The translations under genes were made by a program, and so were the position numbers. This document shows positions 1 through 64,000 of a DNA stretch of 64,000 nt, one piece after another. How positions within the stretch are numbered: position 1 is the first letter of the stretch; each line of letters opens with the position of its first letter. The stretch spans positions 1,696,001 to 1,760,000 of the forward strand of contig OZ242372.1 in assembly GCA_965209035.1 (NCBI GenBank). Reading direction: 5' to 3'. This DNA is from Gammaproteobacteria bacterium. GTDB lineage: Bacteria; Pseudomonadota; Gammaproteobacteria; CBDBNL01; JAAOII01. The notes under the pieces were generated by a model. That model made no database searches and was not told the DNA's origin. It saw nothing but the letters and a program-made list of their open reading frames with translations.

Positions 1-306
1 GGCTATCCTTTGGATGTAATGAAAGAAAACCTGGTGAACATCATTCGGTTGGCGGGTCGCGCGAATGCCAAGGTTCTGTTAGCCGGTATTACGATTCCAA
101 ATAACTACGGCCCCCGTTACAGGCGTCAATTTGAAGATGTTTATCAACAGATTGCCACAGAAGAAAAAACAGCGTTGCTGCCCAACCTGTTGCAAGATGT
201 CCCGCTGACAGAAGCGTACTTTTTGGAGGATCGACTGCATCCCGCGGTCGTTGCCCAGCCGATTATCGCGGATACTGTTTGGCTGGTACTTGCCCAAATG
301 CTTTAA
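1..306 (+). CDS. tesA: Arylesterase / acyl-CoA thioesterase I (SGNH/GDSL family), 5'-truncated by the window edge
   Basis: Frame open from base 1; IPNNYGPRY and catalytic DRLHP (DxxH) motifs typical of TesA. Confidence 0.8.
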   Translation, partial: GYPLDVMKENLVNIIRLAGRANAKVLLAGITIPNNYGPRYRRQFEDVYQQIATEEKTALLPNLLQDVPLTEAYFLEDRLHPAVVAQPIIADTVWLVLAQML

Positions 307-365
307 AAAACACAAAAAAACATAAAACATGATCTGCGAATACCGAATGCACCGCCAAAATACGG

Positions 366-1316
366 ATGCCGATGGCGGAGCATAATACTCGGGAAACCCC
401 CGCAGCCGCCCGGGATTTTTTGCGGCGAATTCTACAACAACAAACCGAAGAAACGAAAAAGAGATCCGCCCAAAAAAGTTTGAGCCGGCTAAAAGCCAAA
501 ATTGTCGGCCTGCCTCCTTGCCATCCCTTTGCCGAGGCGTTGCGTGCCCGCCGGTCCTCCTTTTCCTCCTTTTCCTCCTTTTCCTCTTTTCCTGCCTTTA
601 TTGCCGAACTAAAAAAAGCATCCCCGAGCCAGGGGTTGCTGCGCCCCGATTATGACTCGGCGGCAATTGCCCGCGGCTATGCCGAGGCGGGGGCGGCCTG
701 CTTGTCCGTTTTGACGAATGCCGCTTTTCTGGGCGAGAGCGCACATTTGCAACTTGTTCGCTCGGTAACGAATCTGCCCTTGCTGCGCAAGGATTTCATC
801 ATTGACGAGTATCAGGTTTACGAAACCCGCCTTCTCGGGGCGGATGCGATGCTGTTAATTGTTGCTTGCCTGTCCGCCGAAAAACTTGCCCGGTTACATG
901 AACTGGGGCTTGAACTGGGATTGGATGTGTTGGTGGAAGTTCACGATGCGGAGGAATTGGAAATCGCACTGAAAATAGGCGCCCAAATGATCGGCGTCAA
1001 TAATCGCAATCTGAAAACTTTTGAAGTGAACCTGCATAAGGGAGCGGAACTGCTGGCCATCCTGGCCCAAAAGAATCCTTCTGTCCTGTCAATTGCCGAA
1101 AGCGGTATGCGGACTGCCGGGCAGATTCTTCCCATGATGGCCGCCGGTGCCGGGGCATTTCTTGTCGGCACTTCTTTGATGCGTTCTGCCGATCCCGGCC
1201 GGGCACTTGCCGCACTGATCAAGAGCGTTCGGGAAGCCATTGCCAAACATTCCAAGGAGGATGTTTCCGCCGTTCCGACCGCACCCACCGGCCCGGACCG
1301 ATTGGGTACCAAGTGA
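366..1316 (+). CDS. trpC: Indole-3-glycerol phosphate synthase
   Basis: FIAELKKASPSQG, LSVLT, LLRKDFIIDEYQV, IGVNNRNL and IAESG motifs. Confidence 0.95.
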   Translation: MPMAEHNTRETPAAARDFLRRILQQQTEETKKRSAQKSLSRLKAKIVGLPPCHPFAEALRARRSSFSSFSSFSSFPAFIAELKKASPSQGLLRPDYDSAAIARGYAEAGAACLSVLTNAAFLGESAHLQLVRSVTNLPLLRKDFIIDEYQVYETRLLGADAMLLIVACLSAEKLARLHELGLELGLDVLVEVHDAEELEIALKIGAQMIGVNNRNLKTFEVNLHKGAELLAILAQKNPSVLSIAESGMRTAGQILPMMAAGAGAFLVGTSLMRSADPGRALAALIKSVREAIAKHSKEDVSAVPTAPTGPDRLGTK

Positions 1317-1404
1317 CCGCATGCCCATATGCACCGCCCGTAATCCCCCCCCGCAGAGAAATAAAAGCGAAATAAAAGCGAAATAAAGGAAAAATAAAGG
1401 CAAA

Positions 1405-1848
1405 ATGAAAGTTCAAGTTACCTGGCAAGAAGGTGTTTACTTCAAAGGAGAAGCCCGCACTCATATTATTCCCATCGAAGGCCCCGAGGAACAAGGCGGC
1501 AAGAATCGCGGCATGCGACCGATGGAGACCGTTTTGGTCGCCCTGGGTTCTTGTAGTTCCTATGATATTGTCAGTATTCTGCACAAAATGCGCCAGCCGA
1601 TTACCGGCTGCGCATTGGAGATTACAGCCGAACGGGCGGACGCCATTCCGGCGGTGTTTCGTGAAATCCGGATGCATTTTCTTTTCCGCGGCAAGGACTT
1701 GGACCCTCATAAACTGGAAAAAGCCGTATCCTTGTCCGTGGATAAGTACTGCTCTGTTGCCAAGATGCTCGTTGCCGGCGGTGTCCGGATTTCCCATTCG
1801 TTTGAAATGGCGCCCCCGGGAAAAGACGACAAAAACAACACCGATTAA
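1405..1848 (+). CDS. OsmC/YhfA family protein
   Basis: GMRPMETVLVALGSCSSYDIV and KYCSVAKML motifs. Confidence 0.9.
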   Translation: MKVQVTWQEGVYFKGEARTHIIPIEGPEEQGGKNRGMRPMETVLVALGSCSSYDIVSILHKMRQPITGCALEITAERADAIPAVFREIRMHFLFRGKDLDPHKLEKAVSLSVDKYCSVAKMLVAGGVRISHSFEMAPPGKDDKNNTD

Positions 1849-2531
1849 TCCGGTAATACAAAAGCATCCCGTATCGGTAAGGTATCCCCCTTACAGGCCG
1901 CGAAATGCACAGCCTGACCGGCACATGAAAACAAGCCTGTCAGTTTTTGATGCCGCCACTCCGCTTTCACTCGGGGCAAAGTTGCAAAAGCGGAATACTT
2001 TTCCTCAACGAATCTGTAAGGAAAATCCTTATCCGCGGTAACGCCCAGTCTGGGGGTGACGCGCACTCGCGTCACCGGTTCCGTTGAATTGGTAAAACCA
2101 AGTTGCTTCCTTAAAGACTTTCTAACAGATTTTCCGGGATACTCGTCCGGAAACTTGCCATTCCATTCCGCCGTTTTCAACCCCATGGCACGACATAGCA
2201 GTCCTTGTCCGCTTAGTCTGCGATCCGGCTCGGAAGCATCATCTGTTATGGCCGCCTTGATGAGCACGGCACAGCCGGCTCCGAGCGCACTGATATTGAG
2301 CGCATCCCACTGGCGAATCCGATACATGTAAATTGTCCCGGCGGGAGCGAACATCGGCTCGCAGCCCTTGCGGCCGCGATAGGCATGGCTCGCTTTGTCG
2401 GCCAGCGTATAGGCTTCGGTTTCCACAATGCGACAATTGTGCAACTTGGTTCCGTCCCAATGCCAAAGCGTTTTACCGAGCAGGGAAGTTGCCAGTGTGA
2501 TTGCCGGCAGTTCAAAAAACGAACGCGGCAA
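1845..2531 (-). CDS. DNA-3-methyladenine glycosylase (MPG/AAG family)
   Basis: LLGKTL, RIVETEAY, DKASHAY, MFAPAGTIYMY, AVLIKA and TPRLGV motifs. Confidence 0.85.
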   Translation of the reverse strand: MPRSFFELPAITLATSLLGKTLWHWDGTKLHNCRIVETEAYTLADKASHAYRGRKGCEPMFAPAGTIYMYRIRQWDALNISALGAGCAVLIKAAITDDASEPDRRLSGQGLLCRAMGLKTAEWNGKFPDEYPGKSVRKSLRKQLGFTNSTEPVTRVRVTPRLGVTADKDFPYRFVEEKYSAFATLPRVKAEWRHQKLTGLFSCAGQAVHFAACKGDTLPIRDAFVLPD

Positions 2532-2649
2532 GGAATCTCCCGTTACGATGCCGAAAGACAGTTCAATGAAACGGGGACGAGGATTTTATTTGAGCGAGAT
2601 TCTTCAGAACCCGAACCGGATGAACGGGATAAAGATCTGTTTTGTTTTT

Positions 2650-3048
2650 TTAATGACGGGACAGACAAGGCGGTGACTTGCCGGCATCCTCTTTTTCTCC
2701 CCGATGCATTTTTTGCCATTCTTCCGGCGTGTAAAGATGCAACGAGAGTGCATGCAATCCGCCGTTCGTTTTGCTGTTTACTTTATTGTTCATTTCGGTT
2801 TCAAGGGCGGCATAAACTTTCCGATGGCGTTCTATGGTTGCCATACCGGCAAACAGATCGCTCACAATGATCAGGGTAAAATGCGTTTCCCGTATTCCCA
2901 TTTCCCCCGCCGAGTGGGTGGCACGCCGATGCTTGTCACTGTCGTTGATTAACTTGTATTCTGTCGGCGCAAAGGCAGTTTCAATTTTTCTTGAAATCCG
3001 GGCGGCCGTCCCTCCGCTTACCGCGGGTTTTTCATGTTCCCGATACAT
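2650..3048 (-). CDS. bolA: BolA family protein (start uncertain)
   Basis: INDSDKH, ETHFTLIIVSDLF, RHRKVYAAL and GLHALSLHLYTPEEW motifs. Confidence 0.88.
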   Translation of the reverse strand: MYREHEKPAVSGGTAARISRKIETAFAPTEYKLINDSDKHRRATHSAGEMGIRETHFTLIIVSDLFAGMATIERHRKVYAALETEMNNKVNSKTNGGLHALSLHLYTPEEWQKMHRGEKEDAGKSPPCLSRH

Positions 3049-3973
3049 AAGTGAGAAAATTGTCATACTCGGGGCTTTTGCCGGTGACGCAGTTAAAGTA
3101 AGCATCCTGCAACTTCTTGGTCAGGGGGCCGGGCTTGCCGTTGCCGATCGTGCGGTCATCCAAACAACGAATAGGCACTACCTCGGCGGCGGTTCCGCAA
3201 AAGAAGGCTTCTTCCGCCACATAAAATTCATCGCGTGTGATCTGCCTTTCCACATAATCAACACCCATGTCCGCCGCCAGGCGCATCACGGTTCGGCGAG
3301 TAATCCCGTCCAGGCAAGAAGTGAGAGACGGGGTATGCAACACACCGTCGCGAACTAAAAAGACATTTTCGCCGGTCCCTTCCGCCACATATCCTTCGTT
3401 ATCCAAAAGCAATGCCTCCTCACAACCGCAACTGACAGCCTCTTGCAGTGCCAGGATGGAATTGACATAATGCCCGTTGCATTTTGCTTTGCACATACTG
3501 ATGTTGATGTGGTGGCGCGTATATGAGGATGTTCGCACTTTAATGCCGTTTTTCAATCCGTCCGGCGACATATAGGAAGGCCATTCCCAAGCGGCAACCA
3601 TCGCATGTGTTTTGAGGTGCCGGGCGCGCAGTCCCATTTCTTCGCTGCCGTAAAAACACATCGGCCGAATGTAGCCGTGCTTTACTTTGTTACTGCGGAC
3701 AGATTCAATATGCGCCGCACTGATTTCATCCGGGGAATACGGGATCTTCATTTGCAGGATATGCGCCGAGTTAAACAAGCGCCGCGTGTGATCCGCAAGG
3801 CGGAAAATAGCGCTGCCGTGCTCTGTCGGATAAACGCGCACCCCCTCAAACACACCCAGTCCGTAATGCAGAGTATGTGTCAAAACATGAACTTTGGCGT
3901 CTTGCCAGTTGGTCATCTTGCCGTCAAGCCAGATGACGCCGTTTAATTGGTCCATCCTAGTCATTATTGCCAT
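3032..3973 (-). CDS. ilvE: Branched-chain amino acid aminotransferase
   Basis: VHVLTHTLHYGLGVFEG, AEGTGENVF and FFCGTAAEVVPI motifs; start may be 3964. Confidence 0.96.
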   Translation of the reverse strand: MAIMTRMDQLNGVIWLDGKMTNWQDAKVHVLTHTLHYGLGVFEGVRVYPTEHGSAIFRLADHTRRLFNSAHILQMKIPYSPDEISAAHIESVRSNKVKHGYIRPMCFYGSEEMGLRARHLKTHAMVAAWEWPSYMSPDGLKNGIKVRTSSYTRHHINISMCKAKCNGHYVNSILALQEAVSCGCEEALLLDNEGYVAEGTGENVFLVRDGVLHTPSLTSCLDGITRRTVMRLAADMGVDYVERQITRDEFYVAEEAFFCGTAAEVVPIRCLDDRTIGNGKPGPLTKKLQDAYFNCVTGKSPEYDNFLTYVSGT

Positions 3974-3992
3974 TATTTGTCATTATTTGTCA

Positions 3993-5210
3993 TTATTTTT
4001 TCTTCTTGTGCTGCTTCATTAAAAATCTTAATGCCGTTAGGCGAATCAGACCGCCGGCATCTTTTTGATTATACAATTCCCGGCTGTCTTCAAAGGTTGC
4101 CATCATCGGATCATACAAACTTTGGGCGGAGCTTCTGCCGAGAATCGTAACATTTCCTTTATACAATTCCAGTCGTACGCTTCCTTCCACGGTCGATTGC
4201 GTTGCGTCTATCATTTTTTGCAGTGCCACGCGTTCGGGCGACCACCAATGGCCGTTGTAAATCATTTCCGCATAGCGGGGCATTAATTCGTCTTTAAGGT
4301 GACCGGTCTTACCGTCGAGAGTCAGCGATTCCATCGCACGATGTGCTCTTAGCAAAATAGTGCCGCCGGGGGTTTCGTAGCAACCGCGCGATTTCATACC
4401 GATGAACCGGTTCTCCACCAAATCCAATCTGCCGATAGCATTCTCCCCTCCCAGACGGTTCAACTCTTCCAGCAGGGCATAGGGATTCGCGGCCCGGCCG
4501 TTCAACGCAACAGGGTCTCCCTTTTCAAAACCGATTTCAATTTCGGTTGCCCGGTCCGGCGCCTCTTGGGGTGAAGCGGTTCGCCGCCACATTTTGGCAT
4601 GCGGAGCTGTGTCGGGATCTTCCAATTCGCACCCTTCGTAAGAGGTATGAAAAGCGTTGGCGTCAATGGAATAATGTCGTTCTTTGCTGTCGCCGGTTTG
4701 ATAGTCCAGTCCGTGATTGCGGCAAAACTGCACAAGTTCTTCGCGCGAAGAGTATGCCCATTCTCGCCAGGGTGCGATCACTTGCAGATGCGGTGCCAAT
4801 GCATATACCCCCAGTTCAAAACGAATTTGATCGTTCCCCTTGCCGGTGGCTCCGTGAGCGACCGCCTCGGCACCCGTTTGTCGGGCGATTTCCGTCAGTC
4901 GTTTGGCAATTAATGGCCGGGCAATTGCCGTGCCCAGCAAATACTCGCCCTCATACAGGGTGTTGGCGCGCAACATCGGGAACACAAAGTCGCGTACGAA
5001 TTCTTCGCGCAGATCTTCGGTGTAAATTTTGGTAATACCGAGTTGTTCCGCTCTCGTACGGGCAATTTCCAATTCGTCTTCTTGCCCCAGATCCGCGGTG
5101 AAGGCAATGACTTCGCAGTCATATTCCAACTGTAACCACTTGGCAATTGCCGAAGTATCCAATCCGCCGGAATAGGCAAGAACGGCCTTATTAAACTTCT
5201 TCTTTGCCAT
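3993..5210 (-). CDS. argG: Argininosuccinate synthase
   Basis: [25 protein letters not shown] and [13 protein letters not shown] motifs. Confidence 0.97.
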
Positions 5211-5793
5211 AGTTTCCAATTAATGCTCGCGCATAGATAAAGCCGGACCAGATAGTCATTACAGTGGCGACAGCCAAAATGATTATCGCGATCCAATGCG
5301 GGAACAGGTTTTCTTTGTTCGGCGGAAACGCCAAAAACCAGGCGATGCTGCCCATCTGAAAAACAGTTTTTATCTTTGCCAAAAAGTTCACGCGCAGAGA
5401 AACGGAGAGAGGATCGCTTTTTATGGATGCCAACCAATGTCGCATTGCCATTACGGTAATTTCGCGGCCTATGATAATCATCACCATAAATGTGACCCAA
5501 ATATTGTCATACACATGCACCATTAGTACCAAGGATACGACCACCAGCAACTTGTCCGCCACAGGATCAAGAAACTCGCCAAGCCGCGTGCCCATCCTCC
5601 AAGTTCTGGCAAGATAACCGTCCAACCAATCGGTCAACGCCGCCAGGGTGAACAGACCCGCCGCAACATAGTGTCCCCAGTTTCCCGGGGCATAATAGAA
5701 CAGAACAACAAGGACCACTACCAAGGTGCGGACATATGCCAAAATATTGGGCAGTTTTTGCCAATCGGATGCGGAGGGTGTGTTCATTTGCAT
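5191..5793 (-). CDS. pgsA: CDP-diacylglycerol--glycerol-3-phosphate 3-phosphatidyltransferase
   Basis: LPNIL and [10 protein letters not shown]...[13 protein letters not shown]-alcohol phosphotransferase motif. Confidence 0.93.
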
Positions 5794-5807
5794 ATTATTA
5801 TAGGATA

Positions 5808-6351
5808 GGTGAATTCAACCCTCCGGCGCAACACCGGTTGCTAAATTATAATCCACTCCGGTCGCTGCTGAGAAGACCTCGGCGGGTGTTCTAAATCCGA
5901 GTCGCTTGCGCGGTCGTTGATTAAGTCGGTGAATGACCCGGGGCAGTTTCTGTCGGCTTGACGCAACAGGCCATTCGTATATGCGTCCGCGCGCGTAACG
6001 GGCAGAGTAAACTCACGATCGCGGCACCGGTGGTTTCCTTGGTGCGGTCTTTGAGATAGGCACTCAAAGTGAGGCCGGTTTTGCGCTCAACCGGAGTGAG
6101 TAAGAAGCCGCTCCGGCTGCTACCCTGCATGGTGTCCGCTTCCCGCTTCCCGATGCCCGGTTTTCTTTCGGCTCTCAATGCCGACCCGTCCGGGGATCTG
6201 CCCGCGGCTGTCCACCCCGACAACGTTTCCGCTTGCTGATGACGATAGCCACGCAAACCCGTATTACGCGCCAGTTGTAAAAGACTTCCTTGAAATTTTC
6301 CAAAATTCAAGGAAACCTTCCACGGTGTTGTGCTAGTTACTTGAATTCACA
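5808..6351 (-). mobile_element. Internally deleted IS30-family element (non-autonomous remnant, about 544 bp)
   Basis: Imperfect terminal inverted repeats GGTGAATTCAACCCTCCGGCGCAACA and TGTGAATTCAAGTAACTAGCACAACA resemble IS30 ends; minus-strand transposase fragments LTPVERKTGLT and LNQRPRKRLGF.TPAE in broken frames. Confidence 0.85.
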
Positions 6352-6410
6352 CATTATAATAAAGTAAATTTTGTTAATATTATTTTTAAGAGTGACGGAC
6401 GGGGTTATAT

Positions 6411-9400
6411 ATGAAAGACACAAAAGAAAAATTACGGGCGCATAAGTTGATGCGAAAATTGGAGTTTAAATCATTTCACCGGTTGGTAGGGAGGCTAACT
6501 TCTGTTGGCTGTCTTTTTGTATGCATGTCTTTTTTGACGGTAGCATGTAGTAACGGTTCTTCCTCCAAATCGCCGCCCCGGACATCGGTCAATGTCGTAT
6601 CCACCGGCACCGGCATCGTGCAGTTTATGGCAATCCCTATAGAAAGCGGCCTGCGAGTGAGTTGGATCAACACACAACCAAACATAGATTACTTTAACAT
6701 TACCCTCGTAAACATAAAAACAGGACAAGTAGAATCGTTTGTCAAACGGGATCAGACAGCCTACGGCGACCAGATCACCATAACTTTTACGGACTTGGAA
6801 GACGAAACCGATTACATCGTATTGGTCGAGATATTTTTTCTTGCCGAGCCGGAACCGCGTGCGGAAGAGCGTGTTATACGCCGCACCGGCAAGAATAGCG
6901 ACAATGACGAACTCCCCGACAGTTTGGATGTTTTTGACGACGATCGTTGTGCTCATACGGATACGGATGGTGACGGCCTGCCGGATGACATTCTTGCCGA
7001 TTGCACGACATCTTTAATAGAGGATCCGGACGATGACAATGACGGGGTGAATGACTTGGCAGATGCCTTTGCTTTGGATTCCTGTGCGTCTGTAGATACG
7101 GATAATGACAGCCTGCCGGATGAAATTCTCGCCAACTGCACAACACCTTTAAAGGAAGACACGGACGACGATGGCGACGGCACAGAGGATCTTGCGGATG
7201 CCTTTGGCAAAGATCGTTGTGCGTCTGTAGATACGGATGATGATGGTCTGCCGGATGATATTCTTGCCGATTGTACGACACCTTTAATAAGAGAGGATCC
7301 GGACGATGACAATGACGGGGTGAATGACTTGGCAGATGCCTTTGCTTTGGATACCTGTGCGTCTGTAGATACGGATGGTGACGGTCTGCCGGATTTTTTG
7401 CTCGCCGATTGTCGGACACTTTTAACGGAAGATGACGACGATGACAATGATAGTATTGCCGATAGCGAGGACTCCGATGACGACAACGATGGGCTGATAG
7501 AGATTCGCTTCTTGGAAGGACTTGCCAATATGCGCGATGACCTGAACGGCGATGGCACGGACGACGGCAGAATCGCCAATGTGGGTCCCGGCAATCACAT
7601 CGGCTGTCCCGCCTCGGGTTGTAAAGGTTATGAACTTGCCCGCTCTTTGGATTTCAAAAAAGCGGATTCCTATCAAAATGCCGCCAATCTGGAATTTTGG
7701 GTTACGGAGACCGGCTGGCCCCCCATCGGCTCTTGCCTGCCGACAAGTACCGACAGATGCACGCCATACGATGCCATCCTTGATGGCAACGGTCATAGTA
7801 TCAACAATTTGTTTATTAACGCGGAGCCGGGCGCTGTCGGGCTTGGATTGTTTGGTTCTGTTTCCGGTTCTGTGCGCAACTTGAATCTTGTTTCCGCCCG
7901 CATCGGCGGCGGCCAAAGAAACACGGGCATCTTGACAGGGTATGCCGCAGATGCCAACATTCTCGGTGTTCGGGTGATCGACGGTTCGGTGAGCGGCGGC
8001 GAAAATGTTGGCGGTCTGGTCGGCTATGGGGAACGAACAAGCATCGTCTCTTCCCGTGCCGAACATCTTTTTATTAACGGCATAGATCACATCGGCGGTC
8101 TGGCGGGGGTTTGGAAACAGGGCAGAATAGAGGCATCCGCCGCATTGCACAACATTATATCCGGCGATGAACGGATCGGCGGTCTGACGGGCCTGTTGGA
8201 TGGCGTATTGAATGATGCGGCGGTTTTGGCATCTTATGTCTTAAATACTTCCTTGACCGGGCGACAAAGCGGCGGCGGTTTGACAGGTTTGGGGGTTGGG
8301 ACGAGTGTGGTTGCTTCTTATGCCGCACTCAGCCGCCAAGATGTGTCGGAAGTTGTTGGCGGTCTTATCGGACAAAGAAGCGGCCGAAATATTGTTGTTA
8401 CTCATTCCTACTGGGATGCCGAAGCCCTTGGTTTTGGATTGCTGAGTGGAATTTTGCCGGCAGCCAAAAGGACGGCTGAGTTGCAAGAGAATACGGATTT
8501 TAACGGTATTTATGCGGCTTGGGATAATTATTGGTGCGACCCGAACACAGGGCTTTTTACAAATAACTCGCAAGATCCTCTTGCTACGGATGAGAACTTG
8601 GCATGGAACCTCGGCAGTGCCACGCAATATCCGTCCTTAGAAAACTGCCACATCAAGTTCGCCGCCCCGCCGCGCCCGGTTAAGAATTTTGAGGTGATCC
8701 CTGCGGAAGGAAGTTTGCAACTCACCTGGGATAACCCGCCCCAAAGATTTTTATGGTTTAAGGTTGCTTGGCAACAATTGGGCGCACAGGACCAAAACGG
8801 AACATCCGCGATAAAAACAACACAAACGGCCCCCGGTAACTCCGCCGCGCATCTTATTGAAAATCTCAGCGATGTGCACAATTATTCCGTCAGCGTATCT
8901 GTTGTGTTGCCGGACGGTCGGACGGCAAGGTCCGTTTCTTTAATTCGCCGTCCGGGGAGAAACCAAGACGGCGATGTCTTGCCGGACGCGCTGGATGACT
9001 TTGACACCGAACCCTGTGCAATTACGGATACGGATGGCGACGGCATGCCGGACGATCTTTTTTGTCCCGCGACGACAGGTCTCGTAGCGGATACGGACGA
9101 CGACAATGATTCGGTGCCGGATGAAAGAGACGCATTTGATAGGGATGCGTGTGCTCACACGGATACGGATGGCGATGGCATGCCGGACGATGTTCTTTGC
9201 CCGTCCGCTTTAATCACGGACAATAACGACGACAACGATTTGGTCCCGGATAGTGCGGATCCTTTTCCATCGGACCGATGTGGCAGTCTGGATCGCGACA
9301 CGGACGGTATTGCGGATGACAGGGTGATTCGTTGCACTTCAAATCTAACCCGGGACACGGACCCGGATAACGATGACTTCCAAGATCAATTGGATGACTT

Positions 9401-12400
9401 CCCCGCGGACTCCTGTGCGAATTTGGACACAGACGGGGACGGCATGCCGGACCGCCTGATACCAAATTGTTCCACGGATTTAAGCGCGGACGATGACGAT
9501 GACGGCGACGGGATTACCGATGCCGAGGATGCGGATGCGGATGGCGACGGCCTGATGGAAGTGAATACCTTGGAAGAACTTGCCGATATGCGCGATGACC
9601 TCAACGGCAACGGGGTGGACGACGACAGAATTACCGGGCGGGGTCCCAAGCATAATCTTGGTTGTCCCCCCGCCGGTTGCAACGGCTACGAACTTGCCAA
9701 ATCATTGAATTTCAACAATAACGACCATTACGAGGACCTTGCCAACAAAGATGCCTGGACAACCGGCTCCGGTTGGCGTTCTATCGGCTCTTGCCGCCAT
9801 ATCACTAGTTGTCGACCTTATACGGCATCTTTTCAAGGAAACGGCTACACGATTGACAACCTGTTTCTTAACAAGAGTTCCGCAACTGTCGGCGTGGGGC
9901 TTTTTGGTGCCGTCGCAGATACAAGGATTAGCAATCTGCGCATCACCAATGCGCGGGTGTTCGGGGGAGCATCCAATGTGGGTATCCTTGCGGGCGTGGC
10001 CGGCGGAAGTTCTTTTCGGATGATTGCCATAGAAAACAGCGAACTTGTCAGCCCGAGCGCCAGGTTTGCCGGTCTGATATGGGGGAGCGCATCCGACGGA
10101 GATCTTTCTTATTCTTATGCGGATCGTGTCAACATTACGGGCAGTTCCGACATTACTTTCGGTCCCAACAACATATTTACGAGATTTCCTTTCGTCGGCG
10201 CTCTGGCAGGCACAAGTGCTTCGATTTCGTATTCGCTTTTGGGAGAATTCCGGCTCAACACCACCATAGCCAGATTCAATTACAGGAGATATAGTTTCCC
10301 TTTTTCCGGAGCCAATCTCGGCCATTTTGCCGCTGCTTATTGGGATAAAGACAGAGCGACTTTTCAGCGCGATGCCACTTTTTTGCGAGGAACTGAAACC
10401 GAAAGATTACAAGGTGAAACAACCCATACGGGTATCTATGCCGGCTGGAAGAATGCCTGGTGTGATCCGCGTTCGGGTGCTTTTACGAGGGATCCGAATC
10501 ATGTTCTGGCGACCGACATCAATCGTGTCTGGGACCTGGGTGTTGAGACCGAATATCCTCGTCTGAACTGCGGTGAGAGTGTCCGCTCCAAGCGATTGCC
10601 CGCAGTCAATGTCACGGCAATTCCCGCCAATCGCAGTTTGCAATTATCTTGGACTAATCCAAACCAAGAATTTTTACACTTTAGAATTGCTTTGACGGAG
10701 CATCAAGAGTACGGAGAGCATCGAGAGCATGGGCAACCCGGTGAAGAGGCGGGCCGCTCTCTTTTGAAGACCAACCAAACGGCAGCCGGCCAGCGCGCCG
10801 TTTATGTTTTTGAGAACTTAAACAATGCTTTCAATTACACTCTTTCCGTAGAAACCGTCTTTTCGGACGGGACGACGGGTAAGACACCGCTCTTTGTTCG
10901 TCGACCGGGGCCGAATGCGGATGGTGATTTCATGCCGGACTCCTTGGATGCGTTTGACGCCGACCCTTGCGCGACCACGGACACGGACGGCGACGGCATG
11001 CCGGACGAGTTGCTCTGTGTTTCAACGACCGGTCTGGTGGCGGACGCGGATGACGACGAGGATGGTGTGCCGGATATCGCGGATGCGTTTCCCCGGGACC
11101 CCTGTGCGACTACGGACACGGACGGCGACGGCATGCCGGATGAGTTGCTATGTGTTTCAACAACCGGTCTGGTGGCGGACGCGGATGACGATAATGACCG
11201 GGTGCCGGATGTCGCGGATGCGTTTGACACGGACCCTTGTGCCGTTGCGGATCAGGACAATGACGGCATGCCAAACGAACTTCTCTGCAATCTTGGCACC
11301 CGTCTTGTAGCCGACGATGACGACGACAATGACAGTGTGCCGGATATTGCGGACGCGTTCATCCTGGACAAGTGCGCGTCGCTGGATACGGACGGCGACG
11401 GCATGCCGAACGAACTTTTTTGTACCACGACAAACCTTACGGAAGATACGGACGACGACAACGACAGTGTTCCCGATGTATCGGACGATTATGGGACGGA
11501 TCCTTGCGCGTTTCGCGATACGGACCGCGATGGTCTGCCGGACGACATCATCACCTTCAATTGTGTAACATCCCTTGTCTTAGATCGGGACAGAGATAAC
11601 GACAGTCTCATAGAGTTGGATACATTGGAAGATCTTGCCACCCTGCGCGATGACCTGGACGGCGACGGGTTGGATGACGGCAGATACCCGGACATTAGCC
11701 CGGGCGGCCGCGCGGGCTGCCCGCCAAACGGTTGTACCGGCTATGAACTGACGCGCTCTTTGGATTTTGCGAAAGCGGATTCTTATCGCGCCTCAGAATA
11801 CGCGCAACATCTTGCCAATTGGACGCGCGGTGACGGCTGGACCCCCATAGGTTATTGCCGGGCGGACAATGATTGCCTGGCTTATGAAGGCGTGTTTGAA
11901 GGCAACAATCACAGCATAATATCTTTGTTTGTGAATGCGAGTTCCCCGGCAAACGGCGTCGGGTTGTTTGCCGCCGCAACCGGTACCTTGCAAAATATTG
12001 GCTTGTCTCGGGCGCGCGTCTTCGGCGGCGACAGTGATACGGGAATTCTGGTCGGCTATGGTGACGGACTGCGTCTAAACAAAGTGACCGTCGACGACTA
12101 TGTTATGCGCGCGCCACAGGGTGCGTCCGTAGGAGCACTGCTGGGGGATGGCTATAACTCGGAAATCACCGCATCTGTCGCCGAGCGCGGCAAAGTGACA
12201 GGCAAAACGAATGTCGGCGGTCTCATCGGTTCGGGTTTTTATACGACTGTTTCCAATTCCGCTACCCGGCATGTTTCCTTGAACGGTAATCAATTCGTCG
12301 GCGGTTTGGTGGGTTACAGTGATGCGATGCTGGTGTCCTCTGCCGAGAGTTTCAATGCAAGTATGGATGGCTCGTCGGCGGTCGGCGGTCTGTTGGGCTT

Positions 12401-15400
12401 TGGCATAAACACCGAGGTTTCCTATTCCGCAACGGACAGGGCAGTGCTGCGCGGCACAGCCGCCGCGGGTGGCTTGATAGGCTTGGCTCTCAATAGCGAA
12501 ATCGCTTATTCCGCCGTCAGCGAGACAATGCTGCGCGGCGCCGATTCCGTCGGTGGTCTTCTGGGCAATGGCACCCGGAGTCTGATCTTGTTTTCAACCG
12601 CCGCGGACAACATGCTTGAGGGCAATCGTTCTGTCGGCGGTTTGATAGGAAAGGGGGACGATGTGGATATTATTTCGTCTTCCTCTGCCGGCACGATGTT
12701 GAGAGGCAATCATTCGTTGGGTGGTCTGGCCGGCAGCGGAGTAGACTTGAATATAGTTGCTTCCTTTGCCGAAGGCGGTGCCATTTCGGGCGGCGAGTAT
12801 GTCGGCGGCTTACTTGGCAGAGGAGATTCGTCTGAAATTGCGCTTTCTTATGCGGCACCGGCCATGTTCGGCGGCAGTGGTGTTGTTGCGAGCCTGGTCC
12901 CCGGTGCAGGGGCATCTGTTTTCATTAATGCGTCCTATTGGGATTACGAACGCAGCGGACTGCCACCCGGTGGCAGCCCAAGCGACCCAACCGCCAAGAC
13001 AACCGCGGAACTTCACAACCAAACGGAGTTTACCGGCATTTACGAACATTGGAACAGATTCCGGTGCGATCCGGAATTTGGATTGTTTTCAACGGACGCA
13101 AATGCGAACCTGTCCGTAGGCTGGGATCTTGGCGATATGCATTCCTATCCGTCTCTCGTTTGCGGTCCGATCGCAGAACCCGCCGTTGCCGGGACACTGA
13201 TTTCGGGCCTGACGGTGATTCCGACGAATCAAACCTTGCGACTGACTTGGACAAACGGACCGCGGAACATCTCGCGTTTTCAAATCGCCCGGCAGATCTT
13301 CGGCCAGCCGAGCAGTTCCGCCTTCAAAGATAACCAGACCGATGCGTTTGCTCCGGCCGAACATGTAATTAATGACTTGGAAAATGGGCAACTATACCGC
13401 ATCATCATTTATGTATTTTTGCAAGACGGTTCCTCGCAAAGAGTGACCTCGGTGTTGAGTGTGCCGGGTCTCAATGCGGACGGTGACGGGACTGCTGATC
13501 TATTGGATGACGACGACGATAATGACAATATCCCCGATCTGACGGACGACTTTGATTTTGATGCCTGTGCCGACTTGGATACGGACGGGGACGGTGTGCC
13601 GGATACTATTAGAGATAACTGCGAGTCTCCCTTAAAAACGGATGCCTTTCCCACGGATGCCTGTGCCGACTTGGATACGGACGGGGACGGTGTGCCGGAT
13701 ACTATTAGAGATAACTGCGAGACTCCCTTAAAAGCGGATGCCTTTCCGTCGGATGCCTGTGCCGCTGTTGACACGGACGGCGACGGAGTTCCCGATGATC
13801 TTTTTAATAACTGCGACACACCTTTGGAAATAGACGCCTTTCCGACCGATGCCTGCGCGGTCCTAGATGCGGATTACGACAGAATTCCGGATGCCTTCTT
13901 ACCCGGTTGCGATACTTCATTGCTGCCTTTGGATGCATTTCCCGGCGACACCTGTGCCTCCGCGGACAGAGACGGGGATGGCAGTCCGGATGCCATCTTG
14001 CCGAATTGTCAAACGCTTCTTAAACAAGATGCCTTCCCGGATGATGCCTGTGCGGCTGCGGATACGGACAAGGACGGCATGCCGAATGAGTTGGCGGCAG
14101 GTTGCACCAACGCTACTACGTCGTTAATAGAGGATACGGATGATGACAATGATCTGGTGAACGATATTTTGGATGTGGATGACGACAACGACAGACTGAT
14201 AGATATTTTTACTTTGGAAGATCTTGCCACCCTGCGCGATGACCTCAACGGCGACGGTGAGGATGACGGCTTGTATGATTCTCTGACCGCCGCCGGCAGC
14301 GCCGGCTGTCCGCAGGATGGCTGCATCGGCTATGAATTGACGCGCTCGTTGGATTTTCTGGCGAATGACTCTTATGCGAATGCAACCCAAAAACAAACAT
14401 GGACACAAGGCGAGGGCTGGCAGCCTATTGGCTCCTGTTCTTCGGTGTTGTTCAATGGGATAGTGCCCACGGCAAGTTGTTCGCAAGTTTTCTCCGGGCA
14501 GTTTGACGGCAACCAGTATCAAATTCGCAACCTGTATATTAATCGCCAAGGCCAGCCGGCCCAGGGCCTCTTTGCCGCTGTCAGCGGCACCCTGAGTAAC
14601 CTGCATCTGACAAGAGCAAATGTTCGGGCAAGTGGAGGTGCAAATGGAATAGGTGCAAACGGAATTGCCGTGTTGGCCGGTTACGGACAGCGGGCTCGGG
14701 CTGAAAACATTCGGATTGAAAACAGCGAGGTAGAGGTCAGTGGAGGTTTTCTTTTTTATACTGGCTCTGTTTTCGGCGGCGGCGAGGGATTAACAATTGT
14801 TAATGCCAGTGTGACCGATGTTTCTGTGAGTGGGGGAGTCGCGGTCGGCGGAATAGCCGGAGGTGTGGGGAGTAATTCCGAATTGATCACTTCCTCTGTT
14901 ACCCAAACGAACATAACCGCATTGACTATCGCAGGTGGCATTGTCGGTTGGGGGGAAGGGACACAGATCATTTATTCTTCTTTCAGAAACGGCAGGGTCA
15001 CAAGTTCCGCCAGCGCGGGATCCCCTCCGAGCGGGATCGGCGGCTTGTTGGGTCTGGGTAATGTAGATTCTACCGTTGTTTTTTCTTATGTCGCCGAGAG
15101 CGACATAAGGGCAAATGTGGAAAATGCCGGCGGACTGGTGGGGGATGTACGAGGTTTTAGTTTTAATGCGGCTTTTGCAACCAGAGGCAGCCGTATCATC
15201 GCCTCCTATGTGTCCGGCGGCAGTGTCTCAGGGAGTGCGTCGGCGGGAGGTCTCATGGGTCATGGTGGTCAATCCCGGATAACGGCATCCTATGTGTCCG
15301 ATGTTGCATTGCGCGTAACCAGAAAGGCTATTGGCGGACTAGCGGGAGTTGGAAGTGCTGCACGGGTCACATCTTCGTATGCCGCACCCGCCGGAATTTT

Positions 15401-17927
15401 TGGCGGTGAGGGTGACGACCGGGGCGGACTTCTGGGAGAGGTAACCAGCGGGAGCGGGGCTGTGATTACAAATTCCTATTGGGATTACCGGACGGCAAAC
15501 CTGGTGCCGGATAGCCATGCCCGAACGACAGAAAACCTGCAGCAACCCGTCAATTTTGCGGGAAGCATTTATGCCGAATGGCAACAGTTCTGGTGCGATC
15601 CCGCCACAGGCTATTTCACGACAAATGCAAGTGATCCAATTGCCACGGACAACTACCGTGCTTGGGATCTCGGCACTTCCACGGAATATCCCGCCCTAAC
15701 CTGTATGGACGAGGATCGGGACGGGGTCCCCACCGGGCGCGATGCCTGGCCTTTTGATCCGTGCGCAAGTCGGGATGCGGACAGGGACGGCAGGCCGGAT
15801 AACATTACACAAGGATGTTTGACGCCTCTCCGACCGGACCCGGATATCGATAATGACAACCTGCCCAATGTGGCGGACGCCTTTCCCGCCGACGCCTGTG
15901 CCGGTACGGATACGGACGGTGACGGCTATCCGGATGCACTAAAAGAAGATTGTATCACTTCGCTAAAAACGGATGCCTTTCCTGCGGATGCCTGTGCGAG
16001 TCTGGATACGGATGGTGACGGCTATGCGGATGCGGTGCAAGACAATTGTTCCACTGAATTGGTTGCGGATGTCTTCCCTGCGGATGCCTGTGCGGCTACG
16101 GATGCGGATGGCGATGGTCATCCGGATCCTCTGCGAGAGAATTGCCCGACTGTGTTGCCTGCGGATGCGTTTCCTGCGGATGCTTGTGCCAATTCGGACA
16201 CGGATGGCGACGGCTATGCGGATGCGGTGCAAGGCAATTGTTCCACTGAATTGGTTGCGGATGCCTTCCCTGCGGATGCCTGTGCGGCTGCGGATACGGA
16301 TGGAGACGGCTATGCGGATGCACTGCAAGACAATTGTTCCACCGCATTGTCGGAAGATGCGTTTCCTGCGGATGCTTGTGCCAATTCGGACACGGATGGC
16401 GACGGCTTTGCCGATCTTTTGGTTATCGGCTGTGTCACCGCTTTAATTGAGGATGCCTTCCCCGGGGATGCCTGTGCCTACGAGGACACGGATCTGGACG
16501 GGCTTCCAAACACTCTTTATTGCGAGTCGGGCATCAATCCGACCGCGGATCATGATGATGACAATGACAGACTCATAGAGATATACTCTTTGGAAGCCCT
16601 TGCCTCCTTGCGTGACGACCTGAACGGGGACGGCAGAGATGACGGACACTTTCCTGGGCTGAGCGTATCCGCTATTGCCGGTTGTCCCGGCGACGGCTGT
16701 CTGGGCTATGAACTGGCAGGCTCATTGGATTTTGGCAACTCGGAATCTTATGAAAATCCGACCAACGAGTCCGTTTGGACCGGTGGTACGGGTTGGGTCC
16801 CCGTTGGCTTCTGTTCCGACGCGGACAACTGCAATCCTTGGACGGGGGTGTTTGAGGGGAACGGACACAGGATCACCGGGCTGTTCATCAATGTAACCGG
16901 CGCAACCGGCCAAACTGCCGAAGCAAGGACTCAAACTAACAGATTGGGGCTGTTTGGTGCGGCCGACGGCATCATACGCAATCTGACCCTCTCATCCGCC
17001 CGTCTGCATGGCGGGGTTGCAAGAGTCGGCGTCCTTGTGGGCGATGCGCGAGGTGCGCGCGTGACGCGGATCCTGGTTAAGGACAGTTTTGTTTTAAGTC
17101 CCGCTGCCGATTCTGTTGGCGGCATGGCGGGCTCCGCGATGAATGCGACCATTATGTATTCCGCCGCAATCAACGGGCGGGTAACAGGGAATGATGCTGT
17201 CGGCGGGTTGGTCGGCGGCGGTCCGGAATCTGTTGTCGAGTTTTCTTTTTCATCGGCACAAAATGTAACCGGCAATCGCCAGGTCGGTGGCCTCATCGGC
17301 GACGGGTCCTATGCCCGGGTTACCGCATCCCATGCCGCTGTTGCAAGAGTGCACGGCACGGACACTGTCGGCGGTCTCATCGGCAATGCCACATACGCAT
17401 CCGTACGGGCTTCTTATGCCGAAGAGGGCAGTGTTAACGGAACCCAAAGAGTTGGCGGTTTGATCGGCGACGCATCATACGCCAATATCAGCGCATCCTA
17501 TGCGCGCAATAATCGGGTCAGTGGCGAAAGTGCTGTCGGTGGAATTGGCGGGCTGGTAGCCTTTGCCGAGATGCATTCCTCGTATGCTGCCAACCGTGGC
17601 TTGTCGGCGGCACGAGATGTGCACGGCATCGGGTTCGGCATGCCTCTTGCCGTTAATGATTCTTACTGGGATTATGAGACCGCGGGCGTCGGTTCCGGTG
17701 CGGATGCGGGAGCAAAAACCTCCGGCGAACTGTCATTACCAACTAACTTTGTTGGGATCTACGCGAATTGGGGAGGTTTTTGGTGTGATGCCGAAACGGG
17801 CATTTGGACAACAGATCCCGCGCATCCCCTTGCCCGGCCAAGTCGGCGGGCATGGAATCTGCAAGATGCGGACAGTTATCCCGTTCTTACCTGCCTTGCC
17901 GATCTTGTACAGGTTCTTCTGCCTTGA
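6411..17927 (+). CDS. Giant modular putative surface lipoprotein (3838 aa): 4 FN3-like domains, TSP3-like DxDxDG repeat tracts and 5 capped GLUG-type solenoid domains
   Basis: Uninterrupted 11.5-kb ORF; lipobox-like LTVAC; repeated DTDGDG.PD units; five copies of GCP..GC.GYEL.RSLDF ... GGL.G coils ... YWD ... WCDP ... AWDLG...YP.L.C. Confidence 0.9.
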   Translation: MKDTKEKLRAHKLMRKLEFKSFHRLVGRLTSVGCLFVCMSFLTVACSNGSSSKSPPRTSVNVVSTGTGIVQFMAIPIESGLRVSWINTQPNIDYFNITLVNIKTGQVESFVKRDQTAYGDQITITFTDLEDETDYIVLVEIFFLAEPEPRAEERVIRRTGKNSDNDELPDSLDVFDDDRCAHTDTDGDGLPDDILADCTTSLIEDPDDDNDGVNDLADAFALDSCASVDTDNDSLPDEILANCTTPLKEDTDDDGDGTEDLADAFGKDRCASVDTDDDGLPDDILADCTTPLIREDPDDDNDGVNDLADAFALDTCASVDTDGDGLPDFLLADCRTLLTEDDDDDNDSIADSEDSDDDNDGLIEIRFLEGLANMRDDLNGDGTDDGRIANVGPGNHIGCPASGCKGYELARSLDFKKADSYQNAANLEFWVTETGWPPIGSCLPTSTDRCTPYDAILDGNGHSINNLFINAEPGAVGLGLFGSVSGSVRNLNLVSARIGGGQRNTGILTGYAADANILGVRVIDGSVSGGENVGGLVGYGERTSIVSSRAEHLFINGIDHIGGLAGVWKQGRIEASAALHNIISGDERIGGLTGLLDGVLNDAAVLASYVLNTSLTGRQSGGGLTGLGVGTSVVASYAALSRQDVSEVVGGLIGQRSGRNIVVTHSYWDAEALGFGLLSGILPAAKRTAELQENTDFNGIYAAWDNYWCDPNTGLFTNNSQDPLATDENLAWNLGSATQYPSLENCHIKFAAPPRPVKNFEVIPAEGSLQLTWDNPPQRFLWFKVAWQQLGAQDQNGTSAIKTTQTAPGNSAAHLIENLSDVHNYSVSVSVVLPDGRTARSVSLIRRPGRNQDGDVLPDALDDFDTEPCAITDTDGDGMPDDLFCPATTGLVADTDDDNDSVPDERDAFDRDACAHTDTDGDGMPDDVLCPSALITDNNDDNDLVPDSADPFPSDRCGSLDRDTDGIADDRVIRCTSNLTRDTDPDNDDFQDQLDDFPADSCANLDTDGDGMPDRLIPNCSTDLSADDDDDGDGITDAEDADADGDGLMEVNTLEELADMRDDLNGNGVDDDRITGRGPKHNLGCPPAGCNGYELAKSLNFNNNDHYEDLANKDAWTTGSGWRSIGSCRHITSCRPYTASFQGNGYTIDNLFLNKSSATVGVGLFGAVADTRISNLRITNARVFGGASNVGILAGVAGGSSFRMIAIENSELVSPSARFAGLIWGSASDGDLSYSYADRVNITGSSDITFGPNNIFTRFPFVGALAGTSASISYSLLGEFRLNTTIARFNYRRYSFPFSGANLGHFAAAYWDKDRATFQRDATFLRGTETERLQGETTHTGIYAGWKNAWCDPRSGAFTRDPNHVLATDINRVWDLGVETEYPRLNCGESVRSKRLPAVNVTAIPANRSLQLSWTNPNQEFLHFRIALTEHQEYGEHREHGQPGEEAGRSLLKTNQTAAGQRAVYVFENLNNAFNYTLSVETVFSDGTTGKTPLFVRRPGPNADGDFMPDSLDAFDADPCATTDTDGDGMPDELLCVSTTGLVADADDDEDGVPDIADAFPRDPCATTDTDGDGMPDELLCVSTTGLVADADDDNDRVPDVADAFDTDPCAVADQDNDGMPNELLCNLGTRLVADDDDDNDSVPDIADAFILDKCASLDTDGDGMPNELFCTTTNLTEDTDDDNDSVPDVSDDYGTDPCAFRDTDRDGLPDDIITFNCVTSLVLDRDRDNDSLIELDTLEDLATLRDDLDGDGLDDGRYPDISPGGRAGCPPNGCTGYELTRSLDFAKADSYRASEYAQHLANWTRGDGWTPIGYCRADNDCLAYEGVFEGNNHSIISLFVNASSPANGVGLFAAATGTLQNIGLSRARVFGGDSDTGILVGYGDGLRLNKVTVDDYVMRAPQGASVGALLGDGYNSEITASVAERGKVTGKTNVGGLIGSGFYTTVSNSATRHVSLNGNQFVGGLVGYSDAMLVSSAESFNASMDGSSAVGGLLGFGINTEVSYSATDRAVLRGTAAAGGLIGLALNSEIAYSAVSETMLRGADSVGGLLGNGTRSLILFSTAADNMLEGNRSVGGLIGKGDDVDIISSSSAGTMLRGNHSLGGLAGSGVDLNIVASFAEGGAISGGEYVGGLLGRGDSSEIALSYAAPAMFGGSGVVASLVPGAGASVFINASYWDYERSGLPPGGSPSDPTAKTTAELHNQTEFTGIYEHWNRFRCDPEFGLFSTDANANLSVGWDLGDMHSYPSLVCGPIAEPAVAGTLISGLTVIPTNQTLRLTWTNGPRNISRFQIARQIFGQPSSSAFKDNQTDAFAPAEHVINDLENGQLYRIIIYVFLQDGSSQRVTSVLSVPGLNADGDGTADLLDDDDDNDNIPDLTDDFDFDACADLDTDGDGVPDTIRDNCESPLKTDAFPTDACADLDTDGDGVPDTIRDNCETPLKADAFPSDACAAVDTDGDGVPDDLFNNCDTPLEIDAFPTDACAVLDADYDRIPDAFLPGCDTSLLPLDAFPGDTCASADRDGDGSPDAILPNCQTLLKQDAFPDDACAAADTDKDGMPNELAAGCTNATTSLIEDTDDDNDLVNDILDVDDDNDRLIDIFTLEDLATLRDDLNGDGEDDGLYDSLTAAGSAGCPQDGCIGYELTRSLDFLANDSYANATQKQTWTQGEGWQPIGSCSSVLFNGIVPTASCSQVFSGQFDGNQYQIRNLYINRQGQPAQGLFAAVSGTLSNLHLTRANVRASGGANGIGANGIAVLAGYGQRARAENIRIENSEVEVSGGFLFYTGSVFGGGEGLTIVNASVTDVSVSGGVAVGGIAGGVGSNSELITSSVTQTNITALTIAGGIVGWGEGTQIIYSSFRNGRVTSSASAGSPPSGIGGLLGLGNVDSTVVFSYVAESDIRANVENAGGLVGDVRGFSFNAAFATRGSRIIASYVSGGSVSGSASAGGLMGHGGQSRITASYVSDVALRVTRKAIGGLAGVGSAARVTSSYAAPAGIFGGEGDDRGGLLGEVTSGSGAVITNSYWDYRTANLVPDSHARTTENLQQPVNFAGSIYAEWQQFWCDPATGYFTTNASDPIATDNYRAWDLGTSTEYPALTCMDEDRDGVPTGRDAWPFDPCASRDADRDGRPDNITQGCLTPLRPDPDIDNDNLPNVADAFPADACAGTDTDGDGYPDALKEDCITSLKTDAFPADACASLDTDGDGYADAVQDNCSTELVADVFPADACAATDADGDGHPDPLRENCPTVLPADAFPADACANSDTDGDGYADAVQGNCSTELVADAFPADACAAADTDGDGYADALQDNCSTALSEDAFPADACANSDTDGDGFADLLVIGCVTALIEDAFPGDACAYEDTDLDGLPNTLYCESGINPTADHDDDNDRLIEIYSLEALASLRDDLNGDGRDDGHFPGLSVSAIAGCPGDGCLGYELAGSLDFGNSESYENPTNESVWTGGTGWVPVGFCSDADNCNPWTGVFEGNGHRITGLFINVTGATGQTAEARTQTNRLGLFGAADGIIRNLTLSSARLHGGVARVGVLVGDARGARVTRILVKDSFVLSPAADSVGGMAGSAMNATIMYSAAINGRVTGNDAVGGLVGGGPESVVEFSFSSAQNVTGNRQVGGLIGDGSYARVTASHAAVARVHGTDTVGGLIGNATYASVRASYAEEGSVNGTQRVGGLIGDASYANISASYARNNRVSGESAVGGIGGLVAFAEMHSSYAANRGLSAARDVHGIGFGMPLAVNDSYWDYETAGVGSGADAGAKTSGELSLPTNFVGIYANWGGFWCDAETGIWTTDPAHPLARPSRRAWNLQDADSYPVLTCLADLVQVLLP

Positions 17928-18033
17928 GCCGGAATTCCCAAAAACTTGCAGGCGGGCGAGTAGGCAAAGTATGAAATACGGGATCTGAGATGGGAGACGG
18001 AACAGATATTTTTCAATCCTGTTTTTTTAAGTT

Positions 18034-18591
18034 TGTCAATTCAACCTTCCGGCGCAACACCGGTTACTAAATTATAATCCACTCCGGATCCACTCCGGTC
18101 GCTTCTGAGAAGCCTTCGGCGGGTGTTGTAAATCCGAGTCGCTTGCGCGGTCGTTGATTAAGTCGGTGAATGACCCGGGGCAGTTTCTGTCGGCTCTGTT
18201 CATTCAGTGGTTGCTTCCAGTGGTTACTTCTTGGAAAAATATTGACGCAACAGGCCATAACAGCTAGGCGACTTGCGGATGCCCGCAGAACTCTTTCCCG
18301 TTGTCACAGGTGATGGTATGCGTCTACGCGCGTAACGGGTAAAATAAATTCACGATCGCGGCACCGGTGGTTTCCTTGGTGCGGTCTTTGAGATAGGCAC
18401 TCAAAGTGAGTCCGGTTTTGCGCTCAACCGGAGTGAGTAAGAAGACGCTCCGGTTGCTACCATGCATGGTGTCCGGTTTTTTTCGGCTCGCGACCTCGGC
18501 CGGCCTTTCCTCATGCTTCCTTATGCTTCCTTGAATTTTGTAAAATTCAAGGAAGCATTTCACGGTATTGCACTAGTTACTTGAATTTACA
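18034..18591 (-). mobile_element. Second internally deleted IS30-family element (about 558 bp), same orientation as the 5808-6351 copy
   Basis: Ends TGTCAATTCAACCTTCCGGCGCAACA and TGTAAATTCAAGTAACTAGTGCAATA; long near-identical blocks shared with the first copy; transposase C-terminal fragment LNQRPRKRLGFTTPAEGF. Confidence 0.85.
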
Positions 18592-18669
18592 GTGTATAAT
18601 AAGGAGTAATAGATACTTTATATTTCTATTGTGTTCGTTTAGTGATTTAATTAATAAGTAGTAGGTAGT

Positions 18670-21540
18670 ATGATGAAAATAAAAACGATGATAAAAACGA
18701 TGATCGCCCGTTGGACAAGTTATCTCAATCAAAAGAAGTTAGTTGCTTCTTTTACTCACAAGTTCCTTGCGTTTGCTATTCTCTTTATAGCAATTAGCCT
18801 CACCGCCTGTGCCGGTGGCGGCGGCGGCGGTCCGGATCCGGTTTCCCGTGATTACCGTGTTGTAGGTCTTACGGCTGTGCCGGCAAGCAATACCTTAAAT
18901 GTTGGCTGGACCAATCCCGATGAAGAGGATATCGTCGGGTTTGTTATTACCCTGACCGACCTTACCGACTTGCGTGCCCCCGTTATAAAAATTTCAATCT
19001 CAACAGAGAGCGAACAGGTAGACTTCGGCCCCCGTGGCAGTGTGAGTTTGACTACCGCCGATTTCGAAAATGGCAACTTGGAAAATGAACATCAATATAG
19101 GGTCAGTGTGGTAATTCTTTACAGGGGCGATAGTGGTGACAGAGGGCCTCCTGCGGCCCCTGTGGAGAGATTTGTGGGGCCGAACATGGACGGTGACACC
19201 GTGCCGGACTTTTTGGATGATTTTGCCGATGATCCTTGTGCGACCACTGATACGGATGGCGACGGAGATCCTGACACTCTGGTTCCCGGCTGTGATACTA
19301 CCTTGACGAAAGATCTTGACAGTGACGGTGACGGTGTGGAAGATCTAACGGATTCTTGTCCGTTGGTCCCAAATCCGGGTGCCGGGCAGGATGCGGATGG
19401 GGATGCGGATGGGATACCGGATGCCTGTGATCTGGACATAGATGGTGACGGCCTACCGGATATTAGAGATGCCATCCCGCTCCGCGATTGCGGGCGTTTT
19501 GATTTGGATACGGATGGGGACGGTTTTCCCGATAAGAAAGCCGATGCCGAGCGGGAGGGCCTAGATGACATTTGTGCTGCAATACTTCAAATGATTTCCG
19601 AGGATCGGGATGATGATGGCGATGGCCTCATAGAAATTTTTTACCTTGACGAACTGGTCACCCTGAGTTATGATCGCAACGGAGACGGTGAGGATGATGA
19701 TGGTCTCGCAAGAACCGTAGGAGATACCGGCTGTCCCTTGTCGAGTTGCACCGGCTATGAGTTAACCGGAGACTTAGATTTTGAAAACTCGGATCACTAT
19801 AAAGATCCAACCAAGATGGATGAGTGGACCAACGGTTCCGGTTGGGTTCCGATTGGTTGCACCGGAGAACCGGTTGTCTGTGAACCTTACTACAGCACAT
19901 TGGACGGCGGCGGCTATGAGATTGCCAATCTGTTCATTAATATCGTTACTGTAGTTAATATTACTGTGACCCCTGTTGAAGAAGTCAGGATGATAGATAC
20001 TGTGATGGAAGTTGAAATGTTGAATGCCACTACTAATATGACATTTTTTGTCAATCAGACTTTCGTTACCAATATCAATGTTACTGTCAATCGGACATCT
20101 ACTGTTTTCACGGAAAAAGAAAGAATTCCATATCTGGGTCTTTTTGGATATGTCACAGATTATGGCATCCCTGGCCGCGGTGCGGCAATCAGGAATCTCA
20201 CACTGGCCGATGCCAACATTAAGGGCACGGGGGCCAGTCAAGCGCTTGGTGCTCTCTCCGGCAAGGGGGTTTTTGCCAGTGTTAGTAATGTTCGAGCAGA
20301 GAATGTTACGATTAGTTCTACCGGGAGGCGGGTCGGCGGTTTAGTTGGCGACTGTGGCCGTTGTAAAATTGCTGATTCTTATGTAACCGGCAGCAAGGTT
20401 AAAGGTGATCTTTGGGTAGGCGGCCTGGGCGGATGGATTGTTTATTCGCGTGTATATAATTCCTATGCGGAAGTGGAAGTCGCCGGTAGTGGTGCTGTCG
20501 GCGGATTAATCGGCGACGCAACTTCCAGCCATGTCAGACATTCGTATGCAACAGGGAATGTAAAAGGTTCGAATTCCATAGGCGGGCTTGTGGGCAGAAT
20601 GGGGATAGGCAGTTCGGTCGAAAGAGGAAAGATTACATCTTCTTATGCTTCCGGTAATGTGACCGGTTACAATTTGAATACTGGCGGGTTGGTCGGCTAC
20701 ACGGACGGTGCCACTATCAGCGGCTCCTATGTGGACGGCGGCCGTGTCAGGGGATATGCTATTGTCGGCGGTCTGATAGGGGTGGCACGCGGCAAGGTTG
20801 CCGACACGATTGTCCGTGCCTCTTATGCTCGCAATCAAGAAGTTAGAGCCACTACGACTACACGTCATGGCTGGGTTCTTAACATTAATATTGGCTCATT
20901 GTATCTGGGTGGTCTGTCAATTAGTGCATATCACGGTGGGCTTATCGGGTTAGCCGAAGATGTTCACATCCGTCATTCTTATGCGGCACCCGATCAGTTT
21001 ACTTCCGAACCGGATGCGGTGAGGGGTGGTCTGGTAGGAGCCGGTGCTTGGCGGAAGGGGCCAGGCAGAGACAATGATTTGAGGTATGGGTTGGTTCGTT
21101 CTGATACTATTGGGACGGGATCCACAAAAAGAAGCTACAATACTTATTTAACCACAGACTTGCCCCCAGGTACAGATTATTCCGAGTACATCACTGATTC
21201 TTATTGGGATAGAGAAATCACCGGTGTGAATCTTTGGAATGTTCCACCTAGCGTTCATGGTGCATCTAGATCGGATCCTCCGGCAAACTCCTACGCCGGT
21301 GTAGGTGAACCCCAATCAACGAGCACACTGAAGGAGGGACAAGTAGGAACGGGGGGCGACGTTTACGAATTCTGGGACAACTATTGGTGTAACCCGAATA
21401 CGGGTGAATTTCTGACCGAAGCCCCGGATTCTTCCGTGGCGAATTTCGAGGACTATGTGCCGGCATGGGATACGAGCGATACAGGCAGTTATCCCCTCCT
21501 CAACTGCCCGCCGGAAGGGATTGAACAGCAGAGACCTTAA
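18670..21540 (+). CDS. Putative surface lipoprotein of the same family (FN3-like, TSP3-like repeats, one GLUG-type solenoid), 956 aa
   Basis: Lipobox LTAC followed by AGGGGGG; DSCPLVPNP...DGIPDACD TSP3-like repeat; GCP..SC.GYEL, GGL.G coils, DSYWD and YWCNP motifs. Confidence 0.9.
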   Translation: MMKIKTMIKTMIARWTSYLNQKKLVASFTHKFLAFAILFIAISLTACAGGGGGGPDPVSRDYRVVGLTAVPASNTLNVGWTNPDEEDIVGFVITLTDLTDLRAPVIKISISTESEQVDFGPRGSVSLTTADFENGNLENEHQYRVSVVILYRGDSGDRGPPAAPVERFVGPNMDGDTVPDFLDDFADDPCATTDTDGDGDPDTLVPGCDTTLTKDLDSDGDGVEDLTDSCPLVPNPGAGQDADGDADGIPDACDLDIDGDGLPDIRDAIPLRDCGRFDLDTDGDGFPDKKADAEREGLDDICAAILQMISEDRDDDGDGLIEIFYLDELVTLSYDRNGDGEDDDGLARTVGDTGCPLSSCTGYELTGDLDFENSDHYKDPTKMDEWTNGSGWVPIGCTGEPVVCEPYYSTLDGGGYEIANLFINIVTVVNITVTPVEEVRMIDTVMEVEMLNATTNMTFFVNQTFVTNINVTVNRTSTVFTEKERIPYLGLFGYVTDYGIPGRGAAIRNLTLADANIKGTGASQALGALSGKGVFASVSNVRAENVTISSTGRRVGGLVGDCGRCKIADSYVTGSKVKGDLWVGGLGGWIVYSRVYNSYAEVEVAGSGAVGGLIGDATSSHVRHSYATGNVKGSNSIGGLVGRMGIGSSVERGKITSSYASGNVTGYNLNTGGLVGYTDGATISGSYVDGGRVRGYAIVGGLIGVARGKVADTIVRASYARNQEVRATTTTRHGWVLNINIGSLYLGGLSISAYHGGLIGLAEDVHIRHSYAAPDQFTSEPDAVRGGLVGAGAWRKGPGRDNDLRYGLVRSDTIGTGSTKRSYNTYLTTDLPPGTDYSEYITDSYWDREITGVNLWNVPPSVHGASRSDPPANSYAGVGEPQSTSTLKEGQVGTGGDVYEFWDNYWCNPNTGEFLTEAPDSSVANFEDYVPAWDTSDTGSYPLLNCPPEGIEQQRP

Positions 21541-21762
21541 TCCTCTTTAATCCGAGTTCTCTTACAAAGAACTCTAACTCGGGCGGACAAAGAAGATTAA
21601 AAGAACAGACTGCGTAGCGAATCAATTACGCGGTTTTAAGTGGCATTTATTCATTTGTGAATTCAAAAAATGAATCGGGGCTAGCAAAGCAATAGAAAAA
21701 CCAAGAGCCGGAAGCACACAGCCGACCATGCATGTATGCGCAGCCGGCTCGCGATTAGAAAC

Positions 21763-22035
21763 TCAATCGGTCAGCCAAAAAAGTGCCACAGCCGCTGTCC
21801 ATGAAAAGTTCGGTCCGCCGCAAGCGGTTCCGTGCACAGGATCGTAATATTCGGCAAAACCCTTTTCGTTGGTGAGGCGGATACAGGCGGTTCGTAAGTT
21901 GCCGGCTGGTTCTTCATCACCGTATTTTTTTAGCCCTTCGGCAATCATCCAATTGATGTGTAGCCGGGTAGGTCCTCGCCAGTATCGTTCGCTCTCAAAA
22001 TAGGGTGCGGTTGGGTCGCTACCGGGAATACCATG
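21763..22035 (-). pseudogene. C-terminal remnant of an MGH1-like/GH63 glycoside hydrolase
   Basis: Reading YFESERYWRGPT..INWMIAEGL...GFAEYYDPVHG..CGGPNFSWTAA is the conserved C-terminus of (alpha/alpha)6 GH63-type enzymes; the N-terminal bulk is missing. Confidence 0.75.
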
Positions 22036-22376
22036 CGATCTAAAAGTTCCTCAAACAAGAAATAGGAGCTGTCCGGGTTCCGGCCAATCGCGAGGGGTCG
22101 GGAAGATCAAACGGATCAAGTGGATCGAGGCAGATAGAGGCAGCGATGAAAATATGAACGGGCGGACGCGTCAATTTTTACCGCGTTGAATCCGTTCCGT
22201 ATAAAATAAAAGAATGATTTTGGATATTTTGCGAGCATGGAAGACTATCGGGTTTGTGCTTTTCCATTCGGCCCCGGACGGGAAGAACAGCCGCTGGCGA
22301 AGTGTTGCTCCTCAACCGGGAAGACCGTGCCCAATCATTTTTTCGGCGAGTTAAGAGTTGTTGTTATTTTATTAAT

Positions 22377-23897
22377 ATGAAGACGAGAGAAGTGCATGCC
22401 GACCTGGTCGTCATAGGCTCCGGCGTAGGCGGGGCGACTTTGGCATATGGGGTTGCCGCCAAGAATACGAATCCTAAAATCCTTATATTGGAACGGGGCG
22501 ACTACTTGCAAGATAGCCCGGAGTGCGCGGATGCGCGTGCCATTTTTCGGCGCGGATATTTTCGTAACAGCGAGGACTGGTATGACACGGACGGCAAACC
22601 ATTTAATGCGGGCAACTACTATTATGTCGGCGGTAATTCAAAGTTCTACGGTGCGGTGATGCTCAGATACAGAAAACAAGACTTTGGCGGTATTTCTTAT
22701 CCGGACGGCGACACACGCGCCTGGCCCTTTGGTTATGACGAATTGGAATCTTATTACGCGCATGCCGAGCAACTATTTTCGGTGCGCGGCACCTCGGGTG
22801 CGGATCCGACGGATCCGCCGCGTTCCGGACCTTACGACTTGCCGCCCGTGCCGGATGAAGCGGACATCGCAAGAGTTCGCGCCGAGTTGAAAGAACTGGG
22901 CTTGCATCCTTTTTCCTTGCCGCTGGCCGTGGATATTGACGAATGGTTGAAAGATCAACAAACTCCTTGGGATGCCTTCCCCAATACCGGTGATGGCAAA
23001 ACGGACGCACAGAACGGACCTCTGAAACGCGCTCTGGCATACGAGAACACGCAACTCATCACCCAAACCACCGTGCGCCGTCTGCTGACGGACAAGGGCG
23101 GTAAGAAAGTGGTCGCCGCCGAGTGTGTTAGCAAGGGCGAAGACCTGCGCGTTGTGGCAAACACTTTTGTGCTGTCCGCGGGTGCGGTTCAATCGGCATC
23201 TTTGTTGCTGGGCTCGGCGGACGCAAAAAATCCCCGCGGACTGGCGAATCACTCCGATGCGGTCGGCAGATATTTTATGAACCACAACACAGGCGCGTTG
23301 CTTGCCATAGACCCGCGGCGGCGGAATCGGGCGGTGTATCAAAAAACTGTCGGCTTTAATGACTTTTATCTTGATGACGGCAAGGGCGGACACCCGCTTG
23401 GCAATGTCCAGTTGTTGGGTAAAATCACACCGCCGATTCTTAAGACCGCTCTCCCATATGTGCCGGAATCTGTCCTGCGTTTGATAACAAATTACTCGGT
23501 GGATTGGTATTTGATGAGCGAGGATCTGCCACACCCGGACAGTCGGGTGCGTCTTGACGGTAATCGTATCGTCTTGGAATGGAAAAGAAGCAATATGCAA
23601 GTATATCGTCGGCTGGAAGATCAAGTGCGTGCGGTGATGCGTGCGGCCGGCTATCCGCTTGTGTTAACCCGAAAGTTTGATCGCAAGGTGCCGTCGCACC
23701 AATGCGGGACAGTGCGTTTTGGCAAGGACCCAAGGCAAGACCCTCTGGATCATTTGTGTCGCAGTTTTGATCACCCGAACTTGTATGTTGTTGATGCGAG
23801 TTTTCTGCCGACTTCGGCGGCGGTCAACCCCGCTCTCACAATCGCGGCTCAGGCTCTGCGTGTCGGCGAGCATCTTGCGCGCGAGTTGCGATCATGA
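22377..23897 (+). CDS. GMC family FAD-dependent oxidoreductase (sugar dehydrogenase-like)
   Basis: VIGSGVGG FAD-binding motif, VGGNSKFYGA, SHQCGT and VDASFLPTSAAVNPALTI; ATG 22377 preferred over the upstream TTG. Confidence 0.9.
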   Translation: MKTREVHADLVVIGSGVGGATLAYGVAAKNTNPKILILERGDYLQDSPECADARAIFRRGYFRNSEDWYDTDGKPFNAGNYYYVGGNSKFYGAVMLRYRKQDFGGISYPDGDTRAWPFGYDELESYYAHAEQLFSVRGTSGADPTDPPRSGPYDLPPVPDEADIARVRAELKELGLHPFSLPLAVDIDEWLKDQQTPWDAFPNTGDGKTDAQNGPLKRALAYENTQLITQTTVRRLLTDKGGKKVVAAECVSKGEDLRVVANTFVLSAGAVQSASLLLGSADAKNPRGLANHSDAVGRYFMNHNTGALLAIDPRRRNRAVYQKTVGFNDFYLDDGKGGHPLGNVQLLGKITPPILKTALPYVPESVLRLITNYSVDWYLMSEDLPHPDSRVRLDGNRIVLEWKRSNMQVYRRLEDQVRAVMRAAGYPLVLTRKFDRKVPSHQCGTVRFGKDPRQDPLDHLCRSFDHPNLYVVDASFLPTSAAVNPALTIAAQALRVGEHLARELRS

Positions 23898-24694
23898 ATC
23901 CGCCTGTCGCACTGATCACCGGCGGTTGTCGCGGCATAGGACTTGGCATTGCCCGTTCATTGGCGAGTGCCGGTTTTGATTTGGCTTTGACGGGATTGCG
24001 CGCCGAGGAAAGTGTCAAACCCTTGCCAGCGGACTTGGAAAAAAAAGCCAAAGAAGTTAAAGAAAAAGGCGGGAAAGGTAAATGCCGGCTGCGGTATTTT
24101 CAAAACGACCTTGCCGACATCCGCGGTCACGCCGAATTGCTTGTAAAAATAGAAAAAGAGTTGGGGCCCGTTTGCACCCTGATTCTTAATGCCGGCATCG
24201 CTCAGCCGGTGCGCGGCGACCTGTTGGAAATGCGCGCGGCAGACTTTGACACGGTGATGGGCGTCAATCTGCGCGGCAATTTTTTTCTTGCCGCCGCCGT
24301 CGCCAAACAAATGCTTGCCACCCCGGCACCGGGTCATTTTCTGAATATTCAGTTTGTTACTTCGGTTAGCGCCCAACTGGCTTCGCCGGAGCGGGCGGCC
24401 TACTGTATTTCCAAAGCGGCCGCGTCCATGGCGGCATCCTTGTATGCGTTACGCTTGGCACCCCATGGCATAGCCGTATATGAAATTCGCCCGGGCATCA
24501 TCGCCACAGACATGACAGCCGGCGTCAAATCAAAATACGACCATTCCATCGAAGCCGGTTTGGTTCCTGCACGGCGTTGGGGTCAAGCCGAAGATATCGG
24601 CGAGGCGGCCGCCGCGCTGGCCCTTGGCAAGTTTTCTTTCGGCACAGGCTGTATCATCAATCTGGACGGCGGGCTGAGCATTCAAAAGTTATGA
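23894..24694 (+). CDS. Short-chain dehydrogenase/reductase
   Basis: TGGCRGIG, LNAG and YCISK (YxxxK) motifs; ATGA overlap with the upstream GMC gene. Confidence 0.9.
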   Translation: MNPPVALITGGCRGIGLGIARSLASAGFDLALTGLRAEESVKPLPADLEKKAKEVKEKGGKGKCRLRYFQNDLADIRGHAELLVKIEKELGPVCTLILNAGIAQPVRGDLLEMRAADFDTVMGVNLRGNFFLAAAVAKQMLATPAPGHFLNIQFVTSVSAQLASPERAAYCISKAAASMAASLYALRLAPHGIAVYEIRPGIIATDMTAGVKSKYDHSIEAGLVPARRWGQAEDIGEAAAALALGKFSFGTGCIINLDGGLSIQKL

Positions 24695-24764
24695 AAAATG
24701 CCGTTCCCTTTCGTTTTTTTAATGTCGGCATTACTCGCTGGCTTTGCATAATGATTTGTGAGTT

Positions 24765-26384
24765 ATGAAAAACAATACAAATGATACATACGATTATGTG
24801 ATTCTCGGTGCCGGTGCGGCCGGCTGTGTTCTTGCCAATCGCCTTTCTGTCAATCACCGAGTTCTTCTCGCGGAAGCCGGTGGCAATGACAGTCATCCTT
24901 ACATTCATATGCCGGCCGGCTTCGCCAAACTCACCGGCACAAGCCATTCCTGGGGATACAGCACCAAACCGCAACCGCAAATGAATGATCGCGCGATCTG
25001 GTATCCGCAGGGCAAGGTTTTGGGCGGCGGTACTTCCATTAACGCGCAGGTTTATACGCGCGGCAACCCAAAAGATTATGACGAATGGGCGCGGGACGAA
25101 AAATGCGAAGGCTGGTCTTTTCGCGAGGTTCTGCCTTACTTTAAGCGAAGCGAGGACAACCAGCGATTGTCCGACAGGTATCATGCCCAGGGCGGTCCGC
25201 TTAAGATTTCCGACCCGACACCGCATCCCATGACCTGTGTTTTTGTGCAGGCGGCGCAACAGGCGGGTATTCCCTACAACCATGATTTTAACGGTGAAAC
25301 GCAAGCGGGTATCGGCTATTACCAGTTAACCAACCGTGCCGGTAAACGCAGTTCCACCGCCGTATGCTTTTACCGCCCGGTCAGTCACCGGAACAACCTC
25401 AAACTGCTCCTGAACTGCCTGGCCGTGTCTGTCAATACGGAAGGCGGGCGGGCGCGTTCGGTCAGCTTGCTGCAAGGGCGGCGCAAGATGACCGTATTTG
25501 CCGAACGCGAAATTCTGCTTTGCTGCGGTGCCATAGGCAGTCCGAAACTGTTGATGTTGTCCGGCATCGGCAACGGCGAAGAACTTAAAAAGCACGGCAT
25601 CCCCGTGCGTGTGCATCTGCCGGCCGTGGGAGAAAACCTGCAGGATCATGTGGATCTCTTTTGTATCAGCGAATGCAAGGGGGACTACAGTTTTGACAAG
25701 TATAAGCCGCCGCATATGATGATGCTTGCGGCTTTTCAATTTCTGGTTGCGGGTGCGGGTCCCTTGGCATCCAACCTGTGCGACGGCGGCGGCTTCTGGC
25801 AGGCGGACGAAACCGCCAGATCGCCGGACATTCAGATGCATTTTCTGCCCGGTTCCGGACTGGAGCACGGCTTGGAAAAGATACGCAACGGCGTGACGCT
25901 TAATTCGGCATTTGTCCGCCCCCGTTCGCGCGGTTCTGTCCGGCTGACATCCGCCGATGCGGTTGCCCCGCCTTTGATAGACCCGAACTACTGGGGAGAC
26001 GAATACGATGTTGGCATATCCATCAAGGGGTTTCGTTTGGCGCGCGAAATTATGCGGCAATCCGCATTCCGTCCCTATATAAGAAGAGAAGCCCAGCCGG
26101 GCGATCGTATCACATCCGACAAGGACCTGCGTGCTTATGCGGCCGCAACCGCCAAAACGGATTATCATCCTGTGGGGACCTGTCGTATGGGCGCGCCCGC
26201 GGATGAGCGCAGCGCGGTGACCCCCGACTTAAAAGTCAAGGGGGTGGAGGGCTTGCGAGTCATAGACGCTTCGGTGATGCCTGCCGTCATATCCTCCAAT
26301 ACCAACGCCCCGACTATTATGATTGCCGAAAAGGGCGCGGATCTCGTGCTTGGCAATTCGCCTTTGCCGCCCGCCTCTGCGTAA
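24765..26384 (+). CDS. GMC oxidoreductase, choline/alcohol dehydrogenase-like
   Basis: GAGAAGCVLA, GKVLGGGTSINA, VGENLQDH, YHPVGTCRMG and NTNAPTIMIAEK motifs. Confidence 0.92.
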   Translation: MKNNTNDTYDYVILGAGAAGCVLANRLSVNHRVLLAEAGGNDSHPYIHMPAGFAKLTGTSHSWGYSTKPQPQMNDRAIWYPQGKVLGGGTSINAQVYTRGNPKDYDEWARDEKCEGWSFREVLPYFKRSEDNQRLSDRYHAQGGPLKISDPTPHPMTCVFVQAAQQAGIPYNHDFNGETQAGIGYYQLTNRAGKRSSTAVCFYRPVSHRNNLKLLLNCLAVSVNTEGGRARSVSLLQGRRKMTVFAEREILLCCGAIGSPKLLMLSGIGNGEELKKHGIPVRVHLPAVGENLQDHVDLFCISECKGDYSFDKYKPPHMMMLAAFQFLVAGAGPLASNLCDGGGFWQADETARSPDIQMHFLPGSGLEHGLEKIRNGVTLNSAFVRPRSRGSVRLTSADAVAPPLIDPNYWGDEYDVGISIKGFRLAREIMRQSAFRPYIRREAQPGDRITSDKDLRAYAAATAKTDYHPVGTCRMGAPADERSAVTPDLKVKGVEGLRVIDASVMPAVISSNTNAPTIMIAEKGADLVLGNSPLPPASA

Positions 26385-27631
26385 TGTCTCTGTCTATTTC
26401 CCTGCCCCTTTCGCAGCCTCTTTCGCAGCCTCTTTCGCAGCCTCTTTCGCAGCCTCTTTCCCCGGCCTCCCGGCAGCAAGACGCCGCCGAAGTCCGCATG
26501 ACCCAATACACTCTTAAAGGAGAACCCTTGCCGATTCGCCCGCCGACCGTAAAGTTTAATCGTCTTGTGTATGCCGCACCGCACTTAATTATTCGGCCGC
26601 TTGCTACCCGAAGTCCCTCTTACGACAAACTCCTGCCGGATTGGGACGCCACCCTGTCGTTTCGCCGTTATTTGTGGTCTCTCGGGTTTGGCATTGCCGA
26701 GGCTATGGATACTTCTCAAAGAGGGATGGGCTTGAACTGGGAACTCGCAAAAGAATTAATCAGCCGCACGATTAAGGAAGCAAAAGCGGTTAAGTCGCCG
26801 CCGTCTGTGGTTTGCGGTGCGGGGACGGATCATTTGCCCGCCGACACCGAACACAGCAAACAGGATATCATCGCCGCCTACTTGCATCAGACGGACTTTG
26901 TGGAAGATGCCGGCGGCAGCTGTGTCCTGATGGCAAGCCAGGCCCTGGCCCGCACCGCCCGGACCGCGGCGGATTACCGTTTTGTCTATGACGGTGTTCT
27001 CCGCCGAGTTTCCGCGCCCGTCATTTTGCATTGGCTGGGCGAGGTCTTTGATGCCCGATTGAAAAATTATTGGAGTGCCAATACGGATTTGGAACAAGCA
27101 TTGGATAGTGTTACGGAAATTATTGCCGAACATCGCGCCAAGGTGGCGGGCATTAAGATTTCTCTGCTGGACGAAGAACTGGAAGTTCGGCTGCGTTCCC
27201 GCCTGCCGGCGGGGGTGCGCCTTTTTACCGGCGACGACTTTAATTATCCTTCTTTAATTAAAGGAGATGCCACCGGGTATTCCGATGCCCTGTTGGGCGT
27301 TTTTTCCGCCATCGCGCCCGCCGCCTCTTTGGCGTTGGAGGCACTGGCGTCGGCAGAGAAAGAAGAATACGATCGGCTGATGGAATCCACCCTGGATCTG
27401 GCACGGGAACTGTTTGCCACCCCCACGCAATTCTACAAGGCAGGTATTGGTTTTCTCGCATGGCTTAACGGCAACCAAGCGCATTTCATTATGCCCGCGG
27501 GTATCCAAGCCATGCGCAGTATCCGTCATTACGCAAGATTGTTTTGTTATGCGGATCGTGCCGGACTGCTTGCGGCCCCGCCGCTGGCGGTGAAGCGGAT
27601 GCAACATCTGTTGGCATTGCACGGCTGTTAA
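26384..27631 (+). CDS. DUF993 family (DHDPS-like TIM barrel) protein
   Basis: DWDATL.FR..LW.LG.GIAEAMDTSQRGMGL, ILHWLG..FD, GIKISLLD and FTGDDFNYP motifs. Confidence 0.85.
   Translation: MSLSISLPLSQPLSQPLSQPLSQPLSPASRQQDAAEVRMTQYTLKGEPLPIRPPTVKFNRLVYAAPHLIIRPLATRSPSYDKLLPDWDATLSFRRYLWSLGFGIAEAMDTSQRGMGLNWELAKELISRTIKEAKAVKSPPSVVCGAGTDHLPADTEHSKQDIIAAYLHQTDFVEDAGGSCVLMASQALARTARTAADYRFVYDGVLRRVSAPVILHWLGEVFDARLKNYWSANTDLEQALDSVTEIIAEHRAKVAGIKISLLDEELEVRLRSRLPAGVRLFTGDDFNYPSLIKGDATGYSDALLGVFSAIAPAASLALEALASAEKEEYDRLMESTLDLARELFATPTQFYKAGIGFLAWLNGNQAHFIMPAGIQAMRSIRHYARLFCYADRAGLLAAPPLAVKRMQHLLALHGC
26403..26463 (+). repeat. 12-bp tandem repeat (GCAGCCTCTTTC) encoding (QPLS)n in the DUF993 N-terminus
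   Basis: Four near-perfect copies plus one degenerate copy seen directly. Confidence 0.9.
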
Positions 27632-28191
27632 CGCCGGGCACTCGAGCAGTCTGTTCAACCGCCGGGCATTTTATTTCGCCCGGTTCTCCTCAACACTCTT
27701 TGAGAAACTTTTGGCGTTGTTTTGGTACTGTTGCGGCGCCCCCGACACCCTTTTGTTGAATATCGGGCCGCATCGCGTCGCACTAAACAGTCATTTTTTC
27801 ATTGTCATATTCCCGGAATTTTTTGATCCTATGAGATAGGATCTGCGCAAAGACAGATCGGTTATTCAGAATCTTACGGAAGTTTTGCTCTCAACGGGCA
27901 AAACTTAAAAAGATATTTTTTACTCTATTTGGTGATATTTGTGTTAAAATTAACATAAGTAAGTTGAAAAACCGCTATGGTAAAAAACACTCTGTTATGG
28001 CATGGCAGCTTTGTTGTGATACTTAAATTGTCATTGTCAATGACCGGTAACTCATTAGGATTATTGGTGGTCTGGCGTCATATCCTTTTAAATCCGCCAC
28101 CCCCTCTTTTTTTAATGATTGGCAAGGCTCCGGAAAACCGATCTTTTGCCGCCTTGACCATCTTGGCCATCTTCGCTATCTGCGATGCGAC

Positions 28192-31100
28192 TTGTTTTTG
28201 ATGTTTCCTGTGCCCTTAACCTGTAGTTTTATTGCGGGATCTTTCGCGACCAAGTGTTATCCTTTGATAGTGCGGTTCGGCTTTTGGAGTTTTATTTTGA
28301 TACTTGTTTCTTGCACGCAAGGACAAGTCACCCAAGGCTTGGCGAGAGGAGGAAACGGGGATCTGGTGCGTGCTCTGGATACGGACCAAGACGGGTTGAT
28401 AGAGATACAAACTCTGGAAGAACTTGCCTGTCTGCATAAAGATCTTGACGGAGACGGCAAGGACGACAATGATGATTCCAACCTCTATGCGGCCAGAATC
28501 GGCAGTTGCCCCAACAGCGGTTGCGTTGGTTACGAGTTAAACCGTTCTTTGGACTTTGCCGATGCCGATTCTTATTCGCATCCGGCAATCAATATGAATC
28601 TTTGGACAAATGTCCCGGGCGGCAGCAAAGGCAGTTGGCGACCGCTCGGATCTTGTTCCGACCACCTGTGTGATGCTTATAGCGGGATTTTTAATGGAAA
28701 CGGTCACACCCTTTCCAATCTTTTCATCAATGCTTCCGCGGAGATTTCGGGCGTTGGTTTGTTTGCCGCAATGAATGGTACTGTGATTAACTTCAACATG
28801 GAGAATATCACTGTGCATGGCGGGAATCGTTATGTGGGAACTTTGGCGGGTTTTGCTTCCGGCATTCTGATTGAAAATGTTACTGTCGCGCGTATTCGGG
28901 TTTCGGGTATGTCGGCGGCGGATGTCGGCGGTCTGATCGGCAAAGGCGACCATGCTACGGTAACTTCCGTTTGGTTGGCCGGAGTGGAGATGACCGGCAA
29001 TCGCTCGGTGGCGGGTTTGATGGGGTACGGTGACGACGCAAAAATTTCTATGGCCTATGTTGAAGGTGTTTCCGTTCGGGGGAAAGAAAATCTTGGCGGT
29101 CTTGTGGGGGGCGGCTCAGGCACAGAGATTGCCGCTTCGTTTGTCAGTGCGGATTATCTTATAGGGGATGACGATAACATAGGCGGCCTAATCGGCAGAG
29201 GACAATCCGCACAAATAGCCGCTTCATATGCGGTCGGCGGACGTATCACCGGTAATGCACGGGTCGGCGGTTTGGTTGGCAGCGGATTTAACACCACTGT
29301 CACAGCATCTTATGCGGCAATCGGACCGATCTACGCAGCGAGCGACAGCGGCGGGTTGATCGGTTCTGTGACAAACGGCGGCCGGCAATTGGCAAGGATC
29401 AATTTTTCTTATTGGGATGGTCAAATGACGCGTCTTGCCGAAAGTCCGGGCGGCGGACAACGCATGGGTGGCCAAAGAATGCGACAAGAGGTTGTTTTGA
29501 AGGGTATTTACAAAAATTGGAAACCGTTTTGGTGCGACCCAACCAAGCATTTTTTTACTTCCGACAGCGAGCATCCTCTTGCAACCGCTGACAATCTTGC
29601 TTGGGATCTTGGCAATAGCTACCAGTATCCGGCTTTGCGTTGCAGTTTGCATGACGATGAAACATATCAAAGACACCCTGCCGATTCTCCGGTGGATCAC
29701 TTAACACTTGATCGGATCAATCGAACACTTGTACTGAATTGGAAAAACCCGCCCGGCGAAATTGCATACTTCAATATCACTTTGCAGAAAGAAGGGGGTG
29801 GGGAGAGATATTTCATTAAGGATGACCAGACACCGTCTCGGGGAGAATCCACATACTTGATTGAAAATTTGAGCGAATCCGGTTTTTATCGCGTGCGAGT
29901 GATTTTGGTTTCAACAAACGGGGCGAGGTATCCTTTTAATACGGACAGAGTGTTTATTGATGCGGACGGTGACGATGACGGTTTTGATGATGCCGCGGAC
30001 AATTGCCCGCTGGTTGCGAATACGAATCAAACCAATACGGACGGGGCCGCGGACGGCGGTGATGCCTGCGATCCGGACGATGACGATGACGGTTTTAAGG
30101 ATGTTGCGGACAATTGCCGGCTGGTTGCGAATACGAATCAAACCAATACGGATGGTGCCGCGGACGGCGGCGATGCCTGCGATCCGGACGATGACAATGA
30201 TGGTGTGGAAGATGTAACGGATGTATTTTCTTTGGATCCTTGTGCGAGTGTGGATACGGATGGCGATGGCAGGCCGGATCAGCTGGTGGCCAATTGCACG
30301 ACAGACTTGACAGAAGACCCGGACGATGACGATGACGGTTTTCCGGACGAAGCAAACAGGACCACAAGGGCGGACAACTGCCAGTTTACGGCTAATCCCG
30401 ACCAGGCGAATCATGACAGCGATGCCTTGGGCGACTTATGTGATCCGGACGATGACAATGACGGTTTTGAGGATGTTGCGGACAATTGCCCGCTGGTTGC
30501 GAATACGAATCAAACCAATACGGATGGTGCCGCGGACGGCGGCGATGCCTGCGATCCGGACGATGACAATGATGGTGTGGAAGATGTAACGGATGTATTT
30601 TCTTTGGATCCTTGTGCGAGTGTGGATACGGATGGCGATGGCAGGCCGGATCAGCTGGTGGCCAATTGCACGACAGACTTGACAGAAGACCCGGACGATG
30701 ACGATGACGGTTTTCCGGACGAAGCAAACAGGACCACAAGGGCGGACAATTGTCCGTTGGTGGCGAATGCGAATCAAACCAATACGGATGGTGCCGCGGA
30801 CGGCGGCGATGCCTGCGACCCGGACGATGACAATGACGGCTTGGATGACCTTGCGGATAACTGCCAGTTTGTAAGTAACCCGGGGCAGACGAATACGGAT
30901 GGAGCGAATGACGGCGGTGATGCCTGCGATCCGGACGATGACAATGACGGCATTGAGGACACAGCGGACCATGATCGCGACGGCGATGGCTTGATAGAAA
31001 TTCACTTTTTGGAGGACCTTGCCGCCCTGCGCGACGACTTGAATGCGGACGGTGAGGACGATGGCAATCTCCCGGATGTCGGTGAGAATCGTTCCGCGGG

Positions 31101-32544
31101 CTGCCCGGTCGGGGTCGGAGGCTGCTTCGGTTACGAATTGGCACGCTCGCTGAACTTTGATGAGCCGTCTTCTTACGCGGATCCGCTCAACAACATCCCT
31201 CTTTGGACGAGGACGGGAAGCGATGGTCGCGGCTGGACCCCAATCGGCGCGATAGACCGGACGGGAAGCTGCGCCGGCTCAGATTCTTGTCCTTTTTATG
31301 ATGGGGTTTTTGAAGGGAATCATCACAGTATTTCCAACTTGTATCTGAATGCCTCGGATGAAAGTCTGTGGGTGGGTCTGTTTGCCGCCATTGGTGATAG
31401 CCTGCAGAGTGGCGTATTGAACTTGCAAGAGGTTCCTCCGAACGGCGGTCTTGTCAGAAATCTTAAAATAACAAATGCAAGTATTTTTGGCGGTAGTCGC
31501 CATGTCGGTATTCTGGCCGGTCATGCACGCGGTCTGCGTCTTTTTAATGTTGCGGTGCGGGGCGGGACTGTGCTGAGTCCGCTGGCGCAAAGAGTCGGCG
31601 GGCTGGCGGGGTTCGGTTTCTTTTCGCGCTCTAATGCTGTTTCATTCTCCGACGGTGTCATCGTCGGACGAGAGAAGGTGGGCGGTCTGTTTGGCGATGG
31701 TGCGATTTTTATTAACAACTCTTATGTATCCAATGCGAACTTATCGGGTCAGGCAGACATTGGCGGGCTGGTGGGCGGTTATGAAGAAGGAATGCATTTC
31801 ACTTTTAAGGAATCTTTTGTGATAGCATCCTATGTCGCGAATGTTAGTTTGACCGGCGGCAGTCGGCTGGGTGGTATTGCGGGTTATTCTTCTGATATCA
31901 GCCTTATTTCATCGTTCGCCCGAGGGATTTCGCTACGGGGGGAAAATAAAATAGGCGGGCTGGTGGGGGATGCGATCAATACCCGCTTATTCGGTTCATT
32001 CGCCCGAGTGGACCGTCTGATTGGGGCAAACCGGAGCGTTGGCGGTTTGGTGGGAGAAGCCAATGGTGTCCGCATCAAGGCTTCCTATGCGCTGGGCGGT
32101 CCTGTTCGGGCAAACAGTTTCGTGGGCGGTCTTGTCGGTGCGGTCTTGAATAATGTGGACATCCATTCATCTTATGCCGCCCTCGGTCCTTTAAGCGGTC
32201 AGATGGATGTCGGCGGTTTGGTGGGCACACAGACAGGCGACGCGCGCCCGGTGCAAGTTTATTCTTCTTACTGGGACCGGGAGGTGACCGGGCAAGATGT
32301 CAGTGCCGGTGAGGGTGGCGAAGGCAAGACTGGAGACGAGTTAAAGAGACCGACCGAGTTCTCGGGCGGTATCTATGCCGACTGGGCGAATTTTTGGTGT
32401 GACCCGACCGACGGCTTATTCACGAACACGGACGATGACACCGCCCGGACGACGGCTGCTTATCGTGCTTGGGATCTCGGCGACAGCGATGCCTATCCCA
32501 CCCTGACATGTGTTCGCAACCCGGGCGAAGTTCGCTCCCCTTGA
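28192..32544 (+). CDS. Putative surface lipoprotein of the same family (solenoid, FN3-like, canonical TSP3 repeats, solenoid), 1450 aa; start uncertain
   Basis: Lipobox-like LVSC; two capped GLUG-type domains; DNCPLVANTNQ..TDG..DGGDACDPD repeats. Confidence 0.9.
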   Translation: MFLMFPVPLTCSFIAGSFATKCYPLIVRFGFWSFILILVSCTQGQVTQGLARGGNGDLVRALDTDQDGLIEIQTLEELACLHKDLDGDGKDDNDDSNLYAARIGSCPNSGCVGYELNRSLDFADADSYSHPAINMNLWTNVPGGSKGSWRPLGSCSDHLCDAYSGIFNGNGHTLSNLFINASAEISGVGLFAAMNGTVINFNMENITVHGGNRYVGTLAGFASGILIENVTVARIRVSGMSAADVGGLIGKGDHATVTSVWLAGVEMTGNRSVAGLMGYGDDAKISMAYVEGVSVRGKENLGGLVGGGSGTEIAASFVSADYLIGDDDNIGGLIGRGQSAQIAASYAVGGRITGNARVGGLVGSGFNTTVTASYAAIGPIYAASDSGGLIGSVTNGGRQLARINFSYWDGQMTRLAESPGGGQRMGGQRMRQEVVLKGIYKNWKPFWCDPTKHFFTSDSEHPLATADNLAWDLGNSYQYPALRCSLHDDETYQRHPADSPVDHLTLDRINRTLVLNWKNPPGEIAYFNITLQKEGGGERYFIKDDQTPSRGESTYLIENLSESGFYRVRVILVSTNGARYPFNTDRVFIDADGDDDGFDDAADNCPLVANTNQTNTDGAADGGDACDPDDDDDGFKDVADNCRLVANTNQTNTDGAADGGDACDPDDDNDGVEDVTDVFSLDPCASVDTDGDGRPDQLVANCTTDLTEDPDDDDDGFPDEANRTTRADNCQFTANPDQANHDSDALGDLCDPDDDNDGFEDVADNCPLVANTNQTNTDGAADGGDACDPDDDNDGVEDVTDVFSLDPCASVDTDGDGRPDQLVANCTTDLTEDPDDDDDGFPDEANRTTRADNCPLVANANQTNTDGAADGGDACDPDDDNDGLDDLADNCQFVSNPGQTNTDGANDGGDACDPDDDNDGIEDTADHDRDGDGLIEIHFLEDLAALRDDLNADGEDDGNLPDVGENRSAGCPVGVGGCFGYELARSLNFDEPSSYADPLNNIPLWTRTGSDGRGWTPIGAIDRTGSCAGSDSCPFYDGVFEGNHHSISNLYLNASDESLWVGLFAAIGDSLQSGVLNLQEVPPNGGLVRNLKITNASIFGGSRHVGILAGHARGLRLFNVAVRGGTVLSPLAQRVGGLAGFGFFSRSNAVSFSDGVIVGREKVGGLFGDGAIFINNSYVSNANLSGQADIGGLVGGYEEGMHFTFKESFVIASYVANVSLTGGSRLGGIAGYSSDISLISSFARGISLRGENKIGGLVGDAINTRLFGSFARVDRLIGANRSVGGLVGEANGVRIKASYALGGPVRANSFVGGLVGAVLNNVDIHSSYAALGPLSGQMDVGGLVGTQTGDARPVQVYSSYWDREVTGQDVSAGEGGEGKTGDELKRPTEFSGGIYADWANFWCDPTDGLFTNTDDDTARTTAAYRAWDLGDSDAYPTLTCVRNPGEVRSP

Positions 32545-32638
32545 TATGCATTACCGGCAGCACTTGAACCGGAGTATGATCACTAATCGGTAAATTTTCA
32601 AAGTTTCCGCCGTTACAGCTCTGTGATAAAATGACTTT

Positions 32639-33274
32639 ATGAATAAAGGGAACAAAGAGAACAAAGGGAACAAAAAAGAAACCATTCCCCCGGGACACAT
32701 TACTGTGACCGATGCGGCGCGGGACTACTTGGCAGACCTCTTGTCAAAGAAAGAAGAAAAGACAGGTGTGCGTGTGTTCATCACTCAGGCCGGGACGCCG
32801 CATGCGGAAACTTGCCTGGCTTATTGCCCGGCGGGCGACGAGGAGGAGGACGATGTGCTGCTTGAAGAGATCCCGTTTGACTTTTTCATAGAAAAGACAA
32901 GTATTGACTACTTGCATGAAGCATTCATAGATTTCAACAAAGACGAGTTTGGCGGTCAGTTAACAATCCGCGCGCCCAATTCCAAAATGATGCATATTGA
33001 CGAAAACAGCCCGATGGGCGACAGGGTCAACTATGTTCTTTATACGGAAATCAATCCGGCACTGGCATCTCACGGCGGCATGGTCAGTTTGGCGGCAATG
33101 GAGGAAAAGGAAACGATAGCGGTTCTTCGGTTTGGCGGCGGCTGCCAGGGGTGCGGGATGATCGATGTCACTCTGAAGCAAGGAGTGGAAAAGACACTGC
33201 TTGAGAAGGTGCAAGGGCTGCGCGGTATCCGCGATGCGACGGACCACAGCGATCGCACCAACGCGTATTATTAA
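32639..33274 (+). CDS. nfuA: Fe-S biogenesis protein NfuA
   Basis: RVFITQAGTPHAETCLAYC, INPALASHGG and FGGGCQGCG motifs. Confidence 0.95.
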   Translation: MNKGNKENKGNKKETIPPGHITVTDAARDYLADLLSKKEEKTGVRVFITQAGTPHAETCLAYCPAGDEEEDDVLLEEIPFDFFIEKTSIDYLHEAFIDFNKDEFGGQLTIRAPNSKMMHIDENSPMGDRVNYVLYTEINPALASHGGMVSLAAMEEKETIAVLRFGGGCQGCGMIDVTLKQGVEKTLLEKVQGLRGIRDATDHSDRTNAYY

Positions 33275-33359
33275 AAATCACGGGTAACCATTCCGACCCT
33301 GTCGGAAAACCAATGACCATTCGTTTCGCTTCGGGTTTGACGGGTTGGACGGATTTGAG

Positions 33360-34730
33360 ATGAAAACTCGTTTCGCGCCCAGCCCGAGCGGTTTGATGCA
33401 TCCGGGTAATGTTCGCACCGCGTTGTTTAATTACCTGTTTGCCCGCCATAAACAGGGTCAGTTTCTTTTGCGCATTGAGGACACAGATGCGGCGGCTTCC
33501 ACGGAAGAGCATATTCAAAACATTGTCGACGATTTGCGGGAACTCGGTATAAATTGGGAACGAACCGCAGGCGGCGAAAAATACGACCGGCAGTCCCGAC
33601 GCGGCGCAATTTATGCCGCCCATTACAACAAACTTTTGGAACAAGACAAAGCATATCATTGTTTTTGTTCCGAAGACAGTTTGCGATTGTTGCGTAAAAG
33701 CCAACTGGCAGCCGGCGAGCCGCCGCGCTATAACGGTGTTTGTCGCGCGCTAACTAAGGGCGAAGTTGCCCGCAGACGCAACGCGGGCGAGTCGGCGGCC
33801 CTGCGATTGCGGCTGCCGGCATCGGCAAAAACGGAGTTCACGGATATCGTGCGCGGTCCGCAGACTTTCTCAACCGAGCATCTGGGGGACTTTATTATTC
33901 GGCGAAGCGACGGCAGTCCTTCTTTTATGTTCGCCAATGCGGTTGACGACGCCATGACCGGCATCACTTTGGTGATTCGCGGCGAGGATCATCTGACCAA
34001 TACTCCGCGTCAAATTCTTGTGCTGAAATCACTCGGCATGTCCGCCCCGGATTATGCTCATATTTCGTTAATACTGGGCGACGACGGTGCTCCGCTTTCA
34101 AAGCGAAACGGCAGCCGGGCAATTCGCGAACTACTTGACGAAGGCTACTTGCCGGGTGCGTTGGTGAACTACTTGGCACGATTGGGTTGCGTTTACGCGG
34201 AACAAGAATTATTCTCATTGGAGGACCTGGCACGCCGTTTTGATCCTCAAAAACTGACTCGCTCGGCGGCACGATTTGATATGCATCAGTTGGCGCACTG
34301 GCAAAGACGGGCATTGGCAGCGATGCACCCCGCGGAGCTGTATGCGTGGATGCAAGTCGATCGACTCGCCAAGATCCCAGCTGGCAAGGAAACAGAGTTT
34401 GCCCGTATCATCAGCCCCAACATCTTGTTGCCGGCCGAAGCAAAAGACTGGGCGGAATCTCTTTACGGGGCATGTACACCGGTTTCCGCCGCGGCGGATC
34501 GCGAGTTTTGGTCTTTGGCATGCCGGGTCTTTGACGAAGAACAAGACTGGCGTAAAACGACGCAGATTCTGGCAAAGGTTTCCGGTAAGCGCGGCAAGTC
34601 TCTTTTTATCCCGTTGCGGTTGGCGTTGAGCGGCAAAGAAAACGGCCCCGCTTTGGAAGACCTGGCGGAACTGCTCGGTGCCGAACTTGTAACGAAAAAA
34701 TTGGAATACCAGGTCCGCGCGGCGACATAA
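33360..34730 (+). CDS. gltX: Glutamate--tRNA ligase
   Basis: TRFAPSPSG.MHPGN, LRIEDTD, IRGEDH and PLSKR motifs; full length including the anticodon domain (may be a GluRS2-type paralog). Confidence 0.9.
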   Translation: MKTRFAPSPSGLMHPGNVRTALFNYLFARHKQGQFLLRIEDTDAAASTEEHIQNIVDDLRELGINWERTAGGEKYDRQSRRGAIYAAHYNKLLEQDKAYHCFCSEDSLRLLRKSQLAAGEPPRYNGVCRALTKGEVARRRNAGESAALRLRLPASAKTEFTDIVRGPQTFSTEHLGDFIIRRSDGSPSFMFANAVDDAMTGITLVIRGEDHLTNTPRQILVLKSLGMSAPDYAHISLILGDDGAPLSKRNGSRAIRELLDEGYLPGALVNYLARLGCVYAEQELFSLEDLARRFDPQKLTRSAARFDMHQLAHWQRRALAAMHPAELYAWMQVDRLAKIPAGKETEFARIISPNILLPAEAKDWAESLYGACTPVSAAADREFWSLACRVFDEEQDWRKTTQILAKVSGKRGKSLFIPLRLALSGKENGPALEDLAELLGAELVTKKLEYQVRAAT

Positions 34731-34770
34731 TGGGTAACCTAAAAATAGCACAGAGTGCCGGTTTTTCCGA

Positions 34771-34848
34771 CATTATGCTCACAAACAACTCTCGCCAATC
34801 CAGTTTTTGCAAAAACAAAAAAAGTCCGGAAATGGGTGGGATCATACA
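34771..34848. repeat. Degenerate copy of an ~80-bp dispersed palindromic element
   Basis: Ungapped match to 48089-48166, 57 of 78 positions by hand count. Confidence 0.7.
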
Positions 34849-34852
34849 CATA

Positions 34853-34884
34853 CACTAATTACTTGAGTTCACATGTTATAATAA
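34853..34884 (+). promoter_or_regulatory. Isolated IS30 terminal-repeat remnant followed by an extended -10 element (TGnTATAAT)
   Basis: CACTAATTACTTGAGTTCACA-TGT-TATAATAA matches the ends at 6351 and 18591 in both sequence and spacing. Confidence 0.65.
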
Positions 34885-34929
34885 TCGTATAAAACTTTTT
34901 TATTAATTTCTACAATTCTTAAATAAAAC

Positions 34930-37320
34930 ATGCTTAGTAAATTTAACTTTTTATCGGTTCGGTCGGCAAAAACAACAGCCGACCGCCCGGCATACCCGGC
35001 ATTCACCCGGGGCCTTAATACTACTTTTAATACCGAGATGTCGTTTGGCGGGCGGGTTCTATTGCCGCTAATGGCCGCTCTTAAATATAATGTTTTGCGG
35101 CGGACGCCGCGACAATCTCGTTCATACATACATACCGTTCTGCTGACGGGCATGCTGGGCTTTGCTTTGCTTCTTGCCGGCTGTGCCGGCGGTGGCGGCG
35201 GTGGCGGTACTCCTCCTGTCACCATTCCTCCCGATCCTGCGGCTGTTTCCAAGGTCCGAACCACGGTCAGTGGGAATAATATTACCGTGCGTTGGACCAA
35301 TCCGGATCAGGCGAATATCACCGGGTTCAATATTACTTGGATCAATGTTGGCGATGATGCCGATGGCGGCGAAATAGCACTTAATGCTTCTCAAACGAAT
35401 GTTGCGGCGGGTGCTGATAATACACACAAGATTACGAATCTGGACTATGCTGCCACCTATCGCATCACAGTGACGGTGCTTTATGCGGATCAAGATCCCG
35501 TGGCTTCGGATCCGACTTCCGTTCCTCCAGCCATGACCGGGATGGATCCGGATAACCCCGTTGTTCCTCTCGATCCTGCGGCTGTTTCCAATATCAACGC
35601 CATGGCCAGCGGGAATAACATTACCGTGAGTTGGACCAATCCGGACCGGGAGAGTATCACCGGGTTCAATATTGCTTGGGTCAATGTTGGCGATGATACC
35701 GATAGCGGTACAAGAGAACTTGATTCTGCCGATTTGCTTGCGTCCGGTGCCCAGTCAATGTACACCATTACGGGTCTAACTTATCGTGCCACCTACAAAA
35801 TCACAGTGACGGTGCTTTATGCGGATCAAGATCCCGCGGCTTCGGCTCCGATTCAAACACAAGAAATGACTGAACCGGACCCGAATGATCTTGATGGTGA
35901 TGGTGTGGTGAATGCGGAAGATTTGGACTATGACGGTGACGGCTTAATAGAGATTCACAATTTGGATCAATTAGCCCTACTGCGCGGCGATCTGAATGGC
36001 GATGGGGATGATGATGATGAGAATGACGATATTACCGCGGTGGGCACTGCGGGCTGTCCGAGTTCCGGCTGTATCGGTTACGAACTGACCCGCTCGCTCA
36101 ATTTCAGCGATGCGGTTTCCTATGCCGACGGCATGGTCAATGCTGCCTGGACGAGTGACAGCGGCTGGCAGCCGATTGGCTCCTGTTCCGCATTGGATGC
36201 TTGCACTCCTTATACCGGAATTTTTGACGGCAGGGGTTATCGCATTGCCGACCTGTTCATTTCTGTGAATGATACCGTCAATGGAGTGGGCTTATTTGGC
36301 GCGTTCAATGGTCGTCTTCAAAATTTGCATCTCTTAAATGTGCGTGTCAGTGGGGGTGCCAATCATGTGGGCGGACTGGTAGGCTATGGTGCGAATGCCC
36401 GTTATGAGAGTCTGTCGGTTACGGCTGGCAGTGTGATGAGTTCGTTATCCCGGCAAGAGGTAGGTCTGGGCGGACTGATTGGGAATGGTCAGAGTTCGGT
36501 TATTCTCTATGCGAATGTATCCGGTGTCACTGTTTCCGGGGCCAATTCGGTTGGCGGCCTGGTTGGGCAGGGGGAGGATGCTGATATTCGCTCTGTTTAT
36601 GTGTCCGACGGAAGTGTTACCGGATCTGGAGCCAATTCCGGATCCTTTGTTGGCGGGCTGGCTGGGGTTGGAGATAATGCTGATATTCGCTATGCCGGTG
36701 TATCCGGCGTAGATATATCCGGGTTGACCAGTGTTGGCGGGCTGGCTGGGACTGGGAATAATGCTGATATTCGCTATGCCGGTGTATTCGGCGGAGATGT
36801 ATCCGGTTTTTTTGGTAGTGTTGGTGGGCTGGTTGGGTTTGGGAATAATATTTCTATTCACTCTGTTTATGCGTCCGACGGAGAGGTTACCGGCGGGGGA
36901 AGTGGTATTGGCGGACTGATAGGGCTCGGGGAGCCCATTCAACTTGATTTTTCTTATGCCGCCACCGGCCCGGTTTCAGCTACATCCAATATTCCGGAAG
37001 TTAGCGGCCTGATTGGCACTCCCTCCCTAGGCATCGTTAATGATTCCTATTGGGATAGGAACACCACCGGGCAGTCTGCGAGTTCCGGTGGTGGCACCCG
37101 GGCGACCACCGCCCAACTGCAAAACCCGATCACTTTTTCCGGCAGCATTTATGCCAACTGGGGCAACTTCTGGTGTGATCCCAATACGGGTGCTGAGAGG
37201 ACAAGCACCACACCTTTGTCCGCCCCTTATGTCCGTGTCTGGGATCTGGGCACCGCCAACCAATACCCCGTCCTGAACTGCCTGCCTGTTAGCGCAGAAG
37301 AGCAGCAGCAACGGCAATAG
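34930..37320 (+). CDS. Putative surface lipoprotein of the same family (2 FN3-like domains, short DxDxDG tract, one solenoid), 796 aa; true start may be further downstream
   Basis: Lipobox LLAGC followed by AGGGGGGG; duplicated SGNNITV.WTNPD...ITGFNI.W domains; GCP.SGC.GYEL, DSYWD and FWCDP motifs. Confidence 0.9.
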   Translation: MLSKFNFLSVRSAKTTADRPAYPAFTRGLNTTFNTEMSFGGRVLLPLMAALKYNVLRRTPRQSRSYIHTVLLTGMLGFALLLAGCAGGGGGGGTPPVTIPPDPAAVSKVRTTVSGNNITVRWTNPDQANITGFNITWINVGDDADGGEIALNASQTNVAAGADNTHKITNLDYAATYRITVTVLYADQDPVASDPTSVPPAMTGMDPDNPVVPLDPAAVSNINAMASGNNITVSWTNPDRESITGFNIAWVNVGDDTDSGTRELDSADLLASGAQSMYTITGLTYRATYKITVTVLYADQDPAASAPIQTQEMTEPDPNDLDGDGVVNAEDLDYDGDGLIEIHNLDQLALLRGDLNGDGDDDDENDDITAVGTAGCPSSGCIGYELTRSLNFSDAVSYADGMVNAAWTSDSGWQPIGSCSALDACTPYTGIFDGRGYRIADLFISVNDTVNGVGLFGAFNGRLQNLHLLNVRVSGGANHVGGLVGYGANARYESLSVTAGSVMSSLSRQEVGLGGLIGNGQSSVILYANVSGVTVSGANSVGGLVGQGEDADIRSVYVSDGSVTGSGANSGSFVGGLAGVGDNADIRYAGVSGVDISGLTSVGGLAGTGNNADIRYAGVFGGDVSGFFGSVGGLVGFGNNISIHSVYASDGEVTGGGSGIGGLIGLGEPIQLDFSYAATGPVSATSNIPEVSGLIGTPSLGIVNDSYWDRNTTGQSASSGGGTRATTAQLQNPITFSGSIYANWGNFWCDPNTGAERTSTTPLSAPYVRVWDLGTANQYPVLNCLPVSAEEQQQRQ

Positions 37321-37701
37321 GCAAAGCGAGCAAGCGGAATTTAAAGCAGACCGAGATCTTGTTTGGCTGCCTCGGCGGCCAAACAGATCGCTTTGGCGGC
37401 GATGCAGCATCTGTGAAACAGAGACGAGTGCGCGGCCAAGAGTGCATTTTAACAGCCCCAATTTTTCTACAACTTAAACTTCGCAATCGGGCGGGGGTGG
37501 GACGGCAAGTCAAGATCGCCGGGCGACACAATAGGCAAAGATAACCCGGGCAACCCACAGATCGCGTAAAATGCCGGTTTTTTCTGCAGTTTTAGAAGTT
37601 TCCGCAGTTTCAGAAATGATGTTTTGCGTCTTGTGATCTGTGTCCCATAAACTATAATGAATATTCGGGTACATTTATGATGTAACGAATGATATAACGA
37701 T

Positions 37702-39381
37702 ATGAATAGAATACAAAAACATCCTTACGTACTCACTTGTGCGGCCTTGGCGGCGTTAATCGTCGGTTTGGTTTCGCTGCCGGATGCTCGCAGTGTAACC
37801 CGGCCGATTAATTCGGCGAGTTCCGCTGTCTTGCCTGCGGATGCGCCACCGACCTCGGAGACCTTTCGCGCCCGTGCGCCCACCGAATTATCTTATCGTC
37901 CGGCGGAGCGGGTCTCGGACGAAGATCTGTGGAAACTCATTTCCCGGGATCATTCTTTTGCCGCCCGGTATTATGAAACCCCCCGTGTTCTGGCGGAAGA
38001 AAAGAAACTGCTAGCCAATCCGGGATATCTGCATTCTATTAATACGCGTGCCGAATTATTTTTGTTTTACATTTATCATGAATTAAAAAAACGGGACATG
38101 CCTGCGGAGTTTGCTCTGCTGCCGGCATTGGAGAGCGGTTATGATCCCTATGCATATTCGCCTGTCGGCGCGGTCGGGCTGTGGCAGTTCACATCCGCGA
38201 CGGGACGATCTTTCGGTCTTAATAATACTTGGTGGTATTCGGAGCGCCGTGCCATAGATGTATCCACCAAAGCCTCTTTGAATTATTTGCGTTATCTGCA
38301 CGACAGGTATCGGAGTTGGCCTTTGGTCCTGGCCGCCTATAACGCCGGCGAAGGACGCGTCAATAACGCAATTAAACGCAATCGGTCTCTCGGTCAGCCC
38401 GCCGATTTTTGGAGCTTGGATTTACCCAAAGAAACCGCGGCATATGTCCCGCGTTTTATTGCCCTGGTTAAAATCTTTTCCGCTTCTTCTTCTTTTTCTT
38501 CTTCTTCTTCTTCTTTCCCCAAGCCCGTTCCCAATCGTCCTTTTTGGGTAAAAGTTCATAACAAAGAGCAGATTTTTTTGCCGGAATTACCGGAGTTGAC
38601 CGGTATGGATCCGGATATGTTCTTTATGCTTAATGCCGATCAGAACCAAATGATCAGTTCTCCTCATAAGGATTACCTTCTGGTGCCGGCATCCGCCAAA
38701 GAAAAGACCCGGGCCGCACTTGCCGAACTGCACGAACGGACGCGGGCCAAGTGGGTCGGCTATCAACTGACAGAGAGCATCAATCTGCAAGAAATGGGTA
38801 ACAAACTTGATATTTCAACGGCGGAAATTCATCGTTTTAATGATGTTACGGAATTGAAAAAAGAAGGCTATCTTCCGCCCCCCCGGACCGCGGAGCAATA
38901 TGCGCGTTTGGAAGATGACCGCGCAAGGGTTCACATCTTGCCGCCGCGTTATATTTCAAAAGCCAAACATGATGTGCATCCCGCAACCCATTACCGAGTC
39001 AATAAGAGGGACCGCGTTTGGAAAATTTCCCGTGTTCACGGTGTTCCCGGTATTCCCGGTATTCACGGTATCCCAGGTGGCAATATTAATAAGCGGAACA
39101 ATATTCGCAATCCTCGCCCGGTTTACCCGGATCAGAATATTTTAATTGCCGCACCGTCAAATATCTATGAACCGGCACTCAACCTTGCGGCAGATTACGA
39201 CCGGGAAGTAATGAGACTGGTTTACTATCGGGTGCGGCTGGACGACTCTCTTTACGACATCGCCCGTAAGTTTGGGGTGGGTCTGAACGAATTAAAGCAA
39301 TGGAATCCAAACGGAGTGGGGGAAGCCGATATTTACCCCGGGCAGCACATAAAACTGTATGTGGATGTCACTGATCTTTAA
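37702..39381 (+). CDS. mltD: Membrane-bound lytic murein transglycosylase D-like protein (SLT plus LysM)
   Basis: LPALESGY, GAVGLWQF, LAAYNAGEG and LPKET..YVP motifs; C-terminal LysM. Confidence 0.88.
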   Translation: MNRIQKHPYVLTCAALAALIVGLVSLPDARSVTRPINSASSAVLPADAPPTSETFRARAPTELSYRPAERVSDEDLWKLISRDHSFAARYYETPRVLAEEKKLLANPGYLHSINTRAELFLFYIYHELKKRDMPAEFALLPALESGYDPYAYSPVGAVGLWQFTSATGRSFGLNNTWWYSERRAIDVSTKASLNYLRYLHDRYRSWPLVLAAYNAGEGRVNNAIKRNRSLGQPADFWSLDLPKETAAYVPRFIALVKIFSASSSFSSSSSSFPKPVPNRPFWVKVHNKEQIFLPELPELTGMDPDMFFMLNADQNQMISSPHKDYLLVPASAKEKTRAALAELHERTRAKWVGYQLTESINLQEMGNKLDISTAEIHRFNDVTELKKEGYLPPPRTAEQYARLEDDRARVHILPPRYISKAKHDVHPATHYRVNKRDRVWKISRVHGVPGIPGIHGIPGGNINKRNNIRNPRPVYPDQNILIAAPSNIYEPALNLAADYDREVMRLVYYRVRLDDSLYDIARKFGVGLNELKQWNPNGVGEADIYPGQHIKLYVDVTDL

Positions 39382-39451
39382 TGCTTTAATGCAATTTAAT
39401 TAACTTTTTTATTTCCCCGATATTTTTTCAATACTTTTTCAATATTTTTCT

Positions 39452-41317
39452 ATGAAACAACTTTTTCTTTACACAACTCGCCGGGTGTTCGCGCCTTTAA
39501 TCATCCTTGTTTTAACTTTACCCGCTTCTGTGACCATCGGCCTTGCCGCCGAGCAGTCCGGACAGCACGGACTTTCCATCTACGGGGCACCGCGCTACCC
39601 GCAAGATTTTAAGCATTTTGATTATGTCAATCCGAATGCTCCCAAAGGCGGTGTGATGACCCAAGGAAGTTTTGGCACCTATGACAGTTTGAATCCTTTC
39701 ATCCTCCCGGGAAACTCTGCCGCCGGTCTGGGGCTGATCTATGACACTCTGATGGAAAAAGGGCAAAACGAGGCATTCGGCGAATACGGACTCCTGGCGA
39801 AAACGATCCGAGTGTCGCCGTCGGGTGCGCGCAACCCGATCGTCACTTTTAACTTGCAAGAAAATGCCAAGTTCAGTGACGGTAAGCCGGTAACCGCCGA
39901 AGATGTGGTTTTTACTTTTAACCTACTCATTAAGGATGGTTCGCCTCTTTATCGTTCTTACTATGCGGATGTGAAGTCGGTGCGTGCTGTCGGCAAAGAT
40001 CGAGTGGTGTTTTATCTTGCCAACGGCGAGAACAAGGAGTTGCCGCTCATACTCGGGCAGTTGATGGTCTTGCCAAAACACTACTGGAAGGGCAAGGATT
40101 TTACCAAAGTCAGTTTGGACATCCCGATTGGTTCGGGCCCCTACCGGCTTGCCGAACGCAATCCGGGAAGGAGCCTCACTTACAAACGCAACCCGGACTA
40201 TTGGGGGAAAGACCTGCCGGTTAACAAAGGAAGACATAATTTTGATGAGATGCGCTATGTTTACTACCGCGATCTGTCAATCGTTCACGAAGCCTTCAAG
40301 GCCGGCAAGATAGATGTCAAAGTGGAAAACCAAGCCAATCGTTGGAAAACCGGGTACAACTTTCCGGCGGTTAAGAACGGCAAGGTCATCGCAAAAGAAT
40401 TTCCGCATCAACGCAATCAGGGAATGCAAGCCTTTGTGTTTAACACCAGGCAACCGATGTTCGCCTCGCCGCGCGTGCGCGAGGCCCTCAATTATGCTTT
40501 TAATTTTGAATGGACAAACAAAAATCTGTTTCATAGCAGTTACACCAGATCCGACAGTTTCTTTTCCAACAGCGAGTTGGCGGCACGCGGCCTGCCGACC
40601 GGGGACGAGCTGAGTATCTTGAATGCCTATCGCGATCAGTTACCGTCCCGGTTGTTTACGCAGCCGCCGCCGGCTGTCCGCAGCAACGGCAAGGGTATTT
40701 CCCGTTCCAATCTGCGGACCGCCTTGAAAATTCTTGCCGAAGCCGGTTGGCAATTAAAGGATGGCAAACTGATAAAAGCAGGCAAACAGATGAAAATTGA
40801 AATCCTTTTGGTGCAGAAGGGTTTTGAACGCATTGTCAATCCCTTCGTTCAAAATCTTGAACGACTCGGCATAGATGCCAGAATGCGCCTTGTGGATACG
40901 AGTCAATACATCAAGCGACTGCAAGAATTTGACTTTGATATGGTGGTCTTTACATTCGCTCAATCCGAATCACCGGGAAACGAGCAGCGCGACTTTTGGA
41001 GCAGTGCGTCCGCAGTGCGCCCGGGTAGCAGAAACCTTGCCGGCATCAAGGATCCGGTAGCGGATGAATTGGTTGAAAAGTTAATTCTGGCACAGACAAG
41101 AAAAGACCTTGTCAGTTGGACACGCGCCCTGGACAGGGTTCTTTTATGGGGTTTTTATGTGATCCCACAATGGCACATATCCGCGGACAGAGTTGCTTAT
41201 TGGGACAAGTTTGGAACTCCCGCCAAGATTCCCCTGAGCGGTGTTCAGACAGATACCTGGTGGGTGAAAGAGGCGGATAAAGAAACCGGCAAGAAGAACA
41301 AGCCAAAAAACAAGTAA
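39452..41317 (+). CDS. yejA: ABC transporter peptide-binding protein, YejA-like
   Basis: HFDYVNPNAPKGG, PIGSGPY, DYWGKDLPVNKG and SPGNEQRDFW motifs. Confidence 0.9.
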   Translation: MKQLFLYTTRRVFAPLIILVLTLPASVTIGLAAEQSGQHGLSIYGAPRYPQDFKHFDYVNPNAPKGGVMTQGSFGTYDSLNPFILPGNSAAGLGLIYDTLMEKGQNEAFGEYGLLAKTIRVSPSGARNPIVTFNLQENAKFSDGKPVTAEDVVFTFNLLIKDGSPLYRSYYADVKSVRAVGKDRVVFYLANGENKELPLILGQLMVLPKHYWKGKDFTKVSLDIPIGSGPYRLAERNPGRSLTYKRNPDYWGKDLPVNKGRHNFDEMRYVYYRDLSIVHEAFKAGKIDVKVENQANRWKTGYNFPAVKNGKVIAKEFPHQRNQGMQAFVFNTRQPMFASPRVREALNYAFNFEWTNKNLFHSSYTRSDSFFSNSELAARGLPTGDELSILNAYRDQLPSRLFTQPPPAVRSNGKGISRSNLRTALKILAEAGWQLKDGKLIKAGKQMKIEILLVQKGFERIVNPFVQNLERLGIDARMRLVDTSQYIKRLQEFDFDMVVFTFAQSESPGNEQRDFWSSASAVRPGSRNLAGIKDPVADELVEKLILAQTRKDLVSWTRALDRVLLWGFYVIPQWHISADRVAYWDKFGTPAKIPLSGVQTDTWWVKEADKETGKKNKPKNK

Positions 41318-41385
41318 GAACAAATAAGAATAATGACAAAAAATAAAGATACCCGTATCAATCAATAATCACCGGGTAAACTAAG

Positions 41386-42483
41386 TTGGCTTCTTACATC
41401 ATCCGCCGTCTCCTGTTTGTCATTCCGACATTACTGGGGATCATGGCAGTTAATTTTATTCTGGTGCAATCCGCACCGGGCGGACCGATTGAGCAGATTG
41501 CCGCCAAGATGCAAAACCTGAACGCGAACTCGGTTGGCAGAGTTACGGGGGAAGCGACCGAGGTGATCGGGGCGACTTCCGACGGTGCCGCCGAACAGGG
41601 CGGTTATATTGGTGCCAGAGGAATGGATCCGGCTTTGATTGAAGAACTGAGAAAGCAGTTTGGTTTTGATAAGCCGCCGCTGCAAAGATTCTTGTTGATG
41701 GTAAAAAGTTACATTCTTTTTGATTTTGGCGAAAGTTTTTACAAAGGGCGCAGTGTTCTCAGTCTCATCGCCGAAGCAATGCCTGTTTCCGTTTCGTTGG
41801 GGCTTTGGTCCACTCTGATTATTTATTTTGTGTCCGTGTTCATGGGTATTATGAAGGCGGTTTACAACGGCTCGGCTTTTGATGTTTGGAGCAGTTTTCT
41901 GATTATCATCGGCTATGCGATACCGTCTTTTTTGTTCGCTATTCTGTTACTTGTTCTGCTTGCCGGTGGCAGTTTCTGGCAGGTATTTCCTTTGGGCGGT
42001 CTGGTTTCGGAAAACTTTGAATCTCTCGGTTTTTGGGGTAAGATAGGCGACTACTTTCACCATATCGCCTTGCCAACTTTAACTTTGGTCATCGGCGGTT
42101 TTGTTGCCCTGACGATGCTCACCAAAAATTCCTTTTTGGAAGAAATTCACAAGCAGTATGTTTATACCGCCAGAGCCAAAGGATTAACCCGCAGCCGCGT
42201 TCTGTTGGGTCATGTGTTTCGTAATGCGATGCTGCTTGTCATCGCTTCCGCCCCGGCTGTTCTGGTGGGAATTTTTTTCACCGGCTCTCTGTTGGTGGAA
42301 ATCATCTTCTCGCTCAACGGCTTGGGCTTGCTGGGATTTGAAGCGGTTGTTAATCGCGACTATCCGGTGATCTTCGCAACCTTGTATATTTTCACTCTGC
42401 TCGGTTTGATCCTTAAACTCGTCAGCGATTTCACCTACACGCTGATAGACCCGCGCATAGACTTTGAAAAGCGGGGGGCTTAA
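41386..42483 (+). CDS. yejB: ABC transporter permease YejB
   Basis: YIIRRLL...[25 protein letters not shown] and DPRIDFE motifs. Confidence 0.93.
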
Positions 42484-42517
42484 TGCTTTGGGGACTTAAC
42501 CGCACCCCGCTTTGTTG
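42468..42517. terminator. Possible terminator hairpin between the convergent yejB and dcd genes
   Basis: AAAGCGGGG...CCCCGCTTT inverted repeat followed by T-rich sequence. Confidence 0.4.
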
Positions 42518-42559
42518 TTATCTCTTCCTTTAACTAATAACTAAGAAGCGTTTTTTGAT

Positions 42560-43126
42560 TTAAGGCTTGGGCGGCGTAACTTCCGTTTGCCCTTGATACT
42601 TGCCTTTGCGCCGTTTATAGGTGACCTCACATGGCTCGTCCGATTGAAAGAACAAAAGTTGCGCCACCCCTTCGCCCGCATAGATCTTGGCGGGCAGGTT
42701 TGTGGTATTTGAAAACTCCAGGGTGATGTTTCCTTCCCATTCCGGTTCCAGAGGAGTCACATTGACAACAATACCGCATCGGGCATAGGTAGATTTTCCC
42801 ACGCAGATGACAAGAACATCGGACGGAATACGCATATATTCCACCGTGCGTGCCAAAGCAAACGAGTTGGGCGGGATCACACAGTAATCGCCCGAGCGGT
42901 CAACAAAACTCTTCGGGTCAAACTTCTTTGGGTCCACCATAGACGCATTGATGTTGGTAAAAATTTTAAACTCTTTCGCACAGCGGACATCGTAGCCGTA
43001 ACTTGAAAGACCGTAAGAGATCACCGGTTGTCGGTTGTGGCGACGCACCTGCTTGTTTTCAAAAGGTTCTATCATCCGATGCGCGCGCACCTGTCGCTCA
43101 ATCCACTTGTCTGATTTAATTGTCAT
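42560..43126 (-). CDS. dcd: dCTP deaminase
   Basis: [11 protein letters not shown] and [21 protein letters not shown] motifs. Confidence 0.97.
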
Positions 43127-43184
43127 TTAATCGTTATTTAATCGTCATTTAATTGTTATGCTCGCGTTTTATTTTATGAGAGAA

Positions 43185-44198
43185 TTAATCGTCCAGCACG
43201 CGAATAGTCGGCGGTTTTCTCATCCCGAGACGGCTCAAAGCGGTGACGGCACTTTTTGCCAAAAGATGTGAGATTTCTTTGTTGCCGGCCGTCATATCCG
43301 TCAGGGGCAATTCGCCGATCAGCGGAACCTTTGTCTTGGCGGCAAGTCGGGCCGCACCGCCCTTGCCAAAAGGATATAACAGAGTGTTGCAAGATGCGCA
43401 TCGCATATGACTCATATTTTCAATCATCCCGATCAACGGCACATACAACTTGCGGAACATTGCAATTCCTTTGGCGGCACCCATCAGTGCCAGATCGTGC
43501 GGTGTGGTGACGATGATGGCACCGCTCAAAGAAATGCGTTGGCAGAGTGTCAGTTGAATGTCGCCGGTTCCGGGTGGCAGGTCTATGACGAGGTAATCCA
43601 ATTCTTTCCAGTCGGTCATCAGCAGCAGTTGCTGCAGCACCCGGGATGCCATACTGCCGCGCCAGATGGCGGGCGTCTGATCCTCGTCCATCAAATAAGC
43701 AAGAGACATAGTATCCAGACCATGCAGTCGCTGCGGCAGTAATTTTTTGTTTTGCGCTATTTTTGCTTTGTCGGGTTTGGCACCGAGCAGATACCCTTGA
43801 CTGGGTCCGTAGATGTCCGCATCCAGCAGGCCGGTTTTGGCGCCCATTTCTTTCAGTCCCAACGCCAAGGAAACGGACAGGGTGGACTTGCCAACACCGC
43901 CCTTGCCCGATGCCACCGCGATGATATTTTTTACCCCGCCCATGTCCGCCGTTTCCGGCAGCGGGTTGAGCCTGGGGATCCGCTGCTCCGTGATGACTTG
44001 CGGGTTGGCAATTCCGCCGGCTTGCAGATGCTCGCAAAGTTCGCGCCGGATTTGATCCTGCACGGCGGCAGCCGGATAGGGCAGCCGGATATGCACCCGT
44101 GTCGGGTCCGCGGAATCTGTTTGAAAGCAGCCCAAACTTGCGTAATCGGTTTGCAGGTAAGGATCCTTGTAGGTTGCGATTAATGATTCAATCGTCAT
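43185..44198 (-). CDS. apbC: Mrp/ApbC Fe-S cluster carrier ATPase
   Basis: VASGKGGVGKST, DADIYGPS, DLPPGTGDIQL and ENMS..C..C motifs. Confidence 0.93.
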   Translation of the reverse strand: MTIESLIATYKDPYLQTDYASLGCFQTDSADPTRVHIRLPYPAAAVQDQIRRELCEHLQAGGIANPQVITEQRIPRLNPLPETADMGGVKNIIAVASGKGGVGKSTLSVSLALGLKEMGAKTGLLDADIYGPSQGYLLGAKPDKAKIAQNKKLLPQRLHGLDTMSLAYLMDEDQTPAIWRGSMASRVLQQLLLMTDWKELDYLVIDLPPGTGDIQLTLCQRISLSGAIIVTTPHDLALMGAAKGIAMFRKLYVPLIGMIENMSHMRCASCNTLLYPFGKGGAARLAAKTKVPLIGELPLTDMTAGNKEISHLLAKSAVTALSRLGMRKPPTIRVLDD

Positions 44199-44252
44199 TT
44201 AATAATAGTCATTGCGAGTGGTTTTGTTATTCTATGAAAGTTATTCTACGCA

Positions 44253-44350
44253 GAAGTGATGCCGAAGAAGTGATGCCGGGGAGGTTATGCCGAAGAAATT
44301 ACACCAAAGAAGTTACGCCGAAGAAGTAGCACCAAAGAGGTTACGCCGAA
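44253..44350. repeat. Degenerate 14-bp tandem repeat, 7 copies (consensus GAAGTTACGCCGAA), overlapping the helicase stop codon
   Basis: Seven consecutive 14-mers seen directly. Confidence 0.85.
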
Positions 44351-47300
44351 TCCGGCAGCCGCCGAATCGTTTCGCTTTTGACATCATAGTCCCAGGCAAA
44401 CCAAGCGCAATTTTGCGGACAGTAGATGCCGATTTTTATCGGCAAAACCCGATTGTGTTCGGCTTGCCGGACAGGCCGGACATTTAGCGCCTTGGCATAG
44501 CCGACCAACTGCCCGCCGTATTCTCTTTCCGCCTCCTCCAAAGTGAGCGGTTTTTCCGGTGCAAATGTTTTGTAATCCACAATCCAACGCGTGCCGTTAT
44601 CAATAAAACTTCGGTCCAAACGAATGCCTCTGCCTCCCGGCAGTAAAATACCCCACTCGGTATGTACTTCCGCATCTTCGGTGGCGGGTGTCCCGGCTGC
44701 CGCCGGTATCCCCAGGATCCATTTCCCCGTTTTGTCCGCCAGGGTTTTTTCTATGCAGGCTCGGGCTTCCCCTGCCAGGTCTTCGGCGAGCCGCGGCGGC
44801 AGTCCCGCTTCCAGCAGGCGCGGCAGTCCCCGGGCAATTTCGTCCCGGATGAGATTCTTGCATTTTTCCCGATCGGTGATTAAATCCCGGTCGGCATTGC
44901 CAAGAACTTCCATCAGACCGTGAATTAAAAGGCCGCGCTCCCGTTCGAAAGGAGGCTGCCAATGCCGGATGGAAACCTTGCGGGGCTGTTCGTGTTCCTG
45001 CGACGCTTGTCCCACTTCTTGCAGTGGCTCTGCCGGCCCTTTTAGTGCTTTTAATTCCGGCCTCTTTTGTTGGTTGATCTGTGCTTCACGCAAACCCAAC
45101 GCGATGCGACGCAGTTTCCGCACAGAACCTGTTTCCTCTGCTTGAGGGCCTTGCCGGCCCTGCCGGACTTGTTCCGCCAGAGCCGCGTCCTTTCGCCCCG
45201 GGTGCCCCGCGATCTCCGTTTTTATTATTGTGCCGGCCGCTCTTATATAAGACCGGAAAGCTCCCCGATAGCTGCGCGCCTCTGCCGGATAATGCATATA
45301 CAACCCCTTGCGGGCGCGCGTGCATGCCACATAAAACAGTCGGCGTTGTTCTTGTTCTTCCCGTTCCTTGCGGATGCGCTCCAACATTCCGTGAGCGGGA
45401 CGGGATTCCGGCGAGTCCGTGGGGAAGCGCAATGCCAGAATTGCCAACTCGCCGGCCGGCTCGCTGTTTGGTTTTTTCTCTTTTTCGGACGGAGAAAAAC
45501 TGAGGACATGAATCGTATCATTGCCCCGGTTGCCGGCCAGACTGCTTTTGTCTGTGTTCGGCAAGAAAACATGATCAAACTCCAGCCCCTTTGCCTTGTG
45601 GACGGTCATGATCTGAATCTGTGCGCCGCTTTCCAACGGCAGACCTTCTTCCTTTAACTGTGCGGACATGGCGGCAAGATCGACGCGCCCCGCCACGGTG
45701 TTTGCTTCCAAAATTTGTAAAAAAACGGACAACTCCGCTTCCGCTTGTTCATCTTCCAAGAGCATTCTCCCGCCGAGATCGTGCCATGCCCGTTCCGTAC
45801 TTTCGCTCAGTTGCAGTCTGCCCGTATCGCGCAAGCCGGGGGCAAGTGCCCGCTCCAGAAGTCTAAGACGGCTGATGCCGTCATCGGACAGACCTTGGAT
45901 GGCGGTCGGCTTTGCGGCAACCCGGGTGAGCAGGGCGGGGATGTCCGCCTTGCTGCGGTGCTGTTCGGCCGCCAGTGCGTTTAGGTCCGCCAGAATCAGG
46001 CCGCACCAAGGACTGCGCAGCAAAGAATACCAAGCCGTGTCATCGCTTTGGCCGGACAAGCAACGCACCAGGCTCATCAGGTCTGTCACGAACATACTGT
46101 CCCCCACCCCGAATATTTCCGTCGCCTGAAAATCCAGTCCTTCCCGTTGTAAAAAGGGCAACAAGGGAATCAGTTGTGCCCGCTTGCTGCCGAGTATGGC
46201 GATGGTATCTGCCGGGTTGCTTGTTCGGATTGTTTTCAACTTCTCAATTAATCCGGCATATTTTTCCGTGGCGGTGGGTTTTCTCTCCTCGGATGACCCG
46301 ATCACATAGAACACGGGCAGGCAACTTTCGTCCTTATCGGGATCGGGCGAACCTGCCGGCAGACCGGGAGTGTAGCCGACCGTATCCGTCAGGCTATTTT
46401 TATCCGCGGCGGCCGCCGCCGGCGAAAGAACCTCGGCGAAATTGGAGTTGAACCACCCGACCAAGGAGGCACCGCTGCGATAATTACAACTGAGCCGGAT
46501 CTGTTTTAGTTTCACCTGTCCCAGCCTGCCGGTTTGCCACAGACGGTTGAAGATGCGAACATTGGCATTGCGGAAAGAATAGACGGACTGCATCGGATCG
46601 CCGACCAGGAACATTGTGTTGTTCACCGAAGGATCCCAACTTTGCGAGAGGTTTTTCAAAAGACGCAGTTGCGTGGAAGAAGTATCCTGAAACTCGTCAA
46701 CCAGAAGATGCCTTAACTGATAACCGAGCCTTTCCGCCAGCAGAGTGGGGGCATCTTCGCCGCCGGTCACGCGTTGGGCGGCAAGCAGAACTTCGGTATA
46801 GTCGCAGCAGCCCCTTGTCCGAAAGAGGACAATCAACTCGGCGACCGCTTCCTTAAACAAGAGCCGCGAGTGGTCCGCCAGACTGAGTTCGGCGGGGTCG
46901 TATCCGCCGGCCCAACCGCGGGACTGCCCAAGTTGGTGAATAAACTCGGACGCATCGGCATCCGCAAGTTCCATTAACATCTCTTTTGCCCGTTCTTTGG
47001 CAATCGGGTTTGAAATATCGCGAGCGGGCTTCTTGCGCAGAGACCCGCTTTTTGTCAGGAGGATTTCGGCAAGAGTCTGCCAATCGGACACATTTGGGGT
47101 GCCGGGTTTCGCACCTGCCCGCTCCGCCGTTTTGTTTGTCATGTTTTCAAATCGCCGTGCGACCTCTTGCGGCAAGAGAGTTGCCCATCTATCGGCAGCG
47201 AATACCTCTTGCGGTGTGCAACCCTCCAGTCGTTCCCGGAGCAGGTCTGTCAGGGCGGTCAGATCTTCGTTTGCATTGTAATTACTTACCGTCATCACCG

Positions 47301-47952
47301 GCAAGAGATCTCCTCGCTTATCCAACAGGCCGGCAAAGTTTTCCGTGAGAAGACCCACATCGTTATTGTGCCGATACAATAACTCCGCCATTGCGGGGCG
47401 GTGCCTGTTGTTTTTCCGCAGTCGGTCAAATGCCAGTTCCGCCGCCTCGCAATAGAGCCCGTAAATGCGATGGCCGGTTATCAGTTCCGGCACATCGTAA
47501 AACTGCGCCCTGTCCGCATCCAAGGTCATCAGAGTTCGACAAAAGCCGTCAATGGTGGTGACCGTCTCGGTGTCAATTAAATGGTGCGGATGCCACTCCG
47601 GCCCGGAGTTCTCGGCCTTGCGCCGAACCTTCTGTGCCAGTTCATAGGTACTCTTTTTGTAGTCCTCGCTCGGTGGCTCCTTGCGTAACAATTCCAGTCG
47701 CAGTCGGCGGCGCATCTCGGCGGCGGCCTTGCGCGTAAAGGTGATTGCCACAAGTTGTTTCGGATGTTCGCAACTTTGCCCCAACAGAGCCAGATAGCGT
47801 TGCACCAATAATTCGGTCTTACCCGAACCGGCCGGTGCTTTCACAATGACGCTTTGGCGAATGTCGATGGCATCGGTGCGCGCCAGGGCATCCTTGCGTA
47901 ACTCCTCGGCGTTGGTGTCCGCTTCGGGTACTTGTGATCTTTGAGGCAACAT
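44341..47952 (-). CDS. AddA/RecB-like UvrD helicase with a C-terminal PD-(D/E)XK nuclease domain
   Basis: APAGSGKT, AITFTRKAA, LVDEFQDTS, VGDPMQSVY.FR, MTVHKAKGLEF, YVACTRA and RLDR...WIVDYKT motifs. Confidence 0.9.
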   Translation of the reverse strand: MLPQRSQVPEADTNAEELRKDALARTDAIDIRQSVIVKAPAGSGKTELLVQRYLALLGQSCEHPKQLVAITFTRKAAAEMRRRLRLELLRKEPPSEDYKKSTYELAQKVRRKAENSGPEWHPHHLIDTETVTTIDGFCRTLMTLDADRAQFYDVPELITGHRIYGLYCEAAELAFDRLRKNNRHRPAMAELLYRHNNDVGLLTENFAGLLDKRGDLLPVMTVSNYNANEDLTALTDLLRERLEGCTPQEVFAADRWATLLPQEVARRFENMTNKTAERAGAKPGTPNVSDWQTLAEILLTKSGSLRKKPARDISNPIAKERAKEMLMELADADASEFIHQLGQSRGWAGGYDPAELSLADHSRLLFKEAVAELIVLFRTRGCCDYTEVLLAAQRVTGGEDAPTLLAERLGYQLRHLLVDEFQDTSSTQLRLLKNLSQSWDPSVNNTMFLVGDPMQSVYSFRNANVRIFNRLWQTGRLGQVKLKQIRLSCNYRSGASLVGWFNSNFAEVLSPAAAAADKNSLTDTVGYTPGLPAGSPDPDKDESCLPVFYVIGSSEERKPTATEKYAGLIEKLKTIRTSNPADTIAILGSKRAQLIPLLPFLQREGLDFQATEIFGVGDSMFVTDLMSLVRCLSGQSDDTAWYSLLRSPWCGLILADLNALAAEQHRSKADIPALLTRVAAKPTAIQGLSDDGISRLRLLERALAPGLRDTGRLQLSESTERAWHDLGGRMLLEDEQAEAELSVFLQILEANTVAGRVDLAAMSAQLKEEGLPLESGAQIQIMTVHKAKGLEFDHVFLPNTDKSSLAGNRGNDTIHVLSFSPSEKEKKPNSEPAGELAILALRFPTDSPESRPAHGMLERIRKEREEQEQRRLFYVACTRARKGLYMHYPAEARSYRGAFRSYIRAAGTIIKTEIAGHPGRKDAALAEQVRQGRQGPQAEETGSVRKLRRIALGLREAQINQQKRPELKALKGPAEPLQEVGQASQEHEQPRKVSIRHWQPPFERERGLLIHGLMEVLGNADRDLITDREKCKNLIRDEIARGLPRLLEAGLPPRLAEDLAGEARACIEKTLADKTGKWILGIPAAAGTPATEDAEVHTEWGILLPGGRGIRLDRSFIDNGTRWIVDYKTFAPEKPLTLEEAEREYGGQLVGYAKALNVRPVRQAEHNRVLPIKIGIYCPQNCAWFAWDYDVKSETIRRLPDSA

Positions 47953-48086
47953 TTAAAAAAAGTAAAAAAGTAAAAAAATTGGTATATTGACTCTATTTTA
48001 TCAAAAGGACGTTAAACAGTTGCGGGCAGGCTTTCCCTATTTTGCGGACACGGGTATGTGTATGTGGGATAAAGATCGCATAGTAT

Positions 48087-48166
48087 TGCATCATGCTCAC
48101 AAGTAACTCTCACCGATTCATTTCGGACAAAAGCACGCAGAGTCCGAAACCGAGTGGGATGATACA
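48087..48166. repeat. 80-bp palindromic MITE-like element
   Basis: Ends TGCATCATGCTCAC and GTGGGATGATACA are imperfect inverted repeats; internal stem TTTCGGAC...GTCCGAAA; a second copy lies at 34771. Confidence 0.65.
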
Positions 48167-48262
48167 AGATGACACACACACGATTGATTTAGATTATAAT
48201 TTCATAATGGCTATCAAACTAAAGGATTGAGTGCGGATAATAGTTCGGGTAATAAGGTATAA

Positions 48263-49201
48263 ATGCGAACACCTCTCAATTACACAGGGAATAAATCAAG
48301 GTTAGTATCCGCATTCAAGGATAATTTTCCAAAGAAAATAAAAAAATTTGTAGACTTGTTTTGTGGCGGGGGGACTGTTGGTTTGAGTGTTGATGCCGAA
48401 CAAGTTTTTTTTGTAGATAGTAATAAAAATGTGATTGAATTATTGAAGCATCTTTCAAAATTTGATTATGGGGTCCTATTGGAAAGATTGGAAAGATTGA
48501 TACACAGACATCAATTATCTTATTCTGCCAAGTGTGGTTATCAAGGATATAGAAAAGGAATAGATAAGCAAGATAATAACGGATTGAAAGAATACAATTC
48601 ACGTGGTTTTTATAAATTAAGGCAGAGTTACAACGCACAAAAAGATAAGTTTAGCGCGGAAAGTCTGGATATGTTGTATCTGTTGATGGTTTATGGGTTT
48701 AACAACGATATTAGGTTTAATTCCAAAAACGAGTACAACTTGCCGGCAGGTAAAACGGATTTAAACAAAAGTAATTTAAGGAAGTTAGAAGAATATATCA
48801 AAAGAGTAGGCGAGATATCTTGCAAGTTTATATGCGAGGACTTTAGAAGCGAGAAAGTAAAAGATATATTGCTTGCCGCGGAATTCGTTTATGCCGATCC
48901 TCCTTATCTTTTAGGCAAAGCAGTGTATAACGAAAATGGCAGTTGGACACAAGATAACGAAAGGGATTTAATTACTCTTCTAAAGATGTTAGATGAGAGT
49001 AAGGTTTCGTTTGCTTTATCGAATGTTATAGAAAAAGCGATTCCCAAGATAGAAAATAAACTACTAAAAGAATGGGTTTCAAATAATGAACATCTCAGAA
49101 TATTAAATATGAATACTCATTACAGAAGTTCAAGTTATAACAAGAAAAATAGAAATGCCGGCGAGCAAGAGGTTTTAATCGTCAACAGCTTGCCATGTTA
49201 A
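48263..49201 (+). CDS. D12-class (Dam-like) N6-adenine DNA methyltransferase, AT-rich
   Basis: PLNYTGNK, DLFCGGG, RFNSKNEYN.P.G and FVYADPPY motifs. Confidence 0.92.
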   Translation: MRTPLNYTGNKSRLVSAFKDNFPKKIKKFVDLFCGGGTVGLSVDAEQVFFVDSNKNVIELLKHLSKFDYGVLLERLERLIHRHQLSYSAKCGYQGYRKGIDKQDNNGLKEYNSRGFYKLRQSYNAQKDKFSAESLDMLYLLMVYGFNNDIRFNSKNEYNLPAGKTDLNKSNLRKLEEYIKRVGEISCKFICEDFRSEKVKDILLAAEFVYADPPYLLGKAVYNENGSWTQDNERDLITLLKMLDESKVSFALSNVIEKAIPKIENKLLKEWVSNNEHLRILNMNTHYRSSSYNKKNRNAGEQEVLIVNSLPC

Positions 49202-49290
49202 ATATCTACAACAGGAGATATTTGGGTAGTAAGAAATTGTTGCTAAAAGATATTGAGTATTTGGTAGAAAAGAGAGATTATCTATATTGA
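49195..49290 (+). pseudogene. 31-codon N-terminal stub of a second adenine methyltransferase
   Basis: ATG overlaps the upstream stop; it reads MLNIYNRRYLGSKKLLLKDIE (the RY[LI]GSK.KL start motif of D12 methylases) and then stops. Confidence 0.7.
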
Positions 49291-49550
49291 ATTTGGATAT
49301 AGATATAAAAGAGTTACTTGATTTTTATAGCATCACAGAATAGCCCGGCAATACGAGTTCAATTTTTGATATCAATCATCCGCAGATTAAAAGCCGGATC
49401 AGTTTGTTTTATAATACCGATAACAGGCAAGTCTCGTTCCTTGTTAGCAAAACCGCGGGCGGGGACTTGGCTTGAAATGTGAAATATAAAACAAGAATTA
49501 AACTAAAATAATGTTATATTGATTACGATGAAAAAGCAGTTTTTTATGCG

Positions 49551-49622
49551 TTCGGGGATGACCCCGGCGAGAGTTTCAGGGATAATCCTGGCGAGAGTTT
49601 CGGGGACAACCCCGGCGAGGAC
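49551..49622 (+). repeat. Three tandem 24-bp hairpin units directly upstream of atpB
   Basis: TTCGGGGATGACCCCGGCGAGAGT / TTCAGGGATAATCCTGGCGAGAGT / TTCGGGGACAACCCCGGCGAGGAC. Confidence 0.85.
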
Positions 49623-49632
49623 GGACAGATAA

Positions 49633-50448
<816 letters not shown>

Positions 50449-50522
50449 GCGGGATCTGTAAAGAAAGGATTGTTCTTATAATAACCACAAACGACTTTTA
50501 ACTTATATATAAACTTTATTAA

Positions 50523-50798
<276 letters not shown>

Positions 50799-50801
50799 GC
50801 G

Positions 50802-51272
50802 ATGAACATTAATCTGACTCTTGTCGGTCAGGCAATTTCGTTTGCTCTGTTCGTGCTGTTTTGCATGCGCTTTGTTTGGCCGCCCGTGATGAATGCTTTG
50901 CGGGAAAGGCAAAAATCCATCAGCGAAGGGTTGCTGGCGGCGGATCAGGCGAAGCAGAATCTGGCACAAACGCAGGAGGAAAATCAACTGCAATTGCAAC
51001 AGGGGAAACGGCAGGCGGAAGAAATTCTTGCCGGCGCCAACAAGCAAGCACAGGTGATTTTGGAGAATGCCAAAGCCGAAGCCGAAAAAGAGGGGCAGAG
51101 GATCGTTCGTGCAGCCGAAGAGGCGGCACAGCAAAGTATGCAAAAAGCGCGCAGCGAGTTGCGTACCACTTTTGCCGGATTGGTTTCCAGCGGCGTCGCC
51201 AAGATTCTTGGGCGCGAAGCGGACATCAATCAGCACAAGAGCATTTTGAATTCCCTGGAAAAGCAACTTTAA
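50802..51272 (+). CDS. atpF: ATP synthase F0 subunit b
   Basis: [14 protein letters not shown]...FVWPP N-terminus; operon position. Confidence 0.96.
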
Positions 51273-51308
51273 GAACTAACAAAAATTAATTAAGGCAGAA
51301 CAGCTCCG

Positions 51309-51875
51309 ATGGATACTTTGGCTCGTCCCTATGCCCGTGCCGCTTTTGCGGTGGCACAAGATACCGACCCGACGGGTGCGGGTGCGAATGCGAATGCGAA
51401 TAAAGGAACAGAAAGCTGGCTAAGTTTTTTATCCGTTATTGCAAAATCTGTTACCGAGCCGACACTTGCGACCTATGTGGCGAACCCGTCTTTGGCACGC
51501 AAAGAGAAGGTTGGTATTCTTCTGCGGCTGTCTGCGGAGTGCGGTGTAAAAACGGATGCGAAGCAATCTAATTTTTTGACGCTTTTATTCCAAAACAATC
51601 GCCTGCGCTTTCTGCCCGCCATACTGCATCTTTTCCGGGAAATGAAACTGAGTTCGGAACAGGCACTATCCGCCCGGGTTCGCACCGCTTTCCCGTTGGA
51701 TGAGGCGGAGCTGGGGCAGTTGGAGGCAACCCTTGCCGCCGCTTACAAGCGTCCGGTTCGGGCGGAAGTGGCGCTTGACGAGAGCCTCATCGGCGGCCTG
51801 GTGATTGAAGTACTGGGATACTCCCGGGATTATTCGATCAAGGGGAAACTGGAAATACTGCGTAAAAATTTATAA
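51309..51875 (+). CDS. atpH: ATP synthase F1 subunit delta
   Basis: TLARPYARAAF and LIGGLVI motifs; operon position. Confidence 0.95.
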   Translation: MDTLARPYARAAFAVAQDTDPTGAGANANANKGTESWLSFLSVIAKSVTEPTLATYVANPSLARKEKVGILLRLSAECGVKTDAKQSNFLTLLFQNNRLRFLPAILHLFREMKLSSEQALSARVRTAFPLDEAELGQLEATLAAAYKRPVRAEVALDESLIGGLVIEVLGYSRDYSIKGKLEILRKNL

Positions 51876-51906
51876 ATAACATACAACCAAAAATAACACA
51901 GACGAT

Positions 51907-53445
51907 ATGGAAAAACAAGCATCCGCTGAAATAAGCAATATAATCAAACGCAAAATAGAAGACCTGTCTTTGTCGTCCGAGCCCGGCAGCGAAGGTGTCA
52001 TCGTTTCGGTGGCGGACGGGATCTTAAACATTCACGGGCTGCGCGATGTGCAATACGGGGAAATGATAGAACTTCCCGGCGATATTTATGCGATGGCGTT
52101 GAACCTACAGCGTGACTCCGTCGGCGCGGTGGTGCTGGGAGATTACGAGCATTTAACCGAAGGGGACCGGGTGCGTTGCAGCGGGCGTGTATTGGAAGTT
52201 CCGGTGGGCGAATCCCTGCTCGGGCGTGTGGTGGATGCCCTGGGTGTCCCAATTGACGGCAAAGGGGAATTTAAGGCGGAAGGGACCCTGCCGATTGAAC
52301 GGGTGGCACCCGGTGTGATCAGTCGCCAATCCGTATCCGAGCCGGTGCAAACCGGTTACAAGGCGTTGGATTCCATGGTGCCGATTGGCAGAGGACAACG
52401 GGAATTGATTATCGGCGATCGCCAAACGGGTAAAACCGCCATTGCGATAGACGCGATCATCAATCAGCGCGCAAGCGGGATCAAGTGCATTTATGTGGCG
52501 ATCGGGCAAAAGCAATCCTCTATTGTGAACATCGTCAACAAACTGGCAGCCGAGGATGCGCTGAAACACACAATTATTGTTGCCGCCCCGGCGGCTGCCC
52601 CGGCGGCCATGCAGTTTATTGCGCCTTACTCCGGTTGTGCGATGGGTGAATATTTCAGAGACAAGGGAGAGGATGCTCTCATCATTTATGATGATCTGAC
52701 GAAGCAAGCATGGGCATACAGACAGATTTCTCTGTTATTAAGACGCCCGCCCGGGCGCGAAGCCTATCCCGGCGATGTCTTTTACTTGCACTCGCGCCTT
52801 TTGGAAAGGGCGGCGCGTGTCAATGGCAAGTATGTTAGTCGGATGACGGACGGCAAGGTTAAGGACAAAAGCGGTTCACTGACCGCTTTGCCGATCATTG
52901 AAACTCAGGCCGGCGATGTGTCGGCATTTGTCCCGACCAATGTGATTTCCATTACGGACGGTCAGATTTACCTTGAATCAGATCTGTTTAACGCCGGAAT
53001 TCGCCCCGCCATTAATGCGGGTATCTCGGTTTCCAGGGTGGGGGGTGCCGCCCAAACGCCCATCATTAAAAAACTCGGCGGCGGTGTTCGCTTGGCGTTG
53101 GCTCAGTATCGGGAATTGGAATCCTTTTCTCAGTTTGCCTCCGATTTGGACGAGACAACTCGTCGTCAATTACAACACGGTCAGCGAGTGACCGAATTGA
53201 TGAAACAAAAGCAATATCGACCCTTGAGCGTTGCCGAGATGGCGGCCAGTCTGTTCGCCGCCAACGAGGGATTTTTGGATAAAGTAGAACTTGCCAATAT
53301 TGTTTCTTATGAGGAGTCTATGCATTCTTTTCTTAACACGCAGCGCAAATCCTTGATGGATGCCATCAACGCCGATCCGAAATATGACGACAAGACGGTG
53401 GCGGACCTCAAACAGGCCCTGACCGATTTTGCCGCCGGTATCTGA
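51907..53445 (+). CDS. atpA: ATP synthase F1 subunit alpha
   Basis: GDRQTGKT and [21 protein letters not shown] motifs. Confidence 0.98.
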
Positions 53446-53527
53446 GTCTGTTTCGCTGCTTTGGAGAAACGCCATAAGATCTTATAACCAAACACAGTCC
53501 GACAGGATATAAAACACAAGTCAGAAG

Positions 53528-54409
53528 ATGGCAGCCGGTAAGGACATCCGCAATAAGATTCGCAGTATTCGCAATACGCAAAAGATTACCGGCGCGATGG
53601 AATTGGTGGCGGCCAGCAAGATGCGTAAGGTTCAGGAGCGGATGCAGGCCGGTCGACCTTACAGTGAAAATATGCTGGATCTCATCCGCAGTATGGCGGA
53701 TGCTTCCGTTGAATATCGCCATCCGTTTATGGTGCGGCGAGATTGCAAGGCGGTTGGTTTCGTAATTATTTCCAGCGACAGGGGGCTTTGCGGGGGATTA
53801 AACTATGCGTTGTTTCGCAAGGTCTTGGCGGCCGAGGTGGGATTTGAGAAGCGCGGTATCGGGGTGATGCGCGCAACTCTCGGCGGTAAGGGGACTTTTT
53901 TTTTCAAGGCAATCGGCAAGGAAGTGGCGGCCGCCCAGGGTCATCTGGGTGATACGCCGGCTGTGGCGGATCTGCTGGGAACACTCGGTGTGATGTTGGA
54001 CGCCCACCGCAAGGAAGAATTGGACGAGTTATATGTTTGTTACAACAATTTTGTTAATACGATGGTTCAGCGGCCGGTTGTTCAACAGTTGTTGCCTCTG
54101 CCCAAACAGGAAGAAAGCGACGAAACTACAAAAAAGGACAGCAAACGCCACGGTTGGGATTACATCTACGAACCGGAAGCACCGCAGTTGATGGACAAAC
54201 TTCTGCAGAGATACTTGGAATCTGTTGTATATCAGGCGGTCGTGGAGAACATCTGCTGTGAGCAGGCCGCCCGTATGGTCGCGATGAAAAGTGCCACAGA
54301 CAACGCATCCGATATCATAGAAGAACTGGAACTTCTGTACAACAAAGCCCGACAGGCTTTAATTACACAAGAGATATCAGAGATAGTCGGCGGCGCAGAG
54401 GCTCTTTAG
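53528..54409 (+). CDS. atpG: ATP synthase F1 subunit gamma
   Basis: KITGAMELVAASK, DRGLCG and RQALITQEISEIVGGA motifs. Confidence 0.97.
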   Translation: MAAGKDIRNKIRSIRNTQKITGAMELVAASKMRKVQERMQAGRPYSENMLDLIRSMADASVEYRHPFMVRRDCKAVGFVIISSDRGLCGGLNYALFRKVLAAEVGFEKRGIGVMRATLGGKGTFFFKAIGKEVAAAQGHLGDTPAVADLLGTLGVMLDAHRKEELDELYVCYNNFVNTMVQRPVVQQLLPLPKQEESDETTKKDSKRHGWDYIYEPEAPQLMDKLLQRYLESVVYQAVVENICCEQAARMVAMKSATDNASDIIEELELLYNKARQALITQEISEIVGGAEAL

Positions 54410-54438
54410 AGTCATTCCAAACGGACAAAATTTTTGGA

Positions 54439-54511
<73 letters not shown>

Positions 54512-54655
54512 CTATTAAAGAAATCCCCTCGTTCTGTCTTATTAGATGCATCTTGGATGTCCTGCGGATGTATCTTCCTGCGATGTGTCTCAGATGCTCC
54601 CGGGCATTTTACTTAATCAACGGCCAGCCGTTCCATTAATCGCGTAACCCAATCA

Positions 54656-56062
54656 ATGCGCCGACTTCTTGTTTTGTGGGGCATTCATTCCATCCTTTCC
54701 ATTCTTTTGATTGCTTGCGGGCAATTCTCGGCCCCGGTGCGGGCAGCGGAGGATCCGCCGCACATTGGCGGCCTATCCGCCGTATCTCTTGCCGAAGAAA
54801 AGAACTTGGGAAGAACCTGGTGGCGACGAAATTATCGCAATCTTAATCCCGTATCGGATTACATCCTTCAATCCTATGCGGAGCATCTTGTGGCACTTCT
54901 GGCACAAACCGAGCAGATGGCAGCCTACGATTTGCAAGTGCATATTCTGCCATCGGATTCTTTGAATGCGTTTGCCGCTCCGGGCGGGATCATTGGCGTG
55001 CATACGGGATTATGGCGTTATGCCGAAACGGAAGAAGAGTTTGCTTCGGTGGTCGCGCATGAGTTGGCGCATCTGAGCCAACGGCATTTTGTGCGTATGC
55101 TGCAAGATGCGCGCGGCAGTTTTCCCGCTTCTTTGGCATCTGTTTTGGCCGGCATAGGTCTCATCATTGCCGGCAATCCGGCCGCCGGGGCTCTTGCCAT
55201 ATACGGCACAGCCGGTTATCAACAAGATCGTTTCTTGGCAATGTCAAGGCGATTTGAAAGAGAGGCGGATAACCTGGCGTCCGACTACATGGCAAGGGCG
55301 GGTTTTTCCCCGGAAGGTGCGCTGAATATGTTTTATCGTATGGAACGACTTGCGGGCGGGAACTCGCTCCCCGCATATCTGAGTACGCATCCGCTCACTT
55401 CCGATAGGTTGCATTTTGCCCGTCTGCGGGCCACGGCCGCCCCCCGCACTTCGCTTGTGCGGGCAACGGATTATCCGTTTATCCGTTTGCGCGCTATGTC
55501 TGTCACGGGCGGGGCGGATGTGCCGGCAAACAGTGCGCCGGCATTGCGGGATTATGCCAAAGCACTGGAACTGAGCGCAAAAGGCTCTCATAAGAAAGCG
55601 GCGAAAATCATGCAAAATCTTGCCAAAGAGCGGCCCGGGTCACAGACTTTGTTCTTCTCGGCCGCGGAATTGCGCCTTCGGGCAAACGAGGGCGGAGAGG
55701 TTCGGCGTCTGCTTGAAGAACGGCACAAGTATCTCGGCGATTCGGCAATTTTGCATTACTTCCTTGCACAGGCATGTGCCCAACAGCAAGATTGGGAGGC
55801 TGCGATTCGTTCTATGTTGTTTGTTCTGAAAGCAAACGAAGAGGATGAAGCAATCTGGCGACATCTTGCCGATTATTACGCCAAGCAAAAGAATAATTAC
55901 GCGTATTTTCTTGCCGATGCGATTTATCGGGTTCTCACGGGCGAAGGCAGGCAGGCACAACGCAGTTTCAAACTGGCAAAGCAACATGCGGCCGGGGACG
56001 CAATTCGTTTGGCGGACTTGGAAGCAACGAGAACCAAGTTTGGCATCCCCGGCGGCGAATAA
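54656..56062 (+). CDS. bepA: M48 family metalloprotease with TPR region (BepA/YfgC-like)
   Basis: LNAFAAPGG, AHELAHLSQRH, EREAD and YLSTHP motifs; signal peptide. Confidence 0.85.
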   Translation: MRRLLVLWGIHSILSILLIACGQFSAPVRAAEDPPHIGGLSAVSLAEEKNLGRTWWRRNYRNLNPVSDYILQSYAEHLVALLAQTEQMAAYDLQVHILPSDSLNAFAAPGGIIGVHTGLWRYAETEEEFASVVAHELAHLSQRHFVRMLQDARGSFPASLASVLAGIGLIIAGNPAAGALAIYGTAGYQQDRFLAMSRRFEREADNLASDYMARAGFSPEGALNMFYRMERLAGGNSLPAYLSTHPLTSDRLHFARLRATAAPRTSLVRATDYPFIRLRAMSVTGGADVPANSAPALRDYAKALELSAKGSHKKAAKIMQNLAKERPGSQTLFFSAAELRLRANEGGEVRRLLEERHKYLGDSAILHYFLAQACAQQQDWEAAIRSMLFVLKANEEDEAIWRHLADYYAKQKNNYAYFLADAIYRVLTGEGRQAQRSFKLAKQHAAGDAIRLADLEATRTKFGIPGGE

Positions 56063-56232
56063 CTTGCCGGATCTTTTTTGGGGAATGATGACTGACTGCC
56101 AATAAGAAGTATATAATTCCCATTTTTTATTGCCTCCGTCTTACAAAATTCTTTAATGATGTAGTAAAATGATTTTGCGGTCGGAGAAAGCCCAAAATAT
56201 AAATAAGAAAAAACAAAAACAAAAATAAAGTT

Positions 56233-56442
56233 ATGGCAGTTCAAAAAAGAAAAAAAGCGCGTTCCAGAAGCGCGATGCGTCGGTCACATAATACAAAAGT
56301 GCAACCAACGGCATACTCTGCGGATGCAATGACCGGTGAGATGCATTTACGACATCATATCACCGCTACCGGCTATTATCGCGGTAAGGTCGCGGTGGAA
56401 GTTCCCATTAAGAAGGCGAAAGACGAACAGGAAGAGGAGTAA
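56233..56442 (+). CDS. rpmF: 50S ribosomal protein L32
   Basis: MAVQK.KK.RS...MRRSH...GEMHLRHHIT..GYYRG. Confidence 0.96.
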   Translation: MAVQKRKKARSRSAMRRSHNTKVQPTAYSADAMTGEMHLRHHITATGYYRGKVAVEVPIKKAKDEQEEE

Positions 56443-56507
56443 CTGATACTTGTGGGTATGTTTGCACGGCCTTATGAATTTAATCATAAACAAAAACGAA
56501 TACAAAG

Positions 56508-57458
56508 ATGAAAGACAAAACGGTGTTTCTTTTCCCCGGTCAGGGATCCCAGCGCGTCGGTATGCTTGCCGATTTTGCCGAGCAACCGAGTGTCAAGGAA
56601 ACCTTTGCGGAAGCAAGCGACATCTTATCTTTGGATGTTTGGAAACTCGTCCGGAAAGGGCCCGAGAGCGAGTTAAACAAAACCATATGCACCCAGCCGG
56701 CTCTTTTAACTTGTTCCGTGGCATTGTGGAGGCTGTGGTGTGCCGAGAAGGGACCGGCTCCCGACTTTATGGCGGGTCATAGTTTGGGCGAATACAGTGC
56801 CTTGGTTTGTGCGGATTCTCTGGCATTTGATAAGACCCTTGTTTTGGTCAGACAGCGCGGCAAGTATATGCAGATGGCGGTTAGCGACAAAAAGAGTACT
56901 ATGGCAGCCATACTGGGACTGCAATTGGAAACGGTTCAAAAATTGTGCGAAGCGACGGCGAGCATCGGATATGTGCAGCCCGCAAACATCAATAGCGAAA
57001 CTCAAATCGTAATATCCGGCTTTGCCAATGCGGTGGAAGCGGTTTGTAAGAAGGCAAAGACGGAGGGGGCAAAACGCACTGTGTTATTGCCGGTGAGTGT
57101 GGCATCTCATTGTGAGTTGATGCGCTCGGCTGCCGACCTTCTCGCGGAAGATATTCATACTCTTGAAATCAAGCCGCCGCGTGTTCCTGTTTTTCATAAC
57201 ACCTGCGCCGCTGTGGCGGAGAAGCCGGAACAAGTCAGGGAGTTTCTCGTCAAGCAATTGGTTTCGCCGGTTCGCTGGTTTGATACGGTGAAGGTCCTGC
57301 GCGAAAAAGGGGCGGGTATTGCACTGGAATGCGGCCCCGGCCGGGTGCTTGGCGGGTTAAATCGTTTCGCCGGCAAGGAAATTCAGAATTTTCATTTGGG
57401 CGAGAAACTTGTCGATTTTGAAACCGCGTTGGAAACTCTTCGGAAGTTAGACCAATAA
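56508..57458 (+). CDS. fabD: Malonyl-CoA:ACP transacylase
   Basis: FPGQGSQ, GHSLGEY and SHC.LM motifs. Confidence 0.96.
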   Translation: MKDKTVFLFPGQGSQRVGMLADFAEQPSVKETFAEASDILSLDVWKLVRKGPESELNKTICTQPALLTCSVALWRLWCAEKGPAPDFMAGHSLGEYSALVCADSLAFDKTLVLVRQRGKYMQMAVSDKKSTMAAILGLQLETVQKLCEATASIGYVQPANINSETQIVISGFANAVEAVCKKAKTEGAKRTVLLPVSVASHCELMRSAADLLAEDIHTLEIKPPRVPVFHNTCAAVAEKPEQVREFLVKQLVSPVRWFDTVKVLREKGAGIALECGPGRVLGGLNRFAGKEIQNFHLGEKLVDFETALETLRKLDQ

Positions 57459-57515
57459 CCCGTTTCCCCAAAAGAGACAACTATTGTTAATTGTCATTTA
57501 TTTTTATTTTTGTTA

Positions 57516-58253
57516 ATGCCTAAAAAGATAGCACTTGTAACCGGCGCCAGTCGCGGGCTTGGAAAAGCCATCGCGCATCGTTTGGCGGACAGCGGATTTT
57601 CTGTTACGGGAACCGCCACCACCGCCGAAGGAGCGGCTGCCTTGGCAAAAGAATTGCAAAGCATATCCCCGGATTGCGAAGGCAAAATATTAAATCTGCG
57701 CGAAGAAGAGTCGGTGGAAGAGTTGTTTGCGGATCTGAAAGAGCGCGCAAGAGTGCCGGCTGTCTTGGTTGCCAATGCCGGTATTGCCCAAGATCATTTG
57801 ATTTTACGAATGACATCGGAGCAGTGGAGCGAAGTGATCCGCGTGAATCTGAGCGGCGGCTTTCAACTTTGTCGGCGGGCTCTGCGCGGTATGATGAAAA
57901 ATAAATGGGGGCGCGTTATTTTGCTGGGCTCGGTTGTGGGTGCCATCGGCAATGTCGGGCAAGCCAATTATGCCGCTTCCAAGGCGGGTTTGGCCGCGAT
58001 GGGGCGCAGTCTGGCGCGCGAGTTTGCCGCCCGCGGTATTACGGTGAATACGGTTTCCCCCGGATTTATTGAAACGGATATGACAGCCGACATGGATGAG
58101 AAAATGCGCGTTCATCTGCTTAAGCAGATCCCGTTGCATCGCTACGGCTCACCACAGGAAGTGGCGGCTGCCGTGCATTTTCTTGCTTCCGAGGATGCCG
58201 GCTATATTACCGGTCAAACCCTGCATGTTAACGGCGGGATGTACATGGTGTAA
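57516..58253 (+). CDS. fabG: 3-oxoacyl-ACP reductase
   Basis: TGASRGLG, GQANYAASK and LHVNGGMYM motifs; operon position. Confidence 0.96.
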   Translation: MPKKIALVTGASRGLGKAIAHRLADSGFSVTGTATTAEGAAALAKELQSISPDCEGKILNLREEESVEELFADLKERARVPAVLVANAGIAQDHLILRMTSEQWSEVIRVNLSGGFQLCRRALRGMMKNKWGRVILLGSVVGAIGNVGQANYAASKAGLAAMGRSLAREFAARGITVNTVSPGFIETDMTADMDEKMRVHLLKQIPLHRYGSPQEVAAAVHFLASEDAGYITGQTLHVNGGMYMV

Positions 58254-58358
58254 AATACATTTTTACCGCTTTGGGATTTTTTGCCCGGGAGAAGGTGGTA
58301 GAATGCGAGAAAGGTTTTATTTTTATTATTTACTAACTATTAAAAAGGAGTCAATATT

Positions 58359-58604
58359 ATGGACGCAAAAAAAGTAGAAGAAATTGTTATCGGCATAGTT
58401 GCCGAGCAATTAAATGTAAAGAAAGAAGAAGTCAAAGGGAGTTCTTCTTTTGTTGATGATCTGGGTGCCGATTCACTGGACACGGTGGAATTGGTGATGG
58501 CACTGGAAGAGCATTTTGATACGGAAATTCCGGACGAAGAAGCCGAGAAAATCCAAACTATTCAAAATGCGGTCGACTATATCACAAAGCACGGAAAAGA
58601 TTAA
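58359..58604 (+). CDS. acpP: Acyl carrier protein
   Basis: [18 protein letters not shown] motif. Confidence 0.98.
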
Positions 58605-58616
58605 TCGGGCTAGTCT

Positions 58617-59855
58617 GTGTCAAAACGCAGAGTTGTTGTAACAGGCCTGGGCATTGTATCTCCTCTCGGTGCGGATGTTTCCTCCAACTGGAAATCTCTG
58701 ACCGAAGGCAGAAGCGGGATAACCACCGTTGAACGGTTTGATGTTTCGCGACTTGCCACCCGATTTGCCGGGCTGATTGAGGATTTCCCTTGCGAGGGTA
58801 TCATCACCGCCAAGGAAGCCAGGCGAATGGATCTTTTTATTCGCTATGCTATTTTTGCCGCGGATCAGGCGGTGCGCGATGCCGGTTTATTGGAATTCAA
58901 CGACTCGCCGGAGCGTTATGCCGTTTATGTGGGTTCCGGTATTGGCGGAATAGGCACGATTGAAGAAAATGTCCTTGTTCTGCATAAGGACGGTCCCCGG
59001 CGGATTTCCCCGTTCTTTGTTCCGGGGAGCATCATTAATATGGCTTCCGGCAGCATATCCATTCGTTACGGGTTTCAGGGGGCAAACATTGGTATCGCCA
59101 CTGCTTGCACCACAGGCACTCATAGCATCGGCTACGGCATGCGATCCATATTGCTTGATGAGGCGGATGTTGCGGTGGTCGGCGGTGCCGAAGCCCCGGT
59201 AACCTATTTGGGTATGGCGGGCTTTGTCGCCGCCCGTTCTCTGTCATCCCGCAACGAAGCCCCGCAAGAAGCCAGCCGTCCTTGGGATAAGGATCGCGAC
59301 GGCTTTGTGTTGGGCGAAGGGGCGGGTGTTCTCATCCTGGAAGAATATGAACATGCCCGGGCCCGTTCCGCTAACATCTATGCGGAATTAACGGGGTTTG
59401 GCGTCAGTGCGGATGCTTGGCATATTACCGCACCGCCGGTCAATGGCGAAGGTGCGGTTCTTGCGATGAGTGCCTCCTTGCGAAGTGCCGGCTTAAATCC
59501 CGCGGATATTTCTTACATCAACGCACACGGGACATCCACCAGCCTTGGCGATCTTGCCGAGGTTCGGGCAATTAAATCGGTTTTTGGCGGTAAAAGTGAG
59601 GTGCCGGCGGTCTCTTCCACCAAGTCCATGACCGGTCATCTGTTAGGGGCGGCCGGTGCCATAGAAGCCATATATAGCGTGATGGCATTGAAAGAGCAAA
59701 CCGCACCGCCGACGATTAATCTGGATCATCCGGACGAGGAATGCGATCTGGATTTTTTGGCGGATGGTACCCGCAGGCTTAAAATAGACAAGGTTCTTAG
59801 TAATTCTTTTGGTTTTGGCGGCACAAACGGTTCTTTGATATTTTCCCGGGTGTAG
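58617..59855 (+). CDS. fabF: 3-oxoacyl-ACP synthase II
   Basis: TACTTG, NAHGTST, GHLLGAAG and NSFGFGG motifs. Confidence 0.97.
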   Translation: MSKRRVVVTGLGIVSPLGADVSSNWKSLTEGRSGITTVERFDVSRLATRFAGLIEDFPCEGIITAKEARRMDLFIRYAIFAADQAVRDAGLLEFNDSPERYAVYVGSGIGGIGTIEENVLVLHKDGPRRISPFFVPGSIINMASGSISIRYGFQGANIGIATACTTGTHSIGYGMRSILLDEADVAVVGGAEAPVTYLGMAGFVAARSLSSRNEAPQEASRPWDKDRDGFVLGEGAGVLILEEYEHARARSANIYAELTGFGVSADAWHITAPPVNGEGAVLAMSASLRSAGLNPADISYINAHGTSTSLGDLAEVRAIKSVFGGKSEVPAVSSTKSMTGHLLGAAGAIEAIYSVMALKEQTAPPTINLDHPDEECDLDFLADGTRRLKIDKVLSNSFGFGGTNGSLIFSRV

Positions 59856-59888
59856 GTCACATCCGCAGGCATCCGCATTTGTTGCCGG

Positions 59889-60065
59889 CAGCCGAATGCA
59901 TATTTTTAAGAAATACTTTCTTTGGGCTGCGGCTGCTTCCGGTAGCCGAATGAATATCTATAAAAGAATTCGCAAGAAATACTTTCTTTGGGCTTCGGCT
60001 GCTTTTGGTAGCCGAATGAATATCTATAAAAGAATTCGCAAGAAATACTTTCTTTGGGCTTCGGC
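59889..60065 (+). repeat. Triplicated mltG start region (66-bp unit; two near-identical copies plus one shortened copy)
   Basis: GCCGAATG...AAGAAATACTTTCTTTGGGCT recurs with ATGs at 59896, 59950 and 60016. Confidence 0.9.
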
Positions 60066-61044
60066 GACCGCTGTTATCTTGATCGTTTTTGTTGTCTTTT
60101 TTGTGATATCTCATCTGTCCCTTCAAAAAAACTTACGGATACAGGGAGATTCCTATATCCTGTCAATAGAAAAAGGGGATACTTTAATCGGCATTTTGAG
60201 CAGATTGCACGGGGAGAACATCACGGACTCACCGGGAGAGATCCGTTTGTGGATGCGAATTTTCGGCTTGTCGTCGGTGATTCAAGCGGGAGATTACCGC
60301 TTGCAAAAAGATATGACACAACGCGATCTCTTGCATCAACTTGTGGACGGGCAACAGGTTCTTTATTCGGTGCGTGCCGGCACGGGTGGCACCTATAAAG
60401 ATTTTTACGCGGCGGTCCGCAATCATCCGGAGGTCATCGGAACATTGGCGGGTAAGCCGGATGCGGAAGTGATGGAACTTATCGGGAGCGGGTATGCTCA
60501 CCCCGAGGGGATGTTTTATGCCGATACCTATGGTTTTTATGGGGGAGAAACGGATCTGAATATCCTTAAAAGAGCCCATCACAGACTGAACAAAATTCTG
60601 CTGGAGGAATGGGAGGCAAGAGCCGCCGATTTGCCTTATCGGACCCCTTACGAGGCATTGATTCTTGCTTCCATAGTGGAGAAAGAAACAGGACTGGACA
60701 GCGAGCGCCCCGTCATTGCGGGAGTATTTGTCAACCGTTTAAGAAAAGGAATGCGGCTGCAAACGGATCCGACGGTTATCTACGGTATGGGCGACGCATA
60801 CAAAGGCAATATTCGCCGCCGGGACCTGCGCAAACCAACCCCTTACAACACCTATGTCATTTACGGTCTGCCGCCGACGCCGATTGCGCTTACGGATCGG
60901 CGGGCGATCCGCGCCGTCATGCAACCGGCCGATACGGATTATCTTTTTTTTGTTGCCAAAGGAGGCGGTGAAAGAGGGCACTCTTTTTCGGTCACTCTGG
61001 AACAGCACAACCGAGCGGTGAGAAAGTATCAACTGCGTCAGTGA
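60016..61044 (+). CDS. mltG: Endolytic transglycosylase MltG (frame is open from 59896)
   Basis: LILASIVEKET, MRLQTDPTVIYG, YNTY...GLPPTPI and YLFFVAKG motifs. Confidence 0.95.
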   Translation: MNIYKRIRKKYFLWASATAVILIVFVVFFVISHLSLQKNLRIQGDSYILSIEKGDTLIGILSRLHGENITDSPGEIRLWMRIFGLSSVIQAGDYRLQKDMTQRDLLHQLVDGQQVLYSVRAGTGGTYKDFYAAVRNHPEVIGTLAGKPDAEVMELIGSGYAHPEGMFYADTYGFYGGETDLNILKRAHHRLNKILLEEWEARAADLPYRTPYEALILASIVEKETGLDSERPVIAGVFVNRLRKGMRLQTDPTVIYGMGDAYKGNIRRRDLRKPTPYNTYVIYGLPPTPIALTDRRAIRAVMQPADTDYLFFVAKGGGERGHSFSVTLEQHNRAVRKYQLRQ

Positions 61045-61138
61045 AGTCATTATTTTTACGACAGGCGGCTGCTCTTGAACAACACAACACCCGCAATACC
61101 CCGGGGTAAAAGCATCATCACAGATATACGGATATGAT

Positions 61139-61750
61139 ATGAACAGAGGCAAACTGATCTGTTTGGAGGGAATTGATTTTTCCGGTAAGAGCACCTACTG
61201 TCGTCATGCGAAAGATTTTTTGACGGGGCGCGGTTATCCCGTTGTTCAAACACGCGAGCCGGGCGGCACCGAGGTTGCGGATAAAATAGCGTCTTTTTTA
61301 AAGCGGGACAGCGAAGAAACGATCCTTCCGCACACGGAGTTATGGCTATTTTTTGCCGCTCGCTGCCAACATCTGCATCATTTTATCTTGCCGCATTTGA
61401 CAAAAGGCACCTGGGTGATAAGCGACAGGTTTCTGCTTTCCAGTTACGCCTATCAGGGCGGCGGTCGTCGCCTGGAAACCGCCCATATAGATGCTCTGGC
61501 AAGCCAATTGCCGCAAGTTGTGCCGGATCTCACCGTGATCTTTGATATTCCGTTTTCGGTGGCACAAACCAGATCCGCCGGGCACTCCAAAGATCGCATA
61601 GAAGGCGAGACTGCCGATTTTTATCAAAGGGTGCGCGAAGTGTACTTGTGCTATGCCGACACGCATCCTGCCGATTCGGTTCTGATAAACGCCGATCAAA
61701 AGCCCGATGCCGTTAAAGCGGATCTGGAAAAAGTGCTCGCGCGGTTGTGA
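61139..61750 (+). CDS. tmk: Thymidylate kinase
   Basis: EGIDFSGKST, TREPGGT and SDRF..SS.AYQGGGR motifs. Confidence 0.96.
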   Translation: MNRGKLICLEGIDFSGKSTYCRHAKDFLTGRGYPVVQTREPGGTEVADKIASFLKRDSEETILPHTELWLFFAARCQHLHHFILPHLTKGTWVISDRFLLSSYAYQGGGRRLETAHIDALASQLPQVVPDLTVIFDIPFSVAQTRSAGHSKDRIEGETADFYQRVREVYLCYADTHPADSVLINADQKPDAVKADLEKVLARL

Positions 61751-62778
61751 ATTCCGAACTCGCGCCGATCTATCCTTGGCAGCGCGACCTCTGGCAAAAA
61801 CTTGTCAAAGATCGCGCGCTCTTACCAAACGCATTGATGCTGTCCGGTCAAGCCGGTATGGGTAAAACGGTATTCGCGCTGCACTTGGCAAGACTTCTGT
61901 TGTGTTTCTCGCCTCAAAACAAAAACAAAAATAAAGATGGAGACGGAGACGGAGTCCTGTCCGCTTGCGGCACCTGCCATTCTTGTTCTCTGTTCGCGTC
62001 CCGGACACACCCGGATCTTCTGCATATTGATGGCTCGGCCTCGTCTTCGGCCTCGTCTTCGGGCTCGTCTTCGGTAAAGAGGAGCATTCTTTTATCCGAT
62101 GTGCATGGATTACGAAATTTCTTACAACGCACATCGCATCTGGGACAAGCCAAAGCGGTTGTGGTGACCGCCGCGGAAACGATGAACCGGGCGGCCGCGA
62201 ACGCGCTCTTAAAGATTTTGGAAGAACCTCCTCCTCAAAAATACCTGATTCTTGTTACGGCGGCCGCCGCACGCCTGCCCGCCACGGTGTGCAGTCGTTG
62301 TGTTTTTATTCATATGCGCTCACTGACCGCGGATGAATTGAACGCTTGGCTCGCCGGTCTTACCGAAGTAATCCGACCGGATGTCTTTTTGTGTGGCCTG
62401 TGCGGCAATGCTCCTTTGGCTGCCCGCGAACTCTTAACTTCCGAAAGGGGGAAGATCCTCGTGCGAATTAACAAAACACTTGAGGTTTTGGAAGCGGGCA
62501 ATGCCAACACACAACAGTTTATCGCCGCATGTCTTACCGGGCTCAAGCACCGGACAGATCCCATTCGGGCGGAGGACCCGCTCAACCTGTTGATATGGCG
62601 GCTGGAAAACATAGTTCTTGGCGGTGCTCCCGTTTCTCAGGATACCCCGTTTTACAGGCTGTGGAAGATTTTTTTGGCTCGGCGGCGTCTGTTGTTGACG
62701 GGTATCAATTTAAACAAGGAACTTCTTTACGAGGAGTGTGCAGTCTTGTGGCAACTCGCTATGCGAAAAAGGGGATGA
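61747..62778 (+). CDS. holB: DNA polymerase III subunit delta'
   Basis: IYPWQ, CG.C.SC, HPD, AANALLKILEEP and SRC motifs; follows tmk. Confidence 0.92.
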   Translation: MNSELAPIYPWQRDLWQKLVKDRALLPNALMLSGQAGMGKTVFALHLARLLLCFSPQNKNKNKDGDGDGVLSACGTCHSCSLFASRTHPDLLHIDGSASSSASSSGSSSVKRSILLSDVHGLRNFLQRTSHLGQAKAVVVTAAETMNRAAANALLKILEEPPPQKYLILVTAAAARLPATVCSRCVFIHMRSLTADELNAWLAGLTEVIRPDVFLCGLCGNAPLAARELLTSERGKILVRINKTLEVLEAGNANTQQFIAACLTGLKHRTDPIRAEDPLNLLIWRLENIVLGGAPVSQDTPFYRLWKIFLARRRLLLTGINLNKELLYEECAVLWQLAMRKRG

Positions 62779-62893
62779 AAAAGCCGGGGAAATGGAAATA
62801 AATTCTTTCCCGCCGACCAACAATTCTTTGCCCGGATTCTTCAGTAGGTGCTTGGCATGCATCGGGATTAGCCGGATTTGTTTTTCTTTTTAG

Positions 62894-64000
62894 TTATTCC
62901 TTGCGTCCGTAAACATCGTCATAACGAACAATATCGTCTTCTTCCAAATAGTCGCCGTTTTGAATTTCTATGACGACCAACAATTCTTTGCCCGGATTCT
63001 TCAGCCGGTGCTTGGCATGCATCGGGATGTAGGTGGATTCGTTTTTCTTTAAGCGAAAGATTTTCTCGTTACAGGTCACTTCCGCTTCGCCGCGAACGAC
63101 CACCCAATGTTCGGATCTGCGCCGGTGAGACTGTAACGAAAGTGCCGCCCCCGGGTAAACGGCAAGACGCTTTACCTGAAATCCTGTTCGCTTAATCAGA
63201 GATTCATACCAGCCCCAGGGTCTGTGAGAACGATATTGCATGTCCGCTTGCTCTCTCTTTTCCTTGCGCATTTCCTCTACCAGAGTTTTAACTTCCTCGC
63301 TCTTGTCGCGATGCACAATTAGAGTGGCGTCCTGTGTGTCCGCCACCATCAAGTCATCGACACCCACCGTGGCGATGATGCGGTTCTTGCCGGCACTGAT
63401 AAACACATTTTTCCCGTCAACAACTTTTCCTTCTCCTTCGCTTTCTTCCTCCCCCAAAATAATGTTGCCGTGTTCGTCCCCGTTTTGAAGGTTTTGACGG
63501 ATATCGGCAACAGACTTCCAGGTGCCGATATCGCTCCATGCCTGGTCCAACGGTACCAAAAATACATCGGCTTCTTTTTCCATCAAAGCGTAGTCTATGG
63601 ATTGGCTGCGGACCTTCTTAAAGACGTCGCCGACACGCGTGAAGCCCAGGTCTTTTTGTCTTTCACGAATTGCCGTTTGGCAGCCGGCGGCGATATCCGG
63701 CGCATGGGCTTGCAAACTGTTTAAGAAAAAGGAGAGCGACCATACAAAAATACCGCTATTCCAATAGTATTCCCCCGAGTCAATATATTCCCGTGCTTTT
63801 TGCATTGTCGGCTTTTCCACAAACTGTCGGACCTTTTGGATGCCGTCCGACTTTTTGCCGACGCGAATATACCCGTAACCGTCGTAAGCAAATCGCGGCT
63901 TCACTCCAAAGGTGCCGAGCCCGCCGGCAGTCGCCCTGTTTGCCGCAAGGAGCACCGCCTCTTGCAATCGTTTTTCGTCTTCAATATAGTGATCCGCCGG
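62894..64000 (-). CDS. manC: Mannose-1-phosphate guanylyltransferase / mannose-6-phosphate isomerase, 5' end outside the window
   Basis: FVEKP, WNSGIF, SIDYALME, WSDIGTW, RPWG and LSLQSH..RSEHWVVV motifs. Confidence 0.95.
   Translation of the reverse strand, partial: PADHYIEDEKRLQEAVLLAANRATAGGLGTFGVKPRFAYDGYGYIRVGKKSDGIQKVRQFVEKPTMQKAREYIDSGEYYWNSGIFVWSLSFFLNSLQAHAPDIAAGCQTAIRERQKDLGFTRVGDVFKKVRSQSIDYALMEKEADVFLVPLDQAWSDIGTWKSVADIRQNLQNGDEHGNIILGEEESEGEGKVVDGKNVFISAGKNRIIATVGVDDLMVADTQDATLIVHRDKSEEVKTLVEEMRKEKREQADMQYRSHRPWGWYESLIKRTGFQVKRLAVYPGAALSLQSHRRRSEHWVVVRGEAEVTCNEKIFRLKKNESTYIPMHAKHRLKNPGKELLVVIEIQNGDYLEEDDIVRYDDVYGRKE

What the first reader, a model, noticed from the sequence alone, without database searches (positions are those of the whole stretch)
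6324..34884. Three of four family genes follow an identical IS30-end + 3 nt + TATAATAA junction
Seen: CTAGTTACTTGAATTCACA-CAT-TATAATAA (end at 6351), CTAGTTACTTGAATTTACA-GTG-TATAATAA (18591) and CTAATTACTTGAGTTCACA-TGT-TATAATAA (34873). Each lies about 55-80 bp before the first ATG of a repeat-lipoprotein ORF, in the same orientation. At the third site only the terminal ~20 bp of the IS survives. Known: IS30-family elements have preferred target sites and can form hybrid promoters. Inferred: either the element targets -10 boxes, or the IS end has been domesticated as a promoter, operator or recombination site that expresses or mobilises this gene family as cassettes.
Basis: partly seen in the sequence, partly recalled or inferred. 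Interest (0 to 1): 0.85.

Follow-up and report, generated by a model that had tools for sequence, protein, structure and literature searches.

The report
Decayed IS30 ends beside promoter boxes
Three surface-lipoprotein genes carry the tip of a dead IS30-type mobile element two to three bases from their TATAAT promoter box, most likely because that element preferred this palindromic box as a landing site rather than because it was recruited as a switch.

Summary
The motif occurs three times (19-mer tips at 6351, 18591 and 34873), against 0 in 100 shuffles.

The 19-mer is the tip of the left inverted repeat of a decayed IS30-family element. Transposase remnants lie on the minus strand, and the genome holds no intact copy.

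The family is not four genes. It has 79 paralogous ORFs, and many have their own TATAAT(AA) box with no IS30 end.

Genome-wide, 4 of 19 such tips lie exactly 2 nt from the 9-bp palindrome TTAT(A/T)ATAA (background 0.04-0.24%). The fourth sits on the opposite side of another family promoter.

At the three sites the spacer bases differ (1 of 9 pairwise identities) and the downstream leaders are not homologous. The IS ends at sites A and B are not each other's closest copies.

Best reading (0.55): independent, target-directed insertions next to a palindromic -10 box. No -35/-10 hybrid promoter is formed. No recombinase or intact IS30 transposase was found. Domestication is therefore not supported.

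A second, active IS481-like element is the stronger result. Of 14 copies with clean 5-bp duplications, 13 lie 27-29 nt upstream of a -10-like hexamer, co-oriented. Its remnant probably explains the truncation at site C.

No RNA data were available.

The parts
5808..6351 (-). IS30-like remnant, copy A (about 544 nt, internally deleted). The IRR-type tip is at 5808 and the IRL tip at 6351.
   Evidence: Repeat with copy B and with C1:2022338-2023085. IRR-type end found. The 129-aa ORF 5921-6310 (-) scores 27.4 bits to NF033563, below the 80-bit cut-off.
6286..6314 (.). Decayed subterminal hairpin of copy A (arms CCTTGAA.TTTT / AAAATTCAAGG).
   Evidence: here the fold is no better than shuffles (z -0.53). 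The same element is a 23-bp stem in the roughly 85-nt hairpin+IRL (MITE-like) derivative copies (z -5.9).
6321..6351 (+).
   Evidence: By my reading, it is 21/31 identical to the IRR-type end read outward.
6352..6362 (+). Spacer CAT plus TATAATAA. The 9-bp palindrome TTATAATAA is 6354-6362, 2 nt from the tip.
6411..17927 (+). Family gene F1, a 3838-aa repeat lipoprotein (repeat units matching the TSP3-type repeats of F2/F3).
   Evidence: Its first 1000 aa gave no Pfam hit.
18034..18591 (-). IS30-like remnant, copy B. The transposase remnant is at 18267-18524 (-).
   Evidence: 53 bits, 1 TAG stop.
18523..18558 (.). Subterminal hairpin of copy B (16-bp stem).
   Evidence: -24 kcal/mol, z -4.9, 0 of 200 shuffles fold as well.
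18561..18602 (+). IRL of copy B (to 18591), spacer GTG, then TATAATAA (18595-18602).
   Evidence: 8/9 match to the palindrome.
18670..21540 (+). Family gene F2, 956 aa (GLUG and TSP_3 domains).
28192..32544 (+). Family gene F3, 1450 aa (TSP_3, fn3). It has no IS30 end and no TATAATAA upstream.
34771..34848 (+). 78-nt remnant of the 3' end of the IS481-like element. It ends ...GGGATCATACA, 28 nt before the TATAAT of F4.
   Evidence: 96% identity over 78 nt to a full copy; row + 1730848, hexamer at offset 28; loose ends at 34771 and 34848 come from other copies.
34853..34884 (+). Solo IS30-like IRL tip (about 21 nt, to 34873), spacer TGT, then TATAATAA (34877-34884). TGT+TATAAT reads as an extended -10.
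   Evidence: The 19-mer is identical to that of C1:570532.
34930..37320 (+). Family gene F4, 796 aa (fn3). From the TATAAT onward its leader is homologous to family genes that lack the IS30 end.

Best explanation
The three junctions are relics of separate insertions of a now-extinct IS30-family element or its non-autonomous derivatives. That element preferred to land 2 nt from the 9-bp AT palindrome TTATAATAA. In this genome the palindrome is the -10 box (TATAAT+AA) of many promoters of a 79-member surface-lipoprotein family. Shown: the IS identity, the genome-wide excess of tips at this exact distance, and the lack of homology around the three junctions. Inferred: that the 2 nt are the target duplication typical of IS30 relatives; that family promoters were hit (or kept) because insertions there are tolerated; and that each gene is still read from its own -10 box, with the IS end replacing the former upstream promoter DNA. 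At site C the rest of the IS30-like element was probably lost in two steps. An IS481-like element inserted at its usual 28 nt upstream of the same -10 box, and a deletion then removed most of both elements (inferred).
For: (1) IS30 identity. NF033563 scores 112 bits at C1:2022490-2022840, with nucleotide-homologous remnants at sites A and B. HTH_38 lies next to IRL plus hairpin at C1:1371783-1371914. (2) Of 19 IRL-type tips, 3 have TATAAT and 4 have TATAA at +3 (tails 2e-8 and 3e-9, or 1e-6 and 6e-7 against AT-rich DNA). 4 of 19 match TTAT(A/T)ATAA at 8/9 or better at offset 2, against a background of 0.041% or 0.24%. (3) The fourth tip (C1:723405) abuts the canonical promoter of family gene C1:720662 from the downstream side, reading ...AAAGTTATAATAA-TG|tip. 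A palindromic target predicts this; inheritance does not. (4) The spacers CAT, GTG and TGT share 1 of 9 pairwise positions, while the 19-mers share 16-18 of 19 and the 8-mer 8 of 8. (5) Downstream DNA of A and B matches neither each other nor C. C's leader matches family genes without the IS end, at 64-82%. (6) Over the terminal 64 nt, A versus B is 51/64. A's best match is C1:408541 (55/64) and B's is C1:1371977 (58/64). (7) TATAAT(AA) is the family's own box: 22 family upstream regions have it within 110 nt, and 19 of these have no IS30 end. (8) In passages read of PMC9333248 and PMC5821093, IS30 relatives prefer nearly palindromic or T-A-rich hot spots, make 2-bp duplications, and leave terminal IR remnants after deletions. 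(9) 2 of the 4 MITE-like copies (about 85-nt hairpin+IRL derivatives) whose left edge I could place show matching 2-nt flanks, GG and CA (my reading).
Against: 15 of 19 IRL-type tips and all 10 IRR-type tips lack the motif at that offset, so the preference is partial at best. No matching 2-3-nt duplications flank copies A, B or the C1:2022338 copy (my reading). All three sites lie within 29 kb, in one orientation, next to one gene family. Family promoters hold only 11 of 176 TATAATAA 8-mers yet take all four hits, so something beyond the 9-mer is involved: selection, local hopping or shared ancestry. A decayed IS30-like end 65 nt before family gene C1:1320127 has no TATAAT. IS-end-plus-promoter units do spread by gene duplication in this family, as the IS481-like remnants show (identical flanks at C1:720362, 1200483, 1202500 and 1204705). 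No empty site, active copy or transposition assay is available.
Confidence: 0.55

Rival explanations
1. Single origin. One ancestral IS30 insertion beside one family promoter was spread to F1, F2 and F4 by local duplication, gene conversion or illegitimate recombination using the -10 box as a break point.
For: There is identical spacing and an identical 8-mer at three genes of one family, within 29 kb and in one orientation. Copies A and B share an overall deletion layout, with the transposase N-terminal part missing and the hairpin kept. Promoter-plus-IS-remnant units are demonstrably duplicated with family genes elsewhere.
Against: The spacer bases are the least conserved part, at 1 of 9 pairwise identities. 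The leaders and N-termini of F1, F2 and F4 are not homologous, and F4's leader groups with genes that lack the IS end. The ends of A and B are each closer to copies elsewhere than to each other. The oppositely oriented fourth junction at C1:723405 and the non-family site C1:408541 (CC+TTATAAAAG) cannot be copies.
Confidence: 0.2
2. Selection filter or expression effect. Insertions were not aimed, but only those that left the -10 box intact were kept. They were kept because they silence, weaken or rewire expression of dispensable surface antigens.
For: Family promoters hold 11 of 176 TATAATAA 8-mers but all four IS-associated ones. In a 79-member family a promoter insertion is likely tolerated (inference). 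Site C keeps TGT+TATAAT, an extended -10 like the family promoters at C1:576155, 1016854, 1072385 and 2080225.
Against: Selection alone does not give single-base precision at four sites, nor the mirror-image junction at C1:723405. The non-family site C1:408541 lies after the convergent 423-aa ORF C1:406776-408047, not at a promoter. No canonical -35 is created.
Confidence: 0.13
3. Domestication. The IS end is now an operator or a recombination site through which a trans-acting protein switches or shuffles family genes.
For: Three copies of CTTGAAT lie in the hairpin and the IR, which could be protein-binding sites. Two direct IS remnants bracket F1 like a composite transposon.
Against: Only 3 of 79 family ORFs carry the junction. 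No intact IS30 transposase exists. The single HTH_38 stretch is a fragment cut by another IS. No scanned neighbour is a recombinase. The hairpin at site A has decayed. No joint in the laid contigs points to inversion or excision at the sites; the one odd joint is explained by a repeat elsewhere. F1 has no second copy.
Confidence: 0.07

Closest known systems
IS30 family insertion sequences (IS30, ISApl1, ISAba125)
   Same: There are DDE transposase remnants with an N-terminal HTH_38 and roughly 30-nt imperfect terminal repeats. IS30 relatives prefer nearly palindromic or T-A-rich hot spots, make 2-bp duplications, and undergo deletions that leave only a terminal IR (passages read in PMC9333248 and PMC5821093). 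Hybrid promoters are known for ISAba125 (recalled, plus the search listing).
   Different: No intact copy is present. The apparent hot spot doubles as a -10 box. The insertion lies beside the palindrome rather than at its centre. The IS end supplies no -35 at the right distance. The element was not found in 60 relatives or in the two public collections scanned.
TnGBS / ISLre2 / ISKra4 (prokaryotic Mutator-like transposases that insert at a fixed distance upstream of sigma-A promoters)
   Same: [quoted passage not shown] The IS481-like element here behaves alike: 13 of 14 clean insertions lie 27-29 nt before a -10-like hexamer.
   Different: Those elements lie 15-17 bp upstream of the -35 box and use Mutator-like transposases. 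Here the transposase is IS481/IS3-like (rve domains). Only the -10 hexamer is conserved in the flanks. The IS30-like tips lie 2-3 nt from the -10 box itself.
MITEs derived from insertion sequences
   Same: Copies of about 85 nt consisting of hairpin plus IRL occur without a transposase gene at 7-8 places, two of them with matching 2-nt flanks.
   Different: They carry one full IR plus a short terminal TGTGAA-type match, not two full IRs. No transposase is left to move them.
Phase-variable lipoprotein families switched by site-specific recombination (Mycoplasma vsa/vsp type; recalled, not tested against sequence)
   Same: There is a large family of repeat lipoproteins with conserved 5' regions.
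   Different: There is no recombinase among the neighbours scanned, no repeated site in front of most members, and no rearranged forms in the laid data.

Membership tests
IS30 family | IS30-type DDE transposase | tested here: met
   NF033563 scores 112 bits (cut-off 80) at C1:2022490-2022840, with 1 TGA stop inside. Sites A and B score 25.5-27.4 and 53 bits, below the cut-off, but are 84-95% identical in DNA to that copy. All copies are broken.
IS30 family | N-terminal HTH_38 DNA-binding domain next to IRL | tested here: met
   PF13936 scores 46.8 bits (cut-off 27) at C1:1371783-1371914 (-), directly inside IRL plus hairpin. It is cut off by the left end of an IS481-like element. It is absent at the three window sites.
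IS30 family | Terminal inverted repeats of about 20-30 nt | tested here: met
   IRL versus the IRR-type end read outward is 21 of 31 identical: the terminal TTGAATTCAC plus the inner CGGTGTTGC block (my comparison).
IS30 family | 2-3-bp target duplication | tested here: inconclusive
   No matching flanks at copies A, B or C1:2022338. Matching 2-nt flanks at 2 of 4 MITE-like copies (my reading).
IS-borne hybrid promoter | -35-like hexamer in the IS end, 16-18 nt from a flank -10 | tested here: not met
   The consensus scan found 0, 0 and 0 such + strand promoters at the three sites. The TTGAAT in the IR lies only 8 nt from the TATAAT.
Site-specific recombination or cassette system | Recombinase gene and a site in front of most cassettes | tested here: not met
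   The 19 neighbouring ORFs scanned are metabolic, transport or cell-wall genes, or gave no Pfam hit (2 of 19). 3 of 79 family ORFs carry the site.
IS481 family (the second element) | IS481-type transposase | tested here: inconclusive
   NF033577 is the best hit at 172.2 bits but falls below its 224-bit cut-off. IS3 scores 99.8 bits. rve, rve_3 and HTH_32 are present.
Promoter-directed transposons (TnGBS type) | [quoted passage not shown] | tested here: met
   For the IS481-like element, 13 of 14 copies with a perfect 5-bp duplication have TAnnnT at 27-29 nt (background 3.3%, or 9.4% in AT-rich DNA). The 44 left-end flanks show no such peak. The transposase family differs, so this is a likeness in behaviour, not membership.

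The most novel reading that the evidence does not exclude
Two unrelated transposase families in one small genome use the -10 promoter element as a positional cue. An active IS481-like element lands 28 nt upstream of it, always co-oriented. An extinct IS30-like element landed 2 nt from its palindromic form. If so, promoter-directed transposition has arisen outside the Mutator-like TnGBS/ISLre2 group and is measured from the -10 box, either through RNA polymerase/sigma-70 bound there or by direct reading of TATAAT. It would then repeatedly rewire the promoters of a 79-member surface-lipoprotein family.
Probability: 0.3. Interest if true: 0.75.

Novelty: new variant of a known kind. Interest (0 to 1): 0.5.

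Why it matters
For the finding as given, the result is sobering. The striking triple junction is best read as the footprint of an insertion preference, not as a new regulatory device.

It does show that an IS30 relative can have a -10-like palindrome as a hot spot. That places IS scars exactly where they change promoter architecture of surface-antigen genes.

The accompanying IS481-like element matters more. It is intact and present in about 20 copies. It gives a testable case of promoter-distance-directed transposition in a transposase family not known for it. That bears on how mobile elements choose safe or useful landing sites in bacteria.

Tried and rejected
**Hybrid promoter.** I scanned the three sites for TTGACA-16/18-TATAAT pairs. 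None involves the IS end, so this reading is rejected on sequence grounds only.

**Related genomes.** The full motif was found in 0 of 60 relatives. The 28-nt IR was found in 0 of 4 same-family genomes. The relatives' gltX orthologues are only 52-53% identical, so no empty-site comparison is possible.

**Public collections.** The 19-mer pattern gave 3 loci in genome contigs and 15 in metagenome contigs. By my reading, 0 of these 18 carry the IS sequence upstream of the 19-mer, so they are chance matches. Records of the window's own genome may be left out of these collections.

**Expression.** No RNA holder was listed.

**Laid reads.** I laid X4, X1 and X3 on 17900-35100. X4 covers the stretch at about 1x and at 90-95% likeness. 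X1 and X3 are one sample that holds 83-94% of the stretch's sampled words and may be the window's own source. No informative joints appeared. The 18173/34848 'opposite strands' joint is explained by C1:739047-739120, where an IS481-like end abuts an IS30-like IRR segment.

**Protein search.** F4 gave 385 hits at E<=1e-10, none with a name. The best foreign hit is 75% identical.

**IS481-like transposase in relatives.** Only two distant hits were found, at 33% and 39% identity.

**Stop-codon explanation.** I considered that the -10 signal beside the IS481-like element merely reflects selection for an in-frame stop codon, since its ORF runs into the flank. I rejected this because hexamers such as TAAAAT and offsets 27 and 29 give no in-frame stop, and because the conserved positions are those of a -10 box.

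Full report
**Observation.** The pattern CTARTTACTTGARTTYACA-N3-TATAAT occurs three times in the window, at 6333-6360, 18573-18600 and 34855-34882. All three are on the + strand without mismatch, and none was found in 100 shuffles. Each is followed by AA, so the 8-mer TATAATAA is shared, and the spacers are CAT, GTG and TGT. The TATAAT boxes lie 56, 75 and 53 nt before the first ATG of ORFs 6411-17927 (3838 aa), 18670-21540 (956 aa) and 34930-37320 (796 aa). These ORFs carry GLUG, TSP_3 or fn3 repeats and have lipoboxes. A fourth paralogue, 28192-32544, has neither the IS end nor the 8-mer upstream.

**What the 19-mer is.** The window is C1:1696001-1760000 of a 2.24-Mb, two-contig genome. The IS30 transposase model NF033563 matches the minus strand at window 5993-6196 (25.5 bits) and 18267-18524 (53 bits). 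It matches above its cut-off (112 bits, one internal stop) at C1:2022490-2022840. That copy is 84-95% identical in DNA to the two window copies. The other 20 hits, at about 22 bits, belong to a different element described below.

The only HTH_38 domain in the genome lies at C1:1371783-1371914 (-). It sits directly inside a copy of the 19-mer end plus a long hairpin, and it is cut off by another IS. The native order is therefore IRL, hairpin, transposase N-terminus. The 19-mer is the tip of IRL, and the transposase reads away from the lipoprotein genes.

The full IR is about 31 nt. It is 21/31 identical to the other end read outward. Copies A (5808-6351) and B (18034-18591) are internally deleted remnants. 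No intact IS30 transposase is encoded anywhere in the genome. Derivatives of about 85 nt made of hairpin plus IRL occur at seven or eight further places. Their hairpin is a 23-bp stem; it is 16 bp at site B and decayed at site A.

**How I counted ends.** One search gave 17 places within 4 mismatches of the 19-mer. I dropped two 4-mismatch hits without any IS sequence upstream (C1:1559707, C1:2165045). I added one copy found by BLAST (C1:1305229) and three decayed copies found with a profile (C1:1308316, 1320062, 1394647). This gives 19 IRL-type tips.

**The gene family and its own promoter.** The family is far larger than four. 79 ORFs of the genome match F1-F4 at E<1e-20. Of 29 family upstream regions I displayed, 22 have a TATAAT within 110 nt of the start, and 19 of those 22 have no IS30 end. 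Many share a conserved promoter of the form ATTTTG.AAATTAA.GT-TATAAT-AAT.GTTGAG. Eleven family genes have the 8-mer TATAATAA within 250 nt upstream, out of 176 such 8-mers in the genome. The TATAATAA therefore belongs to the genes, not to the IS. From the TATAAT onward, the leader of F4 is homologous to family genes that lack the IS end (64-82%). The leaders of F1 and F2 match nothing else, not even each other.

**Is the junction aimed or inherited?** Among the 19 IRL-type tips, TATAAT starts at +3 in 3 and TATAA in 4. None of the 10 IRR-type tips has it at +3; there is one at +2 and one at +5. The motif is better described as tip, 2 nt, then the 9-bp palindrome TTAT(A/T)ATAA. Four of 19 tips match it at 8/9 or better at exactly that offset, against 0.041% of random positions and 0.24% of AT-rich positions. 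A fifth tip matches 7/9 at a non-family site that follows a convergent 423-aa ORF.

The fourth good match is decisive for me. At C1:723405 the tip abuts the canonical promoter of family gene C1:720662 from the downstream side, reading ...AAAGTTATAATAA-TG|tip. It is a mirror image that cannot be a copy of the other three, but it is what a palindromic target predicts.

Three further points argue for separate events. The spacer is the least conserved part of the junction, with 1 of 9 pairwise identities, against 16-18 of 19 in the IR tip and 8 of 8 in the box. The flanking leaders are unrelated. The terminal 64 nt of copies A and B are 51/64 identical, and each is closer to a copy elsewhere (55/64 and 58/64).

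In passages I read, IS30 has nearly palindromic hot spots and makes 2-bp duplications (PMC9333248). The IS30-family element ISApl1 inserts in T-A-rich sites, makes 2-bp duplications, and is often lost by deletions that leave a terminal IR piece (PMC5821093). Two of four MITE-like copies here have matching 2-nt flanks (my reading).

**What speaks against this reading.** Most tips (15 of 19) are not at such a site. Copies A and B show no flanking duplication. All four good sites are at family promoters, although these hold only 11 of 176 8-mers. The three window sites are clustered and co-oriented. Either selection (insertions tolerated only at dispensable genes), local hopping, or some shared ancestry must add to the target preference.

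Promoter-plus-IS-remnant units are copied with family genes elsewhere in this genome (identical flanks in a tandem array). Inheritance is therefore possible in principle. In those cases, however, the flanks are plainly homologous, unlike here.

**Function.** No -35-like hexamer lies 16-18 nt before any of the three boxes. The TTGAAT of the IR is only 8 nt away. The IS end thus replaces the old upstream promoter DNA rather than completing a hybrid promoter. Site C retains TGT+TATAAT, an extended -10 like several sister promoters; sites A and B do not.

Of the 19 neighbouring ORFs scanned, 17 are ordinary and 2 gave no Pfam hit. The ordinary ones include argininosuccinate synthase, a CDP-alcohol phosphatidyltransferase, GMC oxidoreductases, a NifU-like protein, glutamyl-tRNA synthetase, a lytic transglycosylase and ABC transporter parts. 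None is a recombinase. I therefore find no support for a domesticated operator or recombination site. Expression could not be examined.

**The second element, and site C.** About 20 near-identical copies of a 1.3-kb element encode a 345-aa transposase. Its best match is the IS481 model, at 172 bits, below the 224-bit cut-off. It ends ...GGGATCATACA and makes 5-bp duplications.

Of 14 full copies with a perfect duplication, 13 have a TAnnnT hexamer 27-29 nt beyond the right end. The background is 3.3%, or 9.4% in AT-rich DNA, giving binomial tails of 8e-19 and 6e-13. Over all 64 distinct right-end flanks, the hexamer is at 27-29 nt in 39, and exact TATAAT in 19. The 44 left-end flanks show no peak, and no -35 consensus appears between the IS end and the hexamer. 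Of 43 ends with the hexamer at 26-30 nt, 33 have a co-oriented ORF starting within 400 nt: 9 family genes and 24 others.

This is oriented, distance-specific association with -10 boxes. The known parallel is TnGBS/ISLre2/ISKra4, which insert 15-17 bp upstream of the -35 of sigma-A promoters but use Mutator-like transposases (PMC3942029, abstract and passages).

At site C a 78-nt remnant of this element (34771-34848, 96% identical to a full copy) ends exactly 28 nt before F4's TATAAT. The IS30 tip lies inside those 28 nt. I infer that the IS481-like element inserted into the older IS30-like copy at its usual distance. A later deletion then removed most of both, which is why only about 21 nt of the IS30 end survive there.

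**Limits.** Neither element was found in the relatives or collections searched. There are no RNA runs. The one foreign DNA run covers the locus too thinly.

**Verdict.** As an IS30 story it is a new variant of a known kind. The promoter-distance rule of the IS481-like element is the more interesting lead.

Noticed in passing
Genome-wide; in the window 34771-34848; examples C1:410154-411224, C1:526520-527554: An active IS481-like element (about 20 full copies, 68 right ends) sits 27-29 nt upstream of a -10-like hexamer, co-oriented. This holds for 13 of 14 copies with clean 5-bp duplications and for 39 of 64 distinct right flanks. No -35 signal is seen, and the left end shows nothing.
   Followed up: partly
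Whole genome G000: The lipoprotein family has 79 ORFs in a 2.24-Mb genome. Several tandem arrays (for example C1:1198561-1210199) repeat a solo IS481-like end remnant plus promoter in front of each gene.
   Followed up: partly
C1:1131003 and C1:1133514 (minus strand), outside the window: Two neighbouring family promoters read TATAATAATAG-TTGAGTTCACA. That is the last 11 nt of the IS30-like tip, 3 nt after the 8-mer, where sister genes have TTGAGTGATG. These look like leftovers of further IS30-like insertions removed by microhomology deletion.
   Followed up: no
window 5795-5802 (minus strand): The other end of IS30-like copy A is also followed, 5 nt out, by TATAATAA. This one lies 1 nt before the ATG of the CDP-alcohol phosphatidyltransferase ORF 5191-5793. 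Copy A is therefore bracketed by two outward-facing copies of the 8-mer.
   Followed up: no
C1:1371783-1371914 (L077): The only HTH_38 coding stretch in the genome is an IS30 N-terminal fragment. It is open for 98 aa (a 71-aa ORF from the first ATG) and is truncated by the left end of an IS481-like element.
   Followed up: partly
C1:739047-739121: An IS481-like right end lies 28 nt before a TATAAT that is internal to an IS30-like IRR segment. That IRR tip is in turn followed at +2 by TATAAT. The IS481-like element thus seems to follow any TATAAT, not only working promoters.
   Followed up: no
window 30067-30738: Inside family gene F3 there are two 300-nt copies, 372 nt apart and 99% identical. 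Contigs of the sample show alternative joints there.
   Followed up: no
window 48001-50000: A low-G+C stretch (36-41% against about 50% elsewhere). Not examined.
   Followed up: no
window 21656-21666 (minus strand): An 11-nt match to the IS30-like tip (TTGAATTCACA) lies about 120 nt after the stop of F2. By my rough estimate about four such matches are expected by chance in the genome, so it may mean nothing.
   Followed up: no
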